A stretch of DNA of 64,000 nt from a virus: positions 65,911-129,910 of IMG/VR virus record IMGVR_UViG_3300028840_004168; one strand, given 5' to 3'. How positions within the stretch are numbered: position 1 is the stretch's first letter; each line of letters opens with the position of its first letter. The notes below the pieces were generated by a model. The model saw only the letters and a program-made list of their open reading frames with translations, searched no databases and was not told the origin of the DNA. Both the position numbers and the translations under genes were made by a program. Of the stretch, positions 1 through 64,000 are shown one piece after another.

Positions 1-1554
1 TATACCCTGCAGGAACAGTTCTTTCTCAGATTTGAACCGTTCTTTCTGAACGATATCAAGCTGTGCATCTGCCTTTTTCTGTCCTTCTTTAAGCTGTTTG
101 TTTTCTTTCATAATCACCTGAACCAATTCGCCCAATTCCTTTTTCTCATCGCTCAGCTTAGTGTTGGTATCTTCCATCGCTTTCAGCTTTGCTTCAAATG
201 ATTCTTCCAGCTTTTTGAGGTCATCTTTGGTGGCTGCAGGTTTTTGGGCTTTTTTCGTGCCTTTGTCTTTCATGTCATCTGCCTCCAATTTTTTCTTATC
301 ATCATCGGCATCCACGTCTCCGCTGTCGTCATCGCTGTCGTCAGCGTCAACGTCACCGTCATCCTGGTTGCCATCGTCATCTAAGTTCTTTGTTGAGTCG
401 TCATCCTGGTTGTTGTCGTCCTGGTTGTTGTCATCCTGGTTGTTGTCGTCCTGGTTAGTGCCGTCATCATCATCGGCTGATTCTTTTATTTCATTAAACC
501 TAAATGAATCAATTTCAAAGTCATCTCCACTTTTGAGATCGTCAATTATATCTTCACTTAAAGCTACAGGCTGAAGATTCGGAACGAATGGACGATTGGT
601 GAAGCCACCACTAATTAAAGTAGGCCCATGCTCTTTATCCGCTTCTTTGTCCTTGTAGTTTTCAGTGTATTCGGCGCTGAAGTATCTATACTTCTTGCCT
701 TTGATAGCCTTGACACCGTCCTCAGTGGGATGGATTACAGCGCAAAGAATGCTTACGCCATCACGCTCACGCAAAAGCAGCTTGTCTACCCAGGCCGAAG
801 CGCCTATATCTGGATTGTGGGTAAAGTCAAAACTGATCTCACGCCCCAATACCTCATTGTCGAAATTTCTGACCATGTTTTCAAGCTTCTCTTTGGTAAT
901 CTCTAACTTACCATATACAGGATGCTTGAAAGTCCCTGTGCGCAGAATCTCAATGGTCATCGGCTTTGATGTTAGCGCAACAGGCTTGTCTCCTTCCGAC
1001 AATTTGACAAACGTTAAGTATTTACCAACATGTTTCATTTTGTATAGTACCTCCAGATTTTCTAATTTTTTCTTGCATTGCCGATTGTAAATGTTTTGTG
1101 CTTTCGTTAATACGCCAGGATACTTGCTTGAAAGATCCGAGCCTGTTCTTGCACCCTTAACTGCACGTATAGCCGTTACTACCGCTGTACAATTAATTGA
1201 GCCATCACTGTTTTTGTAGGGAAACTTTTTGATCTTGCCTTTTCCTGTTTCTGAACTTTTAACATAAAGGAAATGTGAATCTGGAACGTCTTTGCGAGCT
1301 GTAGGGGCTGTCCACTTTTCAGCCATCTCTAAATCCTCAAACTCAAGATGCTCAGCCACATATTCCTCTACATCTCTTACAAGGTGAAACTCTGCCTCAA
1401 ATTCTTTTTCGTCAAGGCTATTCTCTTTTGCCGCCTCTTTTACCGTCTTACCATGCCTGTGGTAATAAGAGATAGCGCAGACTTCAGCAGCTTCTTCAGG
1501 AAGCTTGCCTTGTTCTATCAAGTTAGCCTTGCACTTTAAATATTCTTTTGGCAT
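1..1554 (-). CDS. Mu gpI-like prohead protease/scaffold, 5' complete, runs off left edge (>=518 aa); missed by ORF track
   Basis: Hand translation: ATG 1554 with GGAGG SD, open to position 1. Contains EILRTGTFKHPVYG...FDFTHNP...YRYFSAEY...GPTLISGGFTNRPF (Mu-like protease motifs), then acidic linker and coiled coil. The + strand ORFs here are shadows. Confidence 0.8.
   Translation of the reverse strand, partial: MPKEYLKCKANLIEQGKLPEEAAEVCAISYYHRHGKTVKEAAKENSLDEKEFEAEFHLVRDVEEYVAEHLEFEDLEMAEKWTAPTARKDVPDSHFLYVKSSETGKGKIKKFPYKNSDGSINCTAVVTAIRAVKGARTGSDLSSKYPGVLTKAQNIYNRQCKKKLENLEVLYKMKHVGKYLTFVKLSEGDKPVALTSKPMTIEILRTGTFKHPVYGKLEITKEKLENMVRNFDNEVLGREISFDFTHNPDIGASAWVDKLLLRERDGVSILCAVIHPTEDGVKAIKGKKYRYFSAEYTENYKDKEADKEHGPTLISGGFTNRPFVPNLQPVALSEDIIDDLKSGDDFEIDSFRFNEIKESADDDDGTNQDDNNQDDNNQDDNNQDDDSTKNLDDDGNQDDGDVDADDSDDDSGDVDADDDKKKLEADDMKDKGTKKAQKPAATKDDLKKLEESFEAKLKAMEDTNTKLSDEKKELGELVQVIMKENKQLKEGQKKADAQLDIVQKERFKSEKELFLQGI
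404..456. repeat. 15-bp tandem repeat x3.5 encoding (DDNNQ)n in protease-scaffold linker
   Basis: tcctggttgttgtc(g/a) at 404, 419, 434 and partial at 449. Confidence 0.9.
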
Positions 1555-1649
1555 GACTGAAAACCTCCAACAATGTAACGTGCTTAATGACAATTATAAA
1601 TTAAAATATACATTAAGCAAGAAAAAAATTATGAAATTCAATATTTTTT

Positions 1650-2240
1650 TTACCCTTTAACCTCCATCCCATTTAGCCAATCGTTTATAGTTTTGGCAAC
1701 TACCATTAAAAGCTTGTTATAATTGTCATCGTATGAAAATAGTTTATATTCTTCATAATTGCTCAAGAAGAACAACTCTATCAATACGGCAGGTTTTTCA
1801 ATGACGTTTAGAAGATAAAGGTTGTTGCGCTTAACTATCCCTCTGTATTTAAAATCAGGGAAGTAAAGCTCGAAGTTGAATGAGAACAAATTACAGAAGC
1901 CCAAAGAGTTCTCATTCTTATATAATATCTCTGTTCCATTAACGTTTACATCATGAAATGAATTAAGATGTATCTCTATAAATATTTCAAAATCATCCAT
2001 GTGCTCAACAGATTCAGCCTTCATAAATAACGAGCTATTGCTGCCTATCAGCTTGCTTGGGTCATTCATATCCATCAAAATAATTTCAGTATCTGGAAGT
2101 ATTAAGTCTCTTTCTATCATCATATAACGCAGGTCGTGAATAAACCTGCTGGCATAGTCATGCTCATGAACATCTGCTACAGCGCTATATGCGCCTTTAA
2201 ACTTGATGTCGTGCCCTGCGCTGATAATTACTTTTCTCAT
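1650..2240 (-). CDS. N-acetylmuramoyl-L-alanine amidase (Amidase_3), endolysin candidate
   Basis: VIISAGH...HEH...IEIHLNS...GTEILY...PAVLIELFFLSN zinc amidase motifs. Confidence 0.85.
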   Translation of the reverse strand: MRKVIISAGHDIKFKGAYSAVADVHEHDYASRFIHDLRYMMIERDLILPDTEIILMDMNDPSKLIGSNSSLFMKAESVEHMDDFEIFIEIHLNSFHDVNVNGTEILYKNENSLGFCNLFSFNFELYFPDFKYRGIVKRNNLYLLNVIEKPAVLIELFFLSNYEEYKLFSYDDNYNKLLMVVAKTINDWLNGMEVKG

Positions 2241-2761
2241 TATCTTGCTCCTGCAACTATATCAAGCTCCATGTCTGACGGCATAAACTTGACAAATAAC
2301 CTTGCATATAAAGCGCCTCCTGCCATTATTTCCTGTGCAGGAGACATGAACTTCCCTGCTGCTGTTCGCCTGTAATAACCAGCGCTAAAGCTGATATCCC
2401 TGTGAGTGCTTAAAATGGAAGTCGCATCGTTAGCGTAATACAGGACAGGAACTATAGTAGCTGCACCATTGCTGTGAGAAAACTCAACTCCTACATGCAG
2501 CATCGTCTTATCGCCTATATATATAAAAGGATGTGTAAGAAGGTTGTCATAATCAGACAGATCTTGCTCTGTATCCATCGCCGTTACGCCACTACGATAA
2601 TAAACTGCAGTGCTGTCCAGCTTAATGGATGCAGGAACAAAAAGCTGCATGATGTATTCAGTTGGAGATGCATCTTGCTTTGTGTTATCTATAGAAGGAA
2701 CTCCAGCTATCCTTGCTTGCACATCTAAAGGAGTGTCTACCTTTATACCTTTGACTGTCAT
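2240..2761 (-). CDS. Putative virion protein, paralog of 2777..3421
   Basis: Long ORF coupled to neighbours in structural block; shares F(I/V)Y(I/V)GDK and (I/T)PVLY motifs with adjacent gene. Confidence 0.55.
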   Translation of the reverse strand: MTVKGIKVDTPLDVQARIAGVPSIDNTKQDASPTEYIMQLFVPASIKLDSTAVYYRSGVTAMDTEQDLSDYDNLLTHPFIYIGDKTMLHVGVEFSHSNGAATIVPVLYYANDATSILSTHRDISFSAGYYRRTAAGKFMSPAQEIMAGGALYARLFVKFMPSDMELDIVAGAR

Positions 2762-2776
2762 GATCTAATGCCTCCG

Positions 2777-3421
2777 TCAAATAGCCCCCAGGTAAATAAT
2801 ACCTGTGTCTAAGTTGGTTATATATCCAGGTTTAGAGCCGCCATCGTCATTTCTTTGGTCTACATATCTGCAAAGCATTTTAACATCTGTAGCGGCTCCA
2901 ATAATACGTGTATATATCCTGCTGATATAGAAATCATTATTACGCTTCCATATTCTATTTCCAAAATTTCCAGCTATAGATCCTCCACCTATGCTCATAT
3001 CCATATTTATAGGAGAAACAGTAGACAAGAGCACATCAGAATTGCCGCCATAAAGCACAGGAGTAAAGGTAAACTTATCTTTGCGATGCTCTATATCATC
3101 CATGCTGATGAACTTACAAGCAAACGCAAAGACTAAAATATTCTTATCTCCTACATAAAATTTAGGCCTGGAGCTATAACTTTCAATATCATCACTTCTG
3201 TCATTAGGAAACGTATTGGTATTATCATACAGATAAGGAGACAATATAAAATCAGAAGTAAGAGTAGGAAGCACCACCCTGAGAGTTTCTATATAACTAT
3301 CTGAAGGCACTGCAGGATCAAGAAGCGCCTCTACAGAATCAGTCCCAGCAATAGTAGCGTAGGTAGGGATGTCCCCATAGGCAAATTTTCTAAATGTCGA
3401 TATGCCTACTTTGTCTGTCAT
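2777..3421 (-). CDS. Putative virion protein, paralog of 2240..2761
   Basis: As above; beta-rich composition. Confidence 0.55.
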   Translation of the reverse strand: MTDKVGISTFRKFAYGDIPTYATIAGTDSVEALLDPAVPSDSYIETLRVVLPTLTSDFILSPYLYDNTNTFPNDRSDDIESYSSRPKFYVGDKNILVFAFACKFISMDDIEHRKDKFTFTPVLYGGNSDVLLSTVSPINMDMSIGGGSIAGNFGNRIWKRNNDFYISRIYTRIIGAATDVKMLCRYVDQRNDDGGSKPGYITNLDTGIIYLGAI

Positions 3422-6400
3422 AGACCTACTCCTAGCCCATCCATCTGCTCTACTGTAGGCTTGATGTTGTTAAACTTCTCCAAATACGGCCTGAACACAT
3501 CATACCTGGAATAAGCTTGTGACTCATTAGTAAACTGGTTTTCAATATTAAGGTATGCCAAGCCGCCCATGAAGCATCTGTTATTGTTGGCAGGATCGCT
3601 AATGGGATCATTGTATCCGTAATGACCGCCAAAGCTCATAGTCGTATTAGCCCAGTTAGACGGAAGCTCAAAGTTTTTGCTTTCGCCTCCAGGCCACCAC
3701 CACACTATATCGTAACCTATGGATGTTATCGTTGCTGGAAGGACTACTGCCATTACAGTGCTCCACCATTCCTGCTCAGGAATAATCCACTTCCCATTCA
3801 CATACATCGAAGGAACTCCTTTGCAGAACCGAGCATCCCAATTGGGAGCCCTGGAGCTAAAAGCAAACATTATATGATGCCAGAGATTAGATTCAAAAGA
3901 TTTAGTAGCGCCTAGAAATACTTTATACCTGTCAGCCATACGCCTGTAAAATGCTATCGCACCACGAGAAGCCATTATGCCCCAGCATGAATTCAATGGA
4001 TCTTCGCTATCTGCAACCTCAACAAGCCTTGCGCCTTTCTCCCAATTATCTGCTATAGTGTTTATATTCACAATCATCTCTATCGTAACATTTCCATCTA
4101 TAGCCCTGTAAACGTCATATGTATAAGGCTTTTCAGCAAAAGAAAACATAGAACGGTTATCGCTCGTGCCGCATGACAGATCGCCTCCTACACTATCGCT
4201 GTCTCTTTTGCACATTTCTAAATTATCACTTCTATCCCAATTATCTCCGCTTTCTATGTCATAGTAATAATTTCCAGGCGATATCTCTCCATACTGCGTG
4301 GGCAGCCATTCTACGCAAGGGCCGATAGGAGACTGACCAAACCTGTGTTTTGCAGCATCAGTCTCTTCATTCATGCGAGCTTTGTATCCAAAGTAATAAG
4401 ACATATTAGGATAGAGGGCGATCAAGTTAGCAAACTTATTTACCAGCGGAACGAACTGCGCCATGCTAGGTGGATAATTATTATTTAACATTGGCAGGTA
4501 ATAATTATGATCTCTGTTTCTCATTATTTGATCATCTGGCGTAGAAGCATAATCGTCTACTATTTCAACCACCCTGTCATCTATCCCAAACATATGGAAA
4601 GAAAAATGATGCAATGCTACATTCGCTTTGCTTGTGTATTCTACAGTCGGGCCGCCTGAAAACAAGGTTAGCCCAGGCCATCTCCAGTAATCTATCTCAG
4701 GAGAAAAATAAAACGGCCCTGTTCCCCAATAGAATATGAAATTCTCATTGCTTTCTCTAAAGAATAATTTGCCATTGACATATACTTCTATAGTCCTGGT
4801 ATCGCTTTTATAATTAAGCGTTATATCCAGCAATGGAAAGTCCACATCTTTGCTGTGCGAAGCTGTCTTGACATTGTATATGCGCCCTAGCTCAAGAGAA
4901 TATACAATACTATCGCCAAGCTCAGTGCTGGAATATCTGAACTTCAGATCTACTGCATTATCATCTCCTGGAACATCAGCTATGCCAAAGCTCCACGATC
5001 CTTCACCTGCTATAAAAACAGAATTGGAAACTAAATATCCGAATGTAGGATCAGGAGCTGCAAGCGCACCTGCTTCATTAGGGATTATATTGCCAAGAAC
5101 TTTGACAACGACATTCAATGAAAAATCTGACAAAGCAGGATCTTTAGTTAATTTATATTCTCCTGTATGATGAAGAGACAGCAATGAATCACCATAAGAG
5201 CCATAAGGACTTGCTGCAAAGTTTCTTGCAATAGTGCCATACACAGTGTTAAACATATTTGTCTTTTGAGGATCATATTGATCAAAATCTTCCCATTCAA
5301 ATCTCGGTATATCGTCAAGCTCAAGAAGAGAATCTATGCCAGACTGATAATTTTTATTAGAAAGATTTGTAATTCGGTCTACAGCTGTAATAGTCCCACT
5401 ATATTCCCTTTCCATCTGCTTGTTCACCTCTCCCATAGGAAGATCGAACAGGCAACTGTCTCCTGTAAATGTCATCTTAGGATACATGTGCCGTCTTTGG
5501 ACTGTATGATAATAATTTTTATTATGAGCTCCATTAGCCTTCATAGCAACATACCTGATCTCTTCTTCGTTTAAAGGCCAGGGAGTGAATCTTAATTCGC
5601 TCATCCATCCATGCAGGTTTTCTATCATCAGCCTTTGAACTGGAGCCTGTGCATAATCATCATACCTATAAAAAATTTGAGGATTAGGTATATTATGACC
5701 ACCAGCAAGCAATACTTCATATGCGTTATACTCAGCCACTTTCTGACCATTCATATAAAACTTTGCATCCTGACCATCCCATATCATAGCAAGATATATT
5801 CCGATATCCCTTGAAGACGCAGAATAAGGCTCCTGGTAGGCAGGGAGCCATTGGTTAATCTCTCTACCAGTATCTGCTATAGGATCATAAAAAGAAATCG
5901 TTGCCATTATTGCAGTTCGCACATAATCTTCAGACACATAATCTTTTCTAACCTGGAACCGCCAGGGTTTAGGAACGCCTGCATATATATCTCTGGAAAC
6001 AAGATGATTAAATACTGAGCCCCCTCCTGACTCTGCTGGCTTATCCTCATTACGATCAAACGACACTATAAACTCTATAGTAAATTGCTGTCTGTCAAAA
6101 TACCTCTCTGTCTCCTGAAGAGCATTATCTCTTAAATCTATAACAGCCCTTCCCATGCCTCCATCAGTATGCATATACGCTGCCCATGATGATATATCAG
6201 CATTTCTGAGACTGCTGCCTATAACTCCGATTTCATTCTGTATGCTGAATTTATAATCATGAGTATAGTCTTTGACAAAGTTAGAGCCGCCATTAGACAT
6301 GCTGCCGCCAAAATTAAAATGGACATCTCCATAAGATTGCAAAGCAAACAATTGATCTATAGTCACAGTGCTTGGCATGTCCACTACAAGAAGAGCCTGA

Positions 6401-7254
6401 GTGTCAGAAACTATCTGAACGTTTAATATCCTTCCCTCTACAAGTTCGTTATTATCAGTATCATATCCAAACAAGCTAATGCCTTTGTTTATAACAAAGA
6501 CCTGCACGTCTGTTATCTTCCATTCAGCATCTACTCCATTATTTGTTATTTCAAGCACAGGATAGTAATCTTCATTATAAGGAATAATATCTTGGAAAAA
6601 ATATTCTTCGTAGTAAACCCAGTCAGGAGAAGGAGATTCAGGAGCTATAACTGTATTAAACATATCGCCAAGCTCATCCCATCCTACTGAATCATCTACT
6701 CCATACATGCGCACCAGGACTTCACCATCTATAACTTTTATCCAATACCTAAGCATATAATAATTTCTATAAGTGAAAGATATCCAATCACTCCACATGC
6801 CTCTCTTTTCACCTGGCACTACGTCTGGAACATCTACGTTAAAATAGCCGCCACAAGTAATTCCAGGGGGGAGATCAGTTGTGATCTGATTACTTGTGTC
6901 TGTAGTTATGTCCATATTATAGTCTTCATATTCATCAGGCAAGAATACATCAGTGCTAGTAGCATCCAGCTGCCACCAGGGGTAACAAAACTGAGGATCT
7001 TCAAACGTCCAGCCGTATGTGCCAGTAGTAGCCTGAAACTCGGCCTGCATCCACTCTACATCGCTTGTAGAATCTATATTGATAGGTATATACTGGATAT
7101 TGCTGTTTGCCAATGCAAAGGAGTCGCCAACTATATCCAGCTTGATAAAATCCATCTTAGGCTTGAGCAACGTATTCCTAAATGGTGGATTAAACTGCCG
7201 CCAGGGATTATCATGGCTATGAAACATAAATCTTTTAAATTCAAAAGAATTCAT
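3418..7254 (-). CDS. Large LamG/concanavalin-like repeat protein (putative tail fibre/receptor-binding or decoration protein)
   Basis: Three LamG-like segments (FTIEFIV...WDGQDAKFYMNG...MSELRF; FSLNVVV...IEVYVNG; VTIEMIV...WHHIMF...MYVNG...FMGGL) plus CBM-like N-terminal region. Confidence 0.7.
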   Translation of the reverse strand: MNSFEFKRFMFHSHDNPWRQFNPPFRNTLLKPKMDFIKLDIVGDSFALANSNIQYIPINIDSTSDVEWMQAEFQATTGTYGWTFEDPQFCYPWWQLDATSTDVFLPDEYEDYNMDITTDTSNQITTDLPPGITCGGYFNVDVPDVVPGEKRGMWSDWISFTYRNYYMLRYWIKVIDGEVLVRMYGVDDSVGWDELGDMFNTVIAPESPSPDWVYYEEYFFQDIIPYNEDYYPVLEITNNGVDAEWKITDVQVFVINKGISLFGYDTDNNELVEGRILNVQIVSDTQALLVVDMPSTVTIDQLFALQSYGDVHFNFGGSMSNGGSNFVKDYTHDYKFSIQNEIGVIGSSLRNADISSWAAYMHTDGGMGRAVIDLRDNALQETERYFDRQQFTIEFIVSFDRNEDKPAESGGGSVFNHLVSRDIYAGVPKPWRFQVRKDYVSEDYVRTAIMATISFYDPIADTGREINQWLPAYQEPYSASSRDIGIYLAMIWDGQDAKFYMNGQKVAEYNAYEVLLAGGHNIPNPQIFYRYDDYAQAPVQRLMIENLHGWMSELRFTPWPLNEEEIRYVAMKANGAHNKNYYHTVQRRHMYPKMTFTGDSCLFDLPMGEVNKQMEREYSGTITAVDRITNLSNKNYQSGIDSLLELDDIPRFEWEDFDQYDPQKTNMFNTVYGTIARNFAASPYGSYGDSLLSLHHTGEYKLTKDPALSDFSLNVVVKVLGNIIPNEAGALAAPDPTFGYLVSNSVFIAGEGSWSFGIADVPGDDNAVDLKFRYSSTELGDSIVYSLELGRIYNVKTASHSKDVDFPLLDITLNYKSDTRTIEVYVNGKLFFRESNENFIFYWGTGPFYFSPEIDYWRWPGLTLFSGGPTVEYTSKANVALHHFSFHMFGIDDRVVEIVDDYASTPDDQIMRNRDHNYYLPMLNNNYPPSMAQFVPLVNKFANLIALYPNMSYYFGYKARMNEETDAAKHRFGQSPIGPCVEWLPTQYGEISPGNYYYDIESGDNWDRSDNLEMCKRDSDSVGGDLSCGTSDNRSMFSFAEKPYTYDVYRAIDGNVTIEMIVNINTIADNWEKGARLVEVADSEDPLNSCWGIMASRGAIAFYRRMADRYKVFLGATKSFESNLWHHIMFAFSSRAPNWDARFCKGVPSMYVNGKWIIPEQEWWSTVMAVVLPATITSIGYDIVWWWPGGESKNFELPSNWANTTMSFGGHYGYNDPISDPANNNRCFMGGLAYLNIENQFTNESQAYSRYDVFRPYLEKFNNIKPTVEQMDGLGVGL

Positions 7255-7763
7255 CAGCTAACTTTCCTATCGACATTGCGCTTCTTCAGCGTCTTGGCTA
7301 TATCACGCAACAGCTCGTTGCTTTCTTCCATCATCCTTGCAAGCCTCTCAGTTTTTTGCGCTGTTATATCTATCTCTCTTTTGTTCTCTAAGGCAAATTG
7401 AATCATAGCTTTCAGCTCTACAGGATCAAAAGGCTTATTAATAAACCTATATACCTCTCCGTTGTTTATAGCCCTGACAGCCTCATCATATCCTGCCTTT
7501 CCAGTAAGCATAAATCTTATTGTCTCTGGATAGGCATCTTTCACTATCTTAAAAAATTCAACTCCATCCATCTGAGGCATAGAATAATCAGCTATGATCA
7601 GATCTATAGCATTATTCTCAAGCAATTTTAATCCTTCTACGGCATTTATTGCAGTATAGACTTCATATGATTCATACTCTAATAAATGTTGCAGAACTCT
7701 TAAAACAGCTTTGTCATCATCGATTACAAGAATAGATAACTTTCTGTTTTGCACTACTTCCAT
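7254..7763 (-). CDS. CheY-like response regulator receiver protein with C-terminal coiled coil
   Basis: ILVIDDD, phospho-acceptor IIADYSMP, MLTG, INKP all intact. Confidence 0.9.
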   Translation of the reverse strand: MEVVQNRKLSILVIDDDKAVLRVLQHLLEYESYEVYTAINAVEGLKLLENNAIDLIIADYSMPQMDGVEFFKIVKDAYPETIRFMLTGKAGYDEAVRAINNGEVYRFINKPFDPVELKAMIQFALENKREIDITAQKTERLARMMEESNELLRDIAKTLKKRNVDRKVS

Positions 7764-7772
7764 TTTATTCTC

Positions 7773-8219
7773 CTAATCTGATTTCCTTAGTTCCTGAGCT
7801 ATTATTTTTAAATAAGTAGTAGCTTGGCTTTGCATCTTAATAAGCTCTTCTACCTGTCTCAGCCATGATCTCGGCATAAACCACTTAGGGCTGCCGTCTT
7901 CGTCATATTTGTCATGCATGTCAAACATAACATCAGTCTTGCGTTTACACTCTGCAGTATCTGCGCACAAAGACTCCATCTTTTTGTTAAGACCATTCAT
8001 AATAACAGTCAACGCTTTAATAGTTTCAGTCATATTATTTACATTAGAATTCATCTGTCCTGTAGCCTCAACTACTATTTTTAAATCTCCGTTCTTTGGC
8101 GCTTCTGGCTCTTTTTTAAGATAAGCCCAAACTATATCTCCCAAAATCTTCATGGATACGCCAATAAGCCCTGCGCCAATCAGGTGCAGCACTCCAAAAC
8201 TTGAAACATCAGCCGCCAT
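7773..8219 (-). CDS. Holin-like membrane protein (N-terminal TM + coiled coil)
   Basis: Hydrophobic N-terminus LHLIGAGLIGVSMKILGDIVW; position among lysis-type enzymes. Confidence 0.45.
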   Translation of the reverse strand: MAADVSSFGVLHLIGAGLIGVSMKILGDIVWAYLKKEPEAPKNGDLKIVVEATGQMNSNVNNMTETIKALTVIMNGLNKKMESLCADTAECKRKTDVMFDMHDKYDEDGSPKWFMPRSWLRQVEELIKMQSQATTYLKIIAQELRKSD

Positions 8220-8228
8220 AACAATCTC

Positions 8229-8837
8229 CTAAGCCACTGTGTCTATCATAATTTCAAATGTATCATCTATTTTAGCACGCCGATAGATATCATTCGGAGA
8301 CACAAGATTAAAGTCATTATCTTTTTCATATTGAGAAAGATCGAAACGCTTATCTACTTTGGCTAACGCCCTTGCGATAACCTCAGAACACAGAACACGA
8401 TAGTTAGAGGCAAATACATTCTTAATAGTTATGCCAAACCATTTCAATATGTAATAGAGCCCGAAACCTATAAGGCCGCCATAGTCATATCCATGACCTA
8501 TATACCCAGTAAGGCTTTTAATAAATTTTTCAACCTGCCTTTCATTTTTAAAGTCTGGACGTATAAGACAGCACTGATGATCGCTGTCAATGTATTTAAA
8601 TATCGCATCTTCAATCACTCCGTCTGCGCTGGCTTCAATAATATAAATAGGATCTTTAGCTGCTACAGTGTGCGAGAACGGCCCATCGTCAAACCATCCT
8701 ATAAGCTCAGACACAGGATTGCCAGATATAACCAGCATTATGTCGCCACGTTTAATGTTTCTTAAAATATATTTTACATCGTCATCTGTCATATCGTATG
8801 CTGCCTGTATGTGTTTAAAATGCCCCATGCCTTCCAT
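8229..8837 (-). CDS. Permuted papain-like amidase (YiiX/YebB-like NlpC/P60, C92)
   Basis: RGDIML...FSHT...IIEA...GYDY...LCSEVI with His before Cys. Confidence 0.8.
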   Translation of the reverse strand: MEGMGHFKHIQAAYDMTDDDVKYILRNIKRGDIMLVISGNPVSELIGWFDDGPFSHTVAAKDPIYIIEASADGVIEDAIFKYIDSDHQCCLIRPDFKNERQVEKFIKSLTGYIGHGYDYGGLIGFGLYYILKWFGITIKNVFASNYRVLCSEVIARALAKVDKRFDLSQYEKDNDFNLVSPNDIYRRAKIDDTFEIMIDTVA

Positions 8838-9685
8838 GCTGTCTGAGATACATTCGAAGCTATTATCCTCATAAAATATCCTGGTGGAAGCATCTCTGCA
8901 TCATCAGAATCAAGGTAGTTATAAGTATAGCTTGTTCCATAGACAAGTATCTCATTGGCAAATTCAAACACCGTATGTTCGATATCATAAAGATCATAAC
9001 CGCCAGTAGCATCTGCACAGAAAGAAAGCTGGTTGTTTACCAAGTTCCAGTAGCCAGTGCTGGTGAAATTAGGCACAGGATAAGTAGCTGCGGTAAACAC
9101 TTTAGAGCCAGGAATACTGTAAACTATGCGATGATCTCCTAGCACAGATAAGAAGCCAGCAGTAGAATCAGCAAGAACGCTGGGTTGCGCTATCACATGA
9201 AAACTGATACTATCTCCCCATCCTGCATCTTCAAAAGCAAAATAACCATCACGTATATATATGTATGGATCTATGAAGTGGATGTCTCTTACCAGCTCAG
9301 ATGTGGTAGCGTCCAGTGCCAGCATAAACTTATCGCCTTCGCCACGCTTCATCTCAACATGATCATCGCCTGCGCTGCTGAAATAGGTATAATAGCCAAT
9401 AGGCCTGCGTGTAGCCAGCGCCATAAGCTTTTTATCAGCAGTCTTAGAGAACTTCTGCTGGTAATTTCTTATCCAGTCTATACCATCACCAATTGAAAGA
9501 TCGCTTGTGCCGTCATTGACTGTGAATGTTTGATTGCTTATAAGCACCACCAGATCTTCAGAATTAGCCAAAGAAGCAGGGCTCTCAGTGCTGACATCCC
9601 TCTGCCCATTGGCAGGAACTACCATGCCGCCTAGATCATCAATAGACACATCTTTGTCTGTATTATTTTTTAATATCTTAGCCAT
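8789..9685 (-). CDS. Putative virion structural protein
   Basis: N-terminal ILKNNTDKDVSIDDLG...SEDL domain typical of phage virion proteins; structural context. Confidence 0.55.
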   Translation of the reverse strand: MAKILKNNTDKDVSIDDLGGMVVPANGQRDVSTESPASLANSEDLVVLISNQTFTVNDGTSDLSIGDGIDWIRNYQQKFSKTADKKLMALATRRPIGYYTYFSSAGDDHVEMKRGEGDKFMLALDATTSELVRDIHFIDPYIYIRDGYFAFEDAGWGDSISFHVIAQPSVLADSTAGFLSVLGDHRIVYSIPGSKVFTAATYPVPNFTSTGYWNLVNNQLSFCADATGGYDLYDIEHTVFEFANEILVYGTSYTYNYLDSDDAEMLPPGYFMRIIASNVSQTAWKAWGILNTYRQHTI

Positions 9686-9693
9686 ATATCACC

Positions 9694-10542
9694 TTATGGA
9701 GCCACATACCTTCTTTTGCACCAAAGCACCATATTAGTGCTCTTTACATTTCCTCCTGCAGCATCTACAAACACCTGCAGGTAATCGTCTGCATCCAGGT
9801 CTATATCAAAAGTAAGATCTTTAGCATAATAAGCAGCACAGGTAAGAGCGCCTAAGTTAGTAGCACTGTTATTTTTTCTTATATAAAACACCTTAGTCGC
9901 AGTAGCGCTACCAGTGGAAACCCTGACTGAGCCGCCTACTATAGTCATATCATGAATGATTGGATAACCAACAGTAGGATGTGCTGTCAACCCAGTAGAA
10001 GGCAATAGCTGATTTCCAGTAGGCTCATCCCTGCCAAGCGTAAGCGGTATCAGCCCAGGGGTCAGATACTTATCCCTGACAGGATCATACATGTAAAGCT
10101 CGCCGTCATCGTATACAAATTCATCTCCGCTTATAACATCCTGATATACCCACATATTAGAAGTGCTGTCATATATAAGAGCGTTTCCATGAGAAGGCAT
10201 GTCGGTAGTGATCACACGCCCACGAATAGCAGAAGCATCAGCTTGCAACTCTCCTGATGTTATCTCACGTTCAGATATAACTGTAAACACATTGTCATTT
10301 GAAAATATAAAAGGAACAGTCCCGTAATCATCATTTATGCTTATATTGCCCATCTTCCAGTTATAAAATAGATCGTTAGAACGAGAAAGCAAATCAAGCG
10401 TAAACTGGTCTGTTATTACCACAGTGCCATCAGGTTCCCCAGCAGGAAGAAGGACAAAGCCATGCACATCAGGAAAGTCAATAGGTAATGCCGTCAGATT
10501 GGTAATCGTCCTGGTTATTCTTTTAAAAGCTGTTAAAGCCAT
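9694..10542 (-). CDS. Putative tail fibre/decoration protein
   Basis: Same N-terminal domain as 8789..9685; fibre-like GNALIYDSTSNMW repeat; beta-sandwich C-terminus. Confidence 0.55.
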   Translation of the reverse strand: MALTAFKRITRTITNLTALPIDFPDVHGFVLLPAGEPDGTVVITDQFTLDLLSRSNDLFYNWKMGNISINDDYGTVPFIFSNDNVFTVISEREITSGELQADASAIRGRVITTDMPSHGNALIYDSTSNMWVYQDVISGDEFVYDDGELYMYDPVRDKYLTPGLIPLTLGRDEPTGNQLLPSTGLTAHPTVGYPIIHDMTIVGGSVRVSTGSATATKVFYIRKNNSATNLGALTCAAYYAKDLTFDIDLDADDYLQVFVDAAGGNVKSTNMVLWCKRRYVAP

Positions 10543-10551
10543 GACACACCT

Positions 10552-10923
10552 TTATTCTACCCAATTATCCTCAAACCATTGGGTTAAAGTTGAATCCGCA
10601 TCCTGAATCGGTATAAGTGAAAGCATTCCTTCACAACATACTGTCAGGCTTCTTATATCCATATCGGCATCACCTTGATCTATTTTCACATTAGCCGAAG
10701 TGGTTGTATCGTAGTAATACCTGATCATCTGCGGAGCATTAGCTTCACTTTCAGTATCATCATATTTGTAGACACAAAGAATTGGCTTGGGATATTCGTC
10801 ATAAGCTGAATTAAGATTATATGAAGCAGGAGCATAATACTTATAAACATCTGCTGTGAAGCCAATTCCAGCCATTAAGACAAATAAGAAAATCAAAGTT
10901 GATAAAAATATTTTCTGAAACAT
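10552..10923 (-). CDS. Hypothetical protein with Sec-type signal peptide
   Basis: MFQKIFLSTLIFLFVLMAGIGFTA-D. Confidence 0.6.
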   Translation of the reverse strand: MFQKIFLSTLIFLFVLMAGIGFTADVYKYYAPASYNLNSAYDEYPKPILCVYKYDDTESEANAPQMIRYYYDTTTSANVKIDQGDADMDIRSLTVCCEGMLSLIPIQDADSTLTQWFEDNWVE

Positions 10924-10936
10924 TATTTCCTCCTTT

Positions 10937-12994
10937 TTAACTATCTTGCTCTATCCTATAAGTGTACATATTTAAATTAACTTGTCCTGAAGTGCCTTCA
11001 TCAACGCTCAGTAATGGTTGCATAGCCACTGCAGGAATGTTTGTTGTAACAGACGCATACTGCGTGCCATCAACCGACCAATGGACACCAGTGCCATCAG
11101 CCCAAATTCTGAACACTGAAACAGTGCCAGCGGAAAAAGTATGACCAGTGGCTGAAGTAGTTGAAGTGCCGCCGCTACTGCATTTTAAATATATCGTTCC
11201 TGTGCCTGTATGTTCAATATAGATATAATCATCTGAACCACCTGCAGATGATTCAATCAATCCAACTTTAAATAACTGGTTACTGGTTCCCCCTGCACCT
11301 GCAACCGAGAATATAGCAGTCATATCAAAATCATTAGCATATGCAAAAAAACATATATCATTGAAATCAGCTTCTTCTAAAGCAGGGCTGCCAAATCCGC
11401 TTGTCCTCATTTGAGCAACGCCACTTGCCGTTGTAATCCGAGTTAGCCAAGTTCCACCATTAGTAGTCCTTCTATCCCAATAGCTAACATTATCTGGAGA
11501 GGTCGGATATGTACCCCTCATAAAATCATCACGAAATAAAACTTCAGGGGGAGTCGAACTGCCACCACCAATGGGAGTTCCGTCAATTGCAAGCCCTGAA
11601 GAAAAATCCCAAGAATCTAAAGATTCATTCCACTTCATATATTCATCGTTTGTGGCCTTATCAACCTTCATTATGATAAAGTCTCTATCGCTTGGAGAAG
11701 ATATGCCATCTCTCAATAAAATTATTTCCTGAGTTGCAGCAGTCCCTCGAAATTCTAAATCAAACATCGGCTGATCAGTATCCCACATCGAAAGAACCAG
11801 ATTGGGCTTATTAGTGTTGATTCCGAAAGTAGCTATATGACTACGAATCCAGCCTTGAAAATAATTCTCTCCCTGTGTCGATAATGCAAAGGCATTTCCG
11901 CTTGCGTTTGTAGCACCAAAAGTACCACCGATGTTCGTGCCAACATGATTATCATTGGCTTGACCTATGACTCCAACTACATTAACTGTACTAGAAGCAG
12001 AAACATATCTGCCAAGCCCATATACTCCAGCTGCCCCTCCCCAGCCACTGTTTGTAGAAGCAATTCCAACTACTCCAAAAGCTTGCTCATTAGGAGACGT
12101 AACATGCTCAAACAATCCTCCAATCTTAGTCGCCCCTAATGCTGTTGCTGTATCTCCACCAGCACTCCAGAACTGATACCCTGTAGAAGTGGTAGTTCCC
12201 TGAGCTGCCAGCCCGAATAAGCCTGTATAAGCACCAAAAATTCCATATGCTGCAGGAGCGCCTATAGGAGCTGTTACAAATGTCGGCCCCATTATACTCA
12301 AAACATTTGCAAACCCTGCTATTGACGAAACGCCAATCAATAAATCATTATCAGTGCCAATGCCAGTAGCTTCCCAGGCAAGTATTATGTTGCCTGTAGC
12401 AAGGGGAGTAGTGCCGCCGCCAAACACTAAAGCAGCTCCACTTGGATTAGGAGGCGAAAGGCCTAAATCTTTAAAGCTGGCAACAGGCGAACCGCTTAAT
12501 TCGAAATCAATCTGAGTAGAAGATTCAACATCATTTTTTAGAATGTTGCCTACATTAGTCCATAGGCCTCCAGCGCCGCCAGTGACATTTACAGTAACTT
12601 TGCCGCCGCCTTCATCCGTCACAGTAAGGCCGCCTTCAAAGTTTACAGTATCGGCATCAGCTATCTTTGCATCATCTTTCTGAATTTCAATAGTGCCTGC
12701 GCCTCCACCAGCATCACAGCGAAGCTTATCCCTGATGCCGTCAGCATCAGTATCTTCAGACAGGTAGTATAGCTGCTGAGCCAATGTGAGAGATCTGTCA
12801 TTAGGACTTTGCGCCCCAGCCTGTGCTACATAAATAGTTCTTATCTTGTCTCTAATGCCGTCAGCGTTAGTATCTTCAGACAGATACCACAACTGAGCAT
12901 CGTCATCAAGAAACCTGTCAGCTATAACAGATGTGCCTATTAAAATGCAAAACAGGAGTATAGAGCCTGCCAAAAGTTTTTTATGAAATTTCAT
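10937..12994 (-). CDS. Gly/Ala/Thr-rich fibre-like protein with signal peptide and duplicated DxDxDG motif
   Basis: MKFHKKLLAGSILLFCILIGTSVIA-D; YLSEDTNADGIRDK / YLSEDTDADGIRDK; C-terminal lectin-like beta domain. Confidence 0.6.
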   Translation of the reverse strand: MKFHKKLLAGSILLFCILIGTSVIADRFLDDDAQLWYLSEDTNADGIRDKIRTIYVAQAGAQSPNDRSLTLAQQLYYLSEDTDADGIRDKLRCDAGGGAGTIEIQKDDAKIADADTVNFEGGLTVTDEGGGKVTVNVTGGAGGLWTNVGNILKNDVESSTQIDFELSGSPVASFKDLGLSPPNPSGAALVFGGGTTPLATGNIILAWEATGIGTDNDLLIGVSSIAGFANVLSIMGPTFVTAPIGAPAAYGIFGAYTGLFGLAAQGTTTSTGYQFWSAGGDTATALGATKIGGLFEHVTSPNEQAFGVVGIASTNSGWGGAAGVYGLGRYVSASSTVNVVGVIGQANDNHVGTNIGGTFGATNASGNAFALSTQGENYFQGWIRSHIATFGINTNKPNLVLSMWDTDQPMFDLEFRGTAATQEIILLRDGISSPSDRDFIIMKVDKATNDEYMKWNESLDSWDFSSGLAIDGTPIGGGSSTPPEVLFRDDFMRGTYPTSPDNVSYWDRRTTNGGTWLTRITTASGVAQMRTSGFGSPALEEADFNDICFFAYANDFDMTAIFSVAGAGGTSNQLFKVGLIESSAGGSDDYIYIEHTGTGTIYLKCSSGGTSTTSATGHTFSAGTVSVFRIWADGTGVHWSVDGTQYASVTTNIPAVAMQPLLSVDEGTSGQVNLNMYTYRIEQDS

Positions 12995-13007
12995 TTTTTA
13001 TTTCCCC

Positions 13008-14708
13008 CTATTTATTCTTTTCTATCGCTCTTGCTTTGGGAGCGCCTTTGTTTTTCATATTGTTTTGTCTTATTTTTCTTGCCTGATCAGCTTCATCTTT
13101 AGTAGCAGCTTCCTTGACCTTCTCTTTTTCAACATCTATCTCGCCATCTTTCTCAGTCACAGTTTCTTTTTCAGTCTCTATTTCTCCACTGCTGCCGATT
13201 GGAATTGCTTCATAGCTATTATCCAAACTATCAACAGGTATCTCAAGGAAATCTGCCATCTTCTCAATGCTAGGAACATTTTTAGGATAAAGACCAAGTT
13301 TGGCAAGTGCATCAACATTCTTAAGCGTCTGCATATAAATTTCTTTAAAGACAAGTTTTTTATTGAAATCCAGATTATCTATTTGAACCCTGACGGCTTT
13401 ACGTTTCGCCACAGGCCAGTTATACTGAACAAGATCTTCGACAATGTTTTCTTCTATCCACGTCTCAAGTTCTTTGATCAGCTTCTCCTGCGACATCAGA
13501 AACATGTCTGCATGAACCGAAGCAACATTATAAGATCCAGAAGAAGAATCCTGCACGATTGTTTTTTCAGGAATTAACAAGCCACGCAGGATCACGACTG
13601 ACAGATGCACTATCGCATCTATAAACATATCGCCACGCCTCTGATCTTGTATTAAATCCACAGTCCACTTTGGATTGCCTTTCTCGCTTTCTTCAAAAGG
13701 CAATGTAACAGCAGAATTGTTTGCTATGTTTTGAACTATATCTTGCATCAAGGTAAGATTGTCATAATCTTCATTATTAATGCGAGTCTGCCCAGGAGGT
13801 GCAGTGCCCTTGATAGGCGGCGTTCCACGTCTTTCAAAATACTGAAGCATCCACAGATACATTAAGTTCTTCCAATACCAGTAAGCATAAACACGGTTCA
13901 GCCTGGAAGCTCCAAAGTAATTGCCGAATTCAAATTCGTTTGTATACCACGCCGCTTTCGGCATCTTGATTGTGACCTTTTTGCCCTTGACATTTTGGGT
14001 TATGCCTTTAAACCTCTGATGCCTGTTTAAAAGTATGGACACAGAAGTAGGATGCAGGCACTTGATGTATTTATATTTTATCAAGTCTCCTTTATAGTAT
14101 GTAATAGGAGTGTCAGCAGCTTTATCATAACCAGTTATACGAGCGCCTTTTTCCATTGTAAATACTTTTTCAAAAGATGAAAACCCAAAGTCAATAGACA
14201 GGAGCGCATCGCTTATCAGCTGAGTCCACAGGGGCCTCAGTATCGATTGTATAGTGGCAGCTATACTTTTATCATCACATACAATACGCCAACTCGCAGC
14301 TATAATAGGATGTTTAATAATAGCCAGCCCTAGCGCTATCTGAGGATCTTTACGCATCTGCTCCAGAGTGCTGACAGGTATATCCATCTCTGGAGGAAGG
14401 CCTTCACCACTAATATAATAGCGCCCATAATCAAGCTTGCCGCCATACCTACCGTATTCCTTGTTCACAAGAGAAAGCCCCTTGAGACGATCTGCGTTAT
14501 ATCTATTATTGATATTAGGCATTTGATCAGAAGTTTCTTTCAGGTAGGTAGTAAAGGCATCTCTGAGATCAGAGTGCATAAACTTACTAGCCAAGCTCTG
14601 TATCTCAGATCTTTCTTTGATGCTAACGTAATTTTCTACGTGTCCCTGTGCCTTTTTCATAGGGTAGTGCCCCCTTTGCATCTCTACCTGGAGATCTGCT
14701 GATGCCAT
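13008..14708 (-). CDS. Portal protein, DUF935/Mu gp29-like
   Basis: DPQIALGLAIIK...ALLSIDFGFSSFEKV...GNYFGASRLNRVYAYWYWK...FERRGTP; directly downstream of TerL. Confidence 0.8.
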   Translation of the reverse strand: MASADLQVEMQRGHYPMKKAQGHVENYVSIKERSEIQSLASKFMHSDLRDAFTTYLKETSDQMPNINNRYNADRLKGLSLVNKEYGRYGGKLDYGRYYISGEGLPPEMDIPVSTLEQMRKDPQIALGLAIIKHPIIAASWRIVCDDKSIAATIQSILRPLWTQLISDALLSIDFGFSSFEKVFTMEKGARITGYDKAADTPITYYKGDLIKYKYIKCLHPTSVSILLNRHQRFKGITQNVKGKKVTIKMPKAAWYTNEFEFGNYFGASRLNRVYAYWYWKNLMYLWMLQYFERRGTPPIKGTAPPGQTRINNEDYDNLTLMQDIVQNIANNSAVTLPFEESEKGNPKWTVDLIQDQRRGDMFIDAIVHLSVVILRGLLIPEKTIVQDSSSGSYNVASVHADMFLMSQEKLIKELETWIEENIVEDLVQYNWPVAKRKAVRVQIDNLDFNKKLVFKEIYMQTLKNVDALAKLGLYPKNVPSIEKMADFLEIPVDSLDNSYEAIPIGSSGEIETEKETVTEKDGEIDVEKEKVKEAATKDEADQARKIRQNNMKNKGAPKARAIEKNK

Positions 14709-16521
14709 CGCTGTTTATTTCAATCAAACCTTTAAAGATAGAATTCATTTCATCAGCAAGCTTTGGAACTGAGCTTATATCGCTTAATCTGGAAGGCATC
14801 TTTTGAGCCAGCGGCGCAGATACACCTCTTGTTTGAGGCAAGTATTCTTTCCTTTGCGTCTTAACAACAGTAGGAGCAACAGCGTTCCAGTACTTAGGAT
14901 CTTTCTGCGCTGGGGTTCCCATATAAGATGCCAATGCTAATGCAATAACTCTATCAGCATGATGGTATTTAAGCTCTCCAGGATCAACGTCATATCTGAC
15001 GCTATTAAAATTAGTTATAATTCTTCTGATAGAAATAAGTTGTTTGACCAGTTCCATGTCTTCAGGGATAGCGATCATCTGCCCTTCAAACCTGATCTTT
15101 AGGTTAGTGAACAACTGGTTCTTTAATACATTGGTAAAAGACAGCGTCTTGACACGGCTGCCAAACTCGTTCTGAAGCTGCTCTGCGAGCTGCATGCCGA
15201 TGCCTGTTTCATCAATGCCTAACTTGATAATTGGAAATGTATTCATGTAATACTGAAGCTGCCTTCTCTGTTCTTCAAAAGGTATGTTCTTAAATGATCT
15301 TGCAAAAACAACTGTCTGAAGCATACCTTCTTCTTCTATTATTTTAAATTCAGCTGAATCTTTCCGTCTACCAACGTCATATCCAGCATAAAGATTTTTA
15401 GATATTTTACCCTTAGAAAGATGCTCAAGCAGAACATTTGCTTCGCCGCCACAATAGATAAACTTTTTGTGTTTATATTTTTGCTTGATCGGATAATCAC
15501 GAATCTTGTAAGGAGCGCCAGTAAGGTCTTCCTGCCTGTAAGCAAACTTGCAATGGTTAATAACTTCAGGTGGGAAGAAAAAGCTGGCATCGTCCAGGAA
15601 CTTGCAGTTATATTCCTGTTCGAAAAAGTCTTCATCCATGTTCACAAAAATTTCCATAAGTATTTCTGTGCCAAAATGACCCACCACTTCACGAATAGAC
15701 ATGCCTTCATCTATTGCTAGTCTGGCAACATGGATGTCATCTACCAGACGTGGACAATCATAAAAAGGAATATTTGTTATTTTAAATCTAAACTTGCTTG
15801 GATTTGTAGCAATGTTATAAAACTTGCCCCTGCTGCCCAGCGGCGTAGAACCGATAAACAAGCAGCCGCCGAAAGATATCATAGGGAGCGCTGCAACGTA
15901 TATCTGGTCAGCCCAGGTATAATGGGCATATTCATCCAGGAACACGTCAGTCCTGCTTGTTCCTTTACCTCTTGGCTCTCTTTGTGGATGGCTAATCAGA
16001 GTTGTTCTTGTTTTATATTTTCCAGAAGTAGATTCAAACTCAAGGCGCTGGATGTTGTCAACGACCAGTTTCTTTTGCCATGCTGAAGGCAGGCTATCAT
16101 AGCCCATCTTCGCATACAGTATTTTATTGTTAGCGTCATCTTGATTGTAGCTGACAAAGATAGCCTGATAATCATGGTATAAATGGGAAGATGCAAGGCC
16201 ACGCATTGAATAGGCATAACTGATGCCAACACGCCTTGACTTGTTTTGCAGGCTGAATACATTTACTTCATCGACAATCTCTCTGCCATATTCATCCAGT
16301 ACAAGCGGCTCTCCAGAAAGGCTTATCAATCCCTCATTCCATCCAGAAAGCGTTGTGAGCCAATTAGACATATCCTCTTCGCTAGGCTCTTTCTTGCTTA
16401 CAACATAAGGTATTTGAGCTTTCTTATTGCTGTTAGCATAGACAGAGTCGAAGGGGTTATCTTTTAACCGAGGCTTTGGAGCCTTCTTGTTGCTGACTCT
16501 GATCTTCCGTTTATTCGGCAT
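14623..16521 (-). CDS. terL: Terminase large subunit (Mu gp28-like)
   Basis: NKSRRVGISY (Walker A-like), VFLDEYAH (Walker B), STPLG, GYDVGRRKD, GIDETGIG, HADRVIALALA. Confidence 0.92.
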   Translation of the reverse strand: MPNKRKIRVSNKKAPKPRLKDNPFDSVYANSNKKAQIPYVVSKKEPSEEDMSNWLTTLSGWNEGLISLSGEPLVLDEYGREIVDEVNVFSLQNKSRRVGISYAYSMRGLASSHLYHDYQAIFVSYNQDDANNKILYAKMGYDSLPSAWQKKLVVDNIQRLEFESTSGKYKTRTTLISHPQREPRGKGTSRTDVFLDEYAHYTWADQIYVAALPMISFGGCLFIGSTPLGSRGKFYNIATNPSKFRFKITNIPFYDCPRLVDDIHVARLAIDEGMSIREVVGHFGTEILMEIFVNMDEDFFEQEYNCKFLDDASFFFPPEVINHCKFAYRQEDLTGAPYKIRDYPIKQKYKHKKFIYCGGEANVLLEHLSKGKISKNLYAGYDVGRRKDSAEFKIIEEEGMLQTVVFARSFKNIPFEEQRRQLQYYMNTFPIIKLGIDETGIGMQLAEQLQNEFGSRVKTLSFTNVLKNQLFTNLKIRFEGQMIAIPEDMELVKQLISIRRIITNFNSVRYDVDPGELKYHHADRVIALALASYMGTPAQKDPKYWNAVAPTVVKTQRKEYLPQTRGVSAPLAQKMPSRLSDISSVPKLADEMNSIFKGLIEINSDGISRSPGRDAKGALPYEKGTGTRRKLR

Positions 16522-17116
16522 TGTTTACTGTTTCCTCAACAGGTGCTGCTTCCTGTTCTATTTCAGAGGAAAATGGCTGTCCATAGTTCAATACACGCTT
16601 TTTAAGATCTTCTTTAGCGCTGCTTCTAACTTCTTTCTGCTTGATTTCACGCTTCCTGTTTTTAGCAAACCTGTCTCTTACTTCTTCTACATAAGTGACG
16701 CTCTTCTTTTCAGTAACATCTTCAGGATTATCTAATCTTTGTTCTTTGGAAATGATTGTAAGCATGTTGATAAGATTTTCAAATTTAACATTTTCAAGAG
16801 CGCCTTCCATGATGCGCTTGAGGATTTCCTTAATTACGAAATCAGCTATGACACGGTTCTTGTCTAACCTGTAAGAAGCCAGGTCTTTGTCTTCCAGCTT
16901 GTTTTCCTCTTTTTGAAATCTCTCTACAAAAGAAGGATCTTGCATTAAGCTCTCTATCCGATAAACAGGTATATTGAGCATTTCAGCGATACCTTCTATG
17001 TCGATTTCAGTAGCCATTATAGGCGCAATAAGTTTATTGCGCATGCGCAAAATCTCTTCTGGACTTCGCTTGGCTTTCTTTTTTCTCTTACCATTGTTAG
17101 ACATATCAAATTCCAA
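16511..17116 (-). CDS. Putative terminase small subunit
   Basis: HTH-like IEGIAEMLNIPVYRIESL; overlaps terL start. Confidence 0.55.
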   Translation of the reverse strand: MEFDMSNNGKRKKKAKRSPEEILRMRNKLIAPIMATEIDIEGIAEMLNIPVYRIESLMQDPSFVERFQKEENKLEDKDLASYRLDKNRVIADFVIKEILKRIMEGALENVKFENLINMLTIISKEQRLDNPEDVTEKKSVTYVEEVRDRFAKNRKREIKQKEVRSSAKEDLKKRVLNYGQPFSSEIEQEAAPVEETVNNAE

Positions 17117-17232
17117 ATTTTACACGACTTTAGCTTAAAGTATAATAGGTTATAAATAAAAAACAAGAAAAAAATTGGAATTTCAGAAAATATTTTTTTG
17201 CTTGATAACTGGCAAGAAATAACTTAGTATCT

Positions 17233-17475
17233 ATGAAACAATTAAATAAAAAGGATTTCCAGATGTCTAAGAATGCTAAGCTTTCAAAACTAGTTGAAAA
17301 AGCTAGGAAAATCTTTCAGCAAAACTCAAACATCCCTATGTTTGCTACAGAAATAGACCTGACGAGATCAGAGCTAAGACAGCTTGAAAGGGCAGGAATA
17401 GTTAGCTCTCTGGCGCTAGAAATAGAGTCAGGTTCTATAGTGAAAAAGTTTTATTGGGAGCAATATGATGCCTAA
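17233..17475 (+). CDS. Hypothetical protein, possible winged HTH
   Basis: LTRSELRQLERAGIV pattern; first gene after strand switch. Confidence 0.45.
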   Translation: MKQLNKKDFQMSKNAKLSKLVEKARKIFQQNSNIPMFATEIDLTRSELRQLERAGIVSSLALEIESGSIVKKFYWEQYDA

Positions 17476-17848
17476 GCCAGTTAACGGAAACTCCCTGCTG
17501 TTCGGCGCTGCAGAGATGCTACATGTGTTATTAGACGTAGATCCAGAAACGGAAAAATTTAAAATCATATTCATCACCCATCCAAAATTAAAACTCAAAG
17601 GGCCGATAATTTCACTCAGCTCAGAAATATCAAACTTGATTATTGCGATGCTAACTCCTTTAATTCCAGATAAAAATCTCAAGATGCGATTTCTGCCAGC
17701 AATAGTTTTCAAAAAAGAAATAGAAAACACCAAAGCAGAAATAGTAATGATGGGAACAAAGCCCAAGCAAGAAGGCAATGGCAGCGTTAATTTTTTGCCA
17801 CTTAAACCGTCACAGATACTTATAGAATCCCCAAAGCCCGATAAATAA
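17465..17848 (+). CDS. Hypothetical protein
   Basis: ORF coupled to upstream gene. Confidence 0.5.
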   Translation: MMPKPVNGNSLLFGAAEMLHVLLDVDPETEKFKIIFITHPKLKLKGPIISLSSEISNLIIAMLTPLIPDKNLKMRFLPAIVFKKEIENTKAEIVMMGTKPKQEGNGSVNFLPLKPSQILIESPKPDK

Positions 17849-17875
17849 ACAACCTCCACTCCCCTAAAAAAGTTC

Positions 17876-17903
17876 TTGACAAATAATTATTTATATGTAT
17901 AGT
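17876..17903 (+). promoter_or_regulatory. sigma70-type promoter
   Basis: TTGACA-16-TATAGT upstream of SD AAGGAG and ATG 17925. Confidence 0.7.
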
Positions 17904-17924
17904 TATTTATAAAGGAGTATTTAC

Positions 17925-18074
17925 ATGCATAAGATACAAATAAACGTCACAAGAGAGCAGTTTAAAAAATTAGACAAAATATATGAAGAGACTGGCGCTA
18001 GAAGAGCAGAGACGGTGAGAAGAGCGCTAGATAAGTATTTCAAAGAATATGAAAAAAATAAGAAAAGCATATAA
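17925..18074 (+). CDS. Ribbon-helix-helix (CopG/Arc-like) protein, 49 aa, below ORF-track cutoff
   Basis: MHKIQINVTREQFKKLDKIYEETGARRAETVRRALDKYFKEYEKNKKSI; AAGGAG SD. Confidence 0.75.
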   Translation: MHKIQINVTREQFKKLDKIYEETGARRAETVRRALDKYFKEYEKNKKSI

Positions 18075-18363
18075 TTTCAGGCTCAAACCAACACCTGAAA
18101 TAGAGCAAAGGTTTGATGAATTTGCTAATGCATGCCGCTTTATCTGGAATAAATCACTTGCTGTTCAAAAAGAAAAATTAGAAACCAAAGAAAAATTGTT
18201 GAGTGAATTCGACATCAATCGCCTTATAGTTAAATGGAAAAATAATACCGAAACATTATGGCTTAAAAATATTAATATGAAACAGGAACCTTTAAGGATG
18301 TCAAGACAAAGTGTGTCAAACTTATGTTTTAACTATGAAAAGAAAAAATGTGCACTTGACTGA
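18049..18363 (+). pseudogene. tnpB: Truncated IS200/IS605-family TnpB (N-terminal HTH only)
   Basis: KAYNFRLKPT...FANACRFIWNKSL...WLKNIN; similarity ends about aa 76, no RuvC or Zn finger. Confidence 0.8.
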
Positions 18364-18475
18364 AGCTCAAATAAAGAGCATCCAGCAGCTGTCTAAAGAG
18401 ACAGGGCTAAAGCCTGCTGAGATCATACGCAGAGCTATTGACGCATACATTAAAAAGCACAGGAGAAAACCATGA
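18335..18475 (+). CDS. Second ribbon-helix-helix protein, 46 aa
   Basis: MKRKNVHLTEAQIKSIQQLSKETGLKPAEIIRRAIDAYIKKHRRKP; ATGA overlap with next gene. Confidence 0.75.
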   Translation: MKRKNVHLTEAQIKSIQQLSKETGLKPAEIIRRAIDAYIKKHRRKP

Positions 18476-19362
18476 GCAACGGAGACAACAGCATTGCCCC
18501 GACCAGAAGAATTATAATCCCTATATTCATTCCTTCCAATAGCTATGTAAAAAAAATAAAGAATATAGTCACAGATGCTGAATGGAATGAGATACGAAGA
18601 AATACATACAGAGAAGCTAACTACAGGTGTGAGATATGCGGCAGAACTGGACAGGACTTTGGCTACAACTACCCTGTGGCATGCAGTGATGTTTGGGAGA
18701 TAAACGATGATGAGAACAGGCAGATACTCACTGGCTTTGAAGCACTGTGTCCACCATGCACAGGTGCCAAGTTCTTCATCTTCATAGAGGCATCCAGAAG
18801 GCTGGCTATAATAAGCCATATGGCAGAAGTTAATCAGATAGATGTTATAGAAGCAGAGAGAGTTATCCGTAACGCCCATGTCAGATATAGAGAAAGGTCT
18901 AGCAATCCGCCTATGAATGTAGATATAGAACACCTGTGGAGACAATACAGGATAGATCCTTTTAACGATCATGAAGGAGAGCTTCAAGAGATAAACAGCA
19001 GAACCCCATCCGAACTGGCAAGACAGGCTATATCCAGGGAAGGCATAGAGCTTTCTCCTACAATGCCTATAGCCGCAGAAGAAGTTCTGCCTGCAGACCC
19101 ACCATCGCCTAGAAGAAGAACATCTCTGATGGCTGAAGACAACAGAGATCGTGTAGACATGGAGTCAAGCAGAGTAGCAATGACTCAAGACCTGCTTGAT
19201 GAATATCTGGAACGGCACGACAGAGTGATAGAAGAAGAAAAAAGAGATAAGAAAAAAACAAAAAATATGAAGACAAAAAACCCTGTTAAAAAAGAACCAG
19301 ATCACATAACGACAGACCATATTAAAAGGAAGAAAAGAAAAATATGGCTGCCAAAAAATTAA
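18472..19362 (+). CDS. HNH-like protein with degenerate active site, acidic tail and basic C-terminal tag
   Basis: EWNEIRRNTYREANYRCEICG...PVACSDVW...ALCPPCTGAKF (His positions replaced); ends KRKKRKIWLPKN. Confidence 0.65.
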   Translation: MSNGDNSIAPTRRIIIPIFIPSNSYVKKIKNIVTDAEWNEIRRNTYREANYRCEICGRTGQDFGYNYPVACSDVWEINDDENRQILTGFEALCPPCTGAKFFIFIEASRRLAIISHMAEVNQIDVIEAERVIRNAHVRYRERSSNPPMNVDIEHLWRQYRIDPFNDHEGELQEINSRTPSELARQAISREGIELSPTMPIAAEEVLPADPPSPRRRTSLMAEDNRDRVDMESSRVAMTQDLLDEYLERHDRVIEEEKRDKKKTKNMKTKNPVKKEPDHITTDHIKRKKRKIWLPKN

Positions 19363-19595
19363 ATCTAGCAAAGGTAGTGCAACAGGATTTCAATGCTGAC
19401 AAATACGCCATTGCCAAAGGAAGAGCGCAGACAGGATTCAAAGGAGAAGTGTTGCCACTGGAAGCAAATATGATATCAGAATTTAAAGAAAGGAGATTAG
19501 ATGATGAAACTTATTACCCACGCAGCAATTTTGACGATAACCTTTATAAAATTGCTGTTTACTTCGTCAAGCTCTTTATGGGACGGCGTATCTAA
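19344..19595 (+). CDS. Hypothetical protein
   Basis: ORF in co-oriented run. Confidence 0.5.
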   Translation: MAAKKLNLAKVVQQDFNADKYAIAKGRAQTGFKGEVLPLEANMISEFKERRLDDETYYPRSNFDDNLYKIAVYFVKLFMGRRI

Positions 19596-19622
19596 TTTAA
19601 CACCATCAGGAAGGAGATAGCC

Positions 19623-19979
19623 ATGAACACATTTTTTCTAATCTTTAATATTGTTAAACTGCTCTGGCCTTTCATGGAGAAAGTCTTTGACTATGTGTGG
19701 GCTAAATGGAAAGAGCACGATGAGATCAAAGCCAAGCATCTGGCAGAAGGCAAGTCTGAAAGTGAAGTAGATATATTGCTGGCTGTCTTCAAGGGAGATG
19801 CCAGGAATGAAATTATCAACATGATGAAAGAGCAGAACATCAGCGAGAAAGTAGCCAGGGCTGCCCTGGAATGTCTGTTGATCGCTATCGGCAAGCTGCT
19901 TGACAAAGGCAAAGATCCAGAGAAAATTTTCGGCAAAAAAAAGAAAAAAGATATTGAAGTTGAAAGCTCAACTGAGTAA
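19623..19979 (+). CDS. Hypothetical protein with hydrophobic N-terminus
   Basis: GGAG SD; MNTFFLIFNIVKLLWPF. Confidence 0.55.
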   Translation: MNTFFLIFNIVKLLWPFMEKVFDYVWAKWKEHDEIKAKHLAEGKSESEVDILLAVFKGDARNEIINMMKEQNISEKVARAALECLLIAIGKLLDKGKDPEKIFGKKKKKDIEVESSTE

Positions 19980-20188
19980 AATATTTTCAGAGGCTGTTGG
20001 TCAATATTAATCCTTAAGGTCAAAGATTATTACTTATGAAGCGTCGTGACTTTTTTGGAATCATAATTTTATCAATCTTCTAATGTGGGTATTAGAAGTA
20101 AATCAGTCAGTTTGTTCTTTCTATAATAAATAGTAGCTGACAAGCAATAACTGTATAGCCAACAGCCTCTACCTTTAAGGAGATCTAA

Positions 20189-20614
20189 ATGATAAATGGT
20201 ATAACTAAAGAAATGATAAACAACGTGATGGCTGAGCTTAACGCCATCTTTAAAGAGATTGCAGGCATAGATGACATGCTGACATATAATGAAGAGGCTG
20301 GCGGCGTAATGTTAGCCACTCCATTCCTGCTCTCTAAAGGACAAATAGAAGAGTTTGTCATAAGCCAGGGATGTGCCAACTTCAAAAGCTTTATCAAGCA
20401 ATCAGGATTTGAACCAGAAGAAATAATAAAAGATATAATGTTCCTTGTACTGTCATCTCTCAACAACAACCTGATGACGATGATGCAGAACTTCCCAGGA
20501 GACAGGTTTACACAGTATGTCGAATCGCTTGACAAGCTGGCAGAGATGGAAGCAGCTGAAGACAAGGAACAAAAACTAAGAGGGCTGCTAGGGACAAAGG
20601 AAACTGAAAACTAA
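20189..20614 (+). CDS. Hypothetical protein
   Basis: AAGGAG SD, 141 aa. Confidence 0.6.
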   Translation: MINGITKEMINNVMAELNAIFKEIAGIDDMLTYNEEAGGVMLATPFLLSKGQIEEFVISQGCANFKSFIKQSGFEPEEIIKDIMFLVLSSLNNNLMTMMQNFPGDRFTQYVESLDKLAEMEAAEDKEQKLRGLLGTKETEN

Positions 20615-20781
20615 TGTCACTAATACATGTTTGCGAAAAATGTTTTAAAAAAATGAAGATACCGATGATCAGCATAACAATCGGCTCTAACTGGACTTGC
20701 CCTGTATGCAAGAAAGACGGAGCCACAGTATTGATAGACTCATGCAAAGCGCTTAACAAGCTACTTTACGATGAGGATTAA
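20614..20781 (+). CDS. Small zinc-ribbon protein (55 aa)
   Basis: Hand translation MSLIHVCEKC...WTCPVCKK; TAATG coupling. Confidence 0.55.
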   Translation: MSLIHVCEKCFKKMKIPMISITIGSNWTCPVCKKDGATVLIDSCKALNKLLYDED

Positions 20782-20783
20782 AT

Positions 20784-21053
20784 ATGGAAAGAGACAGTGG
20801 AACAACATATACCACTGGCGATAACAGCAGCACCATCTCAGGCACAATAGTACAAACTATAGACGATTCAAATTCAGCCACAGACAGCTTCGCAGAAGTC
20901 AAAGGGCATGTGCTTGTCCAATACACAATATGTAGAAGACAGTATGAAGAAGCCGAAGAATGCTATCTTGAAAAAGAACCTGAAAAATACATCATAGAAG
21001 ACGAAGACGCAGAAGATCAAATAGACCTAGATATCTCAAGGGAACCGCCGTAA
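20784..21053 (+). CDS. Acidic hypothetical protein
   Basis: ORF with SD. Confidence 0.5.
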   Translation: MERDSGTTYTTGDNSSTISGTIVQTIDDSNSATDSFAEVKGHVLVQYTICRRQYEEAEECYLEKEPEKYIIEDEDAEDQIDLDISREPP

Positions 21054-21125
21054 TAGATATCCATGTTGACGATCCAAGAAGCTTAATCGATGTTGAGTGG
21101 CTGGAAACAGCCACTCATTTTTCCC

Positions 21126-21154
21126 TTGACTTTTGGTAAAAGCTTAGCTATACT
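21126..21154 (+). promoter_or_regulatory. sigma70-type promoter
   Basis: TTGACT-17-TATACT. Confidence 0.7.
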
Positions 21155-21182
21155 TTAACTTAGAACAATTTAGGAGCCAACT

Positions 21183-21524
21183 ATGAGTGATTGGTATCAT
21201 AGATCAAGCCAAGAATATAAAGAAGCTAATAGCTGCCGCAATGCCTCCTGGGACACTTGCTCAAATGACAATTCAAGCGATATAACTGGTGGAATAGGTT
21301 ATGACGGTTATTCGTGGGAATCTGTAGATGCAGTGACTGTTGGCTACTCGCAATGCCACTATTGCGGATGTATGTGTATAGATTTTGATATGCATTCTAT
21401 TGGCGATGATAAAGTTATTTGTGATAATTGCTTCGATTACTTGTTTGAAATTTTACACACGCTAAACAGGAAAAAGAAAAGAATAATTGTAATTACAGAA
21501 AAAAAGAAGGCAAAGAATGATTGA
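21183..21524 (+). CDS. CxxC zinc-finger protein with basic C-terminal tag
   Basis: CHYCG...ICDNC; ends RKKKRIIVITEKK. Confidence 0.6.
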   Translation: MSDWYHRSSQEYKEANSCRNASWDTCSNDNSSDITGGIGYDGYSWESVDAVTVGYSQCHYCGCMCIDFDMHSIGDDKVICDNCFDYLFEILHTLNRKKKRIIVITEKKKAKND

Positions 21525-21804
21525 AACAATCTTCCCTGAATGCACAGGCTGCGGTTACTGCTGCCATAAAGCTCCATGCTCAACAGCACAAGAGCTCTAC
21601 AACTGGCAGCTTAATTCTTGCCCTGAACTATTATGGTCAGAAGAGAAACAAAGATATCTGTGCGGATTGATGATGCGACCAGGAAAGGCAGGAGAGATAT
21701 TTAGAGAAAAACTCTGTGCAGGCGAAGGCTGCTGCAGCAACCTTAACTCTTGGCACTATGATGTAAAGAAACGAGAACAGATCAAAGCAAAGGAGACAAC
21801 GTGA
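21517..21804 (+). CDS. YkgJ-like CxxCxxCC cysteine-cluster protein
   Basis: ECTGCGYCCHKAPC...CPEL...YLCGL. Confidence 0.7.
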   Translation: MIETIFPECTGCGYCCHKAPCSTAQELYNWQLNSCPELLWSEEKQRYLCGLMMRPGKAGEIFREKLCAGEGCCSNLNSWHYDVKKREQIKAKETT

Positions 21805-21995
21805 TACGCATTACATGCATGATGAAAGACTGCATTTTCAATGTAGGAAATATGGTAAAGCATGCACACCATGTTATAGGATGCGGCAAGGTAGATCCAA
21901 ATATAGAAGTAGATATACGAATGAAGACATCTTATTGCAGAAGCCACGAAAAACCACAAGAAGAGGATGGAACAAAATATGATTCTAATAGATGA
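21801..21995 (+). CDS. Small Cys-containing hypothetical protein
   Basis: ITCMMKDCIFN...CG...YC; coupled starts. Confidence 0.5.
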   Translation: MIRITCMMKDCIFNVGNMVKHAHHVIGCGKVDPNIEVDIRMKTSYCRSHEKPQEEDGTKYDSNR

Positions 21996-22422
21996 AAAAG
22001 GTAAAATGGTCAGCGATAAAAGCGAGAGGGAGCTGCACGCATTTGCTAAAAAGATAGGTATAAGTAGAGATTGGTTTAACAAGCCGCCTAAAGATGTAAG
22101 GATACCGACAGCGGCTTCTTACAGGCACTACGATCTCATTACCAAAGCCTTGATGGACAGGGCTATACAGATGGGAGCAGAAGAAGTGCCGACCAGAGAG
22201 CTTATCTATCGTGCGTGGTGGCATAATAAGCACTTGAAATCGACAAGGTGGAAGCTGCGGCAGGTCGCTAGGGAAGCGGCAAAGCAAGTAAAAATAAACG
22301 CTGAAGCAGAAGAAAAATCTGTAATTACAGAAAAAAAATCGGAGAAGAAGAGTGCCAAAAAAGCGAAAAAAGCTAGACCGAGAAAAAAAGATAGAGTTGG
22401 TAAGAAGGTCAAAAAAGCATAA
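21967..22422 (+). CDS. DUF4031-like protein
   Basis: MVSD..ELHAFAKKIGISRDWF...HYDL...RAIQMGAEEV. Confidence 0.65.
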   Translation: MEQNMILIDEKGKMVSDKSERELHAFAKKIGISRDWFNKPPKDVRIPTAASYRHYDLITKALMDRAIQMGAEEVPTRELIYRAWWHNKHLKSTRWKLRQVAREAAKQVKINAEAEEKSVITEKKSEKKSAKKAKKARPRKKDRVGKKVKKA

Positions 22423-22723
22423 GACCCATGTGATAAACGGCAGCTGGACAATGCTTCTTAATGGGTTTAGGCCAACTATACCTGCATCTATAGACTGCAA
22501 CGACCCTATCATCATGGCTAGAGGACTGGTAGATAATTCTGAATGCAGCATTACTCTATGCAAGGCTGCTATAAGAGTAAAAGACGATATAGAATCTTTC
22601 ACAGGATCACCAGATGAGATCACATGTATGGCATGCAAGAAAATATATTTCAGGCACAGGCATAAAGACTACAATAAATTTTTAATCAGCATCAAGAAAA
22701 GAAGAAGGGCGATAAGAGTATGA
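22352..22723 (+). CDS. H/C/CxxC zinc-finger protein (family B, divergent) with tag
   Basis: THVI...LC...ITCMAC; ends KKRRRAIRV. Confidence 0.55.
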   Translation: MPKKRKKLDREKKIELVRRSKKHKTHVINGSWTMLLNGFRPTIPASIDCNDPIIMARGLVDNSECSITLCKAAIRVKDDIESFTGSPDEITCMACKKIYFRHRHKDYNKFLISIKKRRRAIRV

Positions 22724-22992
22724 ACCTCAGAAGAAAACTAAGAAGTCTTAGAGAATTTGCTATCTGCAAAGACGGCATCTGGTTTCCATATAAAGGAGAT
22801 GTCATTCTATACGTATTTCCCTGGCGCAGAGATAACTGCGTGTTTGTCAGCGTGCTGTCTGAAGGCGGCTTTACCAGCCTGAAAGAGATAGACAGGTTCT
22901 GGAGCCAGTTTGCAGAGCTCCAAAACAGCGAAGGGCTCACTAGTTTGGAAGATGTAAAAAAAGAATTAGACATAGGAGATGATGATGGATAG
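22720..22992 (+). CDS. Hypothetical protein upstream of HicB-like gene (possible degenerate HicA-like)
   Basis: Size and position only; no catalytic His motif seen. Confidence 0.4.
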   Translation: MNLRRKLRSLREFAICKDGIWFPYKGDVILYVFPWRRDNCVFVSVLSEGGFTSLKEIDRFWSQFAELQNSEGLTSLEDVKKELDIGDDDG

Positions 22993-23326
22993 AAAGAAGC
23001 CGCACCTTGTTTTTAACGTCCTTATCTCAACTACAGATGGAAGCATGTATTGTGACGCTACCTGCCTGGAGATGGATCTGGTTGACGCTGGAACTACTAA
23101 CGACCTTGACGCATTAGCACGAGATATGGCTGACATCATCCAAACACAGCTGCAAGAAACACTGGAAAATGACAATGTCGAGAATGCATATAGAGGCGCA
23201 CCTTTATGGCTATGGTTAAAATGGTCTAAAGCTGGAGCCCCTACTAACAGAATTATAAGAAAGATCATAGCAGACGGCTTGCACATGTTTGATATAGAAA
23301 TATTGTTTTATGAGGATCTGGTTTAA
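22979..23326 (+). CDS. HicB-like antitoxin-fold protein
   Basis: FNVLIS...ATCLEMDLVDAGT...DMADIIQTQLQETLENDNVENAYRGAP..LW. Confidence 0.6.
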   Translation: MMMDRKKPHLVFNVLISTTDGSMYCDATCLEMDLVDAGTTNDLDALARDMADIIQTQLQETLENDNVENAYRGAPLWLWLKWSKAGAPTNRIIRKIIADGLHMFDIEILFYEDLV

Positions 23327-23670
23327 TGGTTAAAAAAATAACATTAGAAGACGTAGCTGAAAGCATGCACAAGGTTGACTTCTACAGCCCTGACAGAATA
23401 TATAACTGCTTCAAAGGAATGACTGGAGAGTTGCATGTGATAAACTCTGTATTGCCTATGCTCGGCAACAACAGGAGGATAGTAGCCCATTGCGGCGTTG
23501 AGCAAGAAGTCCATCCGTTATCAGAAGCAGAGATTACTAAAGTAGCAGCTGAGGATGCCACAGTGATATGTAAAATGTGCAGAGACGTATGTAAAATATA
23601 TTTGCAGCCAAAGCATAGACCGCTGACAGTCAGCACCAGAAAGAGAAGAAAGTTCAACTATGGTAAGTAG
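23326..23670 (+). CDS. Family B zinc-finger protein with tag
   Basis: LHVI...HCG...ICKMC; ends RKRRKFNYGK. Confidence 0.65.
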   Translation: MVKKITLEDVAESMHKVDFYSPDRIYNCFKGMTGELHVINSVLPMLGNNRRIVAHCGVEQEVHPLSEAEITKVAAEDATVICKMCRDVCKIYLQPKHRPLTVSTRKRRKFNYGK

Positions 23671-23986
23671 ATATTTAAATTCAATAACAGTGGATATTAA
23701 GATGTATTCATGCTTTACGTTTGAAAGAATACATCACATAATCAAGACAGCTGATGCTGATGGGCACGACTCAATTGCACTCAGGGCGTATTGTACTGCA
23801 GGATGGCTGATAGAAAAAGCGCATGCAGATAAAGTCATAAAAGTAGTCAGCAGCACAGATCCACAGCTATGCCCTCATTGCCTGATGGTAGCTAATACTA
23901 AGATAGAAATAAAAGAATATGATCTGAAAGATATATTTCCACCAGCAAGAAAACGGAGAAGGTTTAACTATGGTAACAACGATTAA
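23660..23986 (+). CDS. Family B zinc-finger protein with tag
   Basis: HHII...YC...PQLCPHC; ends RKRRRFNYGNND. Confidence 0.65.
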   Translation: MVSRYLNSITVDIKMYSCFTFERIHHIIKTADADGHDSIALRAYCTAGWLIEKAHADKVIKVVSSTDPQLCPHCLMVANTKIEIKEYDLKDIFPPARKRRRFNYGNND

Positions 23987-24785
23987 TGAATGGGAACATG
24001 GGCCTATGTATGACGTATTCTACGAAGATGGACATTATCACGTCATTTCAGAAAGACAAGTAAATGTCGATGATGGTCGCATAGATGAATATATGGTATC
24101 AGTATGCGGCAGGCCTCGGCATATTAATCCAGAGATAGATGTAAATAGCCAAACCACCAATATACGCAGAGATCATCCTTCGCTGTGCACCGCATGCATG
24201 CAGCCTGACAGAATGATATCCAGGCGAATGAAAGAAACTATAAATAAAGTCAACGTTGATCAAGTAATAGATTGCAAGCCGATGGTCAAGATGGCACGCA
24301 TACTCAACCTTTCCGACAGGGAAGTCCTCATATCAGGAGAGGCTGGCCCTGGCGCATCTATGCTTGTCAAGATTCAACCAGACTCTATAGTTACTCTGTC
24401 TATGCACGATTACAACATATGTAAGAAGTCAGATGCCTTACAGGGCATGATACACGAAAGATACGTAGAGATAGATATATGCGACCACTTCTTTACTTTC
24501 AACCTGCCAGAATCTACTCAAAGGCATATAATAGGCACGATAAAAGAATCGAAAGACAGCTATGATGCCAACACCCACAAGCTCGTGCGCTCTGCAATCT
24601 CCATGTGTGAAAATCACTACATGGAAATGAGCTCACAGCTGATAGGAGAGGCATTCAGGCACGTATGGTATAAACATCCAGATCTGTGCTACACTTGTAA
24701 GGTAATCTATAACAGGTTCCACAAGGGCAGAGAAGAAGTAAGCAGCCGTAAGAAGAAACGCAAATTCAACCAATTCAAAGGATAG
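23970..24785 (+). CDS. Family B protein with two zinc-finger modules and tag
   Basis: YHVI...HPSLCTAC and RHII...HPDLCYTC; ends RKKKRKFNQFKG. Confidence 0.7.
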   Translation: MVTTINEWEHGPMYDVFYEDGHYHVISERQVNVDDGRIDEYMVSVCGRPRHINPEIDVNSQTTNIRRDHPSLCTACMQPDRMISRRMKETINKVNVDQVIDCKPMVKMARILNLSDREVLISGEAGPGASMLVKIQPDSIVTLSMHDYNICKKSDALQGMIHERYVEIDICDHFFTFNLPESTQRHIIGTIKESKDSYDANTHKLVRSAISMCENHYMEMSSQLIGEAFRHVWYKHPDLCYTCKVIYNRFHKGREEVSSRKKKRKFNQFKG

Positions 24786-24792
24786 ACAAACT

Positions 24793-25317
24793 ATGTCAAA
24801 CAAAGACGATGATATAAGACTTATAATTAAAAAAGCCAGGATATTAAGTCTTACTGATTATGCTGTCTATTACAATTCAAATAATGACGTATGCCTTCTT
24901 AAACTTGAGCGAGATCATCTAGCAATCATAAAAGAAAACAAATATAACGCCCTGTGTATTGAAGCACCACAATTCTCTAATGATATAGCAAGAGGCGCAG
25001 TAGAAGTAGAAGTGTCAGACTACTACTACACTTATTTTCATGATTACGACAAAGAAAAAATAAGACACATTATTAAAAAATTTGTAGATGTAGAAAAAGA
25101 TGGCGAGATGCGCAAATTAGCTGTGCCATATTGCAGTGAAGCAAAACCATCAATAAGAGAAGAAAAAAACACATGGAAAAGATTTAAATATTCTTACTGG
25201 AGACATCCAGATCTATGTGTATTGTGTAATACTGAATTATGGAAAGACAAAGGAATAGCAGAAAAAGATTTTATATTAAAATCAAATAAACGCAAATTCA
25301 ACCAATTCAAAGGATAG
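24793..25317 (+). CDS. Family B protein with tag
   Basis: KARILSL...RHII...PYC...HPDLCVLC; ends NKRKFNQFKG. Confidence 0.7.
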   Translation: MSNKDDDIRLIIKKARILSLTDYAVYYNSNNDVCLLKLERDHLAIIKENKYNALCIEAPQFSNDIARGAVEVEVSDYYYTYFHDYDKEKIRHIIKKFVDVEKDGEMRKLAVPYCSEAKPSIREEKNTWKRFKYSYWRHPDLCVLCNTELWKDKGIAEKDFILKSNKRKFNQFKG

Positions 25318-25320
25318 GCA

Positions 25321-25809
25321 ATGGCACACATCGATTATAAAATGGTAATCTATAAAGAGCCCAACGGCGATATCCAGGGGCATGTGCTGGAGATGGGCAT
25401 GTCTACAGCCAATACAGAAAAACCATATAGAGAACTCACAGGAGAAGTGCTGTCACTGCTGATCAACGGCACTATAGAAGCTATAGCCGAAGAACTTATC
25501 AAAAATTTTGATGACCATGCAGAGCAACTAAAAAGAGTAAAAGAGGCTTCAAGCCTGGAAGAAGATCGTCCAGATCACCCTTATATCAACCATATCACCA
25601 GGAGAACAGATTTTCATTTAGATAGATTCAAGCTCTTCAGCAAAGTAGCGCACAATCCTATAGCTACTATCTATAAGCCTGTAACACACGATCTCACAGG
25701 AACGTTTCTGATTAGCCTCACAGCTTACAACGGAATACCAGATAATAAAAACATGCCCAAGCCTAAAAGAAGAAAGAGAAATATAAAAGTTGACAAAGTC
25801 AAATTATAA
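25321..25809 (+). CDS. HicB-like fold protein, paralog of 26677..27159, with tag
   Basis: YKMVIYKEPNGDIQGHVLEMG; ELTGEVLS and PIATIYK shared with paralog; ends KRRKRNIKV. Confidence 0.55.
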   Translation: MAHIDYKMVIYKEPNGDIQGHVLEMGMSTANTEKPYRELTGEVLSLLINGTIEAIAEELIKNFDDHAEQLKRVKEASSLEEDRPDHPYINHITRRTDFHLDRFKLFSKVAHNPIATIYKPVTHDLTGTFLISLTAYNGIPDNKNMPKPKRRKRNIKVDKVKL

Positions 25810-25869
25810 GAGGTAAGATATACATGCTCCATCAGACAGATAGACAGACAGAAAAATAAGGAGAAAGAC

Positions 25870-26295
25870 ATGATAGTAAAAATTAAGACAGACAAAGACC
25901 GCTTTTTAATCATCGACAACCTTTCCCATGCAGAATATGATCCAATAGGCTATGTAGCATTTGATGCTGGAGGCAGATGCACCTGCTCACCAGATAGCGC
26001 ATGCCGTGAATGCAGAGGGGCAGCGTTTAAGGTGGGCCATGACATCAACTTGAGCAATGCAAGAGAAGTAGAGAACTCCTTCAGAAAAATGTATGCCCAT
26101 GTAGCGATGCCAAATCTGGATCTATGGCCTTCTGCTGGACATGCAGACAACGACCATGCTCATTATTTTTATAACACTATGTATCTGTTTAAAAATGATG
26201 GCACTGAGATAAGCATCATCTTTGATACAGTGGCATATATCTGTAACGACAACAGCAAGACGCTTGAGAAAGTGGATTGTAGAAATAACTTTTAA
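25870..26295 (+). CDS. Hypothetical Cys-containing protein
   Basis: GGAG SD; CTC..ACREC. Confidence 0.55.
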   Translation: MIVKIKTDKDRFLIIDNLSHAEYDPIGYVAFDAGGRCTCSPDSACRECRGAAFKVGHDINLSNAREVENSFRKMYAHVAMPNLDLWPSAGHADNDHAHYFYNTMYLFKNDGTEISIIFDTVAYICNDNSKTLEKVDCRNNF

Positions 26296-26344
26296 CCAAT
26301 AGCTCTAAACTGTCTGGTGGAGCTAAATAACAAAGGAGCCAACA

Positions 26345-26641
26345 ATGAACGAACACGCAGGCCTTATGATCCAAGACCTTAAAGAAAAAATAAAACTATT
26401 AGAAACTGAAAACAAAGAACTCAAAGAGCACGCCAAAGAAGCCGAAGCAGCCGCACGCACGTACAAGCAAAGATGGCTTGATTCAATGGAATCGCTGCAG
26501 CACATCGAATACAAAATAGACAAGATGGATGCGTGGCTGACAGGGATGATTGTGCAGAGCGAAACAACAGATAGGCTAAGACCCGATCACGCCAAGCTAT
26601 TCAGAAAAACAAGAACTAAGTTCAAAGAGCTTGGATTATAA
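26345..26641 (+). CDS. Coiled-coil hypothetical protein
   Basis: AAGGAG SD; heptad pattern. Confidence 0.6.
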   Translation: MNEHAGLMIQDLKEKIKLLETENKELKEHAKEAEAAARTYKQRWLDSMESLQHIEYKIDKMDAWLTGMIVQSETTDRLRPDHAKLFRKTRTKFKELGL

Positions 26642-26676
26642 TATGTAATTTCAGAAAAAACAGGAGATATGACTCA

Positions 26677-27159
26677 ATGCTCATTCACTTCGTCTACAAT
26701 ATAATTATACTTAACGATAAATCAGAATACGCAGCCATCTTCGCACACACTATAGAAACAGGCAGCACTCACACTATCTCATCAGAGCCCACAGAGCTCA
26801 CAGATGAGGTTTTAAGCGCTTTTATCTACCATGTGCCTATACGTATCAAAGAGAGCTTCATACGGTCTGTAAACGGATATTTTGACGCTTCAGGCGACTT
26901 TGATTTAAACGACTGGCAGGCTCAGACTAACCACAGACATCTCGTTGGCTTTACAGGAGAGCTGCATGTAGAAATGTTAAAGACATATTTAAAGTGCAAC
27001 CAGCCGCCACTAGCCACAGTCTACAAGACAGCATACCATACCAAGATAGGCGAAGTTAATATGCAGTTCAACTTCCACGACTGCACTAAAGAAGGGTTTA
27101 AAGGAATCAACCCTGCCAGAAGAAAGAAACGCAGAATCAGCTTTGCAAAGGAGAAATAA
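26677..27159 (+). CDS. Paralog of 25321..25809 with tag
   Basis: ELTDEVLS, PLATVYK; ends RRKKRRISFAKEK. Confidence 0.6.
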   Translation: MLIHFVYNIIILNDKSEYAAIFAHTIETGSTHTISSEPTELTDEVLSAFIYHVPIRIKESFIRSVNGYFDASGDFDLNDWQAQTNHRHLVGFTGELHVEMLKTYLKCNQPPLATVYKTAYHTKIGEVNMQFNFHDCTKEGFKGINPARRKKRRISFAKEK

Positions 27160-27160
27160 T

Positions 27161-27490
27161 ATGGAAGCGATACAGCAGATCACTTTTACAGAAGCACTGA
27201 CAGGCATCGGCATAGCTGTCATGCTCATAGCCGTCCTGGTATTCATAATGGTCAGGACATCATTATCGCTGATGCAGTCAGGAGAAGACGAACGCAAGCC
27301 GCTGTTAAACGTGGTCATATTCGGCTTTGCCATCCTGCTAGGCGTATTCGTCTGTGACAAGGTCATAGCGCTGCATACAGACATCTTGTCTAAAGAAGAG
27401 TCGATAAGTGTTTTTAATTTAATCAAAGACATCAGCCTGATAGTCTTCGGATACTACTTCGGAGTCAGCAACGGCAAAAACAAAGGATAA
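27161..27490 (+). CDS. Three-TM membrane protein (start revised to MEAIQQ)
   Basis: Three hydrophobic segments; GGAG SD before 27161. Confidence 0.6.
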   Translation: MEAIQQITFTEALTGIGIAVMLIAVLVFIMVRTSLSLMQSGEDERKPLLNVVIFGFAILLGVFVCDKVIALHTDILSKEESISVFNLIKDISLIVFGYYFGVSNGKNKG

Positions 27491-27493
27491 CCA

Positions 27494-28021
27494 ATGCCCG
27501 AAAAAGACTATGAACAGCTGAAAGACACGCTCAAACAAGGATTTACCATGAAGGCCAGGATAATGAACATGGCCCACCAGAAGCTCGTATACCGCATAGA
27601 TGACTCCCACGTAAGCCTGATCATAGAAAAAGATAACATGACAGTCCTGACGATGGACGAATGGTACAAATGGATGAAGCAAGTAGGCTTTGACGGCGAT
27701 GTTATGTCAGGCAGGCTCAAGACAGAGATCGTCAAATACTTCTACACATTCAACGTGGCCTACGGCTGCGCCTGCCATATAATCAAATATACAGAGGAAC
27801 GAGACTACGGCCTCCAGCCCATACCCTACTGTGATGCAGCGATGCACAACACTATATTCCTGGCAAGCATGGGCGATGCACGCCTGCACGAAGTATACGA
27901 AGACAGTCCAGACATCTGCCATGACTGCCTCAAAAAAATAAAGCAAGACCAGGAAATAGAAGTCACAGCAACAAAAAAACTTAAAAAGAAACGTTTATTC
28001 AACCAGTATAAGGCAAGATAA
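27494..28021 (+). CDS. Family B protein with tag
   Basis: MKARIMNM...CHII...PYC...SPDICHDC; ends KKKRLFNQYKAR. Confidence 0.7.
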   Translation: MPEKDYEQLKDTLKQGFTMKARIMNMAHQKLVYRIDDSHVSLIIEKDNMTVLTMDEWYKWMKQVGFDGDVMSGRLKTEIVKYFYTFNVAYGCACHIIKYTEERDYGLQPIPYCDAAMHNTIFLASMGDARLHEVYEDSPDICHDCLKKIKQDQEIEVTATKKLKKKRLFNQYKAR

Positions 28022-28023
28022 AT

Positions 28024-28575
28024 ATGGTAGCATATAGCACTCCAGCATTAAAGCAGAAAAAAGACCTGGCTGAATACCTTAACAGCATATATGTTGTAAA
28101 GGCACGTATACTTAACCTTACAGAATTAGGCTATCACTATAAACACGAAGAAGAAGAGATTGAGTTCCCACCAGATTCACTGACGATCTTAAATTCAGAG
28201 CAATGGATGGGCATCACAGCCAATACCAACTTCCTCAATAGAGTCCAAGAAGGCATATTTAAAGTAGACATAGCCAACTACTATATCTGTGTCAGGTACG
28301 CAGAGGGCAAGACATGGCACATAGTCAAAGAAGCCCACCTGACTAATATAGGCGGCTACACGCCTATATGCCTGTGCGATCCAGACAACCCTGCAGGCAT
28401 AGTGACATTCCAGGCATCAGCCCATAGCAGGATGAATGAGATATACAGCAAAAACCCAAACCTCTGCCGCATGTGCCACAACATCGCCAGGGGGATAATA
28501 CCGGAAGCAGATACAGAAGGCATGCGCATAAAGCCCAAAAGAAAACGTCTATTCAACCAGTATAAGGCAAAATAA
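28024..28575 (+). CDS. Family B protein with tag
   Basis: KARILNL...WHIV...LC...NPNLCRMC; ends KRKRLFNQYKAK. Confidence 0.7.
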   Translation: MVAYSTPALKQKKDLAEYLNSIYVVKARILNLTELGYHYKHEEEEIEFPPDSLTILNSEQWMGITANTNFLNRVQEGIFKVDIANYYICVRYAEGKTWHIVKEAHLTNIGGYTPICLCDPDNPAGIVTFQASAHSRMNEIYSKNPNLCRMCHNIARGIIPEADTEGMRIKPKRKRLFNQYKAK

Positions 28576-29123
28576 TGAACATAACCAGAGTCAAAGAATA
28601 CATGGAAGAGACTGTTGCCAAGAAGATAAGGATACTTTGCAATACAGCAACACCTATATCTTTCGTATTACATGGCAGATACTGGCATCCCACATTCAAC
28701 CCAGGATCTACAATCACAGTCAATATGGAAGAATATAACGCCCTGCTTGCACATGAAACTTTCGTGAGGCTCATAAAAACCAAAGGCCTTATCATAGAAG
28801 AGGCTGTCTATTATACCTGCTTCAACCCCAATCAAGACTCGAACAGCCTCTGGCATGTCATCAAAGACGTGCAAACGGCAAGCGAGACGTTGTCTATATA
28901 TAGACCCAGGCCCCTGTGCAATGAAAAGATGGATCACAATATGAGGGCATCGGAAAAAACGCCTACACAATGGGTCACACGGCTCCAGCACAACTGCCCC
29001 GACATCTGTATGAAGTGCAGAGTAATCATGGGCAATATCTTAAAAGAAGCCGAAGACAAGCAAACAGACCCACCAGCGGCAGCTCGTAAGAAACGTTTAT
29101 TCAACCAGTTCCTGAAAAGCTAG
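28575..29123 (+). CDS. Family B protein with tag
   Basis: KIRILC...WHVI...PLC...CPDICMKC; ends RKKRLFNQFLKS. Confidence 0.7.
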   Translation: MNITRVKEYMEETVAKKIRILCNTATPISFVLHGRYWHPTFNPGSTITVNMEEYNALLAHETFVRLIKTKGLIIEEAVYYTCFNPNQDSNSLWHVIKDVQTASETLSIYRPRPLCNEKMDHNMRASEKTPTQWVTRLQHNCPDICMKCRVIMGNILKEAEDKQTDPPAAARKKRLFNQFLKS

Positions 29124-29233
29124 TTATATCTATTAAGTGGCAAATACTGATGAGCCGCACTTTAAATTAACTGTCATTACAGATTTTATTTTGCTGATAA
29201 GATAATTATACTTGGCTTTCTATTAAATATCTG

Positions 29234-29347
29234 CATTTTTTACCTAAAAATGTGTTGGAATTCCAGAGGGGAGAGGCAAGTTATACTTGACTATCTATTA
29301 TAATGTCACCATTTTTTACCTAAAAATGTGTTGGAATTCCAGAGGGG
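29234..29347. repeat. Identical 38-bp direct repeat x2 in intergenic convergence zone
   Basis: cattttttacctaaaaatgtgttggaattccagagggg at 29234-29271 and 29310-29347. Confidence 0.9.
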
Positions 29348-29597
29348 TGTAGCGCAATATAAAAATTTGTATAACACAAAACGGGCTGATATATGCACTT
29401 GTATACTCTGTAACCCTCTGAGAATCAGCGATTCCAGGCGGTCTGTATCATCGTCATACAGCCACTTTTCAAGTATACCTTGCTTTCTACGATTAACAGC
29501 GGGTTTGCGAGTGCTTGTAGACACGCTCTATTAGCCTATCTTCAAGTATACCTTGCTATCTGTGATTATAAGCGGATATTCAAGTATACTTAGACAA

Positions 29598-29624
29598 CAA
29601 AAAAAGCCTATCCGAAGATAGGCT
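29598..29624 (-). terminator. Intrinsic terminator
   Basis: AGCCTATC-TTCG-GATAGGCT followed by T-run on minus strand. Confidence 0.8.
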
Positions 29625-29646
29625 ATATCAGCAGGTTTACAGCTGT

Positions 29647-29757
29647 TTAGCGTGCAAGTGGTTCGATCAATCCATAAAAACATGCGTCTGACAATAGGTT
29701 AACTGCCTTGAATACCATGTAAGAAATAATTGAATAAGTAAAGATTTGTTTAACCAT
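29647..29757 (-). CDS. Small hydrophobic peptide (36 aa)
   Basis: MVKQIFTYSIISYMVFKAVNLLSDACFYGLIEPLAR; SD; just before terminator. Confidence 0.4.
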   Translation of the reverse strand: MVKQIFTYSIISYMVFKAVNLLSDACFYGLIEPLAR

Positions 29758-29833
29758 TGAAAACCCCCTTGAATAGCGAGTCTTGAGGGATAGCCCCAAG
29801 ACCCGCTGTTAATCAGTGTTTACAGATGTTTAA

Positions 29834-30223
29834 CTATTTAGCCTTTACTCTAATCACAGGCACTGTCTTTGCGTCTGTAATATCCCATATATCAAGATTA
29901 ATATTATTTTCTTTGCTTGCGTCAAGTGCATTTTTCCTGCTGACAGTGACAAAGTTTAATAATGATTTAATTTGTTGACTGGTAAAAGATACAAGTAATA
30001 AGCTATCATATCTCTGAGAAGTATTTAAGATCAAGTCGGCATTTTTAAAATCCCAGGTATGATTGATAATAATGCCGTTTTTAGTTTGATGTTTAATAAG
30101 GCTGGCTTTTAATTCTTTTAACTGTTTTTCTATTTCCTTCTTACATAATTCGAGATTTACTATTTCACTTGTTAGTTTGATAATATCTAAAGCCATAATC
30201 TTTCCCCTTGTAGGGCATGCCAC
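29834..30223 (-). CDS. Hypothetical early protein
   Basis: ORF in cassette; probable start MALDII. Confidence 0.55.
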   Translation of the reverse strand: MACPTRGKIMALDIIKLTSEIVNLELCKKEIEKQLKELKASLIKHQTKNGIIINHTWDFKNADLILNTSQRYDSLLLVSFTSQQIKSLLNFVTVSRKNALDASKENNINLDIWDITDAKTVPVIRVKAK

Positions 30224-30251
30224 ATTGTAGCATGCCCTTGTTAAAGTGTTA

Positions 30252-30536
30252 TTAAATGATTGCTTCTATATTTACCATGCCGTTATTCTTTGTTAACGTC
30301 AAGGTAAGATATGCTTTTCCGATTGCTAGATTAATCACTTTAACATTGTCCATTGATACGTTAAAGCAATCAACTGAATAAACTAATCTAGCAATTAACT
30401 GATTAATCTCTTTTTCGAAAAACATTGTTTCGATAATTGTCTGTTTGAATAATTGAGATTTAATACTTTGACCTATCAACCCGATATGTGGATTGACAAT
30501 TATTTTTGCTTTTTGTGTTTTGATAATACATTCCAT
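30252..30536 (-). CDS. Hypothetical early protein
   Basis: GGGG SD. Confidence 0.55.
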   Translation of the reverse strand: MECIIKTQKAKIIVNPHIGLIGQSIKSQLFKQTIIETMFFEKEINQLIARLVYSVDCFNVSMDNVKVINLAIGKAYLTLTLTKNNGMVNIEAII

Positions 30537-30551
30537 GTTAAAGCCCCCTTG

Positions 30552-30743
30552 TTATTTGGTTGATAATATTTTTTGTATCTCTTTTTTGTTGATAAGTTTT
30601 TCAAGATGAATCCTGCCTTTTGCTCTGATGATAGCATTATCACTTAATAGCATCTTATAAATTAAGTGATAGCTATCCATTAATTTAACCTGTTTCAATA
30701 TTTCTTTTTGGAGTCTTTTTGCTTTTTTAATTTCGTTAGTCAT
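30552..30743 (-). CDS. Hypothetical early protein
   Basis: First gene after promoter at 30786-30814. Confidence 0.55.
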   Translation of the reverse strand: MTNEIKKAKRLQKEILKQVKLMDSYHLIYKMLLSDNAIIRAKGRIHLEKLINKKEIQKILSTK

Positions 30744-30785
30744 TTTTTTTTCCTTATGTTTAAATGTTTTGTTAAAGTTAACTTT

Positions 30786-30814
30786 AACATATCATGATTA
30801 AAAACTACTGTCAA
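30786..30814 (-). promoter_or_regulatory. sigma70-type promoter
   Basis: TTGACA-17-TATGTT. Confidence 0.6.
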
Positions 30815-31121
30815 GCGTTTTTTTAATAATAATTCAATTATATTTATCTTTCTATGATTTAACCTATATCAGCCTTATGTCTGACTATGTTAATATATAG
30901 CTCTAATTTGCCCTGTGTTGGATTATTAATTGTTAATAGGGTAAACATACTTGACTATATAGAAAATAGCTTAGAATTGAAATATGGGACAATAGCTATA
31001 ATGGTATATTTCTTATATAGCTAAGTATACTTGAACATATATATTAATTATTGTATGTCTTATATAGCTAAGTATAGCTATCCGTATACGTGTGTGCGTG
31101 ATCGACCTGGAGTCTAATAGC

Positions 31122-31211
31122 ATCTGTCAAACCGTATATGTCAAACCCCTGATATGTAGCATCTGGTATCTGTCAAACCATGCGTGTCAAACCCCTGATA
31201 TGTAGCATCTG
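31122..31211. repeat. 46-bp-period tandem repeat, each unit with GTCAAACC-N6-GTCAAACCCCTGAT
   Basis: GTCAAACC at 31126, 31140, 31172, 31186; gtcaaacccctgatatgtagcatctg identical at 31140 and 31186. Confidence 0.85.
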
Positions 31212-31221
31212 AAGCCAAAAT

Positions 31222-31250
31222 AAAAAGCCCCTGCTAGATAGCAAGGGCTT
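31222..31250 (-). terminator. Intrinsic terminator
   Basis: GC-rich hairpin plus T-run on minus strand. Confidence 0.65.
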
Positions 31251-31286
31251 AAGCACTATAAGTGCTTACAGGGTGAAAGAGGGGCT

Positions 31287-31655
31287 TTAAAACGGTTTAA
31301 ACATCGGCACGTCAAGATTATGCAATCCAATGCCGACCACTACTCGGTTTTTATCTTTCCTGAGTTCAAAGGGCACGCCACCTGCAAAGAAATTGCGAGT
31401 AGTAAAGCACTTGAGCATACGTGCGTTTAATACGTGCTGGCATATTCTTTCTCTGATGTAGCCGTCAAGGATGATATCATGTATCGCCTGAATGATATCC
31501 TTGCCGATAGCATCATGGTAAGAAGCAATTGAGTCAGCAGGGTTCAACGGTTCACGTTTGAATATCAGAGTCATCAACATTACATTGCCGTCAATGATAA
31601 TCTCAATATCAGATGTTTTGCTATTGCTGATAAATTTTTTGTTTATATCTGGCAT
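31287..31655 (-). CDS. Hypothetical early protein
   Basis: ORF in cassette. Confidence 0.55.
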   Translation of the reverse strand: MPDINKKFISNSKTSDIEIIIDGNVMLMTLIFKREPLNPADSIASYHDAIGKDIIQAIHDIILDGYIRERICQHVLNARMLKCFTTRNFFAGGVPFELRKDKNRVVVGIGLHNLDVPMFKPF

Positions 31656-31712
31656 AGTTTGAAAATCCTTTCAGGGGGGCGATTTCAGCCCCCCTTGTTA
31701 TTCATAAAGCGT

Positions 31713-32036
31713 TTATGTGTGTGTTGTCCATGTGTCATCACTGTTCAATTTGATAACACCGTTAATTCTCGGAGTCCATTCTCTGAAGTCCTCAGAGTGC
31801 TGGACACAAAAGCCAATGCAGGAATCATACATATCACTGTAAATAACTACTCTGGAATACTTTTCCTGTTTTTCATTGCCCCACTGCATCAATCGATTTA
31901 AAGCACTGACCAAAGATAAACAGCACTGACAAGCTGACTCAGGTTCGGCATCTCTTTTAATAGACTCTGAGAATGCCTTTTGTAAATCACCGTTTGAGTC
32001 ATCAACTAATGAATATTTTAAAATGCCTTTTTCCAT
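31713..32036 (-). CDS. Hypothetical early protein
   Basis: GAAGGGA SD after promoter. Confidence 0.6.
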   Translation of the reverse strand: MEKGILKYSLVDDSNGDLQKAFSESIKRDAEPESACQCCLSLVSALNRLMQWGNEKQEKYSRVVIYSDMYDSCIGFCVQHSEDFREWTPRINGVIKLNSDDTWTTHT

Positions 32037-32090
32037 GCTTTTCCCTTCGGTTAAAAGTTAATATGTTTTATATCCCGTATCATGTGTTAA

Positions 32091-32142
32091 AGTATAATTG
32101 ACTTTTTAAGATTTGTCAAATGTTTTTTTCTGAAATTACAAA
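32091..32142 (-). promoter_or_regulatory. sigma70 promoter plus upstream palindrome
   Basis: TTGACA-17-TATACT (32119-32091); TCTGAAATTACAAA 32129-32142. Confidence 0.75.
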
Positions 32143-32144
32143 AT

Positions 32145-32168
32145 AAAAAAAGCCCCTGTTAAGGGGCT
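32145..32168 (-). terminator. Intrinsic terminator
   Basis: AGCCCCT-TAAC-AGGGGCT plus T-run. Confidence 0.8.
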
Positions 32169-32197
32169 TCTATGAAGAGATACGGGTTGAAGGGTTT

Positions 32198-32431
32198 TTA
32201 TTTTACTGGTTTGTAGCAGTTAACTCCGAGCTTAATGCCGTCAGTACCATCGATTTCATGGTTGCCCTTGCTACTGGCAATGTTATTTGACTTGCCAGAG
32301 CTTGACAGGCCGAGCTTCTTTGATAAGTCAATTTCGATTGTGAGCTTGTTTCCCTGAACTACGGTCTTTACATTACTTCCGATATTGCCGATAATTGCAT
32401 CGGCTTCTTTTTTGGTTGCTGATTTTGGCAT
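32198..32431 (-). CDS. Small conserved protein resembling bacterial MKNVEMKVEGNILTI...GPSSSGK-type hypotheticals
   Basis: NVKTVVQGNKLTIEIDLSKKLGLSSSGKSNNIASSKGN...LGVNCYK; start revised to MPKS. Confidence 0.6.
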   Translation of the reverse strand: MPKSATKKEADAIIGNIGSNVKTVVQGNKLTIEIDLSKKLGLSSSGKSNNIASSKGNHEIDGTDGIKLGVNCYKPVK

Positions 32432-32498
32432 AGTTTTGTCCCTCTCTTTTTTTGTTGGTTTGTTGGTTTTTATTTTTGTGTCCCGTATCATGCTTATA

Positions 32499-32527
32499 AC
32501 TATAATTCACTTTTAAAGATTTGTCAA
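32499..32527 (-). promoter_or_regulatory. sigma70-type promoter
   Basis: TTGACA-17-TATAGT. Confidence 0.7.
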
Positions 32528-32786
32528 GTATTTTTTTTCTTTAATTTCATTTTTTTTAATCCTATATATAAGCATACTTGATTATATATCATATCGACCT
32601 GGAGTCTTATTGCTTGCGCCTGTAGCGCCTTGCGCCAGGTATGTCAAGACCTGGAGTCAAACCGACTAAGTCAAACCCCTGATCTCAGACTTCTGACTTG
32701 CGCCTGCGCCAAGTCAAACCAAACAGCTGAAAAGCCTTATTGTCAAACCGTTACAGCCATTCCCCTGAAACAGTGATTATCAGCGC

Positions 32787-32814
32787 AAAAAGAAAGGGCA
32801 TCCGAAGATGCCCT
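32787..32814 (-). terminator. Intrinsic terminator
   Basis: AGGGCATC-TTCG-GATGCCCT plus T-rich run. Confidence 0.8.
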
Positions 32815-32836
32815 GTTGGTGGGAGTTTTGGGAAGT

Positions 32837-33145
32837 TTATACGAAGCGGAACTTAGGAACTTCATCATAAGGCTTCATTGCCTCATGTGCAAACTTGCAC
32901 AAATCTTCACAGCGCAAATCATAATTGCCTCTCTCGTAGGCTTTCGCCCAATTCCAGAGAAGTCTGGCAATGATGCCACCAAAGCACTGCTGCAATGTGC
33001 GATGGCCTTTTAAGATACCTTCAACAAAATCATCATTGTTAAAGGGATGGCAGTTGACCATGTCCATGACTGCCTTAGCTGCTACCTTCTGGATTTCTTC
33101 GAGATGCTCTCTCATGTTATTCTCCCCTTTCTTCGATGCAACCAA
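32837..33145 (-). CDS. Hypothetical early protein
   Basis: HRTLQQCF...YDLR; probable start MREHL. Confidence 0.6.
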   Translation of the reverse strand: MVASKKGENNMREHLEEIQKVAAKAVMDMVNCHPFNNDDFVEGILKGHRTLQQCFGGIIARLLWNWAKAYERGNYDLRCEDLCKFAHEAMKPYDEVPKFRFV

Positions 33146-33458
33146 GACAAAAAGCCTGATCGCCTTCGACTTTAAATTCTTCAGGTGAAAAAGTAAAAAG
33201 ATATGTGCTGCAAGAGTCGCATTTAATAAGGCGTTTAGCCTGCTCTGTTTCTTTTAATTCCATAGCTTTCCTTGTTGCTTTGTTGAGAGCGCTCAGCGCC
33301 TCTTGAAAGTCAGCTCCCAGTTCAGGATAATCATCTTTGATAGCTTTGACAAGTCCCTCTAAGCGATGTCTGGCGTATCCCATGAATATCTCCTGATAGC
33401 CTAAATCAACCTTGTCTCCATTTTCGAGCAGTTCTAATTGATCTTCTGTTAATGGCAT
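33117..33458 (-). CDS. Hypothetical early protein with C-terminal CxxC pairs
   Basis: Start revised to MPLTED with GAAGGGA SD. Confidence 0.55.
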   Translation of the reverse strand: MPLTEDQLELLENGDKVDLGYQEIFMGYARHRLEGLVKAIKDDYPELGADFQEALSALNKATRKAMELKETEQAKRLIKCDSCSTYLFTFSPEEFKVEGDQAFCLGCIEERGE

Positions 33459-33474
33459 AGTTTTTTCCCTTCTG

Positions 33475-33774
33475 TTAAAAGTTTGCTTCTGCTTCTTCTC
33501 TCCAGATGCCGTCAATGATATCATCATGATTGTTTTCCAGATACCATTCAACCACTGCATTCAATACAGGAGAATGCACGTTTACAGGCAATTCGTCATC
33601 ATCACTGTTTGTTGCTGAGTCAACGGTAAAATTTCCCAAGTCAATGGTAGGCTCTTCAGCTGGCTCTGTCATTGTCTGCCTGCAACCTGCCGTGATGCCA
33701 TACTCCAGGGTGATCTCAATGGCGATATTGCCTTGCTCGTTTCCAATTTCGATTGTTAAATTTGTTGTTCCCAT
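33475..33774 (-). CDS. Acidic hypothetical early protein
   Basis: GAAGGGAG SD after promoter. Confidence 0.6.
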   Translation of the reverse strand: MGTTNLTIEIGNEQGNIAIEITLEYGITAGCRQTMTEPAEEPTIDLGNFTVDSATNSDDDELPVNVHSPVLNAVVEWYLENNHDDIIDGIWREEAEANF

Positions 33775-33807
33775 GTTTAAGCTCCCTTCTTATGTGTTCT
33801 ATTGTTA

Positions 33808-33856
33808 AGTATAACAGACTTTCTATGATTGTCAAGTTTTTTTCTGTAATTACAGA
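33808..33856 (-). promoter_or_regulatory. sigma70 promoter plus perfect palindrome
   Basis: TTGACA-16-TATACT; TCTGTAATTACAGA 33843-33856. Confidence 0.8.
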
Positions 33857-34000
33857 TTATTTTTTTTCCTTATCAAGTCTGATAACAAGACAAGCACAAG
33901 ACAGACACAAGATGTAAACAAGACATAGACAAGCACAAGACAAGCCTAGTCAAACCATAGCTCTCAATGTTCTAGTCAAACCAGCAATGTCATACTTCTG

Positions 34001-34029
34001 AAAAAAGAAAGGCCGTCCGAAGACGGCCT
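34001..34029 (-). terminator. Intrinsic terminator
   Basis: GGCCGTC-TTCG-GACGGCC plus T-run. Confidence 0.85.
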
Positions 34030-34053
34030 CATAGAAGGGAATTAGAAGGGAAG

Positions 34054-34452
34054 TTATTCAGACATTTCTGCAGGATGTTTAAACTCTTCATTAAGAGCGC
34101 AGTCAAATATCTGGTAGAGATAATCTTTGATCATATCTCTATCTCTGCCTGTGATTCTCAGATCAATGCCATTGAAAGCAGGCTTGACGATTACCTTATG
34201 ATCTGTCCATCCGTCATACATACCATGTTCAGTCATATGGTGAAATGAAGTATCGATGACTACTTTGCCATCGTTTGATTTTTCAATGTCTATTTTGCAT
34301 CCTGAGTCAATGCCTGAGCCTGACGGCAATACGTCTCTCTCTATGTGCTCAAGCATTTCAAGATGATCGTCTGCCCACTTACTGCCTACTTTTACGCATC
34401 TGTGATATGCTCCTGCTGTTGATGCTATCTGTTGGATTACTGTTTTGTTCAT
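34054..34452 (-). CDS. Conserved phage hypothetical (LPSGSGID motif)
   Basis: VLPSGSGIDSG...FHHMTEHGMYDGWTDH; start revised to MNKT. Confidence 0.65.
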   Translation of the reverse strand: MNKTVIQQIASTAGAYHRCVKVGSKWADDHLEMLEHIERDVLPSGSGIDSGCKIDIEKSNDGKVVIDTSFHHMTEHGMYDGWTDHKVIVKPAFNGIDLRITGRDRDMIKDYLYQIFDCALNEEFKHPAEMSE

Positions 34453-34610
34453 ATTCTTACTCCCTCCCTTCGTGCCCATAAGTAAAGGCCTTCATCGTTT
34501 AATATCCAGCCTCTGCGCTCTTCATTGTTCAACCTGCAATTAGAGCAGACATTTTTAATATGTCTGTCTATCTCTTCTTTGTTTTCTTTGATAAATTCTC
34601 TTAACGTCAT
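34449..34610 (-). CDS. Small hypothetical protein (53 aa)
   Basis: Hand translation MTLREFIKENKEEIDRHI...WILNDEGLYLWARREGVRI; ATGA coupling. Confidence 0.6.
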   Translation of the reverse strand: MTLREFIKENKEEIDRHIKNVCSNCRLNNEERRGWILNDEGLYLWARREGVRI

Positions 34611-34623
34611 ACTTGCGCTCCCT

Positions 34624-34962
34624 TCATATAATTTTGTTATTTCTTTCTACCAAATCCCCCCAAGATGTAAGCAAGAACTGCTCTATATCTACATCATAAA
34701 CAATAGTCGGGCAGTAGGTTTCACCAGTATTGCAGTAAACATATCTAGCATCGCACCAGAACTTGTTCCATATATCTTCCTGCCTGATAACTTCTACTCC
34801 ATGAGTTTCCAGTGCTTTGTCGATTATATCCATAGCCGTCTGGATGCTCATGCCGTCAAGGTTAGCATTATGGATTGATGCTCTGACAAGTTTAGCCTGC
34901 TCTCTGGTAATGTTAAGTGATTCTGTTAATCTCTTGATACTTGGTGCTCTAAAAAATGCCAT
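34624..34962 (-). CDS. Conserved phage hypothetical
   Basis: YCNTGETYCPTIVY...TSWGDLVE; GAAGGGAG SD. Confidence 0.65.
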   Translation of the reverse strand: MAFFRAPSIKRLTESLNITREQAKLVRASIHNANLDGMSIQTAMDIIDKALETHGVEVIRQEDIWNKFWCDARYVYCNTGETYCPTIVYDVDIEQFLLTSWGDLVERNNKII

Positions 34963-34995
34963 GCTTTAGCTCCCTTCCTTATGTCGTTAAAAACA

Positions 34996-35045
34996 AGTAT
35001 ACTTTGCTTTCTATTGTTTGTCAAGTTTTTTTCTGTAATTACAGA
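34996..35045 (-). promoter_or_regulatory. sigma70 promoter plus perfect palindrome
   Basis: TTGACA-17-TATACT; TCTGTAATTACAGA 35032-35045. Confidence 0.85.
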
Positions 35046-35218
35046 TTATTTTCTACACTAACTTAGGCACATGTGCCCTAGCTTAGTGACCAAGCTAAGG
35101 ACAAGCTAGGACTAAGCTAGTGCTTGCCTAAGATTAGCTATTTTCTTAAACAGGAAAGCAGGCTAATTCAGGAAAGTCAAACCAGCTCTGTCAAACCCCT
35201 GATCTGATTCTACACAAT

Positions 35219-35243
35219 AAAAAAGCCAGCTCGTAAGCTGGCT
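35219..35243 (-). terminator. Intrinsic terminator
   Basis: AGCCAGCT-TACG-AGCTGGCT plus T-run. Confidence 0.85.
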
Positions 35244-35265
35244 CTGTGAAGGGAATAGAAGGGAG

Positions 35266-35505
35266 TCATGATAATCTTGGGAATTGCTTTCGGCCTATCT
35301 CCTGCACTCTAGGCCACCAGTCAGACAGGCTTCTGTAGTCCCTCAGTGCCTGGACTTCTTCAGGATAGCCAGCCTCTAAGAGTTTAAGGTGATAGCCGTC
35401 GGCGATTTCCATCGCTTTAGACAGAGCCGTCTTAAACCCTGAGTGCATGCGGTATTGCCACTTGTAAATAAACTCTTCTCCTGCTGTTAGTTTTTCTTCT
35501 GGCAT
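35266..35505 (-). CDS. Hypothetical early protein
   Basis: Start revised to MPEEKL. Confidence 0.6.
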   Translation of the reverse strand: MPEEKLTAGEEFIYKWQYRMHSGFKTALSKAMEIADGYHLKLLEAGYPEEVQALRDYRSLSDWWPRVQEIGRKQFPRLS

Positions 35506-35518
35506 AATTTTTCCTTTC

Positions 35519-35809
35519 TTAGTTGTTGTTAAGGTTAAACATCTCTTCCATATCAGCAGGGACAAAAACAACATTTCCATCAATGTCTCTTGTGACCTTG
35601 CCAATGTCTCTTTTCTCGCTCTCCTGTCCATCACTGCCTGCTGTGATCTGGATATGGAATTCGTCTTCGCCTGTGGCTTCATTAAACGTGGCCTCTACCT
35701 CTACGCCTGATTGCCAGCCGTTGATTTCAGCACTCATACCACTTTCTTTAGTGCCAAGCCTTGAAGCCTCTTTACGATTGCCTTTGATTTCTGCTCTGTA
35801 TTGCGCCAT
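35519..35809 (-). CDS. Conserved phage hypothetical
   Basis: MAQYRAEIKGNRKEASRLGTKESG...GW; GAAGGGAG SD. Confidence 0.65.
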   Translation of the reverse strand: MAQYRAEIKGNRKEASRLGTKESGMSAEINGWQSGVEVEATFNEATGEDEFHIQITAGSDGQESEKRDIGKVTRDIDGNVVFVPADMEEMFNLNNN

Positions 35810-35842
35810 GCTTTTTGCTCCCTTCCTTATGTCGTTAAGTTA

Positions 35843-35870
35843 AGTATAACACGACTTACAGGAATGTCAA
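35843..35870 (-). promoter_or_regulatory. sigma70-type promoter
   Basis: TTGACA-16-TATACT. Confidence 0.75.
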
Positions 35871-35879
35871 GCGATTATT

Positions 35880-35977
35880 TTAAAAAAGTTCGGGGCAGCC
35901 TGCCAAAGCCACCCCTACGATTGAAAGGAAAAAAACTATGTGCATGTTAAGTATAACATGCTTTGCAGGATTGTCAA
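35880..35977 (-). ncRNA. Candidate ~65-nt small RNA (or leaderless 21-aa peptide) with own promoter and terminator
   Basis: TTGACA-16-TATACT (35977-35950), then hairpin GGGGTGGC/GCTGCCCC plus T6 ending about 35882. Confidence 0.4.
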
Positions 35978-36012
35978 TCTTTAAGTCAAACCAAGCCTGC
36001 CAAACCCCTGAT

Positions 36013-36243
36013 CTAACTTTCGTAAATCGCTGGTGTCCTCCACTTGATCTCTATACCGTCTCCAAAGGCTTGGTCAGACTCTATAGAGCTGTTAGGCTGA
36101 TAATGATCTACCAGCTCTTGAAACTTGGCTTTAGCTGCCTCATCTGTAGACATTATCCACAAGCTCTCATCCCATTCACCATAGCTTGTTTCTAATCTCA
36201 AGATGATTAGGTTAGCATAATTTTCTGTCTCTACTCTTGGCAT
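36013..36243 (-). CDS. Hypothetical early protein
   Basis: TAATG coupling. Confidence 0.55.
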   Translation of the reverse strand: MPRVETENYANLIILRLETSYGEWDESLWIMSTDEAAKAKFQELVDHYQPNSSIESDQAFGDGIEIKWRTPAIYES

Positions 36244-36602
36244 TATCCCCCCCTTGCTCTCATTTCGTTTAGTATGCCCTCTGTAGGCTCCCAGTCTCTA
36301 CATAGAACAGTATTAGTATCTGCATCCACTTCCTTCTCATCATGCATACAGCCGTCTACACGGTCATTCCGACAAGTATTGCAATCCACCACGCAATCAT
36401 GATGCTTTGCTACCAAGTCCCTATAGATTCTTTTGCCGTTTGTTTCCAGAGTATCAAAGCACAGCGCTGGCGAAGGTCTAAACCTTATGTTAGCCAGCCG
36501 TCCGAATATCTTATACTCAGGCGTATTCTGCCCACCATGCCAGTCACAGGCGAAACAAAACCACGCTTCACAAATATCAAATCGATCAAAGTCAGCCATC
36601 AT
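36243..36602 (-). CDS. Hypothetical early protein with C-terminal Cys cluster
   Basis: FDRFDICEAW; CNTC...C...C. Confidence 0.6.
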   Translation of the reverse strand: MMADFDRFDICEAWFCFACDWHGGQNTPEYKIFGRLANIRFRPSPALCFDTLETNGKRIYRDLVAKHHDCVVDCNTCRNDRVDGCMHDEKEVDADTNTVLCRDWEPTEGILNEMRARGG

Positions 36603-36864
36603 CTCCCCCTTCCGCAGACTTCATAGCTATCTGGTATGCCTTATGCAGTGCCATGTTAGCATGTGCCAGCTGAGTTTTAATCTTGGCTATATCTTCCTCA
36701 TTAGCAGAGAAGGTATAGTCTATCAGGTCATCCCTGTTCTCTAGGATGTCTCTGAGAATCTGCACAGGCAGTTCAGCCTGCATGATGTAATTGATAATCT
36801 TGCCTCTGGTAATGTGCGACTTGTGTTTAGGACGCTTTGGTTTTTTCGGTATTGGCTTTGGCAT
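36592..36864 (-). CDS. Hypothetical early protein
   Basis: Start revised to MPKPIP (GAAAGGAG SD). Confidence 0.55.
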   Translation of the reverse strand: MPKPIPKKPKRPKHKSHITRGKIINYIMQAELPVQILRDILENRDDLIDYTFSANEEDIAKIKTQLAHANMALHKAYQIAMKSAEGGDDG

Positions 36865-36898
36865 TTTGTTTTTCTCCTTTCCTATCATCCTAAAATCA

Positions 36899-36947
36899 AG
36901 TATAGCTTGCTTTTCAAGATTTGTCAAGAAAAATCTGTAATTACAGA
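36899..36947 (-). promoter_or_regulatory. sigma70 promoter plus perfect palindrome
   Basis: TTGACA-17-TATACT; TCTGTAATTACAGA 36934-36947. Confidence 0.85.
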
Positions 36948-37079
36948 AATTATTTTAGCTAACACCAGCTTTTAGCTAAGCAGTGAAAGCAGTATGCAAG
37001 CAAGCCACAAGCAAGCTCCAAGCCCACTGCAAATGTAATAAGTCAAACCATTCATGTCAAACCCCACGTCTCAGACTTC

Positions 37080-37343
37080 TCATGTCAGAAGCTCCATTGT
37101 CTTGCGGTCTATCTTATGCTGTTCAGTGTATTCTGTCTTACCTGAACCCATCTCCTGTATGCCGAAAACCAGCTCTACGTCAATGATTCCATCATCACAG
37201 TCAAAGACAGTAGCTTCTGCAAAACCACCATTAATGTTTTGATATGGAGCGTAGGCTTCACCTTCCAGGGCATCAAGCACCTTGCAAAGCCTCTCCAGTT
37301 CGGACTCTGAGAAGTCCATACAAATTTTTAAATCTCTCTCCAT
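37080..37343 (-). CDS. Hypothetical early protein
   Basis: GAAAGGAG SD. Confidence 0.6.
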   Translation of the reverse strand: MERDLKICMDFSESELERLCKVLDALEGEAYAPYQNINGGFAEATVFDCDDGIIDVELVFGIQEMGSGKTEYTEQHKIDRKTMELLT

Positions 37344-37369
37344 AGTTTTCTCCTTTCAATCAGTTAATA

Positions 37370-37738
37370 TTAAGAGGTGTGGCGCACCTCATTTGCAAAG
37401 CACCTTGCGTGCTCTCTTCTTATGCGATTCATTTTCTCTGATGCCCTGGAGACAAAGTCAAACTCGTAACCTATGTCTTCAGTCAAGTGCTTGATAAAGC
37501 CTTGGACATAAGGGTCTTCGAACGATACAGGTTTAGTATTAGTCAGTATCAATCTATACAGGCATGAATCATGCTGACCTATTACCTGGCGAACGCTATC
37601 GCACCTGTAGTAATAACATACCATGTGCGTTCCGTCAGTGTCAGCAAACAGCTCAGGGAATACAGCCACAAGCGTTCTTTCTGATAGCTTGTCTCTCCTG
37701 ATAATAGCCTTTACTGGCTTTGTCCATTCTTCTGCCAT
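37370..37738 (-). CDS. Hypothetical early protein
   Basis: VAVFPE...CY...IGQH; AAGGAG SD. Confidence 0.6.
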   Translation of the reverse strand: MAEEWTKPVKAIIRRDKLSERTLVAVFPELFADTDGTHMVCYYYRCDSVRQVIGQHDSCLYRLILTNTKPVSFEDPYVQGFIKHLTEDIGYEFDFVSRASEKMNRIRREHARCFANEVRHTS

Positions 37739-37749
37739 GTCTTCTCCTT

Positions 37750-37977
37750 TTAATTTTCTTCAAAGATTATATCACCGTCAACGTCTGTCACAATCACGTA
37801 TCCATCATCATCTACAGTCACAGTCAGGCCGAACAGGTCGGCACTTTCTTCTTCATCTTTAGCACCGTTATTAATCCATACCTTGATGGTTTCAACGCCT
37901 TGCTCATCTTTAGTATAGCGAGTGTCTACCCCGATGGTTTCACCCTGCATATATGTTTCCATTGGATTCTTAGCCAT
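37750..37977 (-). CDS. Acidic hypothetical protein
   Basis: Start revised to MAKNPM (GAAGGAG SD). Confidence 0.55.
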   Translation of the reverse strand: MAKNPMETYMQGETIGVDTRYTKDEQGVETIKVWINNGAKDEEESADLFGLTVTVDDDGYVIVTDVDGDIIFEEN

Positions 37978-38417
37978 TATTTTACTCCTTCTAATCCGAA
38001 AAATTTGTTTATCTTCTTGCCACCTAACCTGTATTGACGGTCTGAGAAACAGGGCACTGCCTTGCCTAATGAACTCATGCAGGATGAGGCAACGTGCCTG
38101 TAAAAATAATACCAGTCCTGATTCCATCCTACCTTGTCATGCTTAACATCATTGTCTGCCAGCCATGTCACAGCATCATCTACCAAGTCCATTATCTCTG
38201 CCTCAAACGTTTCTTCTTTCAATGGAATGACTTTGCGCTTGACAGTCATTATAAAACTGCCTGTCTCTGAATTGACCACTGAATGCAGGATTAGAGTCTT
38301 TCCAATTTCATCATCTTCATAGCAAGCATAGTCAAAGCAATGAAAATCATCTCCACTGCCGATAGCATATTCCAGGATGCCATAAGGGTCTGTCACACCT
38401 TCAAAGTTATCTGCCAT
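37977..38417 (-). CDS. Hypothetical early protein
   Basis: Start revised to MADNFE; TAATG coupling both ends. Confidence 0.6.
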   Translation of the reverse strand: MADNFEGVTDPYGILEYAIGSGDDFHCFDYACYEDDEIGKTLILHSVVNSETGSFIMTVKRKVIPLKEETFEAEIMDLVDDAVTWLADNDVKHDKVGWNQDWYYFYRHVASSCMSSLGKAVPCFSDRQYRLGGKKINKFFGLEGVK

Positions 38418-38620
38418 TATTTTACTCCTTCTGCTATCGCTCCCATGATAGCACCCATTACAAAGTCTGGCTCTTGCTCCCATTCGTCTGCAATCCAGTA
38501 ATACAGCTCGTTTCCAGCTATGTCTAAAATGCGCACATAATCGCATTTGTCTGGATATTGAGGGAAACACAAGATAATATTTCCTACTACTACATTTACT
38601 TCTGGATATTTTTGTGCCAT
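38417..38620 (-). CDS. Hypothetical early protein
   Basis: GGGAG SD. Confidence 0.6.
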   Translation of the reverse strand: MAQKYPEVNVVVGNIILCFPQYPDKCDYVRILDIAGNELYYWIADEWEQEPDFVMGAIMGAIAEGVK

Positions 38621-38630
38621 ATCTTCTCCC

Positions 38631-38813
38631 TTACTTTTCGTTTACTCCAGTGAAGTTGTATTGCAGTTCTACTTTCTCACCGCATTCAAGACAGATACCG
38701 TCAAACACCATATAGTCAGTGGCTACACCTTTACTGGATTCATGGGCTATATCTTTGCTGGTATCAACTGCAAACATTGTTTTGTTTTTACACACAGGGC
38801 ATTCGCTATGCAT
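38631..38813 (-). CDS. Small zinc-ribbon protein
   Basis: CPVC...CLECG. Confidence 0.6.
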   Translation of the reverse strand: MHSECPVCKNKTMFAVDTSKDIAHESSKGVATDYMVFDGICLECGEKVELQYNFTGVNEK

Positions 38814-39180
38814 TGTTACTCCTTTCGTGGTATGGCCTATAGCCAGAGAGTTTCCGTCTCTTGCGACCTAAGAGCCTATGGCGTATCTTCTTAACATCTA
38901 CTCCTGCCAGTTTCAATCCTGCCAGAAATTCATCAAGAGACTTTTCACCTTTGGACTGGTTACATGACCGACACGCTACAACTAAGTTGGTATGACAATG
39001 CGTGCCTCCAAGTTCTTCAGGTAATACATGGTCAAGGGTTAAGTTGCGGTCTAGCACTGGGTTATCACAGTATGCGCATGTGTGATTATCCCTGTCATAG
39101 ATAGCTTTGCGTTTTTTCTTTGCTATCCACTTGCTACCGTTTTTCTTCTTGACTTGCCTTTTCATGTTTTCTCCTTTCAT
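38806..39180 (-). CDS. HNH endonuclease
   Basis: IYDRDNHTCAYC...TLDHVLP..LGG...NLVVACRSCNQSKG. Confidence 0.85.
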   Translation of the reverse strand: MKGENMKRQVKKKNGSKWIAKKKRKAIYDRDNHTCAYCDNPVLDRNLTLDHVLPEELGGTHCHTNLVVACRSCNQSKGEKSLDEFLAGLKLAGVDVKKIRHRLLGRKRRKLSGYRPYHERSNNA

Positions 39181-39190
39181 CCTATAAACA

Positions 39191-39281
39191 ATTATACTTG
39201 GCTATTTATTATTTGTCAAGAAGTTTTTTCTGTAATTACATTTTATTTTTTTCTTGACTTTCTTGAAAAGCCTGTTATAAT
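39191..39281. promoter_or_regulatory. Back-to-back divergent sigma70 promoters sharing one palindrome
   Basis: Left TTGACA-17-TATAAT (39219-39191); right TTGACT-16-TATAAT (39254-39281); TCTGTAATTACATT 39229-39242. Confidence 0.8.
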
Positions 39282-39324
39282 TCAACTTAGGATGAAGGAA
39301 CGAAAAAAAGAAAGGAGACAAAAC

Positions 39325-39582
39325 ATGCATAAGTCAAATCAAAACGCTCAAACCCCTGAAATAATCATACTTGTAGTAGATGGAGTAGTGACAGACATAG
39401 CGTCTGACATTACCCTGAACACTACCATTATTAATGCAGACAGTGACGGATACCTGGATGAAGATGAAGTGACACACAGCTACAACGGCAAAGAAGCGTC
39501 CGTGATAGTAAACAGAATCAACCCTGAACCTGGACAGCTTGAACACCTTAAATCAAACCTGGAAAAGAAGGAGGCCGAATAA
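39325..39582 (+). CDS. Hypothetical early protein
   Basis: Start revised to ATG 39325 (GAAAGGAG SD). Confidence 0.55.
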   Translation: MHKSNQNAQTPEIIILVVDGVVTDIASDITLNTTIINADSDGYLDEDEVTHSYNGKEASVIVNRINPEPGQLEHLKSNLEKKEAE

Positions 39583-40229
39583 TGGATGACTGCTTACATG
39601 AAGAAAGTTATAAAGGCTATACTATCAAGGTTTACCATGATGACGTAACTGGTTATCATGACAGCCCAAGAGACTGGGACAACCTCGGAACCATGCTATG
39701 TGTCAAACATAGACACTACCTACTCGGAGATGAACAGCAAGACGCAGACGATATCAAAGAATTCATCAAAGAAAATGAAAACAACATCGTATGGCTGCCA
39801 CTATACCTGTATGACCATAGCGGTCTGAGAATGAATACAGGCGGATTTCACTGCCCCTGGGATTCAGGACAGGTTGGCATTGTCTATGTCACTAAAGAAA
39901 GAATCCGTGAAGAGTATAGCTGCAAGCGTATTTCCAAAGCGACCCTCAAAAAAGTGTTGAATGTGCTCAATGGCGAAGTTAAAAATTACGACCACTATAT
40001 CTCTGGTCAAATCTACGGCTATATTATCGAAGATGAACACGGAGAAGATGGAGATTCTTGTTGGGGCTTCTACGGAGATTACGAAGAATACATGCTGCCT
40101 GAATGCAGATCAATCATCGACCACGATATAATTCATCGCTCGAAAGAGGCTGCCAGTGAAGCTATCCAGGAGATATGGGAGGTGCAGGCCAAGTTCGATG
40201 CGCTTGGATGGATAGGAGCAATCATATGA
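39582..40229 (+). CDS. Conserved phage/MGE hypothetical
   Basis: SPRDWDNLGTM...LPLYLYDHSG...WDSGQVG...SCWGFYG. Confidence 0.7.
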   Translation: MDDCLHEESYKGYTIKVYHDDVTGYHDSPRDWDNLGTMLCVKHRHYLLGDEQQDADDIKEFIKENENNIVWLPLYLYDHSGLRMNTGGFHCPWDSGQVGIVYVTKERIREEYSCKRISKATLKKVLNVLNGEVKNYDHYISGQIYGYIIEDEHGEDGDSCWGFYGDYEEYMLPECRSIIDHDIIHRSKEAASEAIQEIWEVQAKFDALGWIGAII

Positions 40230-40816
40230 AAAGGAAAGACGGAGTAAAGCTACAGACGATAGTTAGAACCATCTTAATAATCCTGGAATACTATGCAGGC
40301 GACTTTGCAGGCCTAGCGCCTATGAAAAATATGATAGATGACGTAAGAGTGCAGCTTGACCTGTTCAGCGACCTGTTAAAAGACCTTCTCGACCTGGATG
40401 AAAGAAGGGATGAATACATAAGGACGACTGACTGGAAACTGCTACAGAAGCAGAAAGACACGCTCTATAATGTTTACTACAACCTGGATAAGAGAGATAA
40501 AGAGATTGGAAAAAAAGCGGTAGGAAATATTATAGACGATATCCAGGACTTGCTTGGTATTGTGCATATACTTGATGCCTTCCAGGAAATTCATAAGCCT
40601 GGATATCCAGGTAGGACTACGCCTGATCCAAACCAGGAAGCTCAGAACCCTGATATACCGATAGAAGAGCTTGCGGTTAAAGAGCTGATAGAAAATCCAG
40701 ACTACAGAGAAAACCTGGAAGAGATTGTTAACACATTTTTTACCGAGCACCTGGACGCTCATAAAGAATGGTGCGACTGGTTTAAGAAAGAGAAAAAACT
40801 TGACAACGAGCGATAA
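40226..40816 (+). CDS. Helical hypothetical protein
   Basis: Start revised to MKRKDG, ATGA overlap. Confidence 0.55.
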   Translation: MKRKDGVKLQTIVRTILIILEYYAGDFAGLAPMKNMIDDVRVQLDLFSDLLKDLLDLDERRDEYIRTTDWKLLQKQKDTLYNVYYNLDKRDKEIGKKAVGNIIDDIQDLLGIVHILDAFQEIHKPGYPGRTTPDPNQEAQNPDIPIEELAVKELIENPDYRENLEEIVNTFFTEHLDAHKEWCDWFKKEKKLDNER

Positions 40817-40828
40817 GTCAAGTATACT
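40800..40828 (+). promoter_or_regulatory. sigma70-type promoter
   Basis: TTGACA-17-TATACT then TTAGGATGA leader. Confidence 0.75.
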
Positions 40829-40837
40829 TAGCTTAGG

Positions 40838-41206
40838 ATGAAGAAAGGAGAAAACATGCCGAAGACGATCATAATCAAAACAATAGACAAGCACAAATGC
40901 GCATGTGAAGGCAACCTCTACAGCTCCAAAGATGAAGCCTGGAACGCTATGAACAAGAAATATGTGCTCATGAACATCGACTTCCAGGTTATTCCTGCTA
41001 CCAAAGAAGAGCTGAAGTTCTGGAGTGAATTTATCGATAAAAACCGCCAGAAGCTCAACCCTATGGTGCTGCACGTCAAAGAGCTTGTGGCTACCATCCC
41101 TCAGAGCGAACTTGACAATGCCATCGAAGAGATTGAAGACATACTCAGAGAATACTCCATCGAAGAGGACTATGAGTTTGTGTTTGACATCCTGGAAGGC
41201 GAATAA
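40838..41206 (+). CDS. Hypothetical early protein
   Basis: Probable start 40856 after GAAAGGAG. Confidence 0.6.
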   Translation: MKKGENMPKTIIIKTIDKHKCACEGNLYSSKDEAWNAMNKKYVLMNIDFQVIPATKEELKFWSEFIDKNRQKLNPMVLHVKELVATIPQSELDNAIEEIEDILREYSIEEDYEFVFDILEGE

Positions 41207-41296
41207 ACCATAGCACCAGGAGCCGTATTTTGGCTCCTGGGAGCTTTTTATACTCTAGGAAGGGGTATATAAACCAAATCAACAAAAGGAGACAGT

Positions 41297-41722
41297 ATGG
41301 AGCAAATCAAACGATCAACAGCAACAGTCCTGGTAAGCATCGAAGTCTTTCACAAAGGCGATATGAATATTGAAGAGATAGTCAACGAGATGGACTATAA
41401 CTTCTTGTCTGGTACACATGATGCGGTAGTTATCAACAACAACTCAGAGATCATAGCTACAGACGCTAAGGCCGTCAACGAAGAGATTGAAAACCAGGAA
41501 AGCGCCCAGTATATTATGGAGACGAACGAGACACCAGTGCAGTCATTCCACGTATACCTTTCTAACCTGGATGACTACGAAGACTCTAAAGACTGGGACG
41601 CAGCCAAGAGGTATGACTTCTTCATGGATATGCAGATGCGCCTCCAGGATGGATTCAACATCAACACCTACCAGTATAACCTGCCTGACTTCATCACTGA
41701 ATACCTGGGAGATGAAGCCTAA
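41297..41722 (+). CDS. Acidic hypothetical protein
   Basis: AAGGAG SD. Confidence 0.6.
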   Translation: MEQIKRSTATVLVSIEVFHKGDMNIEEIVNEMDYNFLSGTHDAVVINNNSEIIATDAKAVNEEIENQESAQYIMETNETPVQSFHVYLSNLDDYEDSKDWDAAKRYDFFMDMQMRLQDGFNINTYQYNLPDFITEYLGDEA

Positions 41723-41755
41723 TACAAACCGACTCAGAACAAACCCTGATACTAC

Positions 41756-41779
41756 AGCCCCTGATTCCAGGGGCTTTCT
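41756..41779 (+). terminator. Intrinsic terminator
   Basis: AGCCCCTG-ATTC-CAGGGGCT-TTC. Confidence 0.6.
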
Positions 41780-42200
41780 ATCTGGAAGTGTATACAGTGC
41801 AAGCTGCATTGTCATTAAGATGAGCAAATCCAAACACTTACAAAAGTGCCCTCATATAAATCCAGCTATGCTTGCGCCCTTACGCTACAAGAACTACAAA
41901 AACCAAAACAAAAACTACCTTCAGTATCTAACTCCGCCATCAGCCGCACCAGGATCAAAACTTTATGAGTAAAAAATGTTCTATTATTATATAATAATAA
42001 TACAAAAATCTTCTCACTCTTAAAAAAAGACTTTTTGATCCTGAAGCATTCTGTTATGACGCAGTTAGATACTCTTTACCCCACATTATATTACCTTAAT
42101 ATGTATATATATTTAGATTTCAACTACTGAATCCTGACGTAGTGACACCTAAATGCAGCTAAGCCGCCGCCGATGGGATAAATCGTAGAAAGATAAATAT

Positions 42201-42250
42201 AATTGAATTTCAGATTTTTTTCTTGACAACCGTGAAAAGCGTGGTATAAT
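42201..42250 (+). promoter_or_regulatory. sigma70 promoter plus partial palindrome
   Basis: AATTGAATTTCAGA 42201-42214; TTGACA-16-TATAAT 42223-42250. Confidence 0.75.
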
Positions 42251-42284
42251 TGAACTTAGGATGACAAAAGAAAGGAGAAAAAAC

Positions 42285-42500
42285 ATGGCAAAAAAGAAAG
42301 AAAAATACGAAATGCTTATCCAATGTAATAACTGTAGCAGGAAGGCTACAGCTATATTCACCTGGGGCTTTACTGTCAGCGGAGATATAGATTCACCTGA
42401 CCAGTGTAAATACTGTGGTGGGAAAAAGTTCATGACTTTAAATGAAAGACCTCTGAGCTACGCAGACTGTAAATACAACCAGGTTATAAACTTTACTTAA
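42285..42500 (+). CDS. Small zinc-ribbon protein
   Basis: CNNC...CKYCGG; start revised. Confidence 0.6.
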   Translation: MAKKKEKYEMLIQCNNCSRKATAIFTWGFTVSGDIDSPDQCKYCGGKKFMTLNERPLSYADCKYNQVINFT

Positions 42501-42513
42501 AAGGAGAAGAGAT

Positions 42514-43290
42514 ATGACAGAGAAAAGATTTTGGCCAGATTATAACATACCGCCAACCTATAGACTGGGCCGCCCTGGTATGGGCTGCGCTGGAGATCCA
42601 CCTAACTATCCATCATACCATGTCAGGCCTATATGGACAGCTACTGGCAATTATCCACCCTGGGGCCGTTGTCCACGTATATTCTACAAGGGCAATGGAT
42701 ATGCTGACTTTGAAGATATCAATATCGATGCCAACTGGGACAAGCTACCGCTGGGCTATACCAGAGTGAAGGCCTGGATTATGAGCAAGTTCAGGACTAT
42801 GCAGCACTGCTATCTTGACCCTGATATATATGATCCAGATCAGGCCCACACGTTCCACGACTCCATGATCATCTACCCTGTGCCTGACTATAAGCTGGAG
42901 ACGTTCACTGATGACGAACGCTTCTCTGATGAGTGGAGGCATACACAGCGCAAGGCTGTAGAGATCAAGAACAGGGAGATCAGGAAAGCTGCTAAGAAGA
43001 TCGCAGTGTTTGATAACCATGCAGCAACTATTGTGATAAGGGAGTTCTATCCTGAGTTCGACCCACCTGAAGATGCACGTCTCAAGCTTGAGTGCGACCC
43101 TGAGAACGTAGCGTCCTGGTGGGAGCGCTCAGCTATGCCATACCCGCCTGAAAGATGTCCTGGAGATGGTAATTATCGCAAGCATCCAGCCAACAACTCC
43201 TGGTGTCAGTTCTGCGGATGGACAGAAGAAGAAGGAACCGAAAAAGAAGAGAGGATTTATAAAATATTGCAGGCGCTTGAGATAGAATAA
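42514..43290 (+). CDS. Hypothetical protein
   Basis: AAGGAG SD, 258 aa, C-terminal C/H/CxxC. Confidence 0.65.
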   Translation: MTEKRFWPDYNIPPTYRLGRPGMGCAGDPPNYPSYHVRPIWTATGNYPPWGRCPRIFYKGNGYADFEDINIDANWDKLPLGYTRVKAWIMSKFRTMQHCYLDPDIYDPDQAHTFHDSMIIYPVPDYKLETFTDDERFSDEWRHTQRKAVEIKNREIRKAAKKIAVFDNHAATIVIREFYPEFDPPEDARLKLECDPENVASWWERSAMPYPPERCPGDGNYRKHPANNSWCQFCGWTEEEGTEKEERIYKILQALEIE

Positions 43291-43318
43291 TTTGTCATGT
43301 CTCCTTCCTTCCTAGACT

Positions 43319-43347
43319 GGGCAGCACAATTGCTGCCCTTTCTTTTT
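43319..43347 (+). terminator. Intrinsic terminator
   Basis: GGGCAGCA-CAAT-TGCTGCCC-TTTCTTTTT. Confidence 0.85.
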
Positions 43348-43489
43348 GTCTGATTTCAAACAGCGTGTGCACTATTATATAGCGCAGTGTGACAATTACA
43401 AACCGACTGTTTTGATTGCCTGATTCCAAACCGCCGACCCTGGCATTTCAACCTGGGTTTAAATTTGGGCCCGCAGCTAAAAAAAATAA

Positions 43490-43544
43490 AATGTAATTAC
43501 AGATTAATTTTCTTCTTGACAAATGCTAAATAGCAAGCTATACT
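43490..43544 (+). promoter_or_regulatory. sigma70 promoter plus palindrome
   Basis: AATGTAATTACAGA 43490-43503; TTGACA-17-TATACT 43516-43544. Confidence 0.8.
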
Positions 43545-43584
43545 TAGCTTTAGGATGATATAAAAAACGAAAGGAGACAATCAT

Positions 43585-44349
43585 ATGTCTAACGTATCGG
43601 AATTATTAGCAAAAGCAATCGAGAAAAAAAGATCTTACAGATCTGCAAGCCGTAACAATTACATTACCTATGATAATGGCATCATCACTGTGAGATATTA
43701 CAACACAGACATCGCCGTTATCGATTTAGATGAGAGGACTATCACTCTCAACACTGGGGGCTGGACTACGCCGACCACCAAAGAGAGAATGAATGAAGTC
43801 CTTGACACAATGGGGATCAACAATCATATCTGGCAGGAAAAATGGATCTGGTATTATGGCAGATGGGATGGCAAGAGAGCTTATCACTTCGATGGCATGA
43901 AGATCGAATTCACTACAGGTGATATCCTGAATCCAGAAGAAGGGCCAGATATCGATACAGAAGAGAAGGCCAGGAAGCTGTTCAACAGGTTGCTTAGCAG
44001 ATATGTCAGGAAGTTTAAGAGGCTGGCTGGCAGACAAGAGCTGCCAGATCCTGCAGGAGACTGCCTTTATTGCAGCATGATAGATGAGCATGAAGGAACC
44101 CATCTCTATTCACATCTCATAGAAGAGTATGTAATGCAGTCGCTGGTATACAACGCCCTGGTTAAAGCTGGATACAATGCAGACTTCTTGCTGGCTATCT
44201 ATCGAGACGCTGATGCCAGCAACACAAGAGAATCTTTATTCACAGACACCGCAGCCAGGGCTATCAAGAAATACTTTAGGCAGCGGATTGTTAAAGTTAA
44301 ATTACTTGAAGCATACGAACAGCACAGAAAAGAAGAAGCTGCTGCATAG
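43585..44349 (+). CDS. Conserved phage hypothetical
   Basis: YYNTDIA...ITLNTGGWTTPTTKERMN. Confidence 0.7.
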   Translation: MSNVSELLAKAIEKKRSYRSASRNNYITYDNGIITVRYYNTDIAVIDLDERTITLNTGGWTTPTTKERMNEVLDTMGINNHIWQEKWIWYYGRWDGKRAYHFDGMKIEFTTGDILNPEEGPDIDTEEKARKLFNRLLSRYVRKFKRLAGRQELPDPAGDCLYCSMIDEHEGTHLYSHLIEEYVMQSLVYNALVKAGYNADFLLAIYRDADASNTRESLFTDTAARAIKKYFRQRIVKVKLLEAYEQHRKEEAAA

Positions 44350-44463
44350 CAAGGTATACTTAACCATTGCCCTTAGAAGCGTTTATTTAGCCTCTAAGGG
44401 CTTTTTAAGGGGGTGATAAGGTAAACATAGCTGAGCTTTAAACAATTTAACTGAGGATAATAT

Positions 44464-44889
44464 ATGAGCTTACTGTGGCAAGATACTAGCCAAGTATACT
44501 TGAATATCTGTGTAATATTTGGCTTGATTTTAATAGCATGGTATGGTATACATAGACTTATGGGATTCATACCATTGAGAATAACAAGAATTATTCGAAA
44601 TCGCAAGGGGGTAACTATGCCTAGCATTGATGAATTATTGTTCTTACACTACAAGCATGACAAGACATTCTGTCCTGAATGCGATCCTATGGGTATATCT
44701 AAAACGCCATATGGAGTAACACAGCTCAATAAGCAGGTGCATCCAGGCAGGCAGGTAGTCATCAGCCTGCAATGTTCCAGGTGCAAAGCTGTCTGGAACG
44801 AGATCTATGACCTGGAAGATATAATAGTCACGTCTCCAGGGAGCGTAGGCAGCCTGAAACGCAACAAGAAGCCTTCACAAACCGCTTGA
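44464..44889 (+). CDS. Hypothetical protein, TM plus zinc ribbon (possibly two genes; second start MPSID)
   Basis: CPEC...CSRC; internal GGGGG SD. Confidence 0.45.
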   Translation: MSLLWQDTSQVYLNICVIFGLILIAWYGIHRLMGFIPLRITRIIRNRKGVTMPSIDELLFLHYKHDKTFCPECDPMGISKTPYGVTQLNKQVHPGRQVVISLQCSRCKAVWNEIYDLEDIIVTSPGSVGSLKRNKKPSQTA

Positions 44890-45035
44890 CAGATTCTACG
44901 GATCTGATATAATGCAAACATACCCAATTTCCTCCCCAGGGTATCGGGCCAGGGAGCCCCAAAAGCATGAAAGACGTACTGCCTATTTTTTTCCTTTCAT
45001 TTCATCCAATCTCCCTGGCCTTTCCTTTTTTCTCT

Positions 45036-45568
45036 TAACCAAACCGACTGATTTATTCTACGGATACACATCAAACATCTCCAACCAGGTAAATCCAAAC
45101 CAAAAAATCTGTAATTACAGAAAAAAAGTAGGTGCTAATAAGCAACGGACGAGCTTTTACTCAAACCGACTCTTTTATTCTACTCAATAGCAGCATGCCA
45201 ACACCAGGTCTGAAGTTATTCAGACCTGGATTTAACTTAACTCAAACCGACACATTTATTCTACTCATCCAGGAAGGGCTGCACACTGCTGCGACAGCAC
45301 TACAACAGCATCTCCCCAGTGCAGTTCCTGGAAACGCAAGTATATCACACGTTTTCACCTGAAACAGAAGTAAATGCCAAAAAAAATCAGCTATACGTTA
45401 AATTATACTTGACTTCTGAGCAAAAACATGAGAATATCGTTCGTAATGGAAGAAAAAACCACAGAAGGTGGCAGCTCTTCCTGATAGTTGGGTCAAGTAT
45501 ACTTAAAAACCATACTTGAACTTGATCTTTATAGCTTGAACTTGATCTTTATAGTTGGGTCAAGTATA
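45036..45568. repeat. Repeat-rich non-coding region
   Basis: CAAACCGAC-N4-5-TTATTCTAC x3 (near 45040, 45162, 45242); cttgaacttgatctttatag tandem 45515-45554; atagttgggtcaagtata at 45484 and 45551; palindrome 45108-45121. Confidence 0.75.
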
Positions 45569-45650
45569 TTTAAACTGGCGTTTGCTTAGCAGTGACACGC
45601 TCTTAATTAATCGTGTTACTTAAATATATTTAACTGGAGGTTCACACACT

Positions 45651-45776
45651 ATGATTACTTTTAACAGTCTTAATGCCAAGCGTAACGGCAAAGTGTTTCC
45701 CATCATCATTAAAGTTCTTATTATTAACGTATCTGTCTTGGGGCTTGGGCTTTTACTATGCCTGCAGTGCTCATAA
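45651..45776 (+). CDS. Small membrane peptide (41 aa)
   Basis: GGAGG SD; MITFNSLNAKRNGKVFPIIIKVLIINVSVLGLGLLLCLQCS. Confidence 0.5.
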   Translation: MITFNSLNAKRNGKVFPIIIKVLIINVSVLGLGLLLCLQCS

Positions 45777-45788
45777 AGGGGGTGAAAT

Positions 45789-46025
45789 ATGGTTGAACTG
45801 CTGCTTCAGGTGCTGGTATATATGCTTAGCTATCCTTTAATGATAATTGGCAGCGCATTGCGTCTCCGTATAGATATCTCTGTGTGCACTATGGGTAAGA
45901 CTTCTATCTCAAACATAGCTCTATCTAACAGGCGAGTGAGCAGTGTAGCTATATATAACGGCTGGCAGTGGAAATATATAATGGGTAATACTTTACTAAC
46001 CAGGAAAAGAGGGGGTAAAATATGA
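45789..46025 (+). CDS. Hypothetical membrane protein
   Basis: GGGGGTG SD. Confidence 0.5.
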   Translation: MVELLLQVLVYMLSYPLMIIGSALRLRIDISVCTMGKTSISNIALSNRRVSSVAIYNGWQWKYIMGNTLLTRKRGGKI

Positions 46026-46222
46026 GAATAGGATTTATACTGGCGCTTATAACAAGCGTGTTATACTTTATATCAACAGCTATACAGGGATATATGGGCG
46101 TAGACAATGGCAATGTGCTGATGGGATATATGGCAGGCTTCTACGGCGGTGCATCTATCATGATACTATTCGGCTTCAAGGACTTCTATAACAGGACTTT
46201 CAGGGGGATATATGATGCCTGA
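46022..46222 (+). CDS. Two-TM membrane protein
   Basis: Hydrophobic; ATGA coupling. Confidence 0.55.
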   Translation: MRIGFILALITSVLYFISTAIQGYMGVDNGNVLMGYMAGFYGGASIMILFGFKDFYNRTFRGIYDA

Positions 46223-46348
46223 AAACACTAACAAGATATCTCATAAAAGCTTCAGTATAACTAAGCTTGAAGCATGCCTGCTCATAGCTGGATGCGGTAT
46301 GGCTGGACTGGTAGCTTATCTATACTATTATTTGATGGGGGTGTGAAG

Positions 46349-46921
46349 ATGGGAAACGCATATATACTATATTCTGTGGGAGCATTGAAAGGCTTGCTGC
46401 ACTTCGATATCCAGCTGCTTATAGACGGCTACAGGGCTGCCATAGAGTATCTTGAAAAAGAGATATGTCTGCCTGACGGCTGCAGCATATATGATGTCAG
46501 GAGAAAACCTGACAGCGACCTGATAGCAGTAGGTCTTGAAGGTGATATGTTCCCTAAAGTGCGTGAAGACAGGACTCTGCCGCATGTGTTGATCTGCTAC
46601 GAGATCACGAGCGATGACAAAAAGATCCTGAAGACCATCGAAGATGCAGACATACCCAAGACATACTATGGGAGCGCTACATGCAGGACGTGCGCCTACT
46701 GGCATCAGTTTCCAGATATACCTTCTGTGGGAGCATGCCTGCTGCGTGTCAAGATGCATGCAATGGGAGATCCTATGCTGCATGGGCTGCAGGGTAAATC
46801 TTCCGATGAGATAAGTGAATTCCTGGATATATTCAGCAAAGAGTCTGATGAAACCTGTGAAGCATGGCGGTCTGAGCTGCCTGAAGATATAGCTAAATAC
46901 TTCGACAAGGAGAAGAAATAA
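46349..46921 (+). CDS. Hypothetical protein with CxxC..W..G.C module
   Basis: TCRTCAYWHQF...GAC; start revised to MGNAY. Confidence 0.55.
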   Translation: MGNAYILYSVGALKGLLHFDIQLLIDGYRAAIEYLEKEICLPDGCSIYDVRRKPDSDLIAVGLEGDMFPKVREDRTLPHVLICYEITSDDKKILKTIEDADIPKTYYGSATCRTCAYWHQFPDIPSVGACLLRVKMHAMGDPMLHGLQGKSSDEISEFLDIFSKESDETCEAWRSELPEDIAKYFDKEKK

Positions 46922-47286
46922 TGTTTGTATATATCGTCAACGAAGTGCCATATATAGAAGAGACTACACGCAGGCTGGTATTAGAGCTTGGAGATGGTAA
47001 TGGAGTGTTCTACGGCAACTATGATTACATGCCTAAATACTATGACCGTTATGGAGATAAGTCTGAAAAGGAAGTATATAAAGAAGTGTTCGGGCCTCAT
47101 CTGCTTTGCAAGAACTATACCTATCGCAACTGGATATGGACATTCTGCAGCCAAGACAAGACAGCTATAGTTTATTTTCTGGTCAATGTCACAGGCACTT
47201 CTTTTGAATGTCCAGAGCACATGAAAGAAAAAGATTTATTCACATTGCTTGTAGCTCTGGAAGATAAAATCTTACTGGGGGTGTAA
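46921..47286 (+). CDS. Hypothetical protein
   Basis: TAATG coupling. Confidence 0.6.
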   Translation: MFVYIVNEVPYIEETTRRLVLELGDGNGVFYGNYDYMPKYYDRYGDKSEKEVYKEVFGPHLLCKNYTYRNWIWTFCSQDKTAIVYFLVNVTGTSFECPEHMKEKDLFTLLVALEDKILLGV

Positions 47287-47508
47287 ATGAAAGAACTAAT
47301 ATTTACTTTGTTATCGATGCCTGTGTTATACCTAGCTCGTTTGTTAGGGCACAAGGCTGACATGAACCTGAGAATCAAGGGTGACAGCCTGGACAACTGG
47401 CTGACCGTCTACAACTACGATGCGTTCAAAGGGTGTGAGATACTGTGCCATGTATGGAAGAGCAGCTATCTCTTGGGCCTTACCATATCTTCAAGGAGAG
47501 GGGTGTAA
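47287..47508 (+). CDS. Hypothetical protein
   Basis: Coupled ORF. Confidence 0.5.
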   Translation: MKELIFTLLSMPVLYLARLLGHKADMNLRIKGDSLDNWLTVYNYDAFKGCEILCHVWKSSYLLGLTISSRRGV

Positions 47509-47777
47509 TGTATCCAGATCATCTTGACCTTATAGAAAAGATAGCGCTCTTCGACTTCAAGGCCAGCGTGTTTATTATATATGCAGCGTGGATGTACTGG
47601 GGCATACGGAGTTTCAGCGACTATGCGCATAAAAACTACAAGCAGGGCATAGGGGCTGCAGGCGTGTTCTTTATGGCTATGACTGGAGTGCCGATAGCGT
47701 TGACTTTGGGCGCAGGGGTAGGCATAGTGTCATTTATATTTGGATCTCTGATCGACATATTAATCTTTAGCTGGTGA
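47508..47777 (+). CDS. Membrane protein
   Basis: Start revised to MYPDHL; 2-3 TM. Confidence 0.55.
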   Translation: MYPDHLDLIEKIALFDFKASVFIIYAAWMYWGIRSFSDYAHKNYKQGIGAAGVFFMAMTGVPIALTLGAGVGIVSFIFGSLIDILIFSW

Positions 47778-47784
47778 GGTATAG

Positions 47785-48318
47785 ATGCCTTTAAGAATGA
47801 CACATGAATTCGCTTATGTAATCGCCAAAGGCGCTAACCTTTATGCTGAACGTGGGCGTATAATCACTGTCAACAAGATAGACTGCACTTACTTTGGGGC
47901 AAGGCATTACGGCAAGCATGAGGAATTCAGCAGGCATGATTCATGTAAGAAATGCAACCCATCTTTCAGGAACGTGTGCAGATGGCTGAGCAAGGAGTTT
48001 GAAGGCCTCTGCCATATGATCAAGAATGTTGATGAATTCAAGAAGTATGATCTAAACTTAACCGAATGCCATACTATGATAAAGAAGCACTTGCCGTATA
48101 CCTGCACTTATATATGCAATACCAGGATGACAAGTGAAAAGAACAGCGAGTTCGGATATAAGCCTATCGAAGACCTGGAAGCTACATGCAGGTGGAGAGA
48201 TGATTACATAAGCTTCGGAGATGGGCTGTATGATGCAGAAATGATAGAGAGGCCGCTTGATGAGCCAGTAATGAAAAAAAAGAAACGAAGCATGTTTAAC
48301 TTCGGGGGTAAGAAATAA
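47785..48318 (+). CDS. Family A Cys-rich protein with tag
   Basis: NKIDCTYFG...CKKC...C...C; ends KKKKRSMFNFGGKK. Confidence 0.7.
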   Translation: MPLRMTHEFAYVIAKGANLYAERGRIITVNKIDCTYFGARHYGKHEEFSRHDSCKKCNPSFRNVCRWLSKEFEGLCHMIKNVDEFKKYDLNLTECHTMIKKHLPYTCTYICNTRMTSEKNSEFGYKPIEDLEATCRWRDDYISFGDGLYDAEMIERPLDEPVMKKKKRSMFNFGGKK

Positions 48319-48824
48319 TGGCAGGTATACATGATGACTGGGCTGGCATGTCTGATGTCTTGGCAAGGGCTGCGGTAATCACTATCAGGCGGCACAGGCT
48401 GATCGGTATCAATAAGATCGAATGCAAATACTTCGGGGCAAGGTATCTGCCTAATGGAGAAAACTGGCATGCTTACCGCCATGAATGCAAGGTATGCCAT
48501 ACAGACTGTGTAAATGCCTGTGCCGAGATGTCTCATGAGAGGGTCGATATATGTGGGCGTATACAGCGTATCTCTGGTGTCTCATGTCCTGTAGGCAGAG
48601 CGTTCTTTCCACATGTATGTGTGATGCTGTGCAAGCTGGCCTCAGAGAGCGAAAAGCCAAGCGCCACTGACAGATTTCAATCATATCCTGTGACCATGCC
48701 TTTCCACGACAACACAGAGATAGAGGTAAAGTTCACTAACAAGTCAGCTCATGGAGAGAGGGTTGCCAATAGAGTGCCTGATAAGAAAAAGAGAAGTATG
48801 TTTAACTTCGGGGGTAAGAAATGA
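48318..48824 (+). CDS. Family A Cys-rich protein with tag
   Basis: NKIECKYFG...CKVC; ends KKKRSMFNFGGKK. Confidence 0.7.
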   Translation: MAGIHDDWAGMSDVLARAAVITIRRHRLIGINKIECKYFGARYLPNGENWHAYRHECKVCHTDCVNACAEMSHERVDICGRIQRISGVSCPVGRAFFPHVCVMLCKLASESEKPSATDRFQSYPVTMPFHDNTEIEVKFTNKSAHGERVANRVPDKKKRSMFNFGGKK

Positions 48825-49336
48825 AATTCGATAAGATGTTCAGGGTAACTATAGACCTGATGCTGCTGACCACAAGCTATATGGCTAGGCGGTATCTGCT
48901 GATACACAGGAACGAGATCAAGTGCGCTTACTTTGGCTGCAGGTATAATGACAATAAACCGTTCGGCTATAACGAGATATGCAAGGAGTGCAACGGATCT
49001 TTCTTTGGCGTATGCGCAGACCTGTCTGTAAGAAGAAACTATCTTTGCAATGAGATATCAGACAGAATGGAATGTGAAGCTGCAGAAAAAACATTCGGAG
49101 CTTTCTGCGGAGAGCTCTGTAAAACAGAACGGCGCAGCTATGAGTGTATAGATAATGGTAAAGGATATGAACCTGAAGCGATGGATCACAGGACGTGCGA
49201 AGGTATCAATCTAGCCTTCACTCTTACGGTAGATGACGATGCCAAGAAGCCGCCTGAGATAAGCGATATAGAGCCAGTAGCGAAGAAGAAAAAGAGAAGC
49301 ATGTTTAAGTTCGGGGGCAATCGTGAAACTGACTAG
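48821..49336 (+). CDS. Family A Cys-rich protein with tag
   Basis: NEIKCAYFG...CKEC; ends KKKKRSMFKFGG. Confidence 0.7.
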   Translation: MKFDKMFRVTIDLMLLTTSYMARRYLLIHRNEIKCAYFGCRYNDNKPFGYNEICKECNGSFFGVCADLSVRRNYLCNEISDRMECEAAEKTFGAFCGELCKTERRSYECIDNGKGYEPEAMDHRTCEGINLAFTLTVDDDAKKPPEISDIEPVAKKKKRSMFKFGGNRETD

Positions 49337-49682
49337 AGGAAGCGTATCAAGGATGTTATCGAAGATAGTAGAGATAGGCGCTGGCACAGACAAAGAACCG
49401 CCGCCTGATATGGGAATATGCGATAGCTGCGGTACTAAAGATTTTATCTGGAATTTTGAAGTGGAGCAGGAAGGTGACTGGGAAGAAGGGTATTATGACG
49501 TGCATGTCTGCCCTTACTGTGATGACGGATATATAGTGGATTACGACTACAGCCCTGAACAGCTGGAACTGCTGGAAACATACTGGGAAAGAAAAGATCA
49601 GAAAAGAAGGTATCTTGAGATGAAACCTTTAAAGAAAAAAAGAAAGATGTTTAAGTTCGGGAGTAACGATGTCAAGGAGTAG
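49323..49682 (+). CDS. Zinc-ribbon protein (not family A) with tag
   Basis: CDSCG...CPYC; ends KKKRKMFKFGS. Confidence 0.65.
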   Translation: MKLTRGSVSRMLSKIVEIGAGTDKEPPPDMGICDSCGTKDFIWNFEVEQEGDWEEGYYDVHVCPYCDDGYIVDYDYSPEQLELLETYWERKDQKRRYLEMKPLKKKRKMFKFGSNDVKE

Positions 49683-49799
49683 GATACTTTATAGCTTGAA
49701 ATACAGCCTGAGAGTCCATAAATTAGCCGATATGGACTTCAAACCACGTTGGATGAGTGTTTATATACTCTTGCTGCCAAAGGGCGTTAGGAGACGAAT

Positions 49800-50366
49800 A
49801 TGAGCTTTAAAACAACTAAGGAGCAAATAACAGATATACTTGACATCATAGCGCAGACGGCTATAATAGACATGAATATCTTCAGGCTTAAAAATATGAA
49901 CGACATTAAATGCGATTACTTCGGGGTGCGGTATACAGACGAACAAAAATCTTTTGTGGAGAATAAATTCTGCCTGACATGTAATGATGAGTTCAGTGAA
50001 GAATGCGAATCGCTGTCAAGGGAATGCTGTGATATGTGCGAGCATTTAAAAAGCATGATGAATTGCGGTGTGGCACAGATGGCAGTGCCACGTCTATGCA
50101 AAGACTTCTGTGATTTCAGGACTCAGAGCTTCGGGGCCAGCAACAGCGAAGGGATGGGCTATTCGCCTGTGCCAGACTACATAGAAAGGGAAGACGAACA
50201 TGGGCGTATAGCAACGATCCCCAATGTAATAAAAGGAGCCAGGGTTAACTATGTCCTAAAGACGATAGTAGATGGAGTGCAGGTAGCAGATAAGAACATA
50301 GACATGCTGCATGCCAGAAACAAGACCAGGGTGAAGAGGCGATTTCATTTCGGGAGAAGCAAGTGA
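49800..50366 (+). CDS. Family A Cys-rich protein with tag
   Basis: NDIKCDYFG...CLTC; ends RVKRRFHFGRSK. Confidence 0.7.
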   Translation: MSFKTTKEQITDILDIIAQTAIIDMNIFRLKNMNDIKCDYFGVRYTDEQKSFVENKFCLTCNDEFSEECESLSRECCDMCEHLKSMMNCGVAQMAVPRLCKDFCDFRTQSFGASNSEGMGYSPVPDYIEREDEHGRIATIPNVIKGARVNYVLKTIVDGVQVADKNIDMLHARNKTRVKRRFHFGRSK

Positions 50367-50950
50367 AAGACACTAAAGAAGTTAAAGAAAGCGTCATGAA
50401 TGCTGTCTTGGGGTTTATGCGCAGACTGTTCTTAATAGATATAGAGCGTGCATACCTCTGCCATATGAATGGCATTACCTGTAAATACTTTGGCAGAAAG
50501 TATCTTGAAGCGAATGGAGAAGATGAAAACAATATCCTGAAGGTATACGTGGAAAATGAAAATACTCATGCTGCCTGTCTTCACTGTAACGATGAATTCA
50601 GGGTTGAATGTATCAGGATAGCAGGCAGGGCATACAGGCTATGCGATGATATCAGGCACACTCTTGCTATTAGCTGTGGCGAATGCGAAAGGATGTTTCC
50701 AGGGCTGCTTGCAGGCTACTGTGACCACATGAACGAAAGCGCTAAAAGAAATGATGCTAATGTAGATGACAACTATCGCTCTGTGCCTGTAGGCTGTGCA
50801 GGAGATGGCGAAGAGCTGCCTTACAACATCGTGTTCAATCATGGAGACAGAACGTTTATAGTGAAAGAGCTCAGGAGTTCGTTTCCTATAGAGCCAGAGC
50901 AGCCGAAGAAGAAACGTAAGTTTCATTTCGGGAGAAGCAAGGATGAATAA
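50363..50950 (+). CDS. Family A Cys-rich protein with tag
   Basis: NGITCKYFG...CLHC; ends PKKKRKFHFGRSK. Confidence 0.7.
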   Translation: MKDTKEVKESVMNAVLGFMRRLFLIDIERAYLCHMNGITCKYFGRKYLEANGEDENNILKVYVENENTHAACLHCNDEFRVECIRIAGRAYRLCDDIRHTLAISCGECERMFPGLLAGYCDHMNESAKRNDANVDDNYRSVPVGCAGDGEELPYNIVFNHGDRTFIVKELRSSFPIEPEQPKKKRKFHFGRSKDE

Positions 50951-51467
50951 CAACGAACATGACGGACTGGACGATGCTACCAGGATAGTGGGAGATGCAT
51001 GGCTGCTATACCTGGATCTATGCATGTTTGCAGACACAAACAATGTGTTGTGTATATACTTCGGGCTGGACTATGACCATGCCAGCAGGACATGCCAGAA
51101 ATGCCATCCAGCAGTAAGCGACTTCTGCCAGAACACAATCACTGTAAGGCAGCAGCTATGCGAAGAAAGAGACAACATTATAGATTATCATGGCTGCCCT
51201 GACTATGGACAACAGATAGCTAATCCAGAGGCGCTGGAAGTCAAGTATTGGTGGGCTCCTTTGTGCTACAACCTGTGCTTCAAGGCAAGAGAGCTTAACA
51301 GGGCTAGGCACAGGCGCAGAGCGCATGGCAGCGAATACCTTGTCGATGAGTATCTTCCAGAGATTGAAATAAGAACCATACCAGAGGAAGCGCCAGTGCG
51401 CAAATCCACTGATATAGAGATAAAGAAGAAGGGCAGACGAATGTTTGGATTTGGAGATAAGCAATGA
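50943..51467 (+). CDS. Family A Cys-rich protein with tag
   Basis: NNVLCIYFG...CQKC; ends KKKGRRMFGFGDKQ. Confidence 0.7.
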   Translation: MNNNEHDGLDDATRIVGDAWLLYLDLCMFADTNNVLCIYFGLDYDHASRTCQKCHPAVSDFCQNTITVRQQLCEERDNIIDYHGCPDYGQQIANPEALEVKYWWAPLCYNLCFKARELNRARHRRRAHGSEYLVDEYLPEIEIRTIPEEAPVRKSTDIEIKKKGRRMFGFGDKQ

Positions 51468-51970
51468 GCTGGCAAAATACTAAAAAGATAATAGAGCTTA
51501 CCAATGAGATAATGCGGTATCATCTATCATGGATATCTACCAAGAAGACTTCCAGCATCGCATGCAGTTCCTTTGGTATAGCCTATGAACAGCTAGATGA
51601 CCACTGCATAGAATGTAATGTGTATGTGAAAGAAGCATGCAGTAATTTCTCTCAGAAGTTCGGCAGCCTGTGTGCCAACGTTCAGACATATGTGTGCAGC
51701 AAGAGGCCAGAGCTGCAAGATACAAAAGAGATATGTTCATTAACCAAGCCTGTGTTCCCTACGCTATGCAGCTACCTGTGCAGGATACATCGTGGAGCTT
51801 CAACAGAAGTTGGCTCACGCTATCCACATTCAGGCGATAATTATATTCCAATCTATGAAATAGACATAAAGAGTAAACTGGTAAAGAAGGAGCCGAAAGT
51901 CGCTGATATAGAGATAAAGAAGAAGGGCAGACGAATGTTTAGTTATAACACACTTTCTAAGAAAGGCTGA
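51464..51970 (+). CDS. Family A Cys-rich protein with tag
   Basis: SSIACSSFG...CIEC; ends KKKGRRMFSY. Confidence 0.7.
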   Translation: MSWQNTKKIIELTNEIMRYHLSWISTKKTSSIACSSFGIAYEQLDDHCIECNVYVKEACSNFSQKFGSLCANVQTYVCSKRPELQDTKEICSLTKPVFPTLCSYLCRIHRGASTEVGSRYPHSGDNYIPIYEIDIKSKLVKKEPKVADIEIKKKGRRMFSYNTLSKKG

Positions 51971-51977
51971 AAAAAAA

Positions 51978-52066
51978 TATGAAATTTCAGAAAATAAAAA
52001 ATGCGCTCATTAAAAAACAAGTATGCTTAACTTTCTACTTGACAAATGTTCTATTATTATTATAAT
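51978..52066 (+). promoter_or_regulatory. Palindrome plus sigma70 promoter
   Basis: TATGAAATTTCAGA 51978-51991; TTGACA-16-TATAAT 52039-52066. Confidence 0.7.
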
Positions 52067-52104
52067 AATAATAATGTATGAAAATAAGTCGCTAAGGAGT
52101 AATA

Positions 52105-52590
52105 ATGGCGAGTCGTAAAAATATAGACATACTGAAAGAAGTCAAAGCAGAGTCATATAAGCTCGACTGGTTACGCATGGAGTATGCGCATGTAAACAAG
52201 ATCAAGTGTGATGCTTTTGGAGCAAACGGCAGATCGTCTCCATGTAGCAATAATTGCCATGTCGATGTATTAATGACATGCAGGAATATAGAAAAAGAGC
52301 TGAAACGTATCTGCGATATATTCAGCCACTATAGAACATATGAGAAAAAAAGATGTGATGTATGTAGAGTCGAAGTGCCTGTGCTCTGGCATGTCTGTAG
52401 TAAAAAGAATGCCAAGATAGTTGTGAGAGGGCATGCAGCTGAGTTAACTCCTGTGCGTAAAAACCTGTTGTTTATATCAGATGACTTCAAAAAAATAGAA
52501 GCTTTTGAAAGAAGCCAGAACAAGATAGAAAATATAGATATCAAATCCAGAAAGAGGAAGATGTTTAACTATGGCAAAAAAGAAAGTTAA
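52105..52590 (+). CDS. Family A Cys-rich protein with tag
   Basis: NKIKCDAFG; ends SRKRKMFNYGKK. Confidence 0.7.
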   Translation: MASRKNIDILKEVKAESYKLDWLRMEYAHVNKIKCDAFGANGRSSPCSNNCHVDVLMTCRNIEKELKRICDIFSHYRTYEKKRCDVCRVEVPVLWHVCSKKNAKIVVRGHAAELTPVRKNLLFISDDFKKIEAFERSQNKIENIDIKSRKRKMFNYGKKES

Positions 52591-53128
52591 GAATAAAACA
52601 AAGAAAGCTAAGAAAGCAGCCAACAAAGATCCGTTCAAAGAGCTCAGGCTTGCCGTATACCTGCTTGACTGGCGCATGAGTGAGTTTGAATACCTGAATA
52701 GGATAAGCTGTGATGCCTTTGGAACCTGCATTGAATCAGAATGTCACGAAGAAGAGGATGGCGATTTAAGATGCAACAGGGAAGTCATGGCTAAGTGCAA
52801 GCAGTTTGAGAAAGAAAGAAAAAAGCTGTGCAAAGAGTTTAAACAGATGAGCCAGATAGTTTATGGTGACAAGTATAAGTGCACTAAATGTGTAGACCAC
52901 CTGCCGTTGCTGGCAGCTATATGTGACAGAGACGGCCCTAATCCTGAATGCGACACAGATGTTGTTAAACAGATACCACACAGCGCTGTATTGCTTATAC
53001 ATGAAGCAGATGGCATCCTGACATCAGGTGGATGGACTGAGATACCAGATGCAGCTGAGCAGATGCTTGAAAACATGCGAGACAAAAACAAAGGCAGAAA
53101 GATGTTTGCCTATGGGAGAAGAAAATAA
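52571..53128 (+). CDS. Family A Cys-rich protein with tag
   Basis: NRISCDAFG; ends KGRKMFAYGRRK. Confidence 0.7.
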   Translation: MAKKKVKNKTKKAKKAANKDPFKELRLAVYLLDWRMSEFEYLNRISCDAFGTCIESECHEEEDGDLRCNREVMAKCKQFEKERKKLCKEFKQMSQIVYGDKYKCTKCVDHLPLLAAICDRDGPNPECDTDVVKQIPHSAVLLIHEADGILTSGGWTEIPDAAEQMLENMRDKNKGRKMFAYGRRK

Positions 53129-53382
53129 TGGCTGTAACTTTAAAAAATTTAAAAGATCTGGAAGCTGCAATCAGATACAAGCTTGCTGATAATCCATCAA
53201 GAGCTAATATAATATTGACCGTAGACAACAAGCGCAAGCACAGCTGGCTGGTCTTGAACAAGAAAGTTGGATTTGTTGAGACGGTCACATTGTTTGAAGC
53301 CAAGAATAATCTGCCTGGGCGTGCTAAGATGTACACTTATCTTAAAGGGATGAGAATGGCATTGGAGATAAGCAATGGCTAA
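53128..53382 (+). CDS. Hypothetical protein
   Basis: TAATG coupling; MYTYLKGM..AL. Confidence 0.55.
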   Translation: MAVTLKNLKDLEAAIRYKLADNPSRANIILTVDNKRKHSWLVLNKKVGFVETVTLFEAKNNLPGRAKMYTYLKGMRMALEISNG

Positions 53383-53857
53383 AAACACAAGAAGCGATAT
53401 AATCAAAAAAGCCAGGGCGCTGTCATACGTCCTTAACTGGAAGATATGGGAGTTCAAGAAGATCAATAAAGTTACGTGCAGATTGTTCGGCAATTACAAC
53501 GATTGTGGTGAAGAGGGCAAGTGCAATGTGGTATGCGTAGAAGCATGCGACATAATAGAGGGTGAACATAACTTTATCTGCAACCTGCTGGATGGTACTC
53601 AGTTTGAAAAAGATAATATATGCGAGATGTGTGAAAAAGAAGTGCCGCTGCTATATGAAGCATGCATAGATAAAGATAGATACAATAGCAGGCCGAAGAG
53701 CCGCAAGGCAAACGTGAAGCCGCTGCAGAACAACAACTCGTTCATTAAAACGATGAGAGAGTGCGGCATATATCTCAAGAAAGAAAAAGAAGAGAAGTCT
53801 AAGAGAATAAAAATTAAACATAGAAAGAGAAACATGTTTAGCTTTGGAGAAAAGTAA
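53375..53857 (+). CDS. Family A Cys-rich protein with tag
   Basis: NKVTCRLFG; ends HRKRNMFSFGEK. Confidence 0.7.
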   Translation: MAKNTRSDIIKKARALSYVLNWKIWEFKKINKVTCRLFGNYNDCGEEGKCNVVCVEACDIIEGEHNFICNLLDGTQFEKDNICEMCEKEVPLLYEACIDKDRYNSRPKSRKANVKPLQNNNSFIKTMRECGIYLKKEKEEKSKRIKIKHRKRNMFSFGEK

Positions 53858-54348
53858 TGGCAAAAGCAAAAGCTGAAGCAAAAAAGGAAATAGATCGCCA
53901 GCAACTGATGGAGATCAGAAACATCAGGATTGCTTCTTATTTGCTTGACTGGGAAATGCGTGAATACCAGCAGCTTTACAACATAGAGTGCAAAGCGTTT
54001 GGTGGGTATGAAGAAAATACTATATGCGACAAGTGCAATGACAGGATAGCTAATGAGTGCGCCATGATATCAGATGCTGCGATAGAATTATGTGAAGCAG
54101 GCGAGAACGGCATGTGCAGCCAATGTGAAGCTGATTATCCTGCATTGTTTAATGTTTGCGACAGATCAAGTGCAGGCCCTGAAGATAGGAAACCAGTTGA
54201 CAGAAATAAAGAGATAAAATATCTCATGCCTGATGTTACTCTTAAAGTAAAAATAAAAACTATGATATCTGAAACAAACGCAGATTCTAACATAGCGCCT
54301 GCATCCAGAAAGAAAAGAGCTATCAAGCTAGGAGATAAAAAGGAGTGA
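53857..54348 (+). CDS. Family A Cys-rich protein with tag
   Basis: YNIECKAFG...CDKC; ends RKKRAIKLGDKKE. Confidence 0.7.
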   Translation: MAKAKAEAKKEIDRQQLMEIRNIRIASYLLDWEMREYQQLYNIECKAFGGYEENTICDKCNDRIANECAMISDAAIELCEAGENGMCSQCEADYPALFNVCDRSSAGPEDRKPVDRNKEIKYLMPDVTLKVKIKTMISETNADSNIAPASRKKRAIKLGDKKE

Positions 54349-54530
54349 CGATGGTTGATGCCAGAAAATTTTGGGATAACTTTTTTGAATTCCTGTCAGA
54401 CACTGAAGGCCAGCCTATCGAAGAGATAGAAGCGGAGCTGAAAGAAGATGTCATAGACGTAGACAAGGTCAAGCAGAGTGTTTACGACTTGCTTGATAGA
54501 TTTGAAAAAGAACAAAAGAAAAAGGAGTGA
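54345..54530 (+). CDS. Small acidic protein
   Basis: IEEIEAELKEDVIDVDKV. Confidence 0.55.
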   Translation: MTMVDARKFWDNFFEFLSDTEGQPIEEIEAELKEDVIDVDKVKQSVYDLLDRFEKEQKKKE

Positions 54531-54913
54531 CGATGTCTAAGTTTAATAAAGAAAATTCACTGGAAGTTGTTTCTTACATTCTGAAACAAACTAAGGCCAA
54601 GAAGATATCATGGAGAAGGACAGGCGCTGGCATGCATCGTGATACCGAATACTATGATTACAAGGGCGCTATGAGATCATATAAATTGTTTATCAGCGGA
54701 GTGGTTGCAGGGGGCATATCTCATTGGCTGGATACCTTTCGACTGGTAATAGATAAAGACGATGTTATAGCAGCTGTGGAATGGCGAAGGCCGGAAATGA
54801 AAGAGTTGGTCAAGCTATGGGAAGAAGTTAGAAAATTTGCTGATAACAAACAAAGCGCCGATCAAAGGAAACTCAAGAAAGATATTTTAAAATTGGCAAG
54901 AGAAAATAAATAG
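54527..54913 (+). CDS. Hypothetical protein
   Basis: TKAKKISWRR; coupled. Confidence 0.6.
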   Translation: MTMSKFNKENSLEVVSYILKQTKAKKISWRRTGAGMHRDTEYYDYKGAMRSYKLFISGVVAGGISHWLDTFRLVIDKDDVIAAVEWRRPEMKELVKLWEEVRKFADNKQSADQRKLKKDILKLARENK

Positions 54914-54928
54914 AAAGGAGTAACAACG

Positions 54929-55282
54929 ATGGACGATGTGCTCACTACGCTAAAGAAAAAGAAAGAATTTTATCTGGAAGAAGTAAGTAAAATAAATAAG
55001 GCAATAGCGGTTATCACTAAAAAAGATACAGCTGTATCTCCTAGAAGAGTAAAATGGGGAGATGTAGTCATGGAAGTTTTTGAAGATCAAGATAAAGAGG
55101 TCTTATACTCTTTAGCCTATGTGCGCCAAGAGCTTGCAAGCAGAGGTTATCCAGAAGCATTAGACGAAAAGAAAAAGGCTGCTATATTTGACGCATTAAA
55201 AAGACTAGTAGCTAGAGGAATATTAGGCAAAGATGGTAGTAGTCGTTATTATTTATATCAGAAAAGGAGTGACGATGTATAA
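54929..55282 (+). CDS. Coiled coil plus winged-HTH-like protein
   Basis: AIFDALKRLVARGILGKDGSSRYYL. Confidence 0.55.
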   Translation: MDDVLTTLKKKKEFYLEEVSKINKAIAVITKKDTAVSPRRVKWGDVVMEVFEDQDKEVLYSLAYVRQELASRGYPEALDEKKKAAIFDALKRLVARGILGKDGSSRYYLYQKRSDDV

Positions 55283-56012
55283 CATACTTTCTATTGACTG
55301 GGACTATTTCTTTCCAGATGTAGCGCCGTATGATTGGGGTCACACTGAGAACAGATCTCCTATGCCCCAGCAACTGCTTTGGACTATAAGAGCAGGCAAT
55401 GGAGATATGTATGGCAAGAACAGGCCAGCGATTGATTATATTAAACCATCGGGGGCTGAGAAAAATTTCTGGAATTACATAAAATTTAAAGAGCACTCGC
55501 TGCTTGCCATATGTGAATCACACAGCGACCTGCATGCTATAGTTGACAAAGTCCTTGTGGCAAAAAAGATAGGAGTATGGAACTTCGATGCTCACCATGA
55601 CCTATATCACAAAGACGAACTTGACTGTGCCAACTGGCCCCACCACCTTATCACAGACGGTTATATCAAGCTGAAAGATTACCACCTGATCATGCCTGCC
55701 TGGGCTAAAGAAGCCAATGTCATGTGCAATTCCGCTTACAGACGTGATCGTGTAGATGTAAGATATGACATGCCTGAAGACCTGCCTGAGTTCGACATGA
55801 TATTTATATGCAGGTCAGGCGCATGGACACCCCCCTGGTGCGATGCTGACTGGATCAAGTTTATCGAACACTGGAAAGGCACAAGGCAGTGGCGCACGAA
55901 AATAGCTCTCCAATATGCTTTAGAGCCGAGAGAGTTTGACAAGGATCAGGCTATGGAATGGGCTGCACAACAAGAAGAAGCGATGAAGAGAGTTATAGGA
56001 GCAAGCAAGTGA
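55275..56012 (+). CDS. Arginase/deacetylase-fold (UPF0489-like) metallohydrolase
   Basis: LSIDWDYFF, ESH, NFDAHHDL; start revised to MYNILS. Confidence 0.6.
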   Translation: MYNILSIDWDYFFPDVAPYDWGHTENRSPMPQQLLWTIRAGNGDMYGKNRPAIDYIKPSGAEKNFWNYIKFKEHSLLAICESHSDLHAIVDKVLVAKKIGVWNFDAHHDLYHKDELDCANWPHHLITDGYIKLKDYHLIMPAWAKEANVMCNSAYRRDRVDVRYDMPEDLPEFDMIFICRSGAWTPPWCDADWIKFIEHWKGTRQWRTKIALQYALEPREFDKDQAMEWAAQQEEAMKRVIGASK

Positions 56013-56371
56013 CAGTTGAATTATTGTATGGAATCATAGATCTGACTATAGCTCAGATGCACAGCACAGCAGACCACGTATTCCAGGAAGACAGTACTAT
56101 ATCTGTGCCATTAGATAAAATAATTCTGATGACCGATAAGAACTATCATTCACATTATTCAGATATTCCACAATCAGGATCTATGATATTCCTTGAAGGT
56201 GGAACCCATCTGACAGTCAAAGAAACAAGAGATTATATCTTTAAAGAAATAGAGAAGTCATTTGAGATCCTAGGTGTCAGCATGATTGACAAGACCATAG
56301 GATCAAATAACACCAGACGGAAACGTAGATTATTCTGGATAAAGGATGAAGCGAATGAAAAAAAAGACTAG
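56009..56371 (+). CDS. FlbD-like small beta protein with tag
   Basis: SVPLDKII...SMIFLEGGTHLTVKETRDYI; ends RRKRRLFWIK; GTG start inferred. Confidence 0.5.
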   Translation: MTVELLYGIIDLTIAQMHSTADHVFQEDSTISVPLDKIILMTDKNYHSHYSDIPQSGSMIFLEGGTHLTVKETRDYIFKEIEKSFEILGVSMIDKTIGSNNTRRKRRLFWIKDEANEKKD

Positions 56372-56567
56372 GGCAGCAACAGCTGCAGCCAAGATGTTTG
56401 ATGTGATATTTACACATGTAGATCTCATGTATCAGAACAACACAGCGCTTAACTACTTCAAGCACCTGAAGGAATGCGTGGATGCAGAAGTAGCGAGACG
56501 TGAACGTATTAAATTGCAGATCCGCAATCGCAAATGGAAAGCAAAATTAACACTAAACGGCAAATAA
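56346..56567 (+). CDS. Hypothetical protein
   Basis: Coupled ORF. Confidence 0.5.
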   Translation: MKRMKKKTRAATAAAKMFDVIFTHVDLMYQNNTALNYFKHLKECVDAEVARRERIKLQIRNRKWKAKLTLNGK

Positions 56568-56577
56568 GGAGCCAAAC

Positions 56578-56904
56578 ATGTTCAGGAAAAGCAAAGACGG
56601 ATTAGATTTCGATAAGCTCTTTGGAGATTTTTTCAACAGGGAACGAACTATACTTGACAGTGTGGAAAGGAAAGTTCTCTTGGAGACTACTGTTATAGTA
56701 AACGACCATGCCAGGAAAGCAACTGTGCCTGTCAATAACATAGACTACGTGCAGGAATACGATGGAGTAACCTTTGAAGGATACGAAGACGATGTAGCTC
56801 ACAAACGATGTAAGACTATCATATTCCTGAAGACAGACAGTATACTGCTTTCTCTGGATAAGTATGAAGATGTTATAAATGCAATAGGATTGAAGAGAGG
56901 CTGA
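56578..56904 (+). CDS. FlbD-like small beta protein
   Basis: TVPVNNIDYVQE...TIIFLKTDSILLSLDKYEDVINAI. Confidence 0.5.
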   Translation: MFRKSKDGLDFDKLFGDFFNRERTILDSVERKVLLETTVIVNDHARKATVPVNNIDYVQEYDGVTFEGYEDDVAHKRCKTIIFLKTDSILLSLDKYEDVINAIGLKRG

Positions 56905-57401
56905 TGGAACCATTAAGCAATGTTAATAAAAAAATATTAAGAGAAGCGCTAGAGCTGTCAGCTAAAGCTGCATTGGTAGAGATGAATATCGTAGCAGTCA
57001 GTTGCCTGAACAAGATACCATGTGAATACTTCGGCATTGGATTCAACAGGAAGTGCATGAACAAGGGCAACGATCCAGAAGTAAGCAAGCGATGTGAACA
57101 GTTTGTCAAGCTATGGCAAGACCTATGCTTTCAAACTCAAGAGTTGCTTATGACAGGCGAATGCGAGAAGATAGGACATATTATATATGTAGCCTGCAGG
57201 CTGTGCAAGCTTAAGGCTAAATATTTAGAAGAGCAAGATCTGAATCTAATTTCCAGGTGCAGAATAAATGTGCCTGAGTTTGAAAACTTTGGCATCGACT
57301 GGTCTTTAAAGTTTAAAGATAATAAACTATGCGAAAGAGATTACAGAAAGAAGAAAGCTGCAGCCGCAGGCAAGAAAAGAAAGATGTTCAGTTTTAAGTA
57401 G
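56904..57401 (+). CDS. Family A Cys-rich protein with tag
   Basis: NKIPCEYFG; ends GKKRKMFSFK. Confidence 0.7.
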   Translation: MEPLSNVNKKILREALELSAKAALVEMNIVAVSCLNKIPCEYFGIGFNRKCMNKGNDPEVSKRCEQFVKLWQDLCFQTQELLMTGECEKIGHIIYVACRLCKLKAKYLEEQDLNLISRCRINVPEFENFGIDWSLKFKDNKLCERDYRKKKAAAAGKKRKMFSFK

Positions 57402-57415
57402 GAGATAAATAGTAA

Positions 57416-57934
57416 GTGAATTATAATTATAAGAAAGGGCATAAATACAGCATGACTAAAGGCGAAGAGATCAAGAGGCAGGCATTCCAGCTGCATTTCC
57501 AGTTTGAAAGGTTTGTCAGGATAAATAAGATAGAGTGTCCTCACTTCGGAGATGGATGGTCAGACCATCATAAAGATTGTCTGGAGTGCAACGTGCTTGT
57601 AAATGAAGAATGCAAGCGCATTGACAGTGAGATAAAAAAGATATGCCGCACGATACAAGAAGGGTATACAAACGGATGCAGTGAGATGTATCAGCGCAAA
57701 TTCGCTCCGCTATGCCTTTCTATATGCCAGCCATTGAAGCACATAAAAAAGAAAGGGTTTCTGCGCAAGCCATATTTGAATAAAAATAAAGAAGCTATCA
57801 CTATGTTTGAATTTAAAGTGTCTGTCAATAATAACAAGACAACAGAGCTCCAGGCAGTCAATGAATTCCTGACTGCTAAAAGAGTCAGGCGCAACTTCTT
57901 CTTTAATAAAAGCACTAAAGGAGTAGAGCGATGA
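57416..57934 (+). CDS. Family A Cys-rich protein with tag
   Basis: NKIECPHFG...CLEC; ends KRVRRNFFFNK. Confidence 0.7.
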   Translation: MNYNYKKGHKYSMTKGEEIKRQAFQLHFQFERFVRINKIECPHFGDGWSDHHKDCLECNVLVNEECKRIDSEIKKICRTIQEGYTNGCSEMYQRKFAPLCLSICQPLKHIKKKGFLRKPYLNKNKEAITMFEFKVSVNNNKTTELQAVNEFLTAKRVRRNFFFNKSTKGVER

Positions 57935-58281
57935 CAGTATATAAAAGGTGGGCTGATATATTTACAAAGACACATGAATCTTACAACATCAGCTGTAACC
58001 ACTTCGGAGTCGGTAAATACGATGGCTATAGTGAATGCAAAGATTGTGTGATCAGATATACCTGCAGAGAGCTAGGAAGTTTATTTATGTCGATATGCAA
58101 TGCATATCACTCAGAAGACTGCGATGGTGACTGCGGCGCAGAGTGCCCTGTGCTTAATGATGCATGCCATATAGAATCAACCGATGCGCCGCCTACTCCA
58201 GTGATACGTGCAGACAAGCATAAGACGGAAATAGTCAAGCGCAAGAGGCGCAAGATGTTTCAGTTCGGAGATAAGAAATGA
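57931..58281 (+). CDS. Family A Cys-rich protein with tag
   Basis: YNISCNHFG...CKDC; ends KRKRRKMFQFGDKK. Confidence 0.7.
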   Translation: MTVYKRWADIFTKTHESYNISCNHFGVGKYDGYSECKDCVIRYTCRELGSLFMSICNAYHSEDCDGDCGAECPVLNDACHIESTDAPPTPVIRADKHKTEIVKRKRRKMFQFGDKK

Positions 58282-58631
58282 CGATCTATATTGATATATA
58301 TCACAAGTGGGAAGATCATTATGATCAAGCTGTAGACAGATATGATATCAAATGTCCATACTTCGGTTTTGGCAGAACTTATGATTTTGCAGAGTGTAGC
58401 GAGTGCGCTGTAGTGATGACATGCAGTAGCATGGGAAGCTGGCATAAGGAACTGTGTGAAAGGCTGGATTCAGAAGAATGTAGCGCATACTGCAAAGAAA
58501 GATATCTTGCAATGCACAAAGCATGTGAGAAACAGCACTCTCAATCTATACCTGTGTCTGTATTAAAGAAAGTAAAAGTCAAGAAAAGAAAAAGTAAGCG
58601 CAAGATGTTTCAGTTTGCAGATATAAAGTAA
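58278..58631 (+). CDS. Family A Cys-rich protein with tag
   Basis: YDIKCPYFG...CSEC; ends KSKRKMFQFADIK. Confidence 0.7.
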   Translation: MTIYIDIYHKWEDHYDQAVDRYDIKCPYFGFGRTYDFAECSECAVVMTCSSMGSWHKELCERLDSEECSAYCKERYLAMHKACEKQHSQSIPVSVLKKVKVKKRKSKRKMFQFADIK

Positions 58632-58640
58632 GGAGAGTAA

Positions 58641-59750
58641 ATGTCAGAAGATGATCTTAAACAGATAAAAGACCTTGCATTGATGCGATACAGGATTATG
58701 AATACGTTACAGCTTGAATGCAAGATGTTCGGCATAGTGGGATGGGCTACTTATAACACAGTCGGGATGTGTAATACGTGCAATCCTAAAGTCATGGATG
58801 CCTGTGTAAAGATAAGCGTCAACCACATGCACCTATGTCATGAGATAAAGGAATGCAGCAAGTGCAGGGATTATAACCAGGGCATTTTCAGCTTCTGTGA
58901 AGAGATAAGAAGAGTGCGTGATGATGAGTCTGCCTGCATCCCCTGCATAGAAAAACTGTCTGCAATAAGATTGAACAAGACGAAGCGCCGTCAGATGTTC
59001 AGCTTCAAGGAAGAAAAATCTGAAATTTCAGAAAAAAAAGTTGAACAGAAGATAGAAAAATTTTCTGAAGAGCTCAACAACATCGTGTTTAGCAACTTGC
59101 CAACGATAAACCACAGCGCTACGCAAGAGATGCCTACCGAAGAAGAAGCTGTTCCAGAAGTAGATGCTGTCGGACATGACGTAACCTACAAGCAACGCAT
59201 AGCAGATGACATGGATGATTTAGACCTGCCAGCAGATTATTATATCACAACAAGATCTTATCTCGATGGCATAGGAGAGAACTTTGGCTATAACGATGAC
59301 GTATCACAAACGCTTGCTACTGGATTTGATCACATATCACAGTTCGACAGAAGGATATACGGCATCTTCACTCAGATAGATGTAGAGCACCATGAATTCC
59401 CTCTGCTTGAAGCGGTAGACGACTTGCTTGAAGCGCTGCATGGCAGAACACATCTGGCATTCAGCAGCTACTACCATGACTCATGGACTAGACTTCATGA
59501 CACACTGTTCAGAGCGCAGTTCTGTCCGTTCAGATGGCGCATAGCTTATGGCACTCCAGAAGAAGTAAGAGGCATGCTTTTAAATATGCATGATGATGTC
59601 ACTATGGCGCTTGCAGAATGCACAGATGAGTGCATGATGCATGTGGTATCGCATTTCCTCATCGCTCTTATAGTGAACGATTACAAATTGCAGGAACCTG
59701 CGCAGCCTGCAGATAGCAACTGGCATAGTGATGACGATATCCCTTTTTGA
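58641..59750 (+). CDS. Family A domain plus internal tag fused to acidic helical domain ending in SSB-like tip DDDIPF
   Basis: LQLECKMFG...CNTC; internal TKRRQMFSFK; C-terminus SDDDIPF. Confidence 0.65.
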   Translation: MSEDDLKQIKDLALMRYRIMNTLQLECKMFGIVGWATYNTVGMCNTCNPKVMDACVKISVNHMHLCHEIKECSKCRDYNQGIFSFCEEIRRVRDDESACIPCIEKLSAIRLNKTKRRQMFSFKEEKSEISEKKVEQKIEKFSEELNNIVFSNLPTINHSATQEMPTEEEAVPEVDAVGHDVTYKQRIADDMDDLDLPADYYITTRSYLDGIGENFGYNDDVSQTLATGFDHISQFDRRIYGIFTQIDVEHHEFPLLEAVDDLLEALHGRTHLAFSSYYHDSWTRLHDTLFRAQFCPFRWRIAYGTPEEVRGMLLNMHDDVTMALAECTDECMMHVVSHFLIALIVNDYKLQEPAQPADSNWHSDDDIPF

Positions 59751-59762
59751 AAGGAGAATGAT

Positions 59763-59954
59763 ATGACTGATTTACACAAGAGAAATTACTACGGCATGTT
59801 GCTTGATGCCAGAGGCAAGCACACGCTGTTTGCTTTCAAATCAGCAATGCTGAGAGACGGATGGGTAGACGGTTTGCCGAACAAGCGGAGATCGGTTACA
59901 GCAGCCCAGGTAAAGGCATGGGGTAACAAATACCAGATCCACAAAACATGGTAG
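59763..59954 (+). CDS. Hypothetical protein
   Basis: AAGGAG SD. Confidence 0.5.
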   Translation: MTDLHKRNYYGMLLDARGKHTLFAFKSAMLRDGWVDGLPNKRRSVTAAQVKAWGNKYQIHKTW

Positions 59955-59963
59955 GAGAACTGC

Positions 59964-60407
59964 ATGGCTAAGAAGAGACAGTTCTACGGTTTCAATCCAG
60001 AGAAGCGTGCAGATGGACTGCCTGTGACTCTCGAAGAAGCTGTGTTAGAGCTAATGAAAAAGATGCCTGAATACGATATGCATACGATGCTGCAGATGGA
60101 TGAAGATCATTTCATGGCTGAAGCACATCACAGTCTAGGCAGGACTATCAGGAATAAATGGATACATATACCTATGTCAAGGATGAGGGTATGGTTTAAG
60201 AACAGCGGCATAGAACATCCTGACGATATGTCTAGTATCATCCTGCACTGTTTCTACAGGTATGCCAAAGGCATGCCATTAAGACTTGATGATCTGGTCA
60301 ACAAAAAGATAGAGCACTGGAACGAATGGAATCCAGGTCTGGCAAAGAACATACGATTGAAATACTGGAATAGCGATCTCAGAAAGATGGAGTATGGTTA
60401 TGATTGA
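59964..60407 (+). CDS. DUF6794-like protein
   Basis: HHSLGRTIRNKW...GIEHPDDMSSIIL. Confidence 0.65.
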   Translation: MAKKRQFYGFNPEKRADGLPVTLEEAVLELMKKMPEYDMHTMLQMDEDHFMAEAHHSLGRTIRNKWIHIPMSRMRVWFKNSGIEHPDDMSSIILHCFYRYAKGMPLRLDDLVNKKIEHWNEWNPGLAKNIRLKYWNSDLRKMEYGYD

Positions 60408-61356
60408 TATTTTTGATATGGTAGTCATACTTGCAATATTCCTGCAGGCGCTTGTTTTGAAGCGTAGCGGCATTCTGCGCCGTATGCTGACTAAGAGAGT
60501 AGAGACGCTTGAAGATGAGGTTATGAAAACTCGTAGCAGGATTGCTACCCACAGGCTTTTACAAAACGCTCCACGTTTAAACGATCTGCTTGACAGAATA
60601 AACAACATCCAACAAGAAGATTATGAGAATAGATCTGCAATAGCCAGAATACAGACTCAGCTTGATAGCCTGGGATACAGTATAGAAGGGCCATCTCCAG
60701 ATAATATAAATGAAAGAGTAGAGACATTAGCCAGACAAGCATCCAGAGATATATTAAGAGAAACGCAGGAAGAACAGCGCAGGCAACACGCTGATCATAT
60801 AATAGCATTGCGAGAACAAGATCCTAGAATGCATGCGCCATTAGGACTCCCAACCAATGCAGCTGTTCAAAACATGACAGAGCACGTAATTGAAATACAA
60901 GATCTAGGATTAGCAGTTGGTACAGACAACAGAATAAATTTGCATGACGCTGGATTTACATTTGCACAGATAAATGACTCTGCAGATCTTCAAAGGCTAG
61001 TGTTAAGTGGCGCTCTGTATGCTCATAACCTTCCGCTATTAAGAACAGGCAGGGCAGCACCGCCTTATTCAGTCAGCTATCAGCCATTAAGAGACAGAAT
61101 ATCTGTTACTGCAACACAGCAGATAGAAAGAGATTCAAGTTCTTCATGGGAAGATCAGCATACACAAGAACAGCTGGCAGCCGCTGGCTACACTGGCCTT
61201 GCAGATCTTGGCTATAGTGATGAAGAGTATGAAGATCCAGATGATTGCGCTATTCCAAAAGAACCTGATCTAATCGATGTTAATAATATTAAAAAACGCA
61301 GACGGGCGATCAAGCATAAAAAATCTGAAATTTCAGAAAAAAAAGAGAGGAAGTAA
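60394..61356 (+). CDS. TM-anchored coiled-coil protein with internal virion-type domain and tag
   Basis: N-terminal TM; VQNMTEHVIEIQDLG...SADLQRLVLSG; ends KKRRRAIKHKK. Confidence 0.6.
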   Translation: MVMIDIFDMVVILAIFLQALVLKRSGILRRMLTKRVETLEDEVMKTRSRIATHRLLQNAPRLNDLLDRINNIQQEDYENRSAIARIQTQLDSLGYSIEGPSPDNINERVETLARQASRDILRETQEEQRRQHADHIIALREQDPRMHAPLGLPTNAAVQNMTEHVIEIQDLGLAVGTDNRINLHDAGFTFAQINDSADLQRLVLSGALYAHNLPLLRTGRAAPPYSVSYQPLRDRISVTATQQIERDSSSSWEDQHTQEQLAAAGYTGLADLGYSDEEYEDPDDCAIPKEPDLIDVNNIKKRRRAIKHKKSEISEKKERK

Positions 61357-61426
61357 TGCACTGGCTGATAGCCGTAGGATTAATATTTTTATACACTGAA
61401 AAATATAAAACATACTATACAGAGGA

Positions 61427-62197
61427 TTGGCGATGGTAGATGGATTGCTCTTGATAATTTCATTCTTATTGATAGTCATGCTGAAGATGTGCTGGAGCAG
61501 GCTGAAAACAGTAGAGAAGAAATCGCTTGATGAGATAGAGCGTCTCGACAAAAAATATATTGAGATAGTCAGAATACTGCATGAAAGAGCTGTCGCAGGA
61601 ACAGAAGAGATTGTAGATAGAGAAGTAATAGAGGTTCATAACGATAGAACGGAAGAGCCGCCAGGGTTTCAGTTTAACCATACGTCTGATGCAGAACCTG
61701 TTGCTACAGGAAGAGCACGTCAGGGCACAAGCGCAGGACGAATGGCACGTAGAAGAATAGAACATCGCAGGGAAGCAAGAGAAAGCGCTGCCAGAGAACG
61801 GCAGCAGCTTGGTAGAGTCTTTACTACAAGAGAAGAGATTGACGAACAAGTAGATGGAATAATATTTGAGCAAGAGAATATACATGAACGCCTGGAAAGC
61901 ATAAATGAGAGCATAGCAGCTGAGAGGGCGCAAGCTGAAGAAGCTGAGTCAGAGCAGATCACAGAAACAGAGATAATTACTAACACTATACAATGGATCA
62001 ACGATAACAATATGAATTTAGAAATAGGTAGTCTTACAGATGAAGAGATAAGGACAGTGCATGAAAAGCTGATGACCATGTTTGCTGTGCCGCTTGAAGC
62101 GGTAGAGAAGAAACCTGTTGCTAAAGAAGATCCGATAGATCCGAACAACATCAAGAGGCGCAAAAGAAAAATAACAACAAGGAGTAAAAATGAGTGA
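61427..62197 (+). CDS. TM-anchored coiled-coil protein with tag
   Basis: N-terminal TM; ends DPNNIKRRKRKITTRSK. Confidence 0.6.
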   Translation: MAMVDGLLLIISFLLIVMLKMCWSRLKTVEKKSLDEIERLDKKYIEIVRILHERAVAGTEEIVDREVIEVHNDRTEEPPGFQFNHTSDAEPVATGRARQGTSAGRMARRRIEHRREARESAARERQQLGRVFTTREEIDEQVDGIIFEQENIHERLESINESIAAERAQAEEAESEQITETEIITNTIQWINDNNMNLEIGSLTDEEIRTVHEKLMTMFAVPLEAVEKKPVAKEDPIDPNNIKRRKRKITTRSKNE

Positions 62198-62624
62198 GAC
62201 ACTTTGGTTTGCATTCATGATGGCAGCTGGAGCTTGGGTAATGGTTATAGCTATAGTCATATACCAGATACAGCAAAAACAAAAAATAGAAAATATGGAA
62301 GAGCTTTTGAAGTATGTAGAACGGCGCATGGAAATAATAAGCATGTCTCCAGAAGAAAGAACATTACGAGATAACGTAGGAGATGGAGCTATGTATGAGC
62401 AGAGTCCACTGGATTTGAGTGAAGAAGTAATGGAAGCGTTGAGCACAGTGCTAAGCCGCAGAGGGCTGACAGCAGAAGAGGCATCCAGGATTTTAAACAA
62501 CTTCAACGAGAACATGATGCCTGAATTAGAGATGCTGCAAGAGCCAGAAGAAGAGCCAGATCACGAACCGATCATTCCAGAAAATATCCGAAGAAGATCA
62601 CGAAAGATCAATCGTAATAAGTAA
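62190..62624 (+). CDS. TM-anchored protein with tag
   Basis: N-terminal TM; ends PENIRRRSRKINRNK. Confidence 0.6.
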   Translation: MSETLWFAFMMAAGAWVMVIAIVIYQIQQKQKIENMEELLKYVERRMEIISMSPEERTLRDNVGDGAMYEQSPLDLSEEVMEALSTVLSRRGLTAEEASRILNNFNENMMPELEMLQEPEEEPDHEPIIPENIRRRSRKINRNK

Positions 62625-62748
62625 AGTATATCTCGCTTTCTAATTTAGCCTACAATCGATTTTCATATCTGTCAGCTATATCGACCCCTGATCACAATAA
62701 AAACGTCTTAGAAACGATCCTGCAGCTCCTGGCGGCTATAAAAATAGT

Positions 62749-62795
62749 GAAGGCCTGATCATTTGTAGCAGCTGTGCAGTGGCGATCAGGCCTTC
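62749..62795. terminator. Inverted repeat between convergent genes
   Basis: GAAGGCCTGATC ... GATCAGGCCTTC, 12-bp arms. Confidence 0.5.
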
Positions 62796-62953
62796 TTGGA
62801 AGTCAAGCGACTTTAAAAGACCGCTTCTCGCAGGAGCGAGAAGGGATGGTAGGAAATAGTTTCATGTCATCTTAAATTGCCAAGTTTTCTGTATTCCGAA
62901 TATCATATCATACCTATGCGATTCTTCATGCAGTTAGATGCCGCTTAACTCCC

Positions 62954-63763
62954 CTATTTTCTATCTTCCTCAAATTTCAAAGTCATCAGCAACTGCAACA
63001 ACGCTGAATCCAAGTGATGATTCATGCCTTTCCTGTCAAACTCTATCAGCTGAGCCAGCTTTTCCATGTCTGAACCCAGGCTTAGCTTCTCATCTATAAT
63101 TCTCAGACCTACCTGCGGATTTTCAAATAAAGTCTTGCCAGAAGTGCTGACTATATCTTTAAGCATTTTTGTGAATTTGTCAATATGTTCTTTATACTGC
63201 ATTTCATTTTCAAACGATTCAATAGAATCTCTGTCCAGTGCAAGTATGTCATCGTAGATGTTGGGAGCAGCAGAATCTGGAGCAGGAGTATCGAAACATT
63301 CAGTGCAATTGGCAATATGCCTGCCATGCTCGCATATTTCTGTCATAGAAAGAGCATGCATTATCTTTGCTATGCCTATCTTCGTCTTGCCCTTATTGAA
63401 CAGGAACCATGTTCTGCCGATCTCTACTCCATCATAGTGGATACCGATCTCAGCCTGCATGGTTTCTATGAAGATATTAGTGCACTCATACATGCTATTT
63501 CTAAGATGCACCCTCTGTATAAACTCTGCCTTAGCCTCATTGCCCTGGATGACATAGTCAGCTTTTATATCTATAGTCAACATCTCTGGATTGAAGTGCG
63601 CTTTTTTATTAGCCATCTGCGTCTTCACCTTGATGCTCTTCAACAGTATATTGACAATGCCGTCAAGCGATTCTTTAGCGCTGTTATGCCCTATAACATC
63701 GCTGAACGTATTAGGTATAGACGTATACTCTCTTGCGTATTTTGAAGCATAACTTTCAGCCAT
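62954..63763 (-). CDS. Hypothetical protein with CEHG...CTEC module
   Basis: 269-aa ORF, AAGGAG SD. Confidence 0.6.
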   Translation of the reverse strand: MAESYASKYAREYTSIPNTFSDVIGHNSAKESLDGIVNILLKSIKVKTQMANKKAHFNPEMLTIDIKADYVIQGNEAKAEFIQRVHLRNSMYECTNIFIETMQAEIGIHYDGVEIGRTWFLFNKGKTKIGIAKIMHALSMTEICEHGRHIANCTECFDTPAPDSAAPNIYDDILALDRDSIESFENEMQYKEHIDKFTKMLKDIVSTSGKTLFENPQVGLRIIDEKLSLGSDMEKLAQLIEFDRKGMNHHLDSALLQLLMTLKFEEDRK

Positions 63764-63766
63764 ATG

Positions 63767-63925
63767 TCACTCCTTATGTTTTTTGATAGTGCGCCATACC
63801 CCATCGACCACGAGTGCAGCAAACATCACTGCAAGCGCCATGATTATTATGTCGGTCAAAGCTACTCCGATGACACTTTGGAAATAAGCAGCCATCTGCA
63901 ACGCTGAATAAATAAATGCTTCCAT
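63767..63925 (-). CDS. Small membrane protein (52 aa)
   Basis: Hand translation MEAFIYSALQMAAYFQSVIGVALTDIIIMALAVMFAALVVDGVWRTIKKHKE. Confidence 0.5.
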   Translation of the reverse strand: MEAFIYSALQMAAYFQSVIGVALTDIIIMALAVMFAALVVDGVWRTIKKHKE

Positions 63926-64000
63926 AATCAAATTATCCTCTCCATTTTTCAGGCACAGAGCATCTGTTGCAGCCTTTTTTAGTGCCGCATATGAATGAGT

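Follow-up and report, generated by a model that had tools for sequence, protein, structure and literature searches.

Why should some 40 proteins of a single phage, drawn from a dozen or more unrelated families, share one short basic-hydrophobic end peptide? The question was raised by a 64,000-nt stretch, hereafter the window, of an uncultured 130-kb marine-sediment phage (positions 65,911 to 129,910 of IMGVR_UViG_3300028840_004168). The core of this peptide, or tag, consists of four to six Lys/Arg followed by two hydrophobic residues at a spacing of i, i+2 or i+3, which reads [M/L]F-x-F/Y or F-N-Q-F/Y in the F-class and I-x-hydrophobic in the I-class. A near-fixed Arg lies two or three residues ahead of the anchor. 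In the array at 47.8-58.6 kb, the first Phe is invariant (15/15 F-class tags) and the F/Y at +2 is also strictly conserved. The tag typically closes a variable linker with little order and is mostly found 2-15 residues before the protein end. Just three or four copies come within 3 residues of that end, a single copy is internal and another is near an N-terminus. The tails have a mean net charge of +6.6. An earlier note on this DNA had listed 33 carriers (24 F-class and 9 I-class), and we verified the motif at every gene it named. About seven carriers were added, namely four in the left genome half, gene 55958, the HNH gene 38806 and one N-terminal copy (Table 1).

Table 1. Tags, their carrier genes and promoters, in the window except for the four carriers in the left genome half; F and I give the tag class.
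Feature	Position	Strand	Gene and remarks
Further carrier	4625-4966	-	left genome half
Further carrier	5010-5327	-	left genome half
DUF3150 carrier	6312-7421	-	left genome half; second, N-terminal tag copy
AAA+ carrier	7445-9049	-	left genome half
Near-perfect sigma-70-type promoters	17119, 17876		head of island 1
I, KRKKRKIWL	19324..19350	+	18472-19362, Cys-rich, HNH-like by eye
I, RKKKRIIVI	21468..21494	+	21183-21524, Cys-rich
I, KKRRRAIRV	22694..22720	+	22352-22723, family-2-like; extreme C-terminus
F, RKRRKFNY	23638..23661	+	23326-23670; next ATG inside TAT GGT
F, RKRRRFNY	23948..23971	+	23660-23986
F, RKKKRKFNQF	24747..24776	+	23970-24785, family 2
F, KSNKRKFNQF	25279..25308	+	24793-25317, family 2
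I, KPKRRKRNIKV	25759..25791	+	25321-25809, family 3
I, RRKKRRISF	27118..27144	+	26677-27159, family 3
F, KKLKKKRLFNQY	27974..28009	+	27494-28021, family 2
F, KPKRKRLFNQY	28525..28563	+	28024-28575, family 2
F, RKKRLFNQF	29085..29111	+	28575-29123; ends island 1; no downstream start, no Gly
Tag-like RKRRKLSGY	38839..38865	-	38806-39180, HNH endonuclease
Perfect sigma-70-type promoter, TTGACA-16-TATAAT	44886..44913	+	head of island 2
F, KKKKRSMFNF	48274..48303	+	47785-48318, family 1
F, DKKKRSMFNF	48771..48809	+	48318-48824, family 1
F, KKKKRSMFKF	49283..49312	+	48821-49336, family 1
F, KKKRKMFKF	49623..49658	+	49323-49682, CxxC...CxxC protein; no alignment with family-1 body
More perfect sigma-70-type matches	49840, 52039
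F, RVKRRFHF	50316..50351	+	49800-50366, family 1
F, KKKRKFHF	50906..50929	+	50363-50950, family 1
F, KKKGRRMFGF	51423..51452	+	50943-51467, family 1
F, KKKGRRMFSY	51917..51946	+	51464-51970, family 1; 134 nt to next gene, no Gly
F, KSRKRKMFNY	52543..52572	+	52105-52590, family 1
F, KNKGRKMFAY	53078..53113	+	52571-53128, family 1
F, KHRKRNMFSF	53816..53845	+	53375-53857, family 1
I, RKKRAIKL	54307..54330	+	53857-54348, family 1
RRKRRLFWI	56315..56341	+	55958-56371; without relatives in genome
F, KKRKMFSF	57372..57395	+	56904-57401, family 1; SD after stop, no Gly
F, KRVRRNFFF	57878..57904	+	57416-57934, family 1
F, KRKRRKMFQF	58237..58266	+	57931-58281, short family-1 member
F, KRKSKRKMFQF	58575..58616	+	58278-58631, short family-1 member
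Internal KTKRRQMFSF, residues 110-122	58968..59006	+	58641-59750, 369 aa; family-1 domain, internal tag, then palindrome TCTGAAATTTCAGA and long extension ending DDDIPF
I, KKRRRAIKH	61291..61317	+	60394-61356, N-terminal membrane helix; tag probably at cytoplasmic end
I, KRRKRKITT	62153..62182	+	61427-62197, N-terminal membrane helix
I, RRRSRKINR	62589..62615	+	62190-62624, N-terminal membrane helix; ends island 2

The last 25 residues were scanned in 176 ORFs with a minimum length of 60 aa, and 22 were found to hold an F-type tag and 17 an I-type tag only. Shuffling of residues within tails yielded 2.4 +/- 1.5 F-type (maximum 10 in 2000) and 7.0 +/- 2.3 I-type-only matches (maximum 15), internal 25-aa windows led us to expect 0.8 and 1.2, and the same scan of N-termini returned 1 and 2, respectively. 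L/I/F/M directly follows 36/63 C-terminal basic clusters vs 15/77 internal ones. Carriers are almost confined to two plus-strand islands, at 17.2-29.1 kb (12/23 ORFs) and 45-62.6 kb (21/37), and one AAA+ module. The strict motif was detected in 0/30 ORFs between 29.2 and 45 kb, and structural and replication genes gave borderline matches in 3/72. The C-terminal enrichment check suggested in the earlier note thus came out in favor of the tag, over same-composition shuffles and internal windows alike, and its claims of absence from the structural block and near-absence from the middle cassette held. Because consensus sigma-70 promoters head them, both islands are probably made up of early genes, and the carriers would mostly be early proteins.

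Shared descent explains most of the F-class count, since two tandem paralogue expansions (families 1 and 2) supply 22 of its 24 carriers; independent acquisitions would therefore number about 12-14, not 40. The tag had been credited to about 33 proteins of unrelated folds, of which its occurrence across a dozen or more unrelated families stands, while the number of F-class carriers reflects largely these two expansions. Several results agree with a module borne by unrelated proteins. With tails removed, hhalign gave families 1 and 2 a relatedness probability of 0.2%, and AF2 models were helical for family 1 and alpha/beta for family 2, with coil at the tags. In the model of 47785-48318 (family 1), a helical domain (1-121) is followed by a linker with pLDDT under 50 and a tag with pLDDT about 76; in that of 28024-28575 (family 2), the tag has a pLDDT of about 50. 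The I-class hosts are truly diverse, comprising an AAA+ ATPase and a DUF3150 protein, both backed by Pfam, three membrane-anchored proteins (60394, 61427, 62190) whose basic residues after the N-terminal membrane helix suggest that the tag faces the cytoplasm, and others. Cys-rich proteins, probably zinc-binding, and HNH-type ones make up most of the carriers; the HicB-like and FlbD-like labels given to some carriers found no Pfam support. The F and I forms substitute for each other inside family 1, where 53857-54348 bears an I-class tag in place of the F-class one. Two other phages have homologues of the AAA+/DUF1257/DUF2997 module without the polybasic tail, and so the tail looks appended in this lineage.

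Selection maintains the tag peptide and not its DNA, since tag codons vary. Identical tag residues in non-adjacent paralogues use the same codon in 57% of cases and a different one in 43%, and the most variable codon positions within tags are the third. Both AGR and CGN serve for Arg, with about 40% CGN, contrary to selection for purine-rich RNA, and ATA, ATC and ATT for Ile. This synonymous variation at conserved residues bears out the peptide-level selection proposed earlier. Protein bodies have meanwhile diverged to 20-30% identity. Some neighbors do share tail DNA, such as the adjacent paralogues 50943 and 51464, identical at 10/10 codons. The Gly and the K/E/D-rich stretch that follow F-x-F are the Shine-Dalgarno (SD) site and spacer of the overlapping downstream gene. 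This Gly is found in 11/12 family-1-array genes with an abutting next start vs 0/3 with a gap, and the [G/K] first taken as the motif end consequently lies outside the peptide signal. The overlap with the SD and ATG of the following gene takes in TAT GGT and the basic codons in 23326 and 23660. In most genes, 15-40 nt separate the basic run and F-x-F from the next start, and the last genes of both islands (28575, 62190) retain the tag.

Among 1.84 billion representatives, the sole family-1 homologue found outside this phage, a distant relative from another metagenome, ends KKKNRPIRKM, a basic run then Ile. The HNH endonuclease 38806-39180 has an orthologue in contig L044 (54% identical) that ends RRKRRKLQNY. 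The family-1 profile also matches a nematode protein with 24 repeats of IDEKKKRGFGF...SFK. A search for a diverged sister genome with the islands recovered none.

Taken together, a functional peptide signal shared by the carriers is quite probable. We tentatively favor a linear docking motif, short and particular to this phage lineage, by which all carriers would be brought to one common reader. This reader would present an acidic patch beside a small hydrophobic pocket; a pocket rather than bulk electrostatics is indicated by how strictly the first Phe and the F/Y at +2 are conserved. A specific protein, not bulk DNA or lipid, would be our best single guess for the reader, put forward with equal reserve. 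The first choice would be a ClpX-type AAA+ unfoldase, with the tag serving as a tether or as a degradation signal that times the clearance of early proteins, and the second a hub encoded by the phage, for example the acidic-repeat protein P0005. ClpX in particular is unlikely: the degron reading raised in the earlier note fits poorly with a tag of which just three or four copies approach the C-terminus to within 3 residues, while one is internal and another N-terminal. The likenesses to ClpX ligands are between short, low-complexity basic-hydrophobic strings and cheaply obtained; the nematode repeat protein matches the tag as well as these ligands do. The modest number of independent events, with 22 carriers from two expansions, weighs against docking, and a basic tail on Cys-rich or HNH-type carriers could merely raise nucleic-acid affinity.

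This last point leads to a polyanion anchor, which is somewhat unlikely. Here the basic run would lie on the DNA or RNA backbone and F-x-F/Y would stack on bases, boosting the non-specific nucleic-acid affinity of zinc-binding and HNH carriers and tethering DNA to the three membrane-anchored ones. The prevalence of such carriers is consistent with it, as are the C-terminal, internal and N-terminal sites of the tag and the ends of the HNH endonuclease and its L044 orthologue, both five K/R then L-x-x-Y. Lys/Arg with an alternating aromatic pair also has likenesses in cold-shock and RRM domains, in their RNP1 strand, and in phiX174 protein J, where basic residues precede aromatic ones; a membrane helix followed by a coiled region and a basic end is reminiscent of phi29 p16.7. 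However, non-specific binding needs neither an invariant Phe nor fixed spacing nor a near-invariant Arg, aromatic residues are missing from the I-class, no nucleic-acid link is known for the AAA+, DUF3150 and neighboring module proteins, and the tag is absent from the phage's replication proteins.

A peripheral membrane anchor is improbable. As in MARCKS or the MinD tail, the basic run would sit on anionic lipids with Phe or Ile inserted at the interface, gathering early proteins at the inner membrane. Such a function would suit the charge of the tails and would not depend on position, and the nematode repeat resembles the MARCKS effector domain. Yet the tag offers two or three hydrophobic residues and coil in AF2 models rather than an amphipathic helix, the I-class Ile contributes little (its interfacial energy on the Wimley-White scale is small), and three carriers are already anchored by an N-terminal helix.

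It is still harder to see in the tag a virion cargo signal that attaches to packaged DNA or to the inner face of the capsid and lets varied proteins be packaged and injected, in parallel with T4 internal proteins, encapsulin cargo-loading peptides and phiX174 protein J. Fast-diverging paralogue arrays with a short common end peptide do recall the T4 internal-protein locus, and a flexible linker with a C-terminal peptide, as seen here, is the encapsulin cargo layout. The carriers, however, are probably early, as they have consensus sigma-70 promoters ahead of them and lie on the strand opposite virion genes; membrane-anchored proteins are unlikely cargo, no virion or scaffold gene is tagged or adjoins a carrier, and the N-terminal position and cleavage site of the T4 capsid-targeting sequence are missing. 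Least credible, and largely refuted, is a tag without peptide function, a by-product of A/G-rich gene ends, downstream SD, paralogue descent or DNA microhomology for array expansion: the SD overlaps, the identical tail DNA of some neighbors and the two expansions speak for it, but codon divergence, CGN usage, the distance to the next start, tags in island-final genes, loss of the signal on within-tail shuffling and presence on unrelated families contradict it.

Among known systems, basic-aromatic clusters bind acidic lipids or nucleic acids regardless of position in the chain. The MARCKS effector domain, MinD tail, phiX174 J and RNP1 (K-G-F-G-F) likewise have several Lys/Arg beside Phe at i, i+2; they are longer or part of a fold, whereas the I-class has no aromatic residue and single positions of the phage tag are conserved more tightly than polyanion binding requires. 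The T4 capsid-targeting sequence and encapsulin peptides also provide one short terminal address label on unrelated or fast-diverging proteins. The former is N-terminal and cleaved by the prohead protease, unlike the tag of these seemingly early, non-virion carriers, and the latter have a different, Gly/Ser/Leu-rich consensus. The SspB XBR tail peptide docks on the ClpX zinc-binding domain (ZBD), whose motif is LKxh (PMC7226468). SspB shares with the carriers a folded domain, a long flexible linker and a short conserved C-terminal basic-hydrophobic peptide, and some I-class tags (AIKL, NIKV, AIRV) match L/I-K/R-x-h. This motif fits about 5/13 I-class tags and no F-class ones, and SspB is a single adaptor vs forty proteins here, for which ClpX binding is putative. 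The lambda O tag contains the ClpX-recognised KILNFGR (PMC12723719), comparable to KMFNYGK and SMFNFGG of the phage. The ClpX C-motif-2 degron RRKKAI is the C-terminus of the phage Mu transposase MuA (PMC8138137, PMC12723719). The MuA signal is at the extreme C-terminus, whereas the tag is usually followed by 2-15 residues and is once internal and once N-terminal; the commoner F-class has no MuA counterpart. Both occur on phage proteins and place Ile after a basic run and a small residue, as in the KKRRRAI or RKKRAI of three I-class tags.

Every carrier named in the earlier note was confirmed to have the motif, and further carriers were identified (bare numbers are gene starts in the window). 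These are 55958 (RRKRRLFWI), the minus-strand HNH gene at 38806-39180 (RKRRKLSGY) and, at the left end of the genome, four genes on the minus strand, which encode an AAA+ ATPase (KKKRNINV), a DUF3150 protein (KRRKINF, with a second copy, KKKRQI, near the N-terminus) and two small proteins beside them (KKKRQITTI and KKRKANIRKFI). Among the 176 ORFs of at least 60 aa, the last 25 residues contain a tag of the F-type (ending F-x-F/Y) in 22 cases and of the I-type (ending I-x-hydrophobic) in 17. Shuffling of the tail residues (2000 trials) gave 2.4 +/- 1.5 F-type and 7.0 +/- 2.3 I-type tags and never reached the observed values, and internal windows predict about one of each. L, I, F or M directly follows a basic cluster in 36 of 63 C-terminal cases, compared with 15 of 77 internal ones. 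The tag thus exceeds what K/R-rich tails alone would produce, and the enriched feature is the order of residues, a basic run and then a hydrophobic. Carriers represent about one predicted protein in five and more than half of the ORFs in two probable early gene islands. The tag is a real, selected and lineage-specific tail motif present on about forty proteins.

Selection acts on the peptide, not on the DNA. Arginine is encoded within tags by AGA, AGG, CGA, CGT, CGC and CGG, isoleucine by ATA, ATC and ATT, and phenylalanine by TTT and TTC. Entropy is highest at third codon positions, and non-adjacent paralogues use the same codon at only 57% of identical tag residues. The argument previously drawn from synonymous codon variation is borne out by these data. 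Near-exact tail DNA is restricted to a few adjacent pairs (50943/51464, 23970/24793 and 48318/48821), which fits recent duplication or local gene conversion. The final genes of both islands (28575 and 62190) retain the tag despite having no gene downstream. The terminal [G/K] of the motif as first proposed had to be abandoned as a peptide signal, being set by the Shine-Dalgarno (SD) site and spacer of the downstream gene. In the array of family 1, the larger paralogue family, Gly follows F-x-F in 11 of the 12 genes where the next gene begins within them or at their stop, its codon forming GGNG, GGAG or GGGA 5-10 nt upstream of the next start codon, and is absent from all three genes followed by a gap (51464, 56904 and 58278). 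For 23326 and 23660, the ATG of the next gene lies within the TAT GGT of F-N-Y-G, and the basic codons overlap the next SD region. Gly and the K/D/E-rich residues after F-x-F are a gene-overlap artefact. Since these trailing residues are dictated by the next gene's SD and start, the core motif is (K/R)4-6, 0-1 residue, then [M/L]F-x-F/Y, F-N-Q-F/Y or I-x-hydrophobic. The tag is a worked example of how overlapping-gene signals (SD sites, start codons) contaminate apparent C-terminal motifs.

Carriers were clustered by BLAST after removal of their last 22 residues. Family 1 consists of 15 tandem genes (47785-58631) and the N-terminal domain of 58641 (tail-free E-values of 1e-3 to 1e-15); its members are Cys-rich helical proteins with an NxIxCxYFG motif, and their alignment (A1) reveals common body sequence besides the tag. 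The 119-aa product of 49323, inside this array, has no BLAST link and aligns in A1 at the tag only. The same tail-free comparison defined family 2 (five genes, 23970-28575) and family 3 (25321 and 26677); the H...C...PxLCxxC pattern of family 2 also occurs in 23326, 23660 and 22352. The tag had been described as sitting on unrelated folds. This holds for families 1 and 2 and for the diverse I-class carriers, but two expansions gave rise to 22 of the 24 F-class carriers, all except 49323 and 55958. Compared without tails, families 1 and 2 gave an hhalign probability of 0.2%, and AF2 modelled the domain of family 1 as helical and that of family 2 as alpha/beta; the two are mutually unrelated. 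No similarity was detectable among I-class carriers, on which Pfam identified AAA (2.5e-28) and DUF3150 (1.3e-20). Pfam, PHROGs and PADLOC revealed no family on the carriers beyond AAA, DUF3150 and generic AAA-type matches, and the HicB-like and FlbD-like labels once assigned were not recovered by these tools. Searches of PDB and BFVD with the AF2 models of families 1 and 2 gave no convincing match (all Foldseek E-values > 0.01), the maximum VIA Z values of 6.4 (helical model) and 4.5 (alpha/beta model) lie inside the tool's stated noise range, and the ESM Atlas gave no lead for the family folds. About 12-14 independent families carry the tag. The carrier count is inflated by two paralogue expansions, yet the tag is truly shared by unrelated families.

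Between the last conserved Cys and the tag, A1 is variable in length and sequence. In the family-1 AF2 model, a domain (residues 1-121) is followed by a segment with pLDDT below 50 (residues 123-155) and then by the tag, at about 76 and without secondary structure; in the family-2 model the tag has a pLDDT of about 50. The mean net charge of the tails is +6.6, and the bodies are mildly acidic. The modelled layout would be that of a short linear motif on a leash. Single positions are tightly conserved: the first Phe (15/15), the F/Y at +2, and, two to three residues upstream of the hydrophobic anchor, an Arg. The chain ends 2-15 residues after this anchor, and near-terminal tags are found only in 22352 and the AAA+ protein (+2) and in 5010 (+3); the tag is internal once (58641) and N-terminal once (DUF3150). 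I-class tags are present on the family-1 member 53857 and on the family-2-like 22352, so that the two classes look interchangeable. Three I-class carriers have an N-terminal hydrophobic helix followed by basic residues. According to the positive-inside rule, basic residues beside a membrane helix mark the cytoplasmic side, and the tag of these three proteins is therefore predicted to be cytoplasmic. In a Rhizobium phage and a mycobacteriophage, the homologues of the AAA+/DUF1257/DUF2997 module have no polybasic run at their ends; the polybasic tail looks like an addition in the present phage lineage.

The gene carrying the internal tag (58641-59750, plus strand) encodes a 369-aa protein composed of a family-1 domain, then the tag, then the palindrome TCTGAAATTTCAGA (translated as KSEISEKK) and finally a long acidic extension with DDDIPF at its end. 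The gene seems to be a fusion over what was once a gene end. The DDDIPF end is like the C-terminal tip of bacterial SSB, and the phage SSB-like protein (genome 20201-21271; positions 201-1271 of genome stretch L002, minus strand) ends in EEDIPF, which suggests an SSB-type docking tip on two phage proteins. The 14-bp palindrome TCTGAAATTTCAGA is found directly behind three tags, at 61320-61333 and 59020-59033 of the window and at about 7430 of genome stretch L001, past the AAA+ stop. It lies inside coding sequence in two of the three cases, and behind the AAA+ gene a TTGACA box follows it. It resembles an operator positioned where genes end.

The window covers the right half, positions 65,911-129,910, of one contig of 129,910 bp, and identical phage sequence is present in sediment and seawater metagenome runs. 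The genome is that of a tailed phage. Its virion-side genes encode a portal, a large terminase, a minor tail protein and a ClpP/crotonase-fold protein adjoining probable capsid genes; its replication-side genes encode a DnaE-type polymerase, primase, DnaB, DnaC, a helicase, a UvsX-like recombinase, SbcC and the SSB-like protein. No tRNA genes were found in the genome. Genes are on the minus strand nearly throughout, except for two plus-strand islands (17.2-29.1 kb and about 45-62.6 kb of the window) and a plus-strand stretch at 39-45 kb. As consensus sigma-70-type promoters head and interrupt the islands, we infer that these contain early genes transcribed by the host polymerase, and the three perfect TTGACA-16-TATAAT promoters indicate that the host probably uses canonical sigma-70 promoters.

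Sigma-70-type promoters at the heads of the islands and within them (window coordinates)
Feature	Position	Strand	Remark
Perfect promoter TTGACA-16-TATAAT	44886-44913	+	12/12 match; head of island 2
Perfect promoter TTGACA-16-TATAAT	49840-49867	+	12/12 match
Perfect promoter TTGACA-16-TATAAT	52039-52066	+	12/12 match; within 134-nt gap upstream of 52105
Promoter match 11/12	17119		sigma-70-type
Promoter match 11/12	17876		sigma-70-type

In the protein encoded at 43585-44349 (plus strand), the N-terminal 96 residues match Pfam Kyano_Gp96 (E 2e-11), a domain whose name comes from cyanophage proteins; taken with the Ycf46-like AAA+ module, the match hints weakly at a cyanobacterial or marine host. 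A 44-codon ORF at 49669-49803 (plus strand), with its ATG inside the tail of 49323 and GGGAG just before it, is probably a real small gene filling an apparent 118-nt gap. Low-complexity charged tracts are abundant in the phage proteins: a 629-aa protein (window 1-1593, minus strand) has the acidic tract DDGDVDADDSDDD, a 220-aa protein (genome 63111-63773, stretch L004) has an (EP)15 repeat and an SSGKK-repeat end, and SGKKA repeats are also present in the SSB-like protein.

Megablast and tblastn searches of 50,697 phage records gave no match to the islands or the structural block, and no close relative was found in these records or in a portal scan of IMG/VR. A terminase search of metagenomes detected four loci. 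Of the matching contigs, the long one ends 402 nt short of the island side and a 7-kb one has few small genes, none of them tagged; the genes upstream on an IMG/VR contig with 36% terminase identity carry no tags. The family-1 profile was searched against 5.8 billion proteins and against 1.84 billion representatives, and matched nothing besides the phage's own paralogues, a 139-aa protein (P0019) and one nematode giant protein. P0019, the single true family-1 homologue found, ends in KKKNRPIRKM and is encoded on a 14-kb ENA metagenome contig (L044); no further relatives of P0019 were found, and none of 18472. L044 has five genes in common with the window at 34-45 kb (30-66% identity), including an HNH endonuclease that ends in RRKRRKLQNY and resembles its window orthologue. 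Based on these two ends, a tag-like tail is present in at least one other, distant phage. The lone family-1 homologue is at the contig end, and the approximately 850 nt upstream are non-coding, with several repeated motifs and TTGACA/TATAAT-like boxes. The nematode protein (P0018, CAJ0572865.1, Mesorhabditis spiculigera, 5419 aa) contains 24 repeats of about 175 aa, each with IDEKKKRGFGFHLPSFKIGGKK (IDEKKKRGFGF within), and aligns with the linker-plus-tag segment of the profile (E 5e-11, all repeats summed), a likeness taken as convergence on MARCKS-like basic-aromatic chemistry. An IMG/VR DNA pattern search for K-R-K-M-F-x-F-G returned 32 single hits, none of which was a C-terminal tag on an array. 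No population variants were detected, the contigs of three runs being identical to the window. The literature search found no paper describing such a tag, in agreement with the earlier note, which knew of none.

The tag is a selected peptide, common across families, apparently cytoplasmic, mostly carried by promoter-headed island genes and tolerant of position. The tight conservation of single positions (first Phe, F/Y at +2, Arg before the anchor) favours recognition by a protein pocket rather than bulk electrostatics. A dedicated reader, i.e., a common partner, could recognise (K/R)4-6 plus F-x-F/Y or I-x-hydrophobic and would gather more than half of the early proteins, including the whole AAA+ module and three membrane tethers, at one site in the infected cell. 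Candidates for the reader would be a host hub or the phage's own P0005, an acidic-repeat, zinc-finger and RGG protein of the replication module. We put forward this proteome-scale address code, with P0005 or a host hub as its reader, as a tentative and rather unlikely reading. To our knowledge, a sorting system of this kind is undescribed in bacterial viruses outside nucleus-forming jumbo phages. P0005 (268 aa; genome 26231-27037, L002 6231-7037, minus strand) is encoded between the DnaE-type polymerase and the primase. Its small N-terminal zinc finger mixes family-1 (CxxFG) and family-2 (PDLCxxC) signatures, and the protein contains AVEDDE-like acidic repeats spanning about 55 residues, a tract more acidic than any other in the genome, as well as AAKAAP repeats and a GRG-rich (Lys/Gly/Arg-rich) end. 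It is a possible phage-encoded reader, acting as an electrostatic partner of the basic tags.

The main rival to a dedicated reader is that the tag anchors its carriers to nucleic acid. Cys-rich and HNH-type proteins dominate the carriers, and the tail is kept in the HNH orthologues of the window and L044. On the host side, a possible reader is ClpX. [quoted passage not shown] The degron resemblance noted earlier is real for the I-class tags KKRRRAI (22352 and 60394) and RKKRAI (53857), which have the MuA order of basic run, small residue and aliphatic; other I-class tags have K, N, Q or R before Ile, and F-class tags do not match. However, MuA-type degrons occupy the extreme C-terminus, which most tags do not. 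The lambda O sequence is like the F-class KMFNYGK, but this ClpX N-motif-1 tag is N-terminal, whereas its F-class look-alikes are C-terminal, with a Gly set by the next SD. The family-1 AF2 model has the layout of SspB, i.e., a domain, a flexible linker and a short conserved C-terminal peptide. The LKxh motif resembles the SspB tail, whose core (L-K/R-x-small hydrophobic) fits about 5 of 13 I-class tags with Ile for Leu, and no F-class tag. A single complex prediction, in which the 22352 tail was paired with two N-domains of E. coli ClpX (score 0.01, mark 0.34), bears on neither side. Known C-terminal ClpX signals need the chain end, and short basic-hydrophobic strings resemble many things.

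Anchoring of the tag in the membrane is less likely. A MinD/FtsA-type membrane-targeting sequence is a terminal amphipathic helix of about 8-15 residues; the tag has only two or three hydrophobic residues and is coil by DSSP in both AF2 models. A virion cargo signal is also less likely: the T4 capsid-targeting sequence lies at the N-terminus and is cleaved off at L/I-x-E by the prohead protease, whereas the tags are C-terminal, with no such site alongside. That the tails are a pure by-product, without peptide function, is largely excluded.

Other candidates were rejected. By eye, PKKKRKF, MPQKKKRQI and PARRKKRRI contain the core of a classical monopartite nuclear localisation signal (K-K/R-x-K/R, often after Pro), a resemblance in sequence only; nuclear import in a eukaryote by importin-alpha was set aside, as no importin would be expected for a tailed phage whose replisome is of bacterial type, whose SSB tips end in IPF and whose genome has SD sites and sigma-70 promoters. 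A beta-clamp-binding motif would require Gln, which is lacking, and another spacing, and forty clamp binders are implausible. Slippery A-runs for frameshifting are present in few tags only; nascent-peptide stalling for translational coupling conflicts with the varying distance to the stop and with the tags on the final genes of both islands; and a mini-ORF starting at the tag's Met is incompatible with family 2 and several family-1 tags, which have no Met.

If the tag were read by host machinery, for instance ClpX, it would illustrate the way in which a phage loads or exploits such machinery, and could be tried as a portable protein-steering handle in bacteria; a phage-encoded reader would represent a new way of organising the infected cell. 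Short peptides at protein ends with an addressing or destabilising role are familiar from individual phage proteins or limited groups of them, for example MuA, lambda O, T4 internal proteins and scaffold tips. In the present phage, one handle on about a fifth of the predicted proteins, and on more than half of the island ORFs, implies a single hub that organises or times the phage takeover proteins.

Follow-up and report, generated by a model that had tools for sequence, protein, structure and literature searches.

Why does an uncultured phage with a genome of ~130 kb devote ~6.6% of it to 16 tandem copies of one Cys-rich gene? The array, here called family A, lies in IMGVR_UViG_3300028840_004168 (whole phage genome, 129,910 bp). 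Coordinates are those of the window, the 64,000-nt stretch of this record that was analysed.

Sixteen tandem genes form one old paralogous family

The starts of 16/16 ORFs were found at the coordinates listed below on the + strand, and the encoded proteins are 116-369 aa long. A profile scan of the whole genome detected exactly 16 family A members, all on the + strand within 47785-59750, while the other matches were confined to the C-terminal tail. The genes and neighbouring promoters are as follows, each member being assigned by alignment and profile except where other evidence is named.

44886..44913, + strand: perfect sigma-70-type promoter, upstream of the operon running into block 1
47785..48318, + strand: member 1, 177 aa, Cys type I, tail; 59.8 bits in the leave-one-out test
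48318..48824, + strand: member 2, 168 aa, type I, tail; AlphaFold model m53c60ae0dbb4
48821..49336, + strand: member 3, 171 aa, type I, tail; alignment and leave-one-out profile
49323..49682, + strand: 119-aa protein outside family A with two C-x2-C pairs and the same tail; tail-only profile match
49800..50366, + strand: member 4, 188 aa, type I, tail variant F-H-F-G
50363..50950, + strand: member 5, 195 aa, type II, tail variant F-H-F-G
50943..51467, + strand: member 6, 174 aa, type I with a long insert, tail
51464..51970, + strand: member 7, 168 aa, type I, tail; last gene of block 1
52039..52066, + strand: perfect sigma-70-type promoter (12/12 consensus, 16-nt spacer) in the gap ahead of block 2
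52105..52590, + strand: member 8, 161 aa, type II, tail
52571..53128, + strand: member 9, 185 aa, type II, tail
53375..53857, + strand: member 10, 160 aa, type II, tail
53857..54348, + strand: member 11, 163 aa, type II, tail variant A-I-K-L; AlphaFold model m21d1897ffea4
56904..57401, + strand: member 12, 165 aa, type I, tail; first C-x2-C lacks one Cys
57416..57934, + strand: member 13, 172 aa, type I, tail variant F-F-F
57931..58281, + strand: member 14, 116 aa, type II, tail; short N-terminal helix and linker; 26.9 bits
58278..58631, + strand: member 15, 117 aa, type II, tail; alignment, profile and tree
58641..59750, + strand: member 16, 369 aa; core, internal tail and 250-aa extension with an SSB-like acidic tip

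With the tail cut off and the other 15 members as the profile, each member scored 26.9-64.0 bits (E 6e-7 to 2e-18), whereas none of 2000 composition-preserving shuffles exceeded 12.1 bits in the same test. Mutual similarity between the copies is thus present beyond their Cys content, and coordinates, alignment and leave-one-out scores agree with the original prediction that the 16 ORFs are one paralogous family. The basic-hydrophobic tail, said to tag all copies, was found on 16/16; member 16 (58641-59750) has it internally, at residues ~113-122, ahead of the 250-aa extension. Translational coupling, also claimed for all, holds for the 11 of 16 starts that overlap the previous stop by 1-20 nt, but not for the remaining five, which follow gaps of 7, 9, 14, 117 and 134 nt. 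An AGGAGA ribosome-binding site precedes the ATG of member 4. Just ahead of the array lie the genes of two small membrane proteins, at 46022-46222 and 47445-47777.

The copies share a mean of only ~25% identity in the alignment, and their tree is saturated (the terminal branches have a median length of 2.27 changes per site); members 14 and 15 are sisters (support 97/93). All public assemblies of the phage encode identical family A proteins, the two apparent variants differing only in how the GTG start is written. These results speak against the predicted gene accordion and show family A to be an old multigene family rather than a recent amplification. Diversifying selection is not supported as worded, since the divergence is saturated and the assemblies hold no protein variation. 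The core pI ranges from 4.5 to 9.1 across the family, and the net core charge from -10 to +7.

Family A has a single detectable homologue

An exhaustive HMM search of 1.84 billion representative proteins, the kind of search first proposed for this family, returned the 16 copies and one homologue, P0017, which sits in a distantly related phage contig. In a word-indexed search of 5.8 billion proteins, the family profile recovered only the phage's own proteins, and P0017 as query recovered P0017 alone. Searches of IMG/VR with the terminase, the portal protein and P0017 gave no match, nor did a terminase search of GTDB genomes. The 80 phage loci that share a widespread neighbour gene (39582-40229) contained neither a family A member nor an enrichment of the tail. 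The affinities of the phage are weak and point to Bacillales phages, that is, to Bacillota and not to Actinobacteria phages.

That no family was recognised at first was borne out by Pfam, PHROGs, PADLOC, PDB profiles, Foldseek, VIA-align and ESM Atlas. Ten members scanned against Pfam gave nothing better than E = 0.02, all far below the cut-offs. PHROGs and PADLOC contained no match, the PDB sequence-profile search gave weak PHD/RING coincidences only (E >= 0.2), and ESM Atlas scores stayed at noise level, <0.8. No relevant account of such a family or tail was found in the literature. Because family A is limited to one phage lineage and one homologue, its function has no comparative support.

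The core is predicted to be a three-helix bundle with eight conserved cysteines

Each protein begins with an N-terminal helix of 30-40 residues, followed by a C-x-x-F-G turn, a C-x2-C pair, a C-x10-C helix and a third helix. A disordered linker of 20-60 residues then leads to the polybasic-aromatic tail. In the 16-member alignment, C-x-x-F-G and three more Cys are invariant, and C-x2-C, one more Cys and a Pro are nearly so. The cores contain 7-10 Cys, of which eight occupy conserved positions, and the C-x10-C spacing is constant across the family. The third helix carries either C-x2-C...C or C...C-x3-C, and these patterns are mutually exclusive in 17/17 sequences (the 16 copies and P0017). The Cys count therefore stays fixed while the extra helix-3 Cys moves between two positions. 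This fixed set of eight Cys with a compensated ligand shift makes binding of a metal, as Zn or Fe-S, plausible.

AlphaFold models of members 2 and 11, built on the 17 sequences (pTM 0.57-0.60), consist of three helices with pLDDT values of 80-94 in the core, <50 in the linker and ~65 in the tail, and they suggest that the fold is a three-helix bundle. If the helices are continuous as modelled, the type I and type II Cys patterns would not fit two fixed Cys4 sites in a simple way. Foldseek found no match at E <= 1 in the PDB (best E >= 3) or in BFVD (best E >= 1.7). Against 48,161 chains, VIA-align aligned both models only to generic three-helix bundles, with best Z scores of 7.2 and 6.6; Z <= 7.2 is below the noise level for helical bundles in this comparison. 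The structure checks first suggested for the family thus returned a predicted bundle without a specific structural match.

The array is probably expressed early

The genome carries ~17 perfect sigma-70-type promoters, against an estimated ~0.1 by chance. They are co-oriented with small-gene clusters and with the left-end replication genes, and none was found in the structural module. Since the array adjoins promoters of a kind absent from the structural module, family A is probably expressed early. Packaging of family A as internal virion proteins was considered and is unlikely, given the host-type promoters and a strand opposite to that of the structural module.

A common tail is attached to unrelated early proteins

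In family A, the tail consists of 4-6 Lys/Arg residues followed by M/F-F-x-F, with some copies reading R-K-K-R-A-I; many end in F-G-G, and 1-8 variable, often charged residues follow. The same tail was found on ~20 other proteins of the phage, nearly all of them early and of unrelated folds, including an AAA ATPase, a DUF3150 protein and a HicB-like protein. When family A was compared profile to profile with an unrelated family at 22352-29123, only the tail aligned, in the last 23 columns. A polybasic C-terminal run was present in 32/68 genes of the two + strand early clusters versus 11/107 elsewhere (p = 6e-8). The tails of other tagged families lack the M-F-x-F part; outside family A the tail is degenerate, and its carriers need not all share one specific receptor. 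A degenerate DNA pattern of the tail occurred in 27 IMG/VR contigs, in none of which it ended a Cys-rich ORF, and these matches were read as chance.

The last Gly codons of the tail double as the ribosome-binding site of the next gene. The idea that the tail is no more than a by-product of that site does hold for the Gly-rich end. We rejected it for the basic and aromatic part, which sits ~25-40 nt ahead of the next start, has mixed codons (CGC among them) and is retained where operons end. As this part is kept without a coupled downstream gene and its Lys/Arg codons are mixed, selection acts on the tail peptide itself.

Family A may be a panel of binders with a shared address

Our preferred reading, which we hold tentatively and with somewhat less than even confidence, is that family A is an early panel of metal-stabilised binders with a common address tail, used for host takeover or counter-defence. 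According to this reading, family A would be a lineage-specific, early, cytoplasmic multigene family built on one scaffold, a three-helix bundle held by eight Cys, likely via metal in two Zn sites or an Fe-S cluster. Each copy would have a different partner. This is the most likely arrangement because everything but the Cys and C-x-x-F-G has diverged to saturation and the charge varies from -10 to +7. A disordered linker would join each core to the tail, and the tail would be an address or docking peptide that gathers its carriers at one place or hub in the infected cell. Of the interchangeable binding heads brought to that place, family A would make up the largest set. We infer the metal binding, the per-copy targets, the address function and the biological role; the anti-defence decoys or effectors of the original prediction would be one such role, and Pfam, PHROGs, PADLOC and the exhaustive 1.84-billion search revealed no homology to any characterised protein.

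Multigene families with a conserved terminal motif are known from eukaryotic viruses, such as the poxvirus ankyrin/PRANC proteins and the Cys-rich MGF110 proteins of ASFV, which have an ER-retrieval end. Like family A, they form tandem arrays in which a variable target-binding body is joined to a constant terminal motif directed to one host machine or compartment, although their folds, hosts and motifs are unrelated. If our reading is true, family A would be a phage counterpart of these large families, with one scaffold, many specificities and a shared delivery signal. It would also offer a compact, probably metal-stabilised new binder scaffold in 16 natural variants, and a portable peptide for directing cargo to a defined partner or site in the bacterial cell.

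Other readings and known parallels of the tail and core

An association with nucleic acids, in which the tail binds DNA or RNA non-specifically and the cores are transcription factors or structural/nucleoid-remodelling proteins, is unlikely in our view. A run of 4-6 Lys/Arg followed by aromatics would suit such binding, and there is a precedent in Bacillus phage G, where a lineage-specific expansion of ~35 zinc-ribbon proteins was proposed to comprise transcription factors or structural/nucleoid-remodelling proteins (Iyer et al. 2021, PMC7824862). Both are large phages, of an apparently Bacillota host, with tens of small Cys-rich, presumably metal-binding copies. However, in place of the zinc ribbon of phage G a helical bundle is predicted for family A, no sequence relative emerged from the exhaustive search, and no C-terminal tail shared across folds is reported for phage G. 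The fusion of member 16 to an SSB-like acidic tip, similar to one in the phage's putative SSB-like protein, also favours nucleic acids. Against this, Foldseek (PDB) and VIA-align detected no known DNA-binding fold in the cores, many cores are strongly acidic (pI down to 4.5), and the same tail is carried by the AAA ATPase, the HicB-like protein and other folds. If family A were made up of ordinary DNA-binding regulators, it would be just one more lineage-specific expansion, as in phage G.

The tail might instead be a small electrostatic and aromatic membrane anchor, in the manner of MinD, Noc and SepF, that holds the binders at the inner membrane face at DNA entry. The C-terminal membrane-targeting sequence of E. 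coli MinD is a 10-mer (PMC5471200), and the phage tail resembles it as a short C-terminal peptide that mixes Lys/Arg with Phe/Leu and often has a Gly end (F-G-G). The small membrane proteins encoded just upstream (46022-46222 and 47445-47777) would also be in keeping with an anchor. In contrast to MinD, the phage tails do not resemble an amphipathic helix; the basic block precedes the hydrophobic one, and the Gly codons are explained by their overlap with the next ribosome-binding site. In helical hydrophobic moment, the 16 tails did not exceed their own shuffles (mean rank 0.46, the mean fraction of shuffles reaching the observed moment). We consider membrane targeting quite unlikely.

A role of the tail in turnover appears improbable. 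As a degron, or else as a tether to an AAA+ unfoldase or protease of the host or phage, the tail would either shorten the lifetime of the early proteins or bring bound host targets to be degraded. For the degron, the model is the basic ClpX C-motif 2 of MuA, and for the tether the XB peptide that ends the long linker of SspB. A folded head with a long disordered linker and a short C-terminal peptide, as predicted for family A, has the layout of a tethered adaptor, some tails read R-K-K-R-A-I, and the phage encodes a classic AAA ATPase. But this ATPase bears the tail itself, the 1-8 variable, often charged residues after the tail keep it from the free carboxyl end, and the analysis turned up no protease partner.

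Sliding-clamp-binding peptides end the T4-family proteins gp43, gp33 and gp55, and like the phage tail they are C-terminal and place Lys-Lys upstream of a hydrophobic end resembling M-F-x-F. They differ in that the polymerase of this phage is DnaE-type and that the tails of other tagged families lack M-F-x-F. By inspection, family A tails do not fit Q-L-[SD]-L-F, and a search limited to the beta-clamp family PF00712 gave no match in the phage.

Phage-encoded WhiB-like Fe-S proteins exist, and they share with family A a small helical fold, a basic C-terminal tail and a first set of four Cys (C...C-x2-C-x5-C in WhiB, C-x(n)-C-x2-C-x(5-7)-C here), but a WhiB-type redox protein that binds a host sigma factor is very improbable, as the spacing after C-x2-C is x7 in 10/17 and x5 in 3/17 family sequences, ten members scanned against Pfam had no PF02467 match at E <= 1, the alignment lacks the G-[VI]-W-G-G turn, the Cys number eight and not four, and the affinities are to Bacillota and not Actinobacteria phages.

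The tail DNA may act as a recombination handle

The address-tail reading can be extended to an undescribed addressing system, a version that we regard as on the doubtful side. In this extension, the tail would gather ~36 mostly early proteins of at least four folds, the AAA ATPase included, via a single host or phage receptor or an anionic surface, with family A as the main hypervariable head library. Tail DNA, ribosome-binding site and start would together form a cassette handle for recombination, by which whole genes may be duplicated, converted and swapped between operons.

The putative SSB-like protein of the phage ends in an acidic tip similar to that of member 16.

The tail DNA has been homogenised: it is near-identical between neighbouring genes whose bodies are saturated. 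Exact words are shared by members 1 and 2 (25 nt), member 3 and 49323..49682 (15 nt), members 4 and 5 (21 nt), members 6 and 7 (38 nt) and members 14 and 15 (18 nt).

Family A is a real and highly divergent family

The original prediction, which described 16 tandem paralogous Cys-rich proteins on the + strand (family A; window 47785-59750), was correct in its description: all 16 ORFs are present at their predicted starts and can be aligned end to end. In the alignment, a C-x-x-F-G motif and three further Cys are invariant, and a C-x2-C, one more Cys and one Pro are almost invariant. The mutual similarity extends beyond Cys content. With the tail (a short C-terminal polybasic-aromatic peptide) removed, each member scored 26.9-64.0 bits against the profile of the other 15, while the best score among 2000 shuffles of the same composition was 12.1 bits. 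Since the real scores are far above those of the shuffles, the similarity is not a by-product of Cys content. A whole-genome profile scan returned the 16 members only; together they cover 8.6 kb (6.6% of the genome), and 11 of the 16 have a start that overlaps the preceding stop codon by 1-20 nt.

Outside the conserved residues the cores are extremely variable, with net charges from -10 to +7 and pI values of 4.5-9.1. The maximum-likelihood tree was saturated (median terminal branch 2.27), and among the window copies support of at least 85% was obtained only for the pair 57931/58278 and the group 52105/52571/53375. Member 1 (47785) and the sole outside homologue were joined at 85/77, a long-branch join that is possibly false. 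The "accordion" expansion first proposed is not supported, as the copies are old and saturated, and the role as anti-defence decoys or effectors that was put forward with it is no more than a plausible guess.

Family A has a single detectable relative outside the phage

No match to family A was found in Pfam, PHROGs or PADLOC, and structure searches with the family A models returned generic three-helix bundles only. WhiB-like Fe-S proteins were considered and rejected, as family A failed both the motif and the profile tests. An exhaustive HMMER search of 1.84 billion representative proteins recovered the 16 copies and one outside protein, P0017 (139 aa, E = 2.5e-6), which has the full type I Cys pattern (described below) and a C-terminus that is basic but without the aromatic part. 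P0017 is encoded at 10001-10420 of a 14-kb metagenome contig (ENA ERZ27256783, contig k141_143372) and is single copy as far as that contig extends. The contig shares four other early genes with the phage at 35-62% identity and is a distant relative of it. The proteins are identical in other assemblies of this phage. Neither a related array nor the tail was found at 80 phage loci carrying a widespread neighbour gene, or among the IMG/VR matches to the tail DNA pattern.

The cores are predicted to be helical with eight cysteines

Two AlphaFold models, computed from the 17-sequence alignment, agreed with each other (mean pLDDT 69 and 75, pTM 0.57 and 0.60). In both predictions the chain begins with a long N-terminal helix (pLDDT >90). 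The loop after it contains the C-x-x-F-G turn and the first C-x2-C, and the second helix bears a constant C-x10-C pair. A short loop then leads into helix 3, which is followed by a disordered linker (pLDDT <50) and finally the tail (pLDDT ~65). Helix 3 has two alternative arrangements: C-x10-12-C-x2-3-C in nine sequences including the outside homologue (type I), and C-x2-3-C-x10-11-C in the other eight (type II). No sequence has both extra Cys positions together and none has neither. Member 5 (50363) is type II within an otherwise type I block. The shift between types leaves the ligand count at eight, and this constancy is as expected for metal ligands, making metal binding a putative property of the cores. 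With the helices continuous as modelled, there would be no trivial correspondence between the two types and a pair of fixed Cys4 sites.

Member 16 ends (window 59730-59750) in an SSB-like acidic tip, D-D-D-I-P-F. A similar ending, E-E-D-I-P-F, is found on a 356-aa protein at another locus of the phage (L004:201-1271, - strand) that adjoins recombinase and polymerase genes; it has no Pfam SSB domain.

The tail is shared with unrelated proteins

The family A tail consists of four to six Lys/Arg, one variable residue and M/F-F-x-F/Y, usually followed by Gly and 1-8 residues. A profile-profile comparison with an unrelated H...C...C-x2-C family (22352-29123) aligned the last 23 columns only, and a small protein with two C-x2-C pairs (49323-49682) bears the tail too; the tail is therefore not specific to family A. 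C-terminal polybasic runs were found in 32 of 68 genes in the two + strand clusters compared to 11 of 107 elsewhere (p = 6e-8). Four of those 11, at the genome left end, have true-looking tails. These four lie outside the window, and perfect host-type promoters are found close by on their strand.

Tail-bearing genes outside the window
L003:4625-9049 (genome coordinates), - strand: four genes with polybasic-hydrophobic ends, namely two small ORFs, a DUF3150 protein (369 aa) and a classic AAA ATPase (534 aa)

The tail Gly and its following codon (GGG GGT, GGG AGA, GGA GAT and similar) are placed 6-10 nt ahead of the next start and therefore double as the ribosome-binding site of the next gene. 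The Gly is absent where no coupled gene follows or where the ribosome-binding site falls after the stop. The same explanation was ruled out for the basic-aromatic part, which is too far upstream, has a mixture of codons and is retained where operons end; this part is therefore under selection as a peptide.

Tail DNA may be a site of recombination

Exact DNA words of 38, 25, 21, 18 and 15 nt are common to the tail-coding regions of neighbouring genes, whereas the longest word common to the gene bodies is 11 nt in those pairs and 16 nt across all pairs. The 15-nt tail word joins family A to an unrelated fold. Near-identical tail DNA next to saturated bodies points to the tails as sites of gene conversion or recombination.

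The palindrome TCTGAAATTTCAGA or its 10-nt core directly follows three tails (window 51976-51993, 59017-59034 and 61322-61339). The core is found four times in the window, where 0.3 occurrences would be expected. The copies at 59021 and 61326 fall within a 27-nt word that is identical at both places, and the 59021 copy is translated through as coding sequence. The tail DNA of member 1 (48286-48304) can fold into a 6-bp hairpin that includes one G-T pair and has its 3' arm directly against the ribosome-binding site of the next gene; a terminator scan listed this hairpin on the opposite strand.

Family A is most likely transcribed early

The source virus is a tailed phage. Its 129,910-bp IMG/VR record, of which the window is the right half (65911-129910), is rated complete and has a 144-bp terminal repeat.

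Structural landmark
13008-16521, - strand: portal and large terminase

To the left of these lie replication genes for a DnaE-type Pol III alpha, a DnaB-like helicase, a UvsX-like recombinase and an SbcC-like protein; a Toprim-domain protein among the replication genes is likely the primase. The part of the genome between about position 83 kb and the right end holds small genes in three strand blocks, and family A is in the last + strand block. The closest cultured-phage matches of the terminase (34%) and DnaE (29%) are Bacillales phages, from which a Bacillota host is a weak guess.

The genome was scanned for the sigma-70 consensus, accepting TATAAT or TATACT as the -10. About 17 perfect 12/12 sites were found (chance estimate about 0.1). 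Their orientation matches that of the small-gene clusters and of the replication genes at the left end. This whole-genome scan found no perfect site in the structural module.

Sigma-70-type promoters serving family A
44886-44913: upstream of block 1 (members 1-7)
52039-52066: in the gap before block 2 (which begins with member 8)

Given co-oriented perfect host-type promoters and none in the structural module, early transcription of family A by the host RNA polymerase is most likely. A further perfect 12/12 site lies at 49840-49867, within the part of member 4 that encodes the N-terminal helix; a good ribosome-binding site is also present at the start of member 4 itself.

Family A as a possible panel of binding heads

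Large phages with a lineage-specific expansion of a small Cys-rich protein are already known; the new elements are family A itself, the helical fold predicted for it and the link between it and a phage-wide tail. We tentatively suggest that family A could be a panel of linker-tethered binding heads on a common tail, serving host takeover or counter-defence. The constant parts would be a metal-type Cys scaffold and an address-like tail, the variable part would be the whole exposed surface, and a flexible linker would tie each head to a peptide used on about 36 mostly early phage proteins.

What might read the tail has three candidate answers. Nucleic acid is suggested by the polybasic run and by a precedent in phage G (PMC7824862), but the acidic cores and the variety of tagged folds argue against it. 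The head-linker-peptide layout resembles that of tethered adaptors, as would suit reading by an unfoldase, protease or other hub protein; however, the tail is set back from the free end and is itself carried by the AAA ATPase that the phage encodes. The case for the membrane is that the tail superficially resembles the MinD targeting peptide (PMC5471200), but the family A tails are not amphipathic.

Other genes of the phage

A 215-aa protein (window 39582-40229) with the motifs S-P-R-D-W-D-N and C-P-W-D matched no Pfam family; proteins related to it at 32-54% identity are encoded on at least 101 IMG/VR phage contigs. A 747-aa protein (L004:12993-15236, - strand) has a family-9 glycosyltransferase domain and, in its C-terminal half, a weak sub-threshold intein-splicing match.
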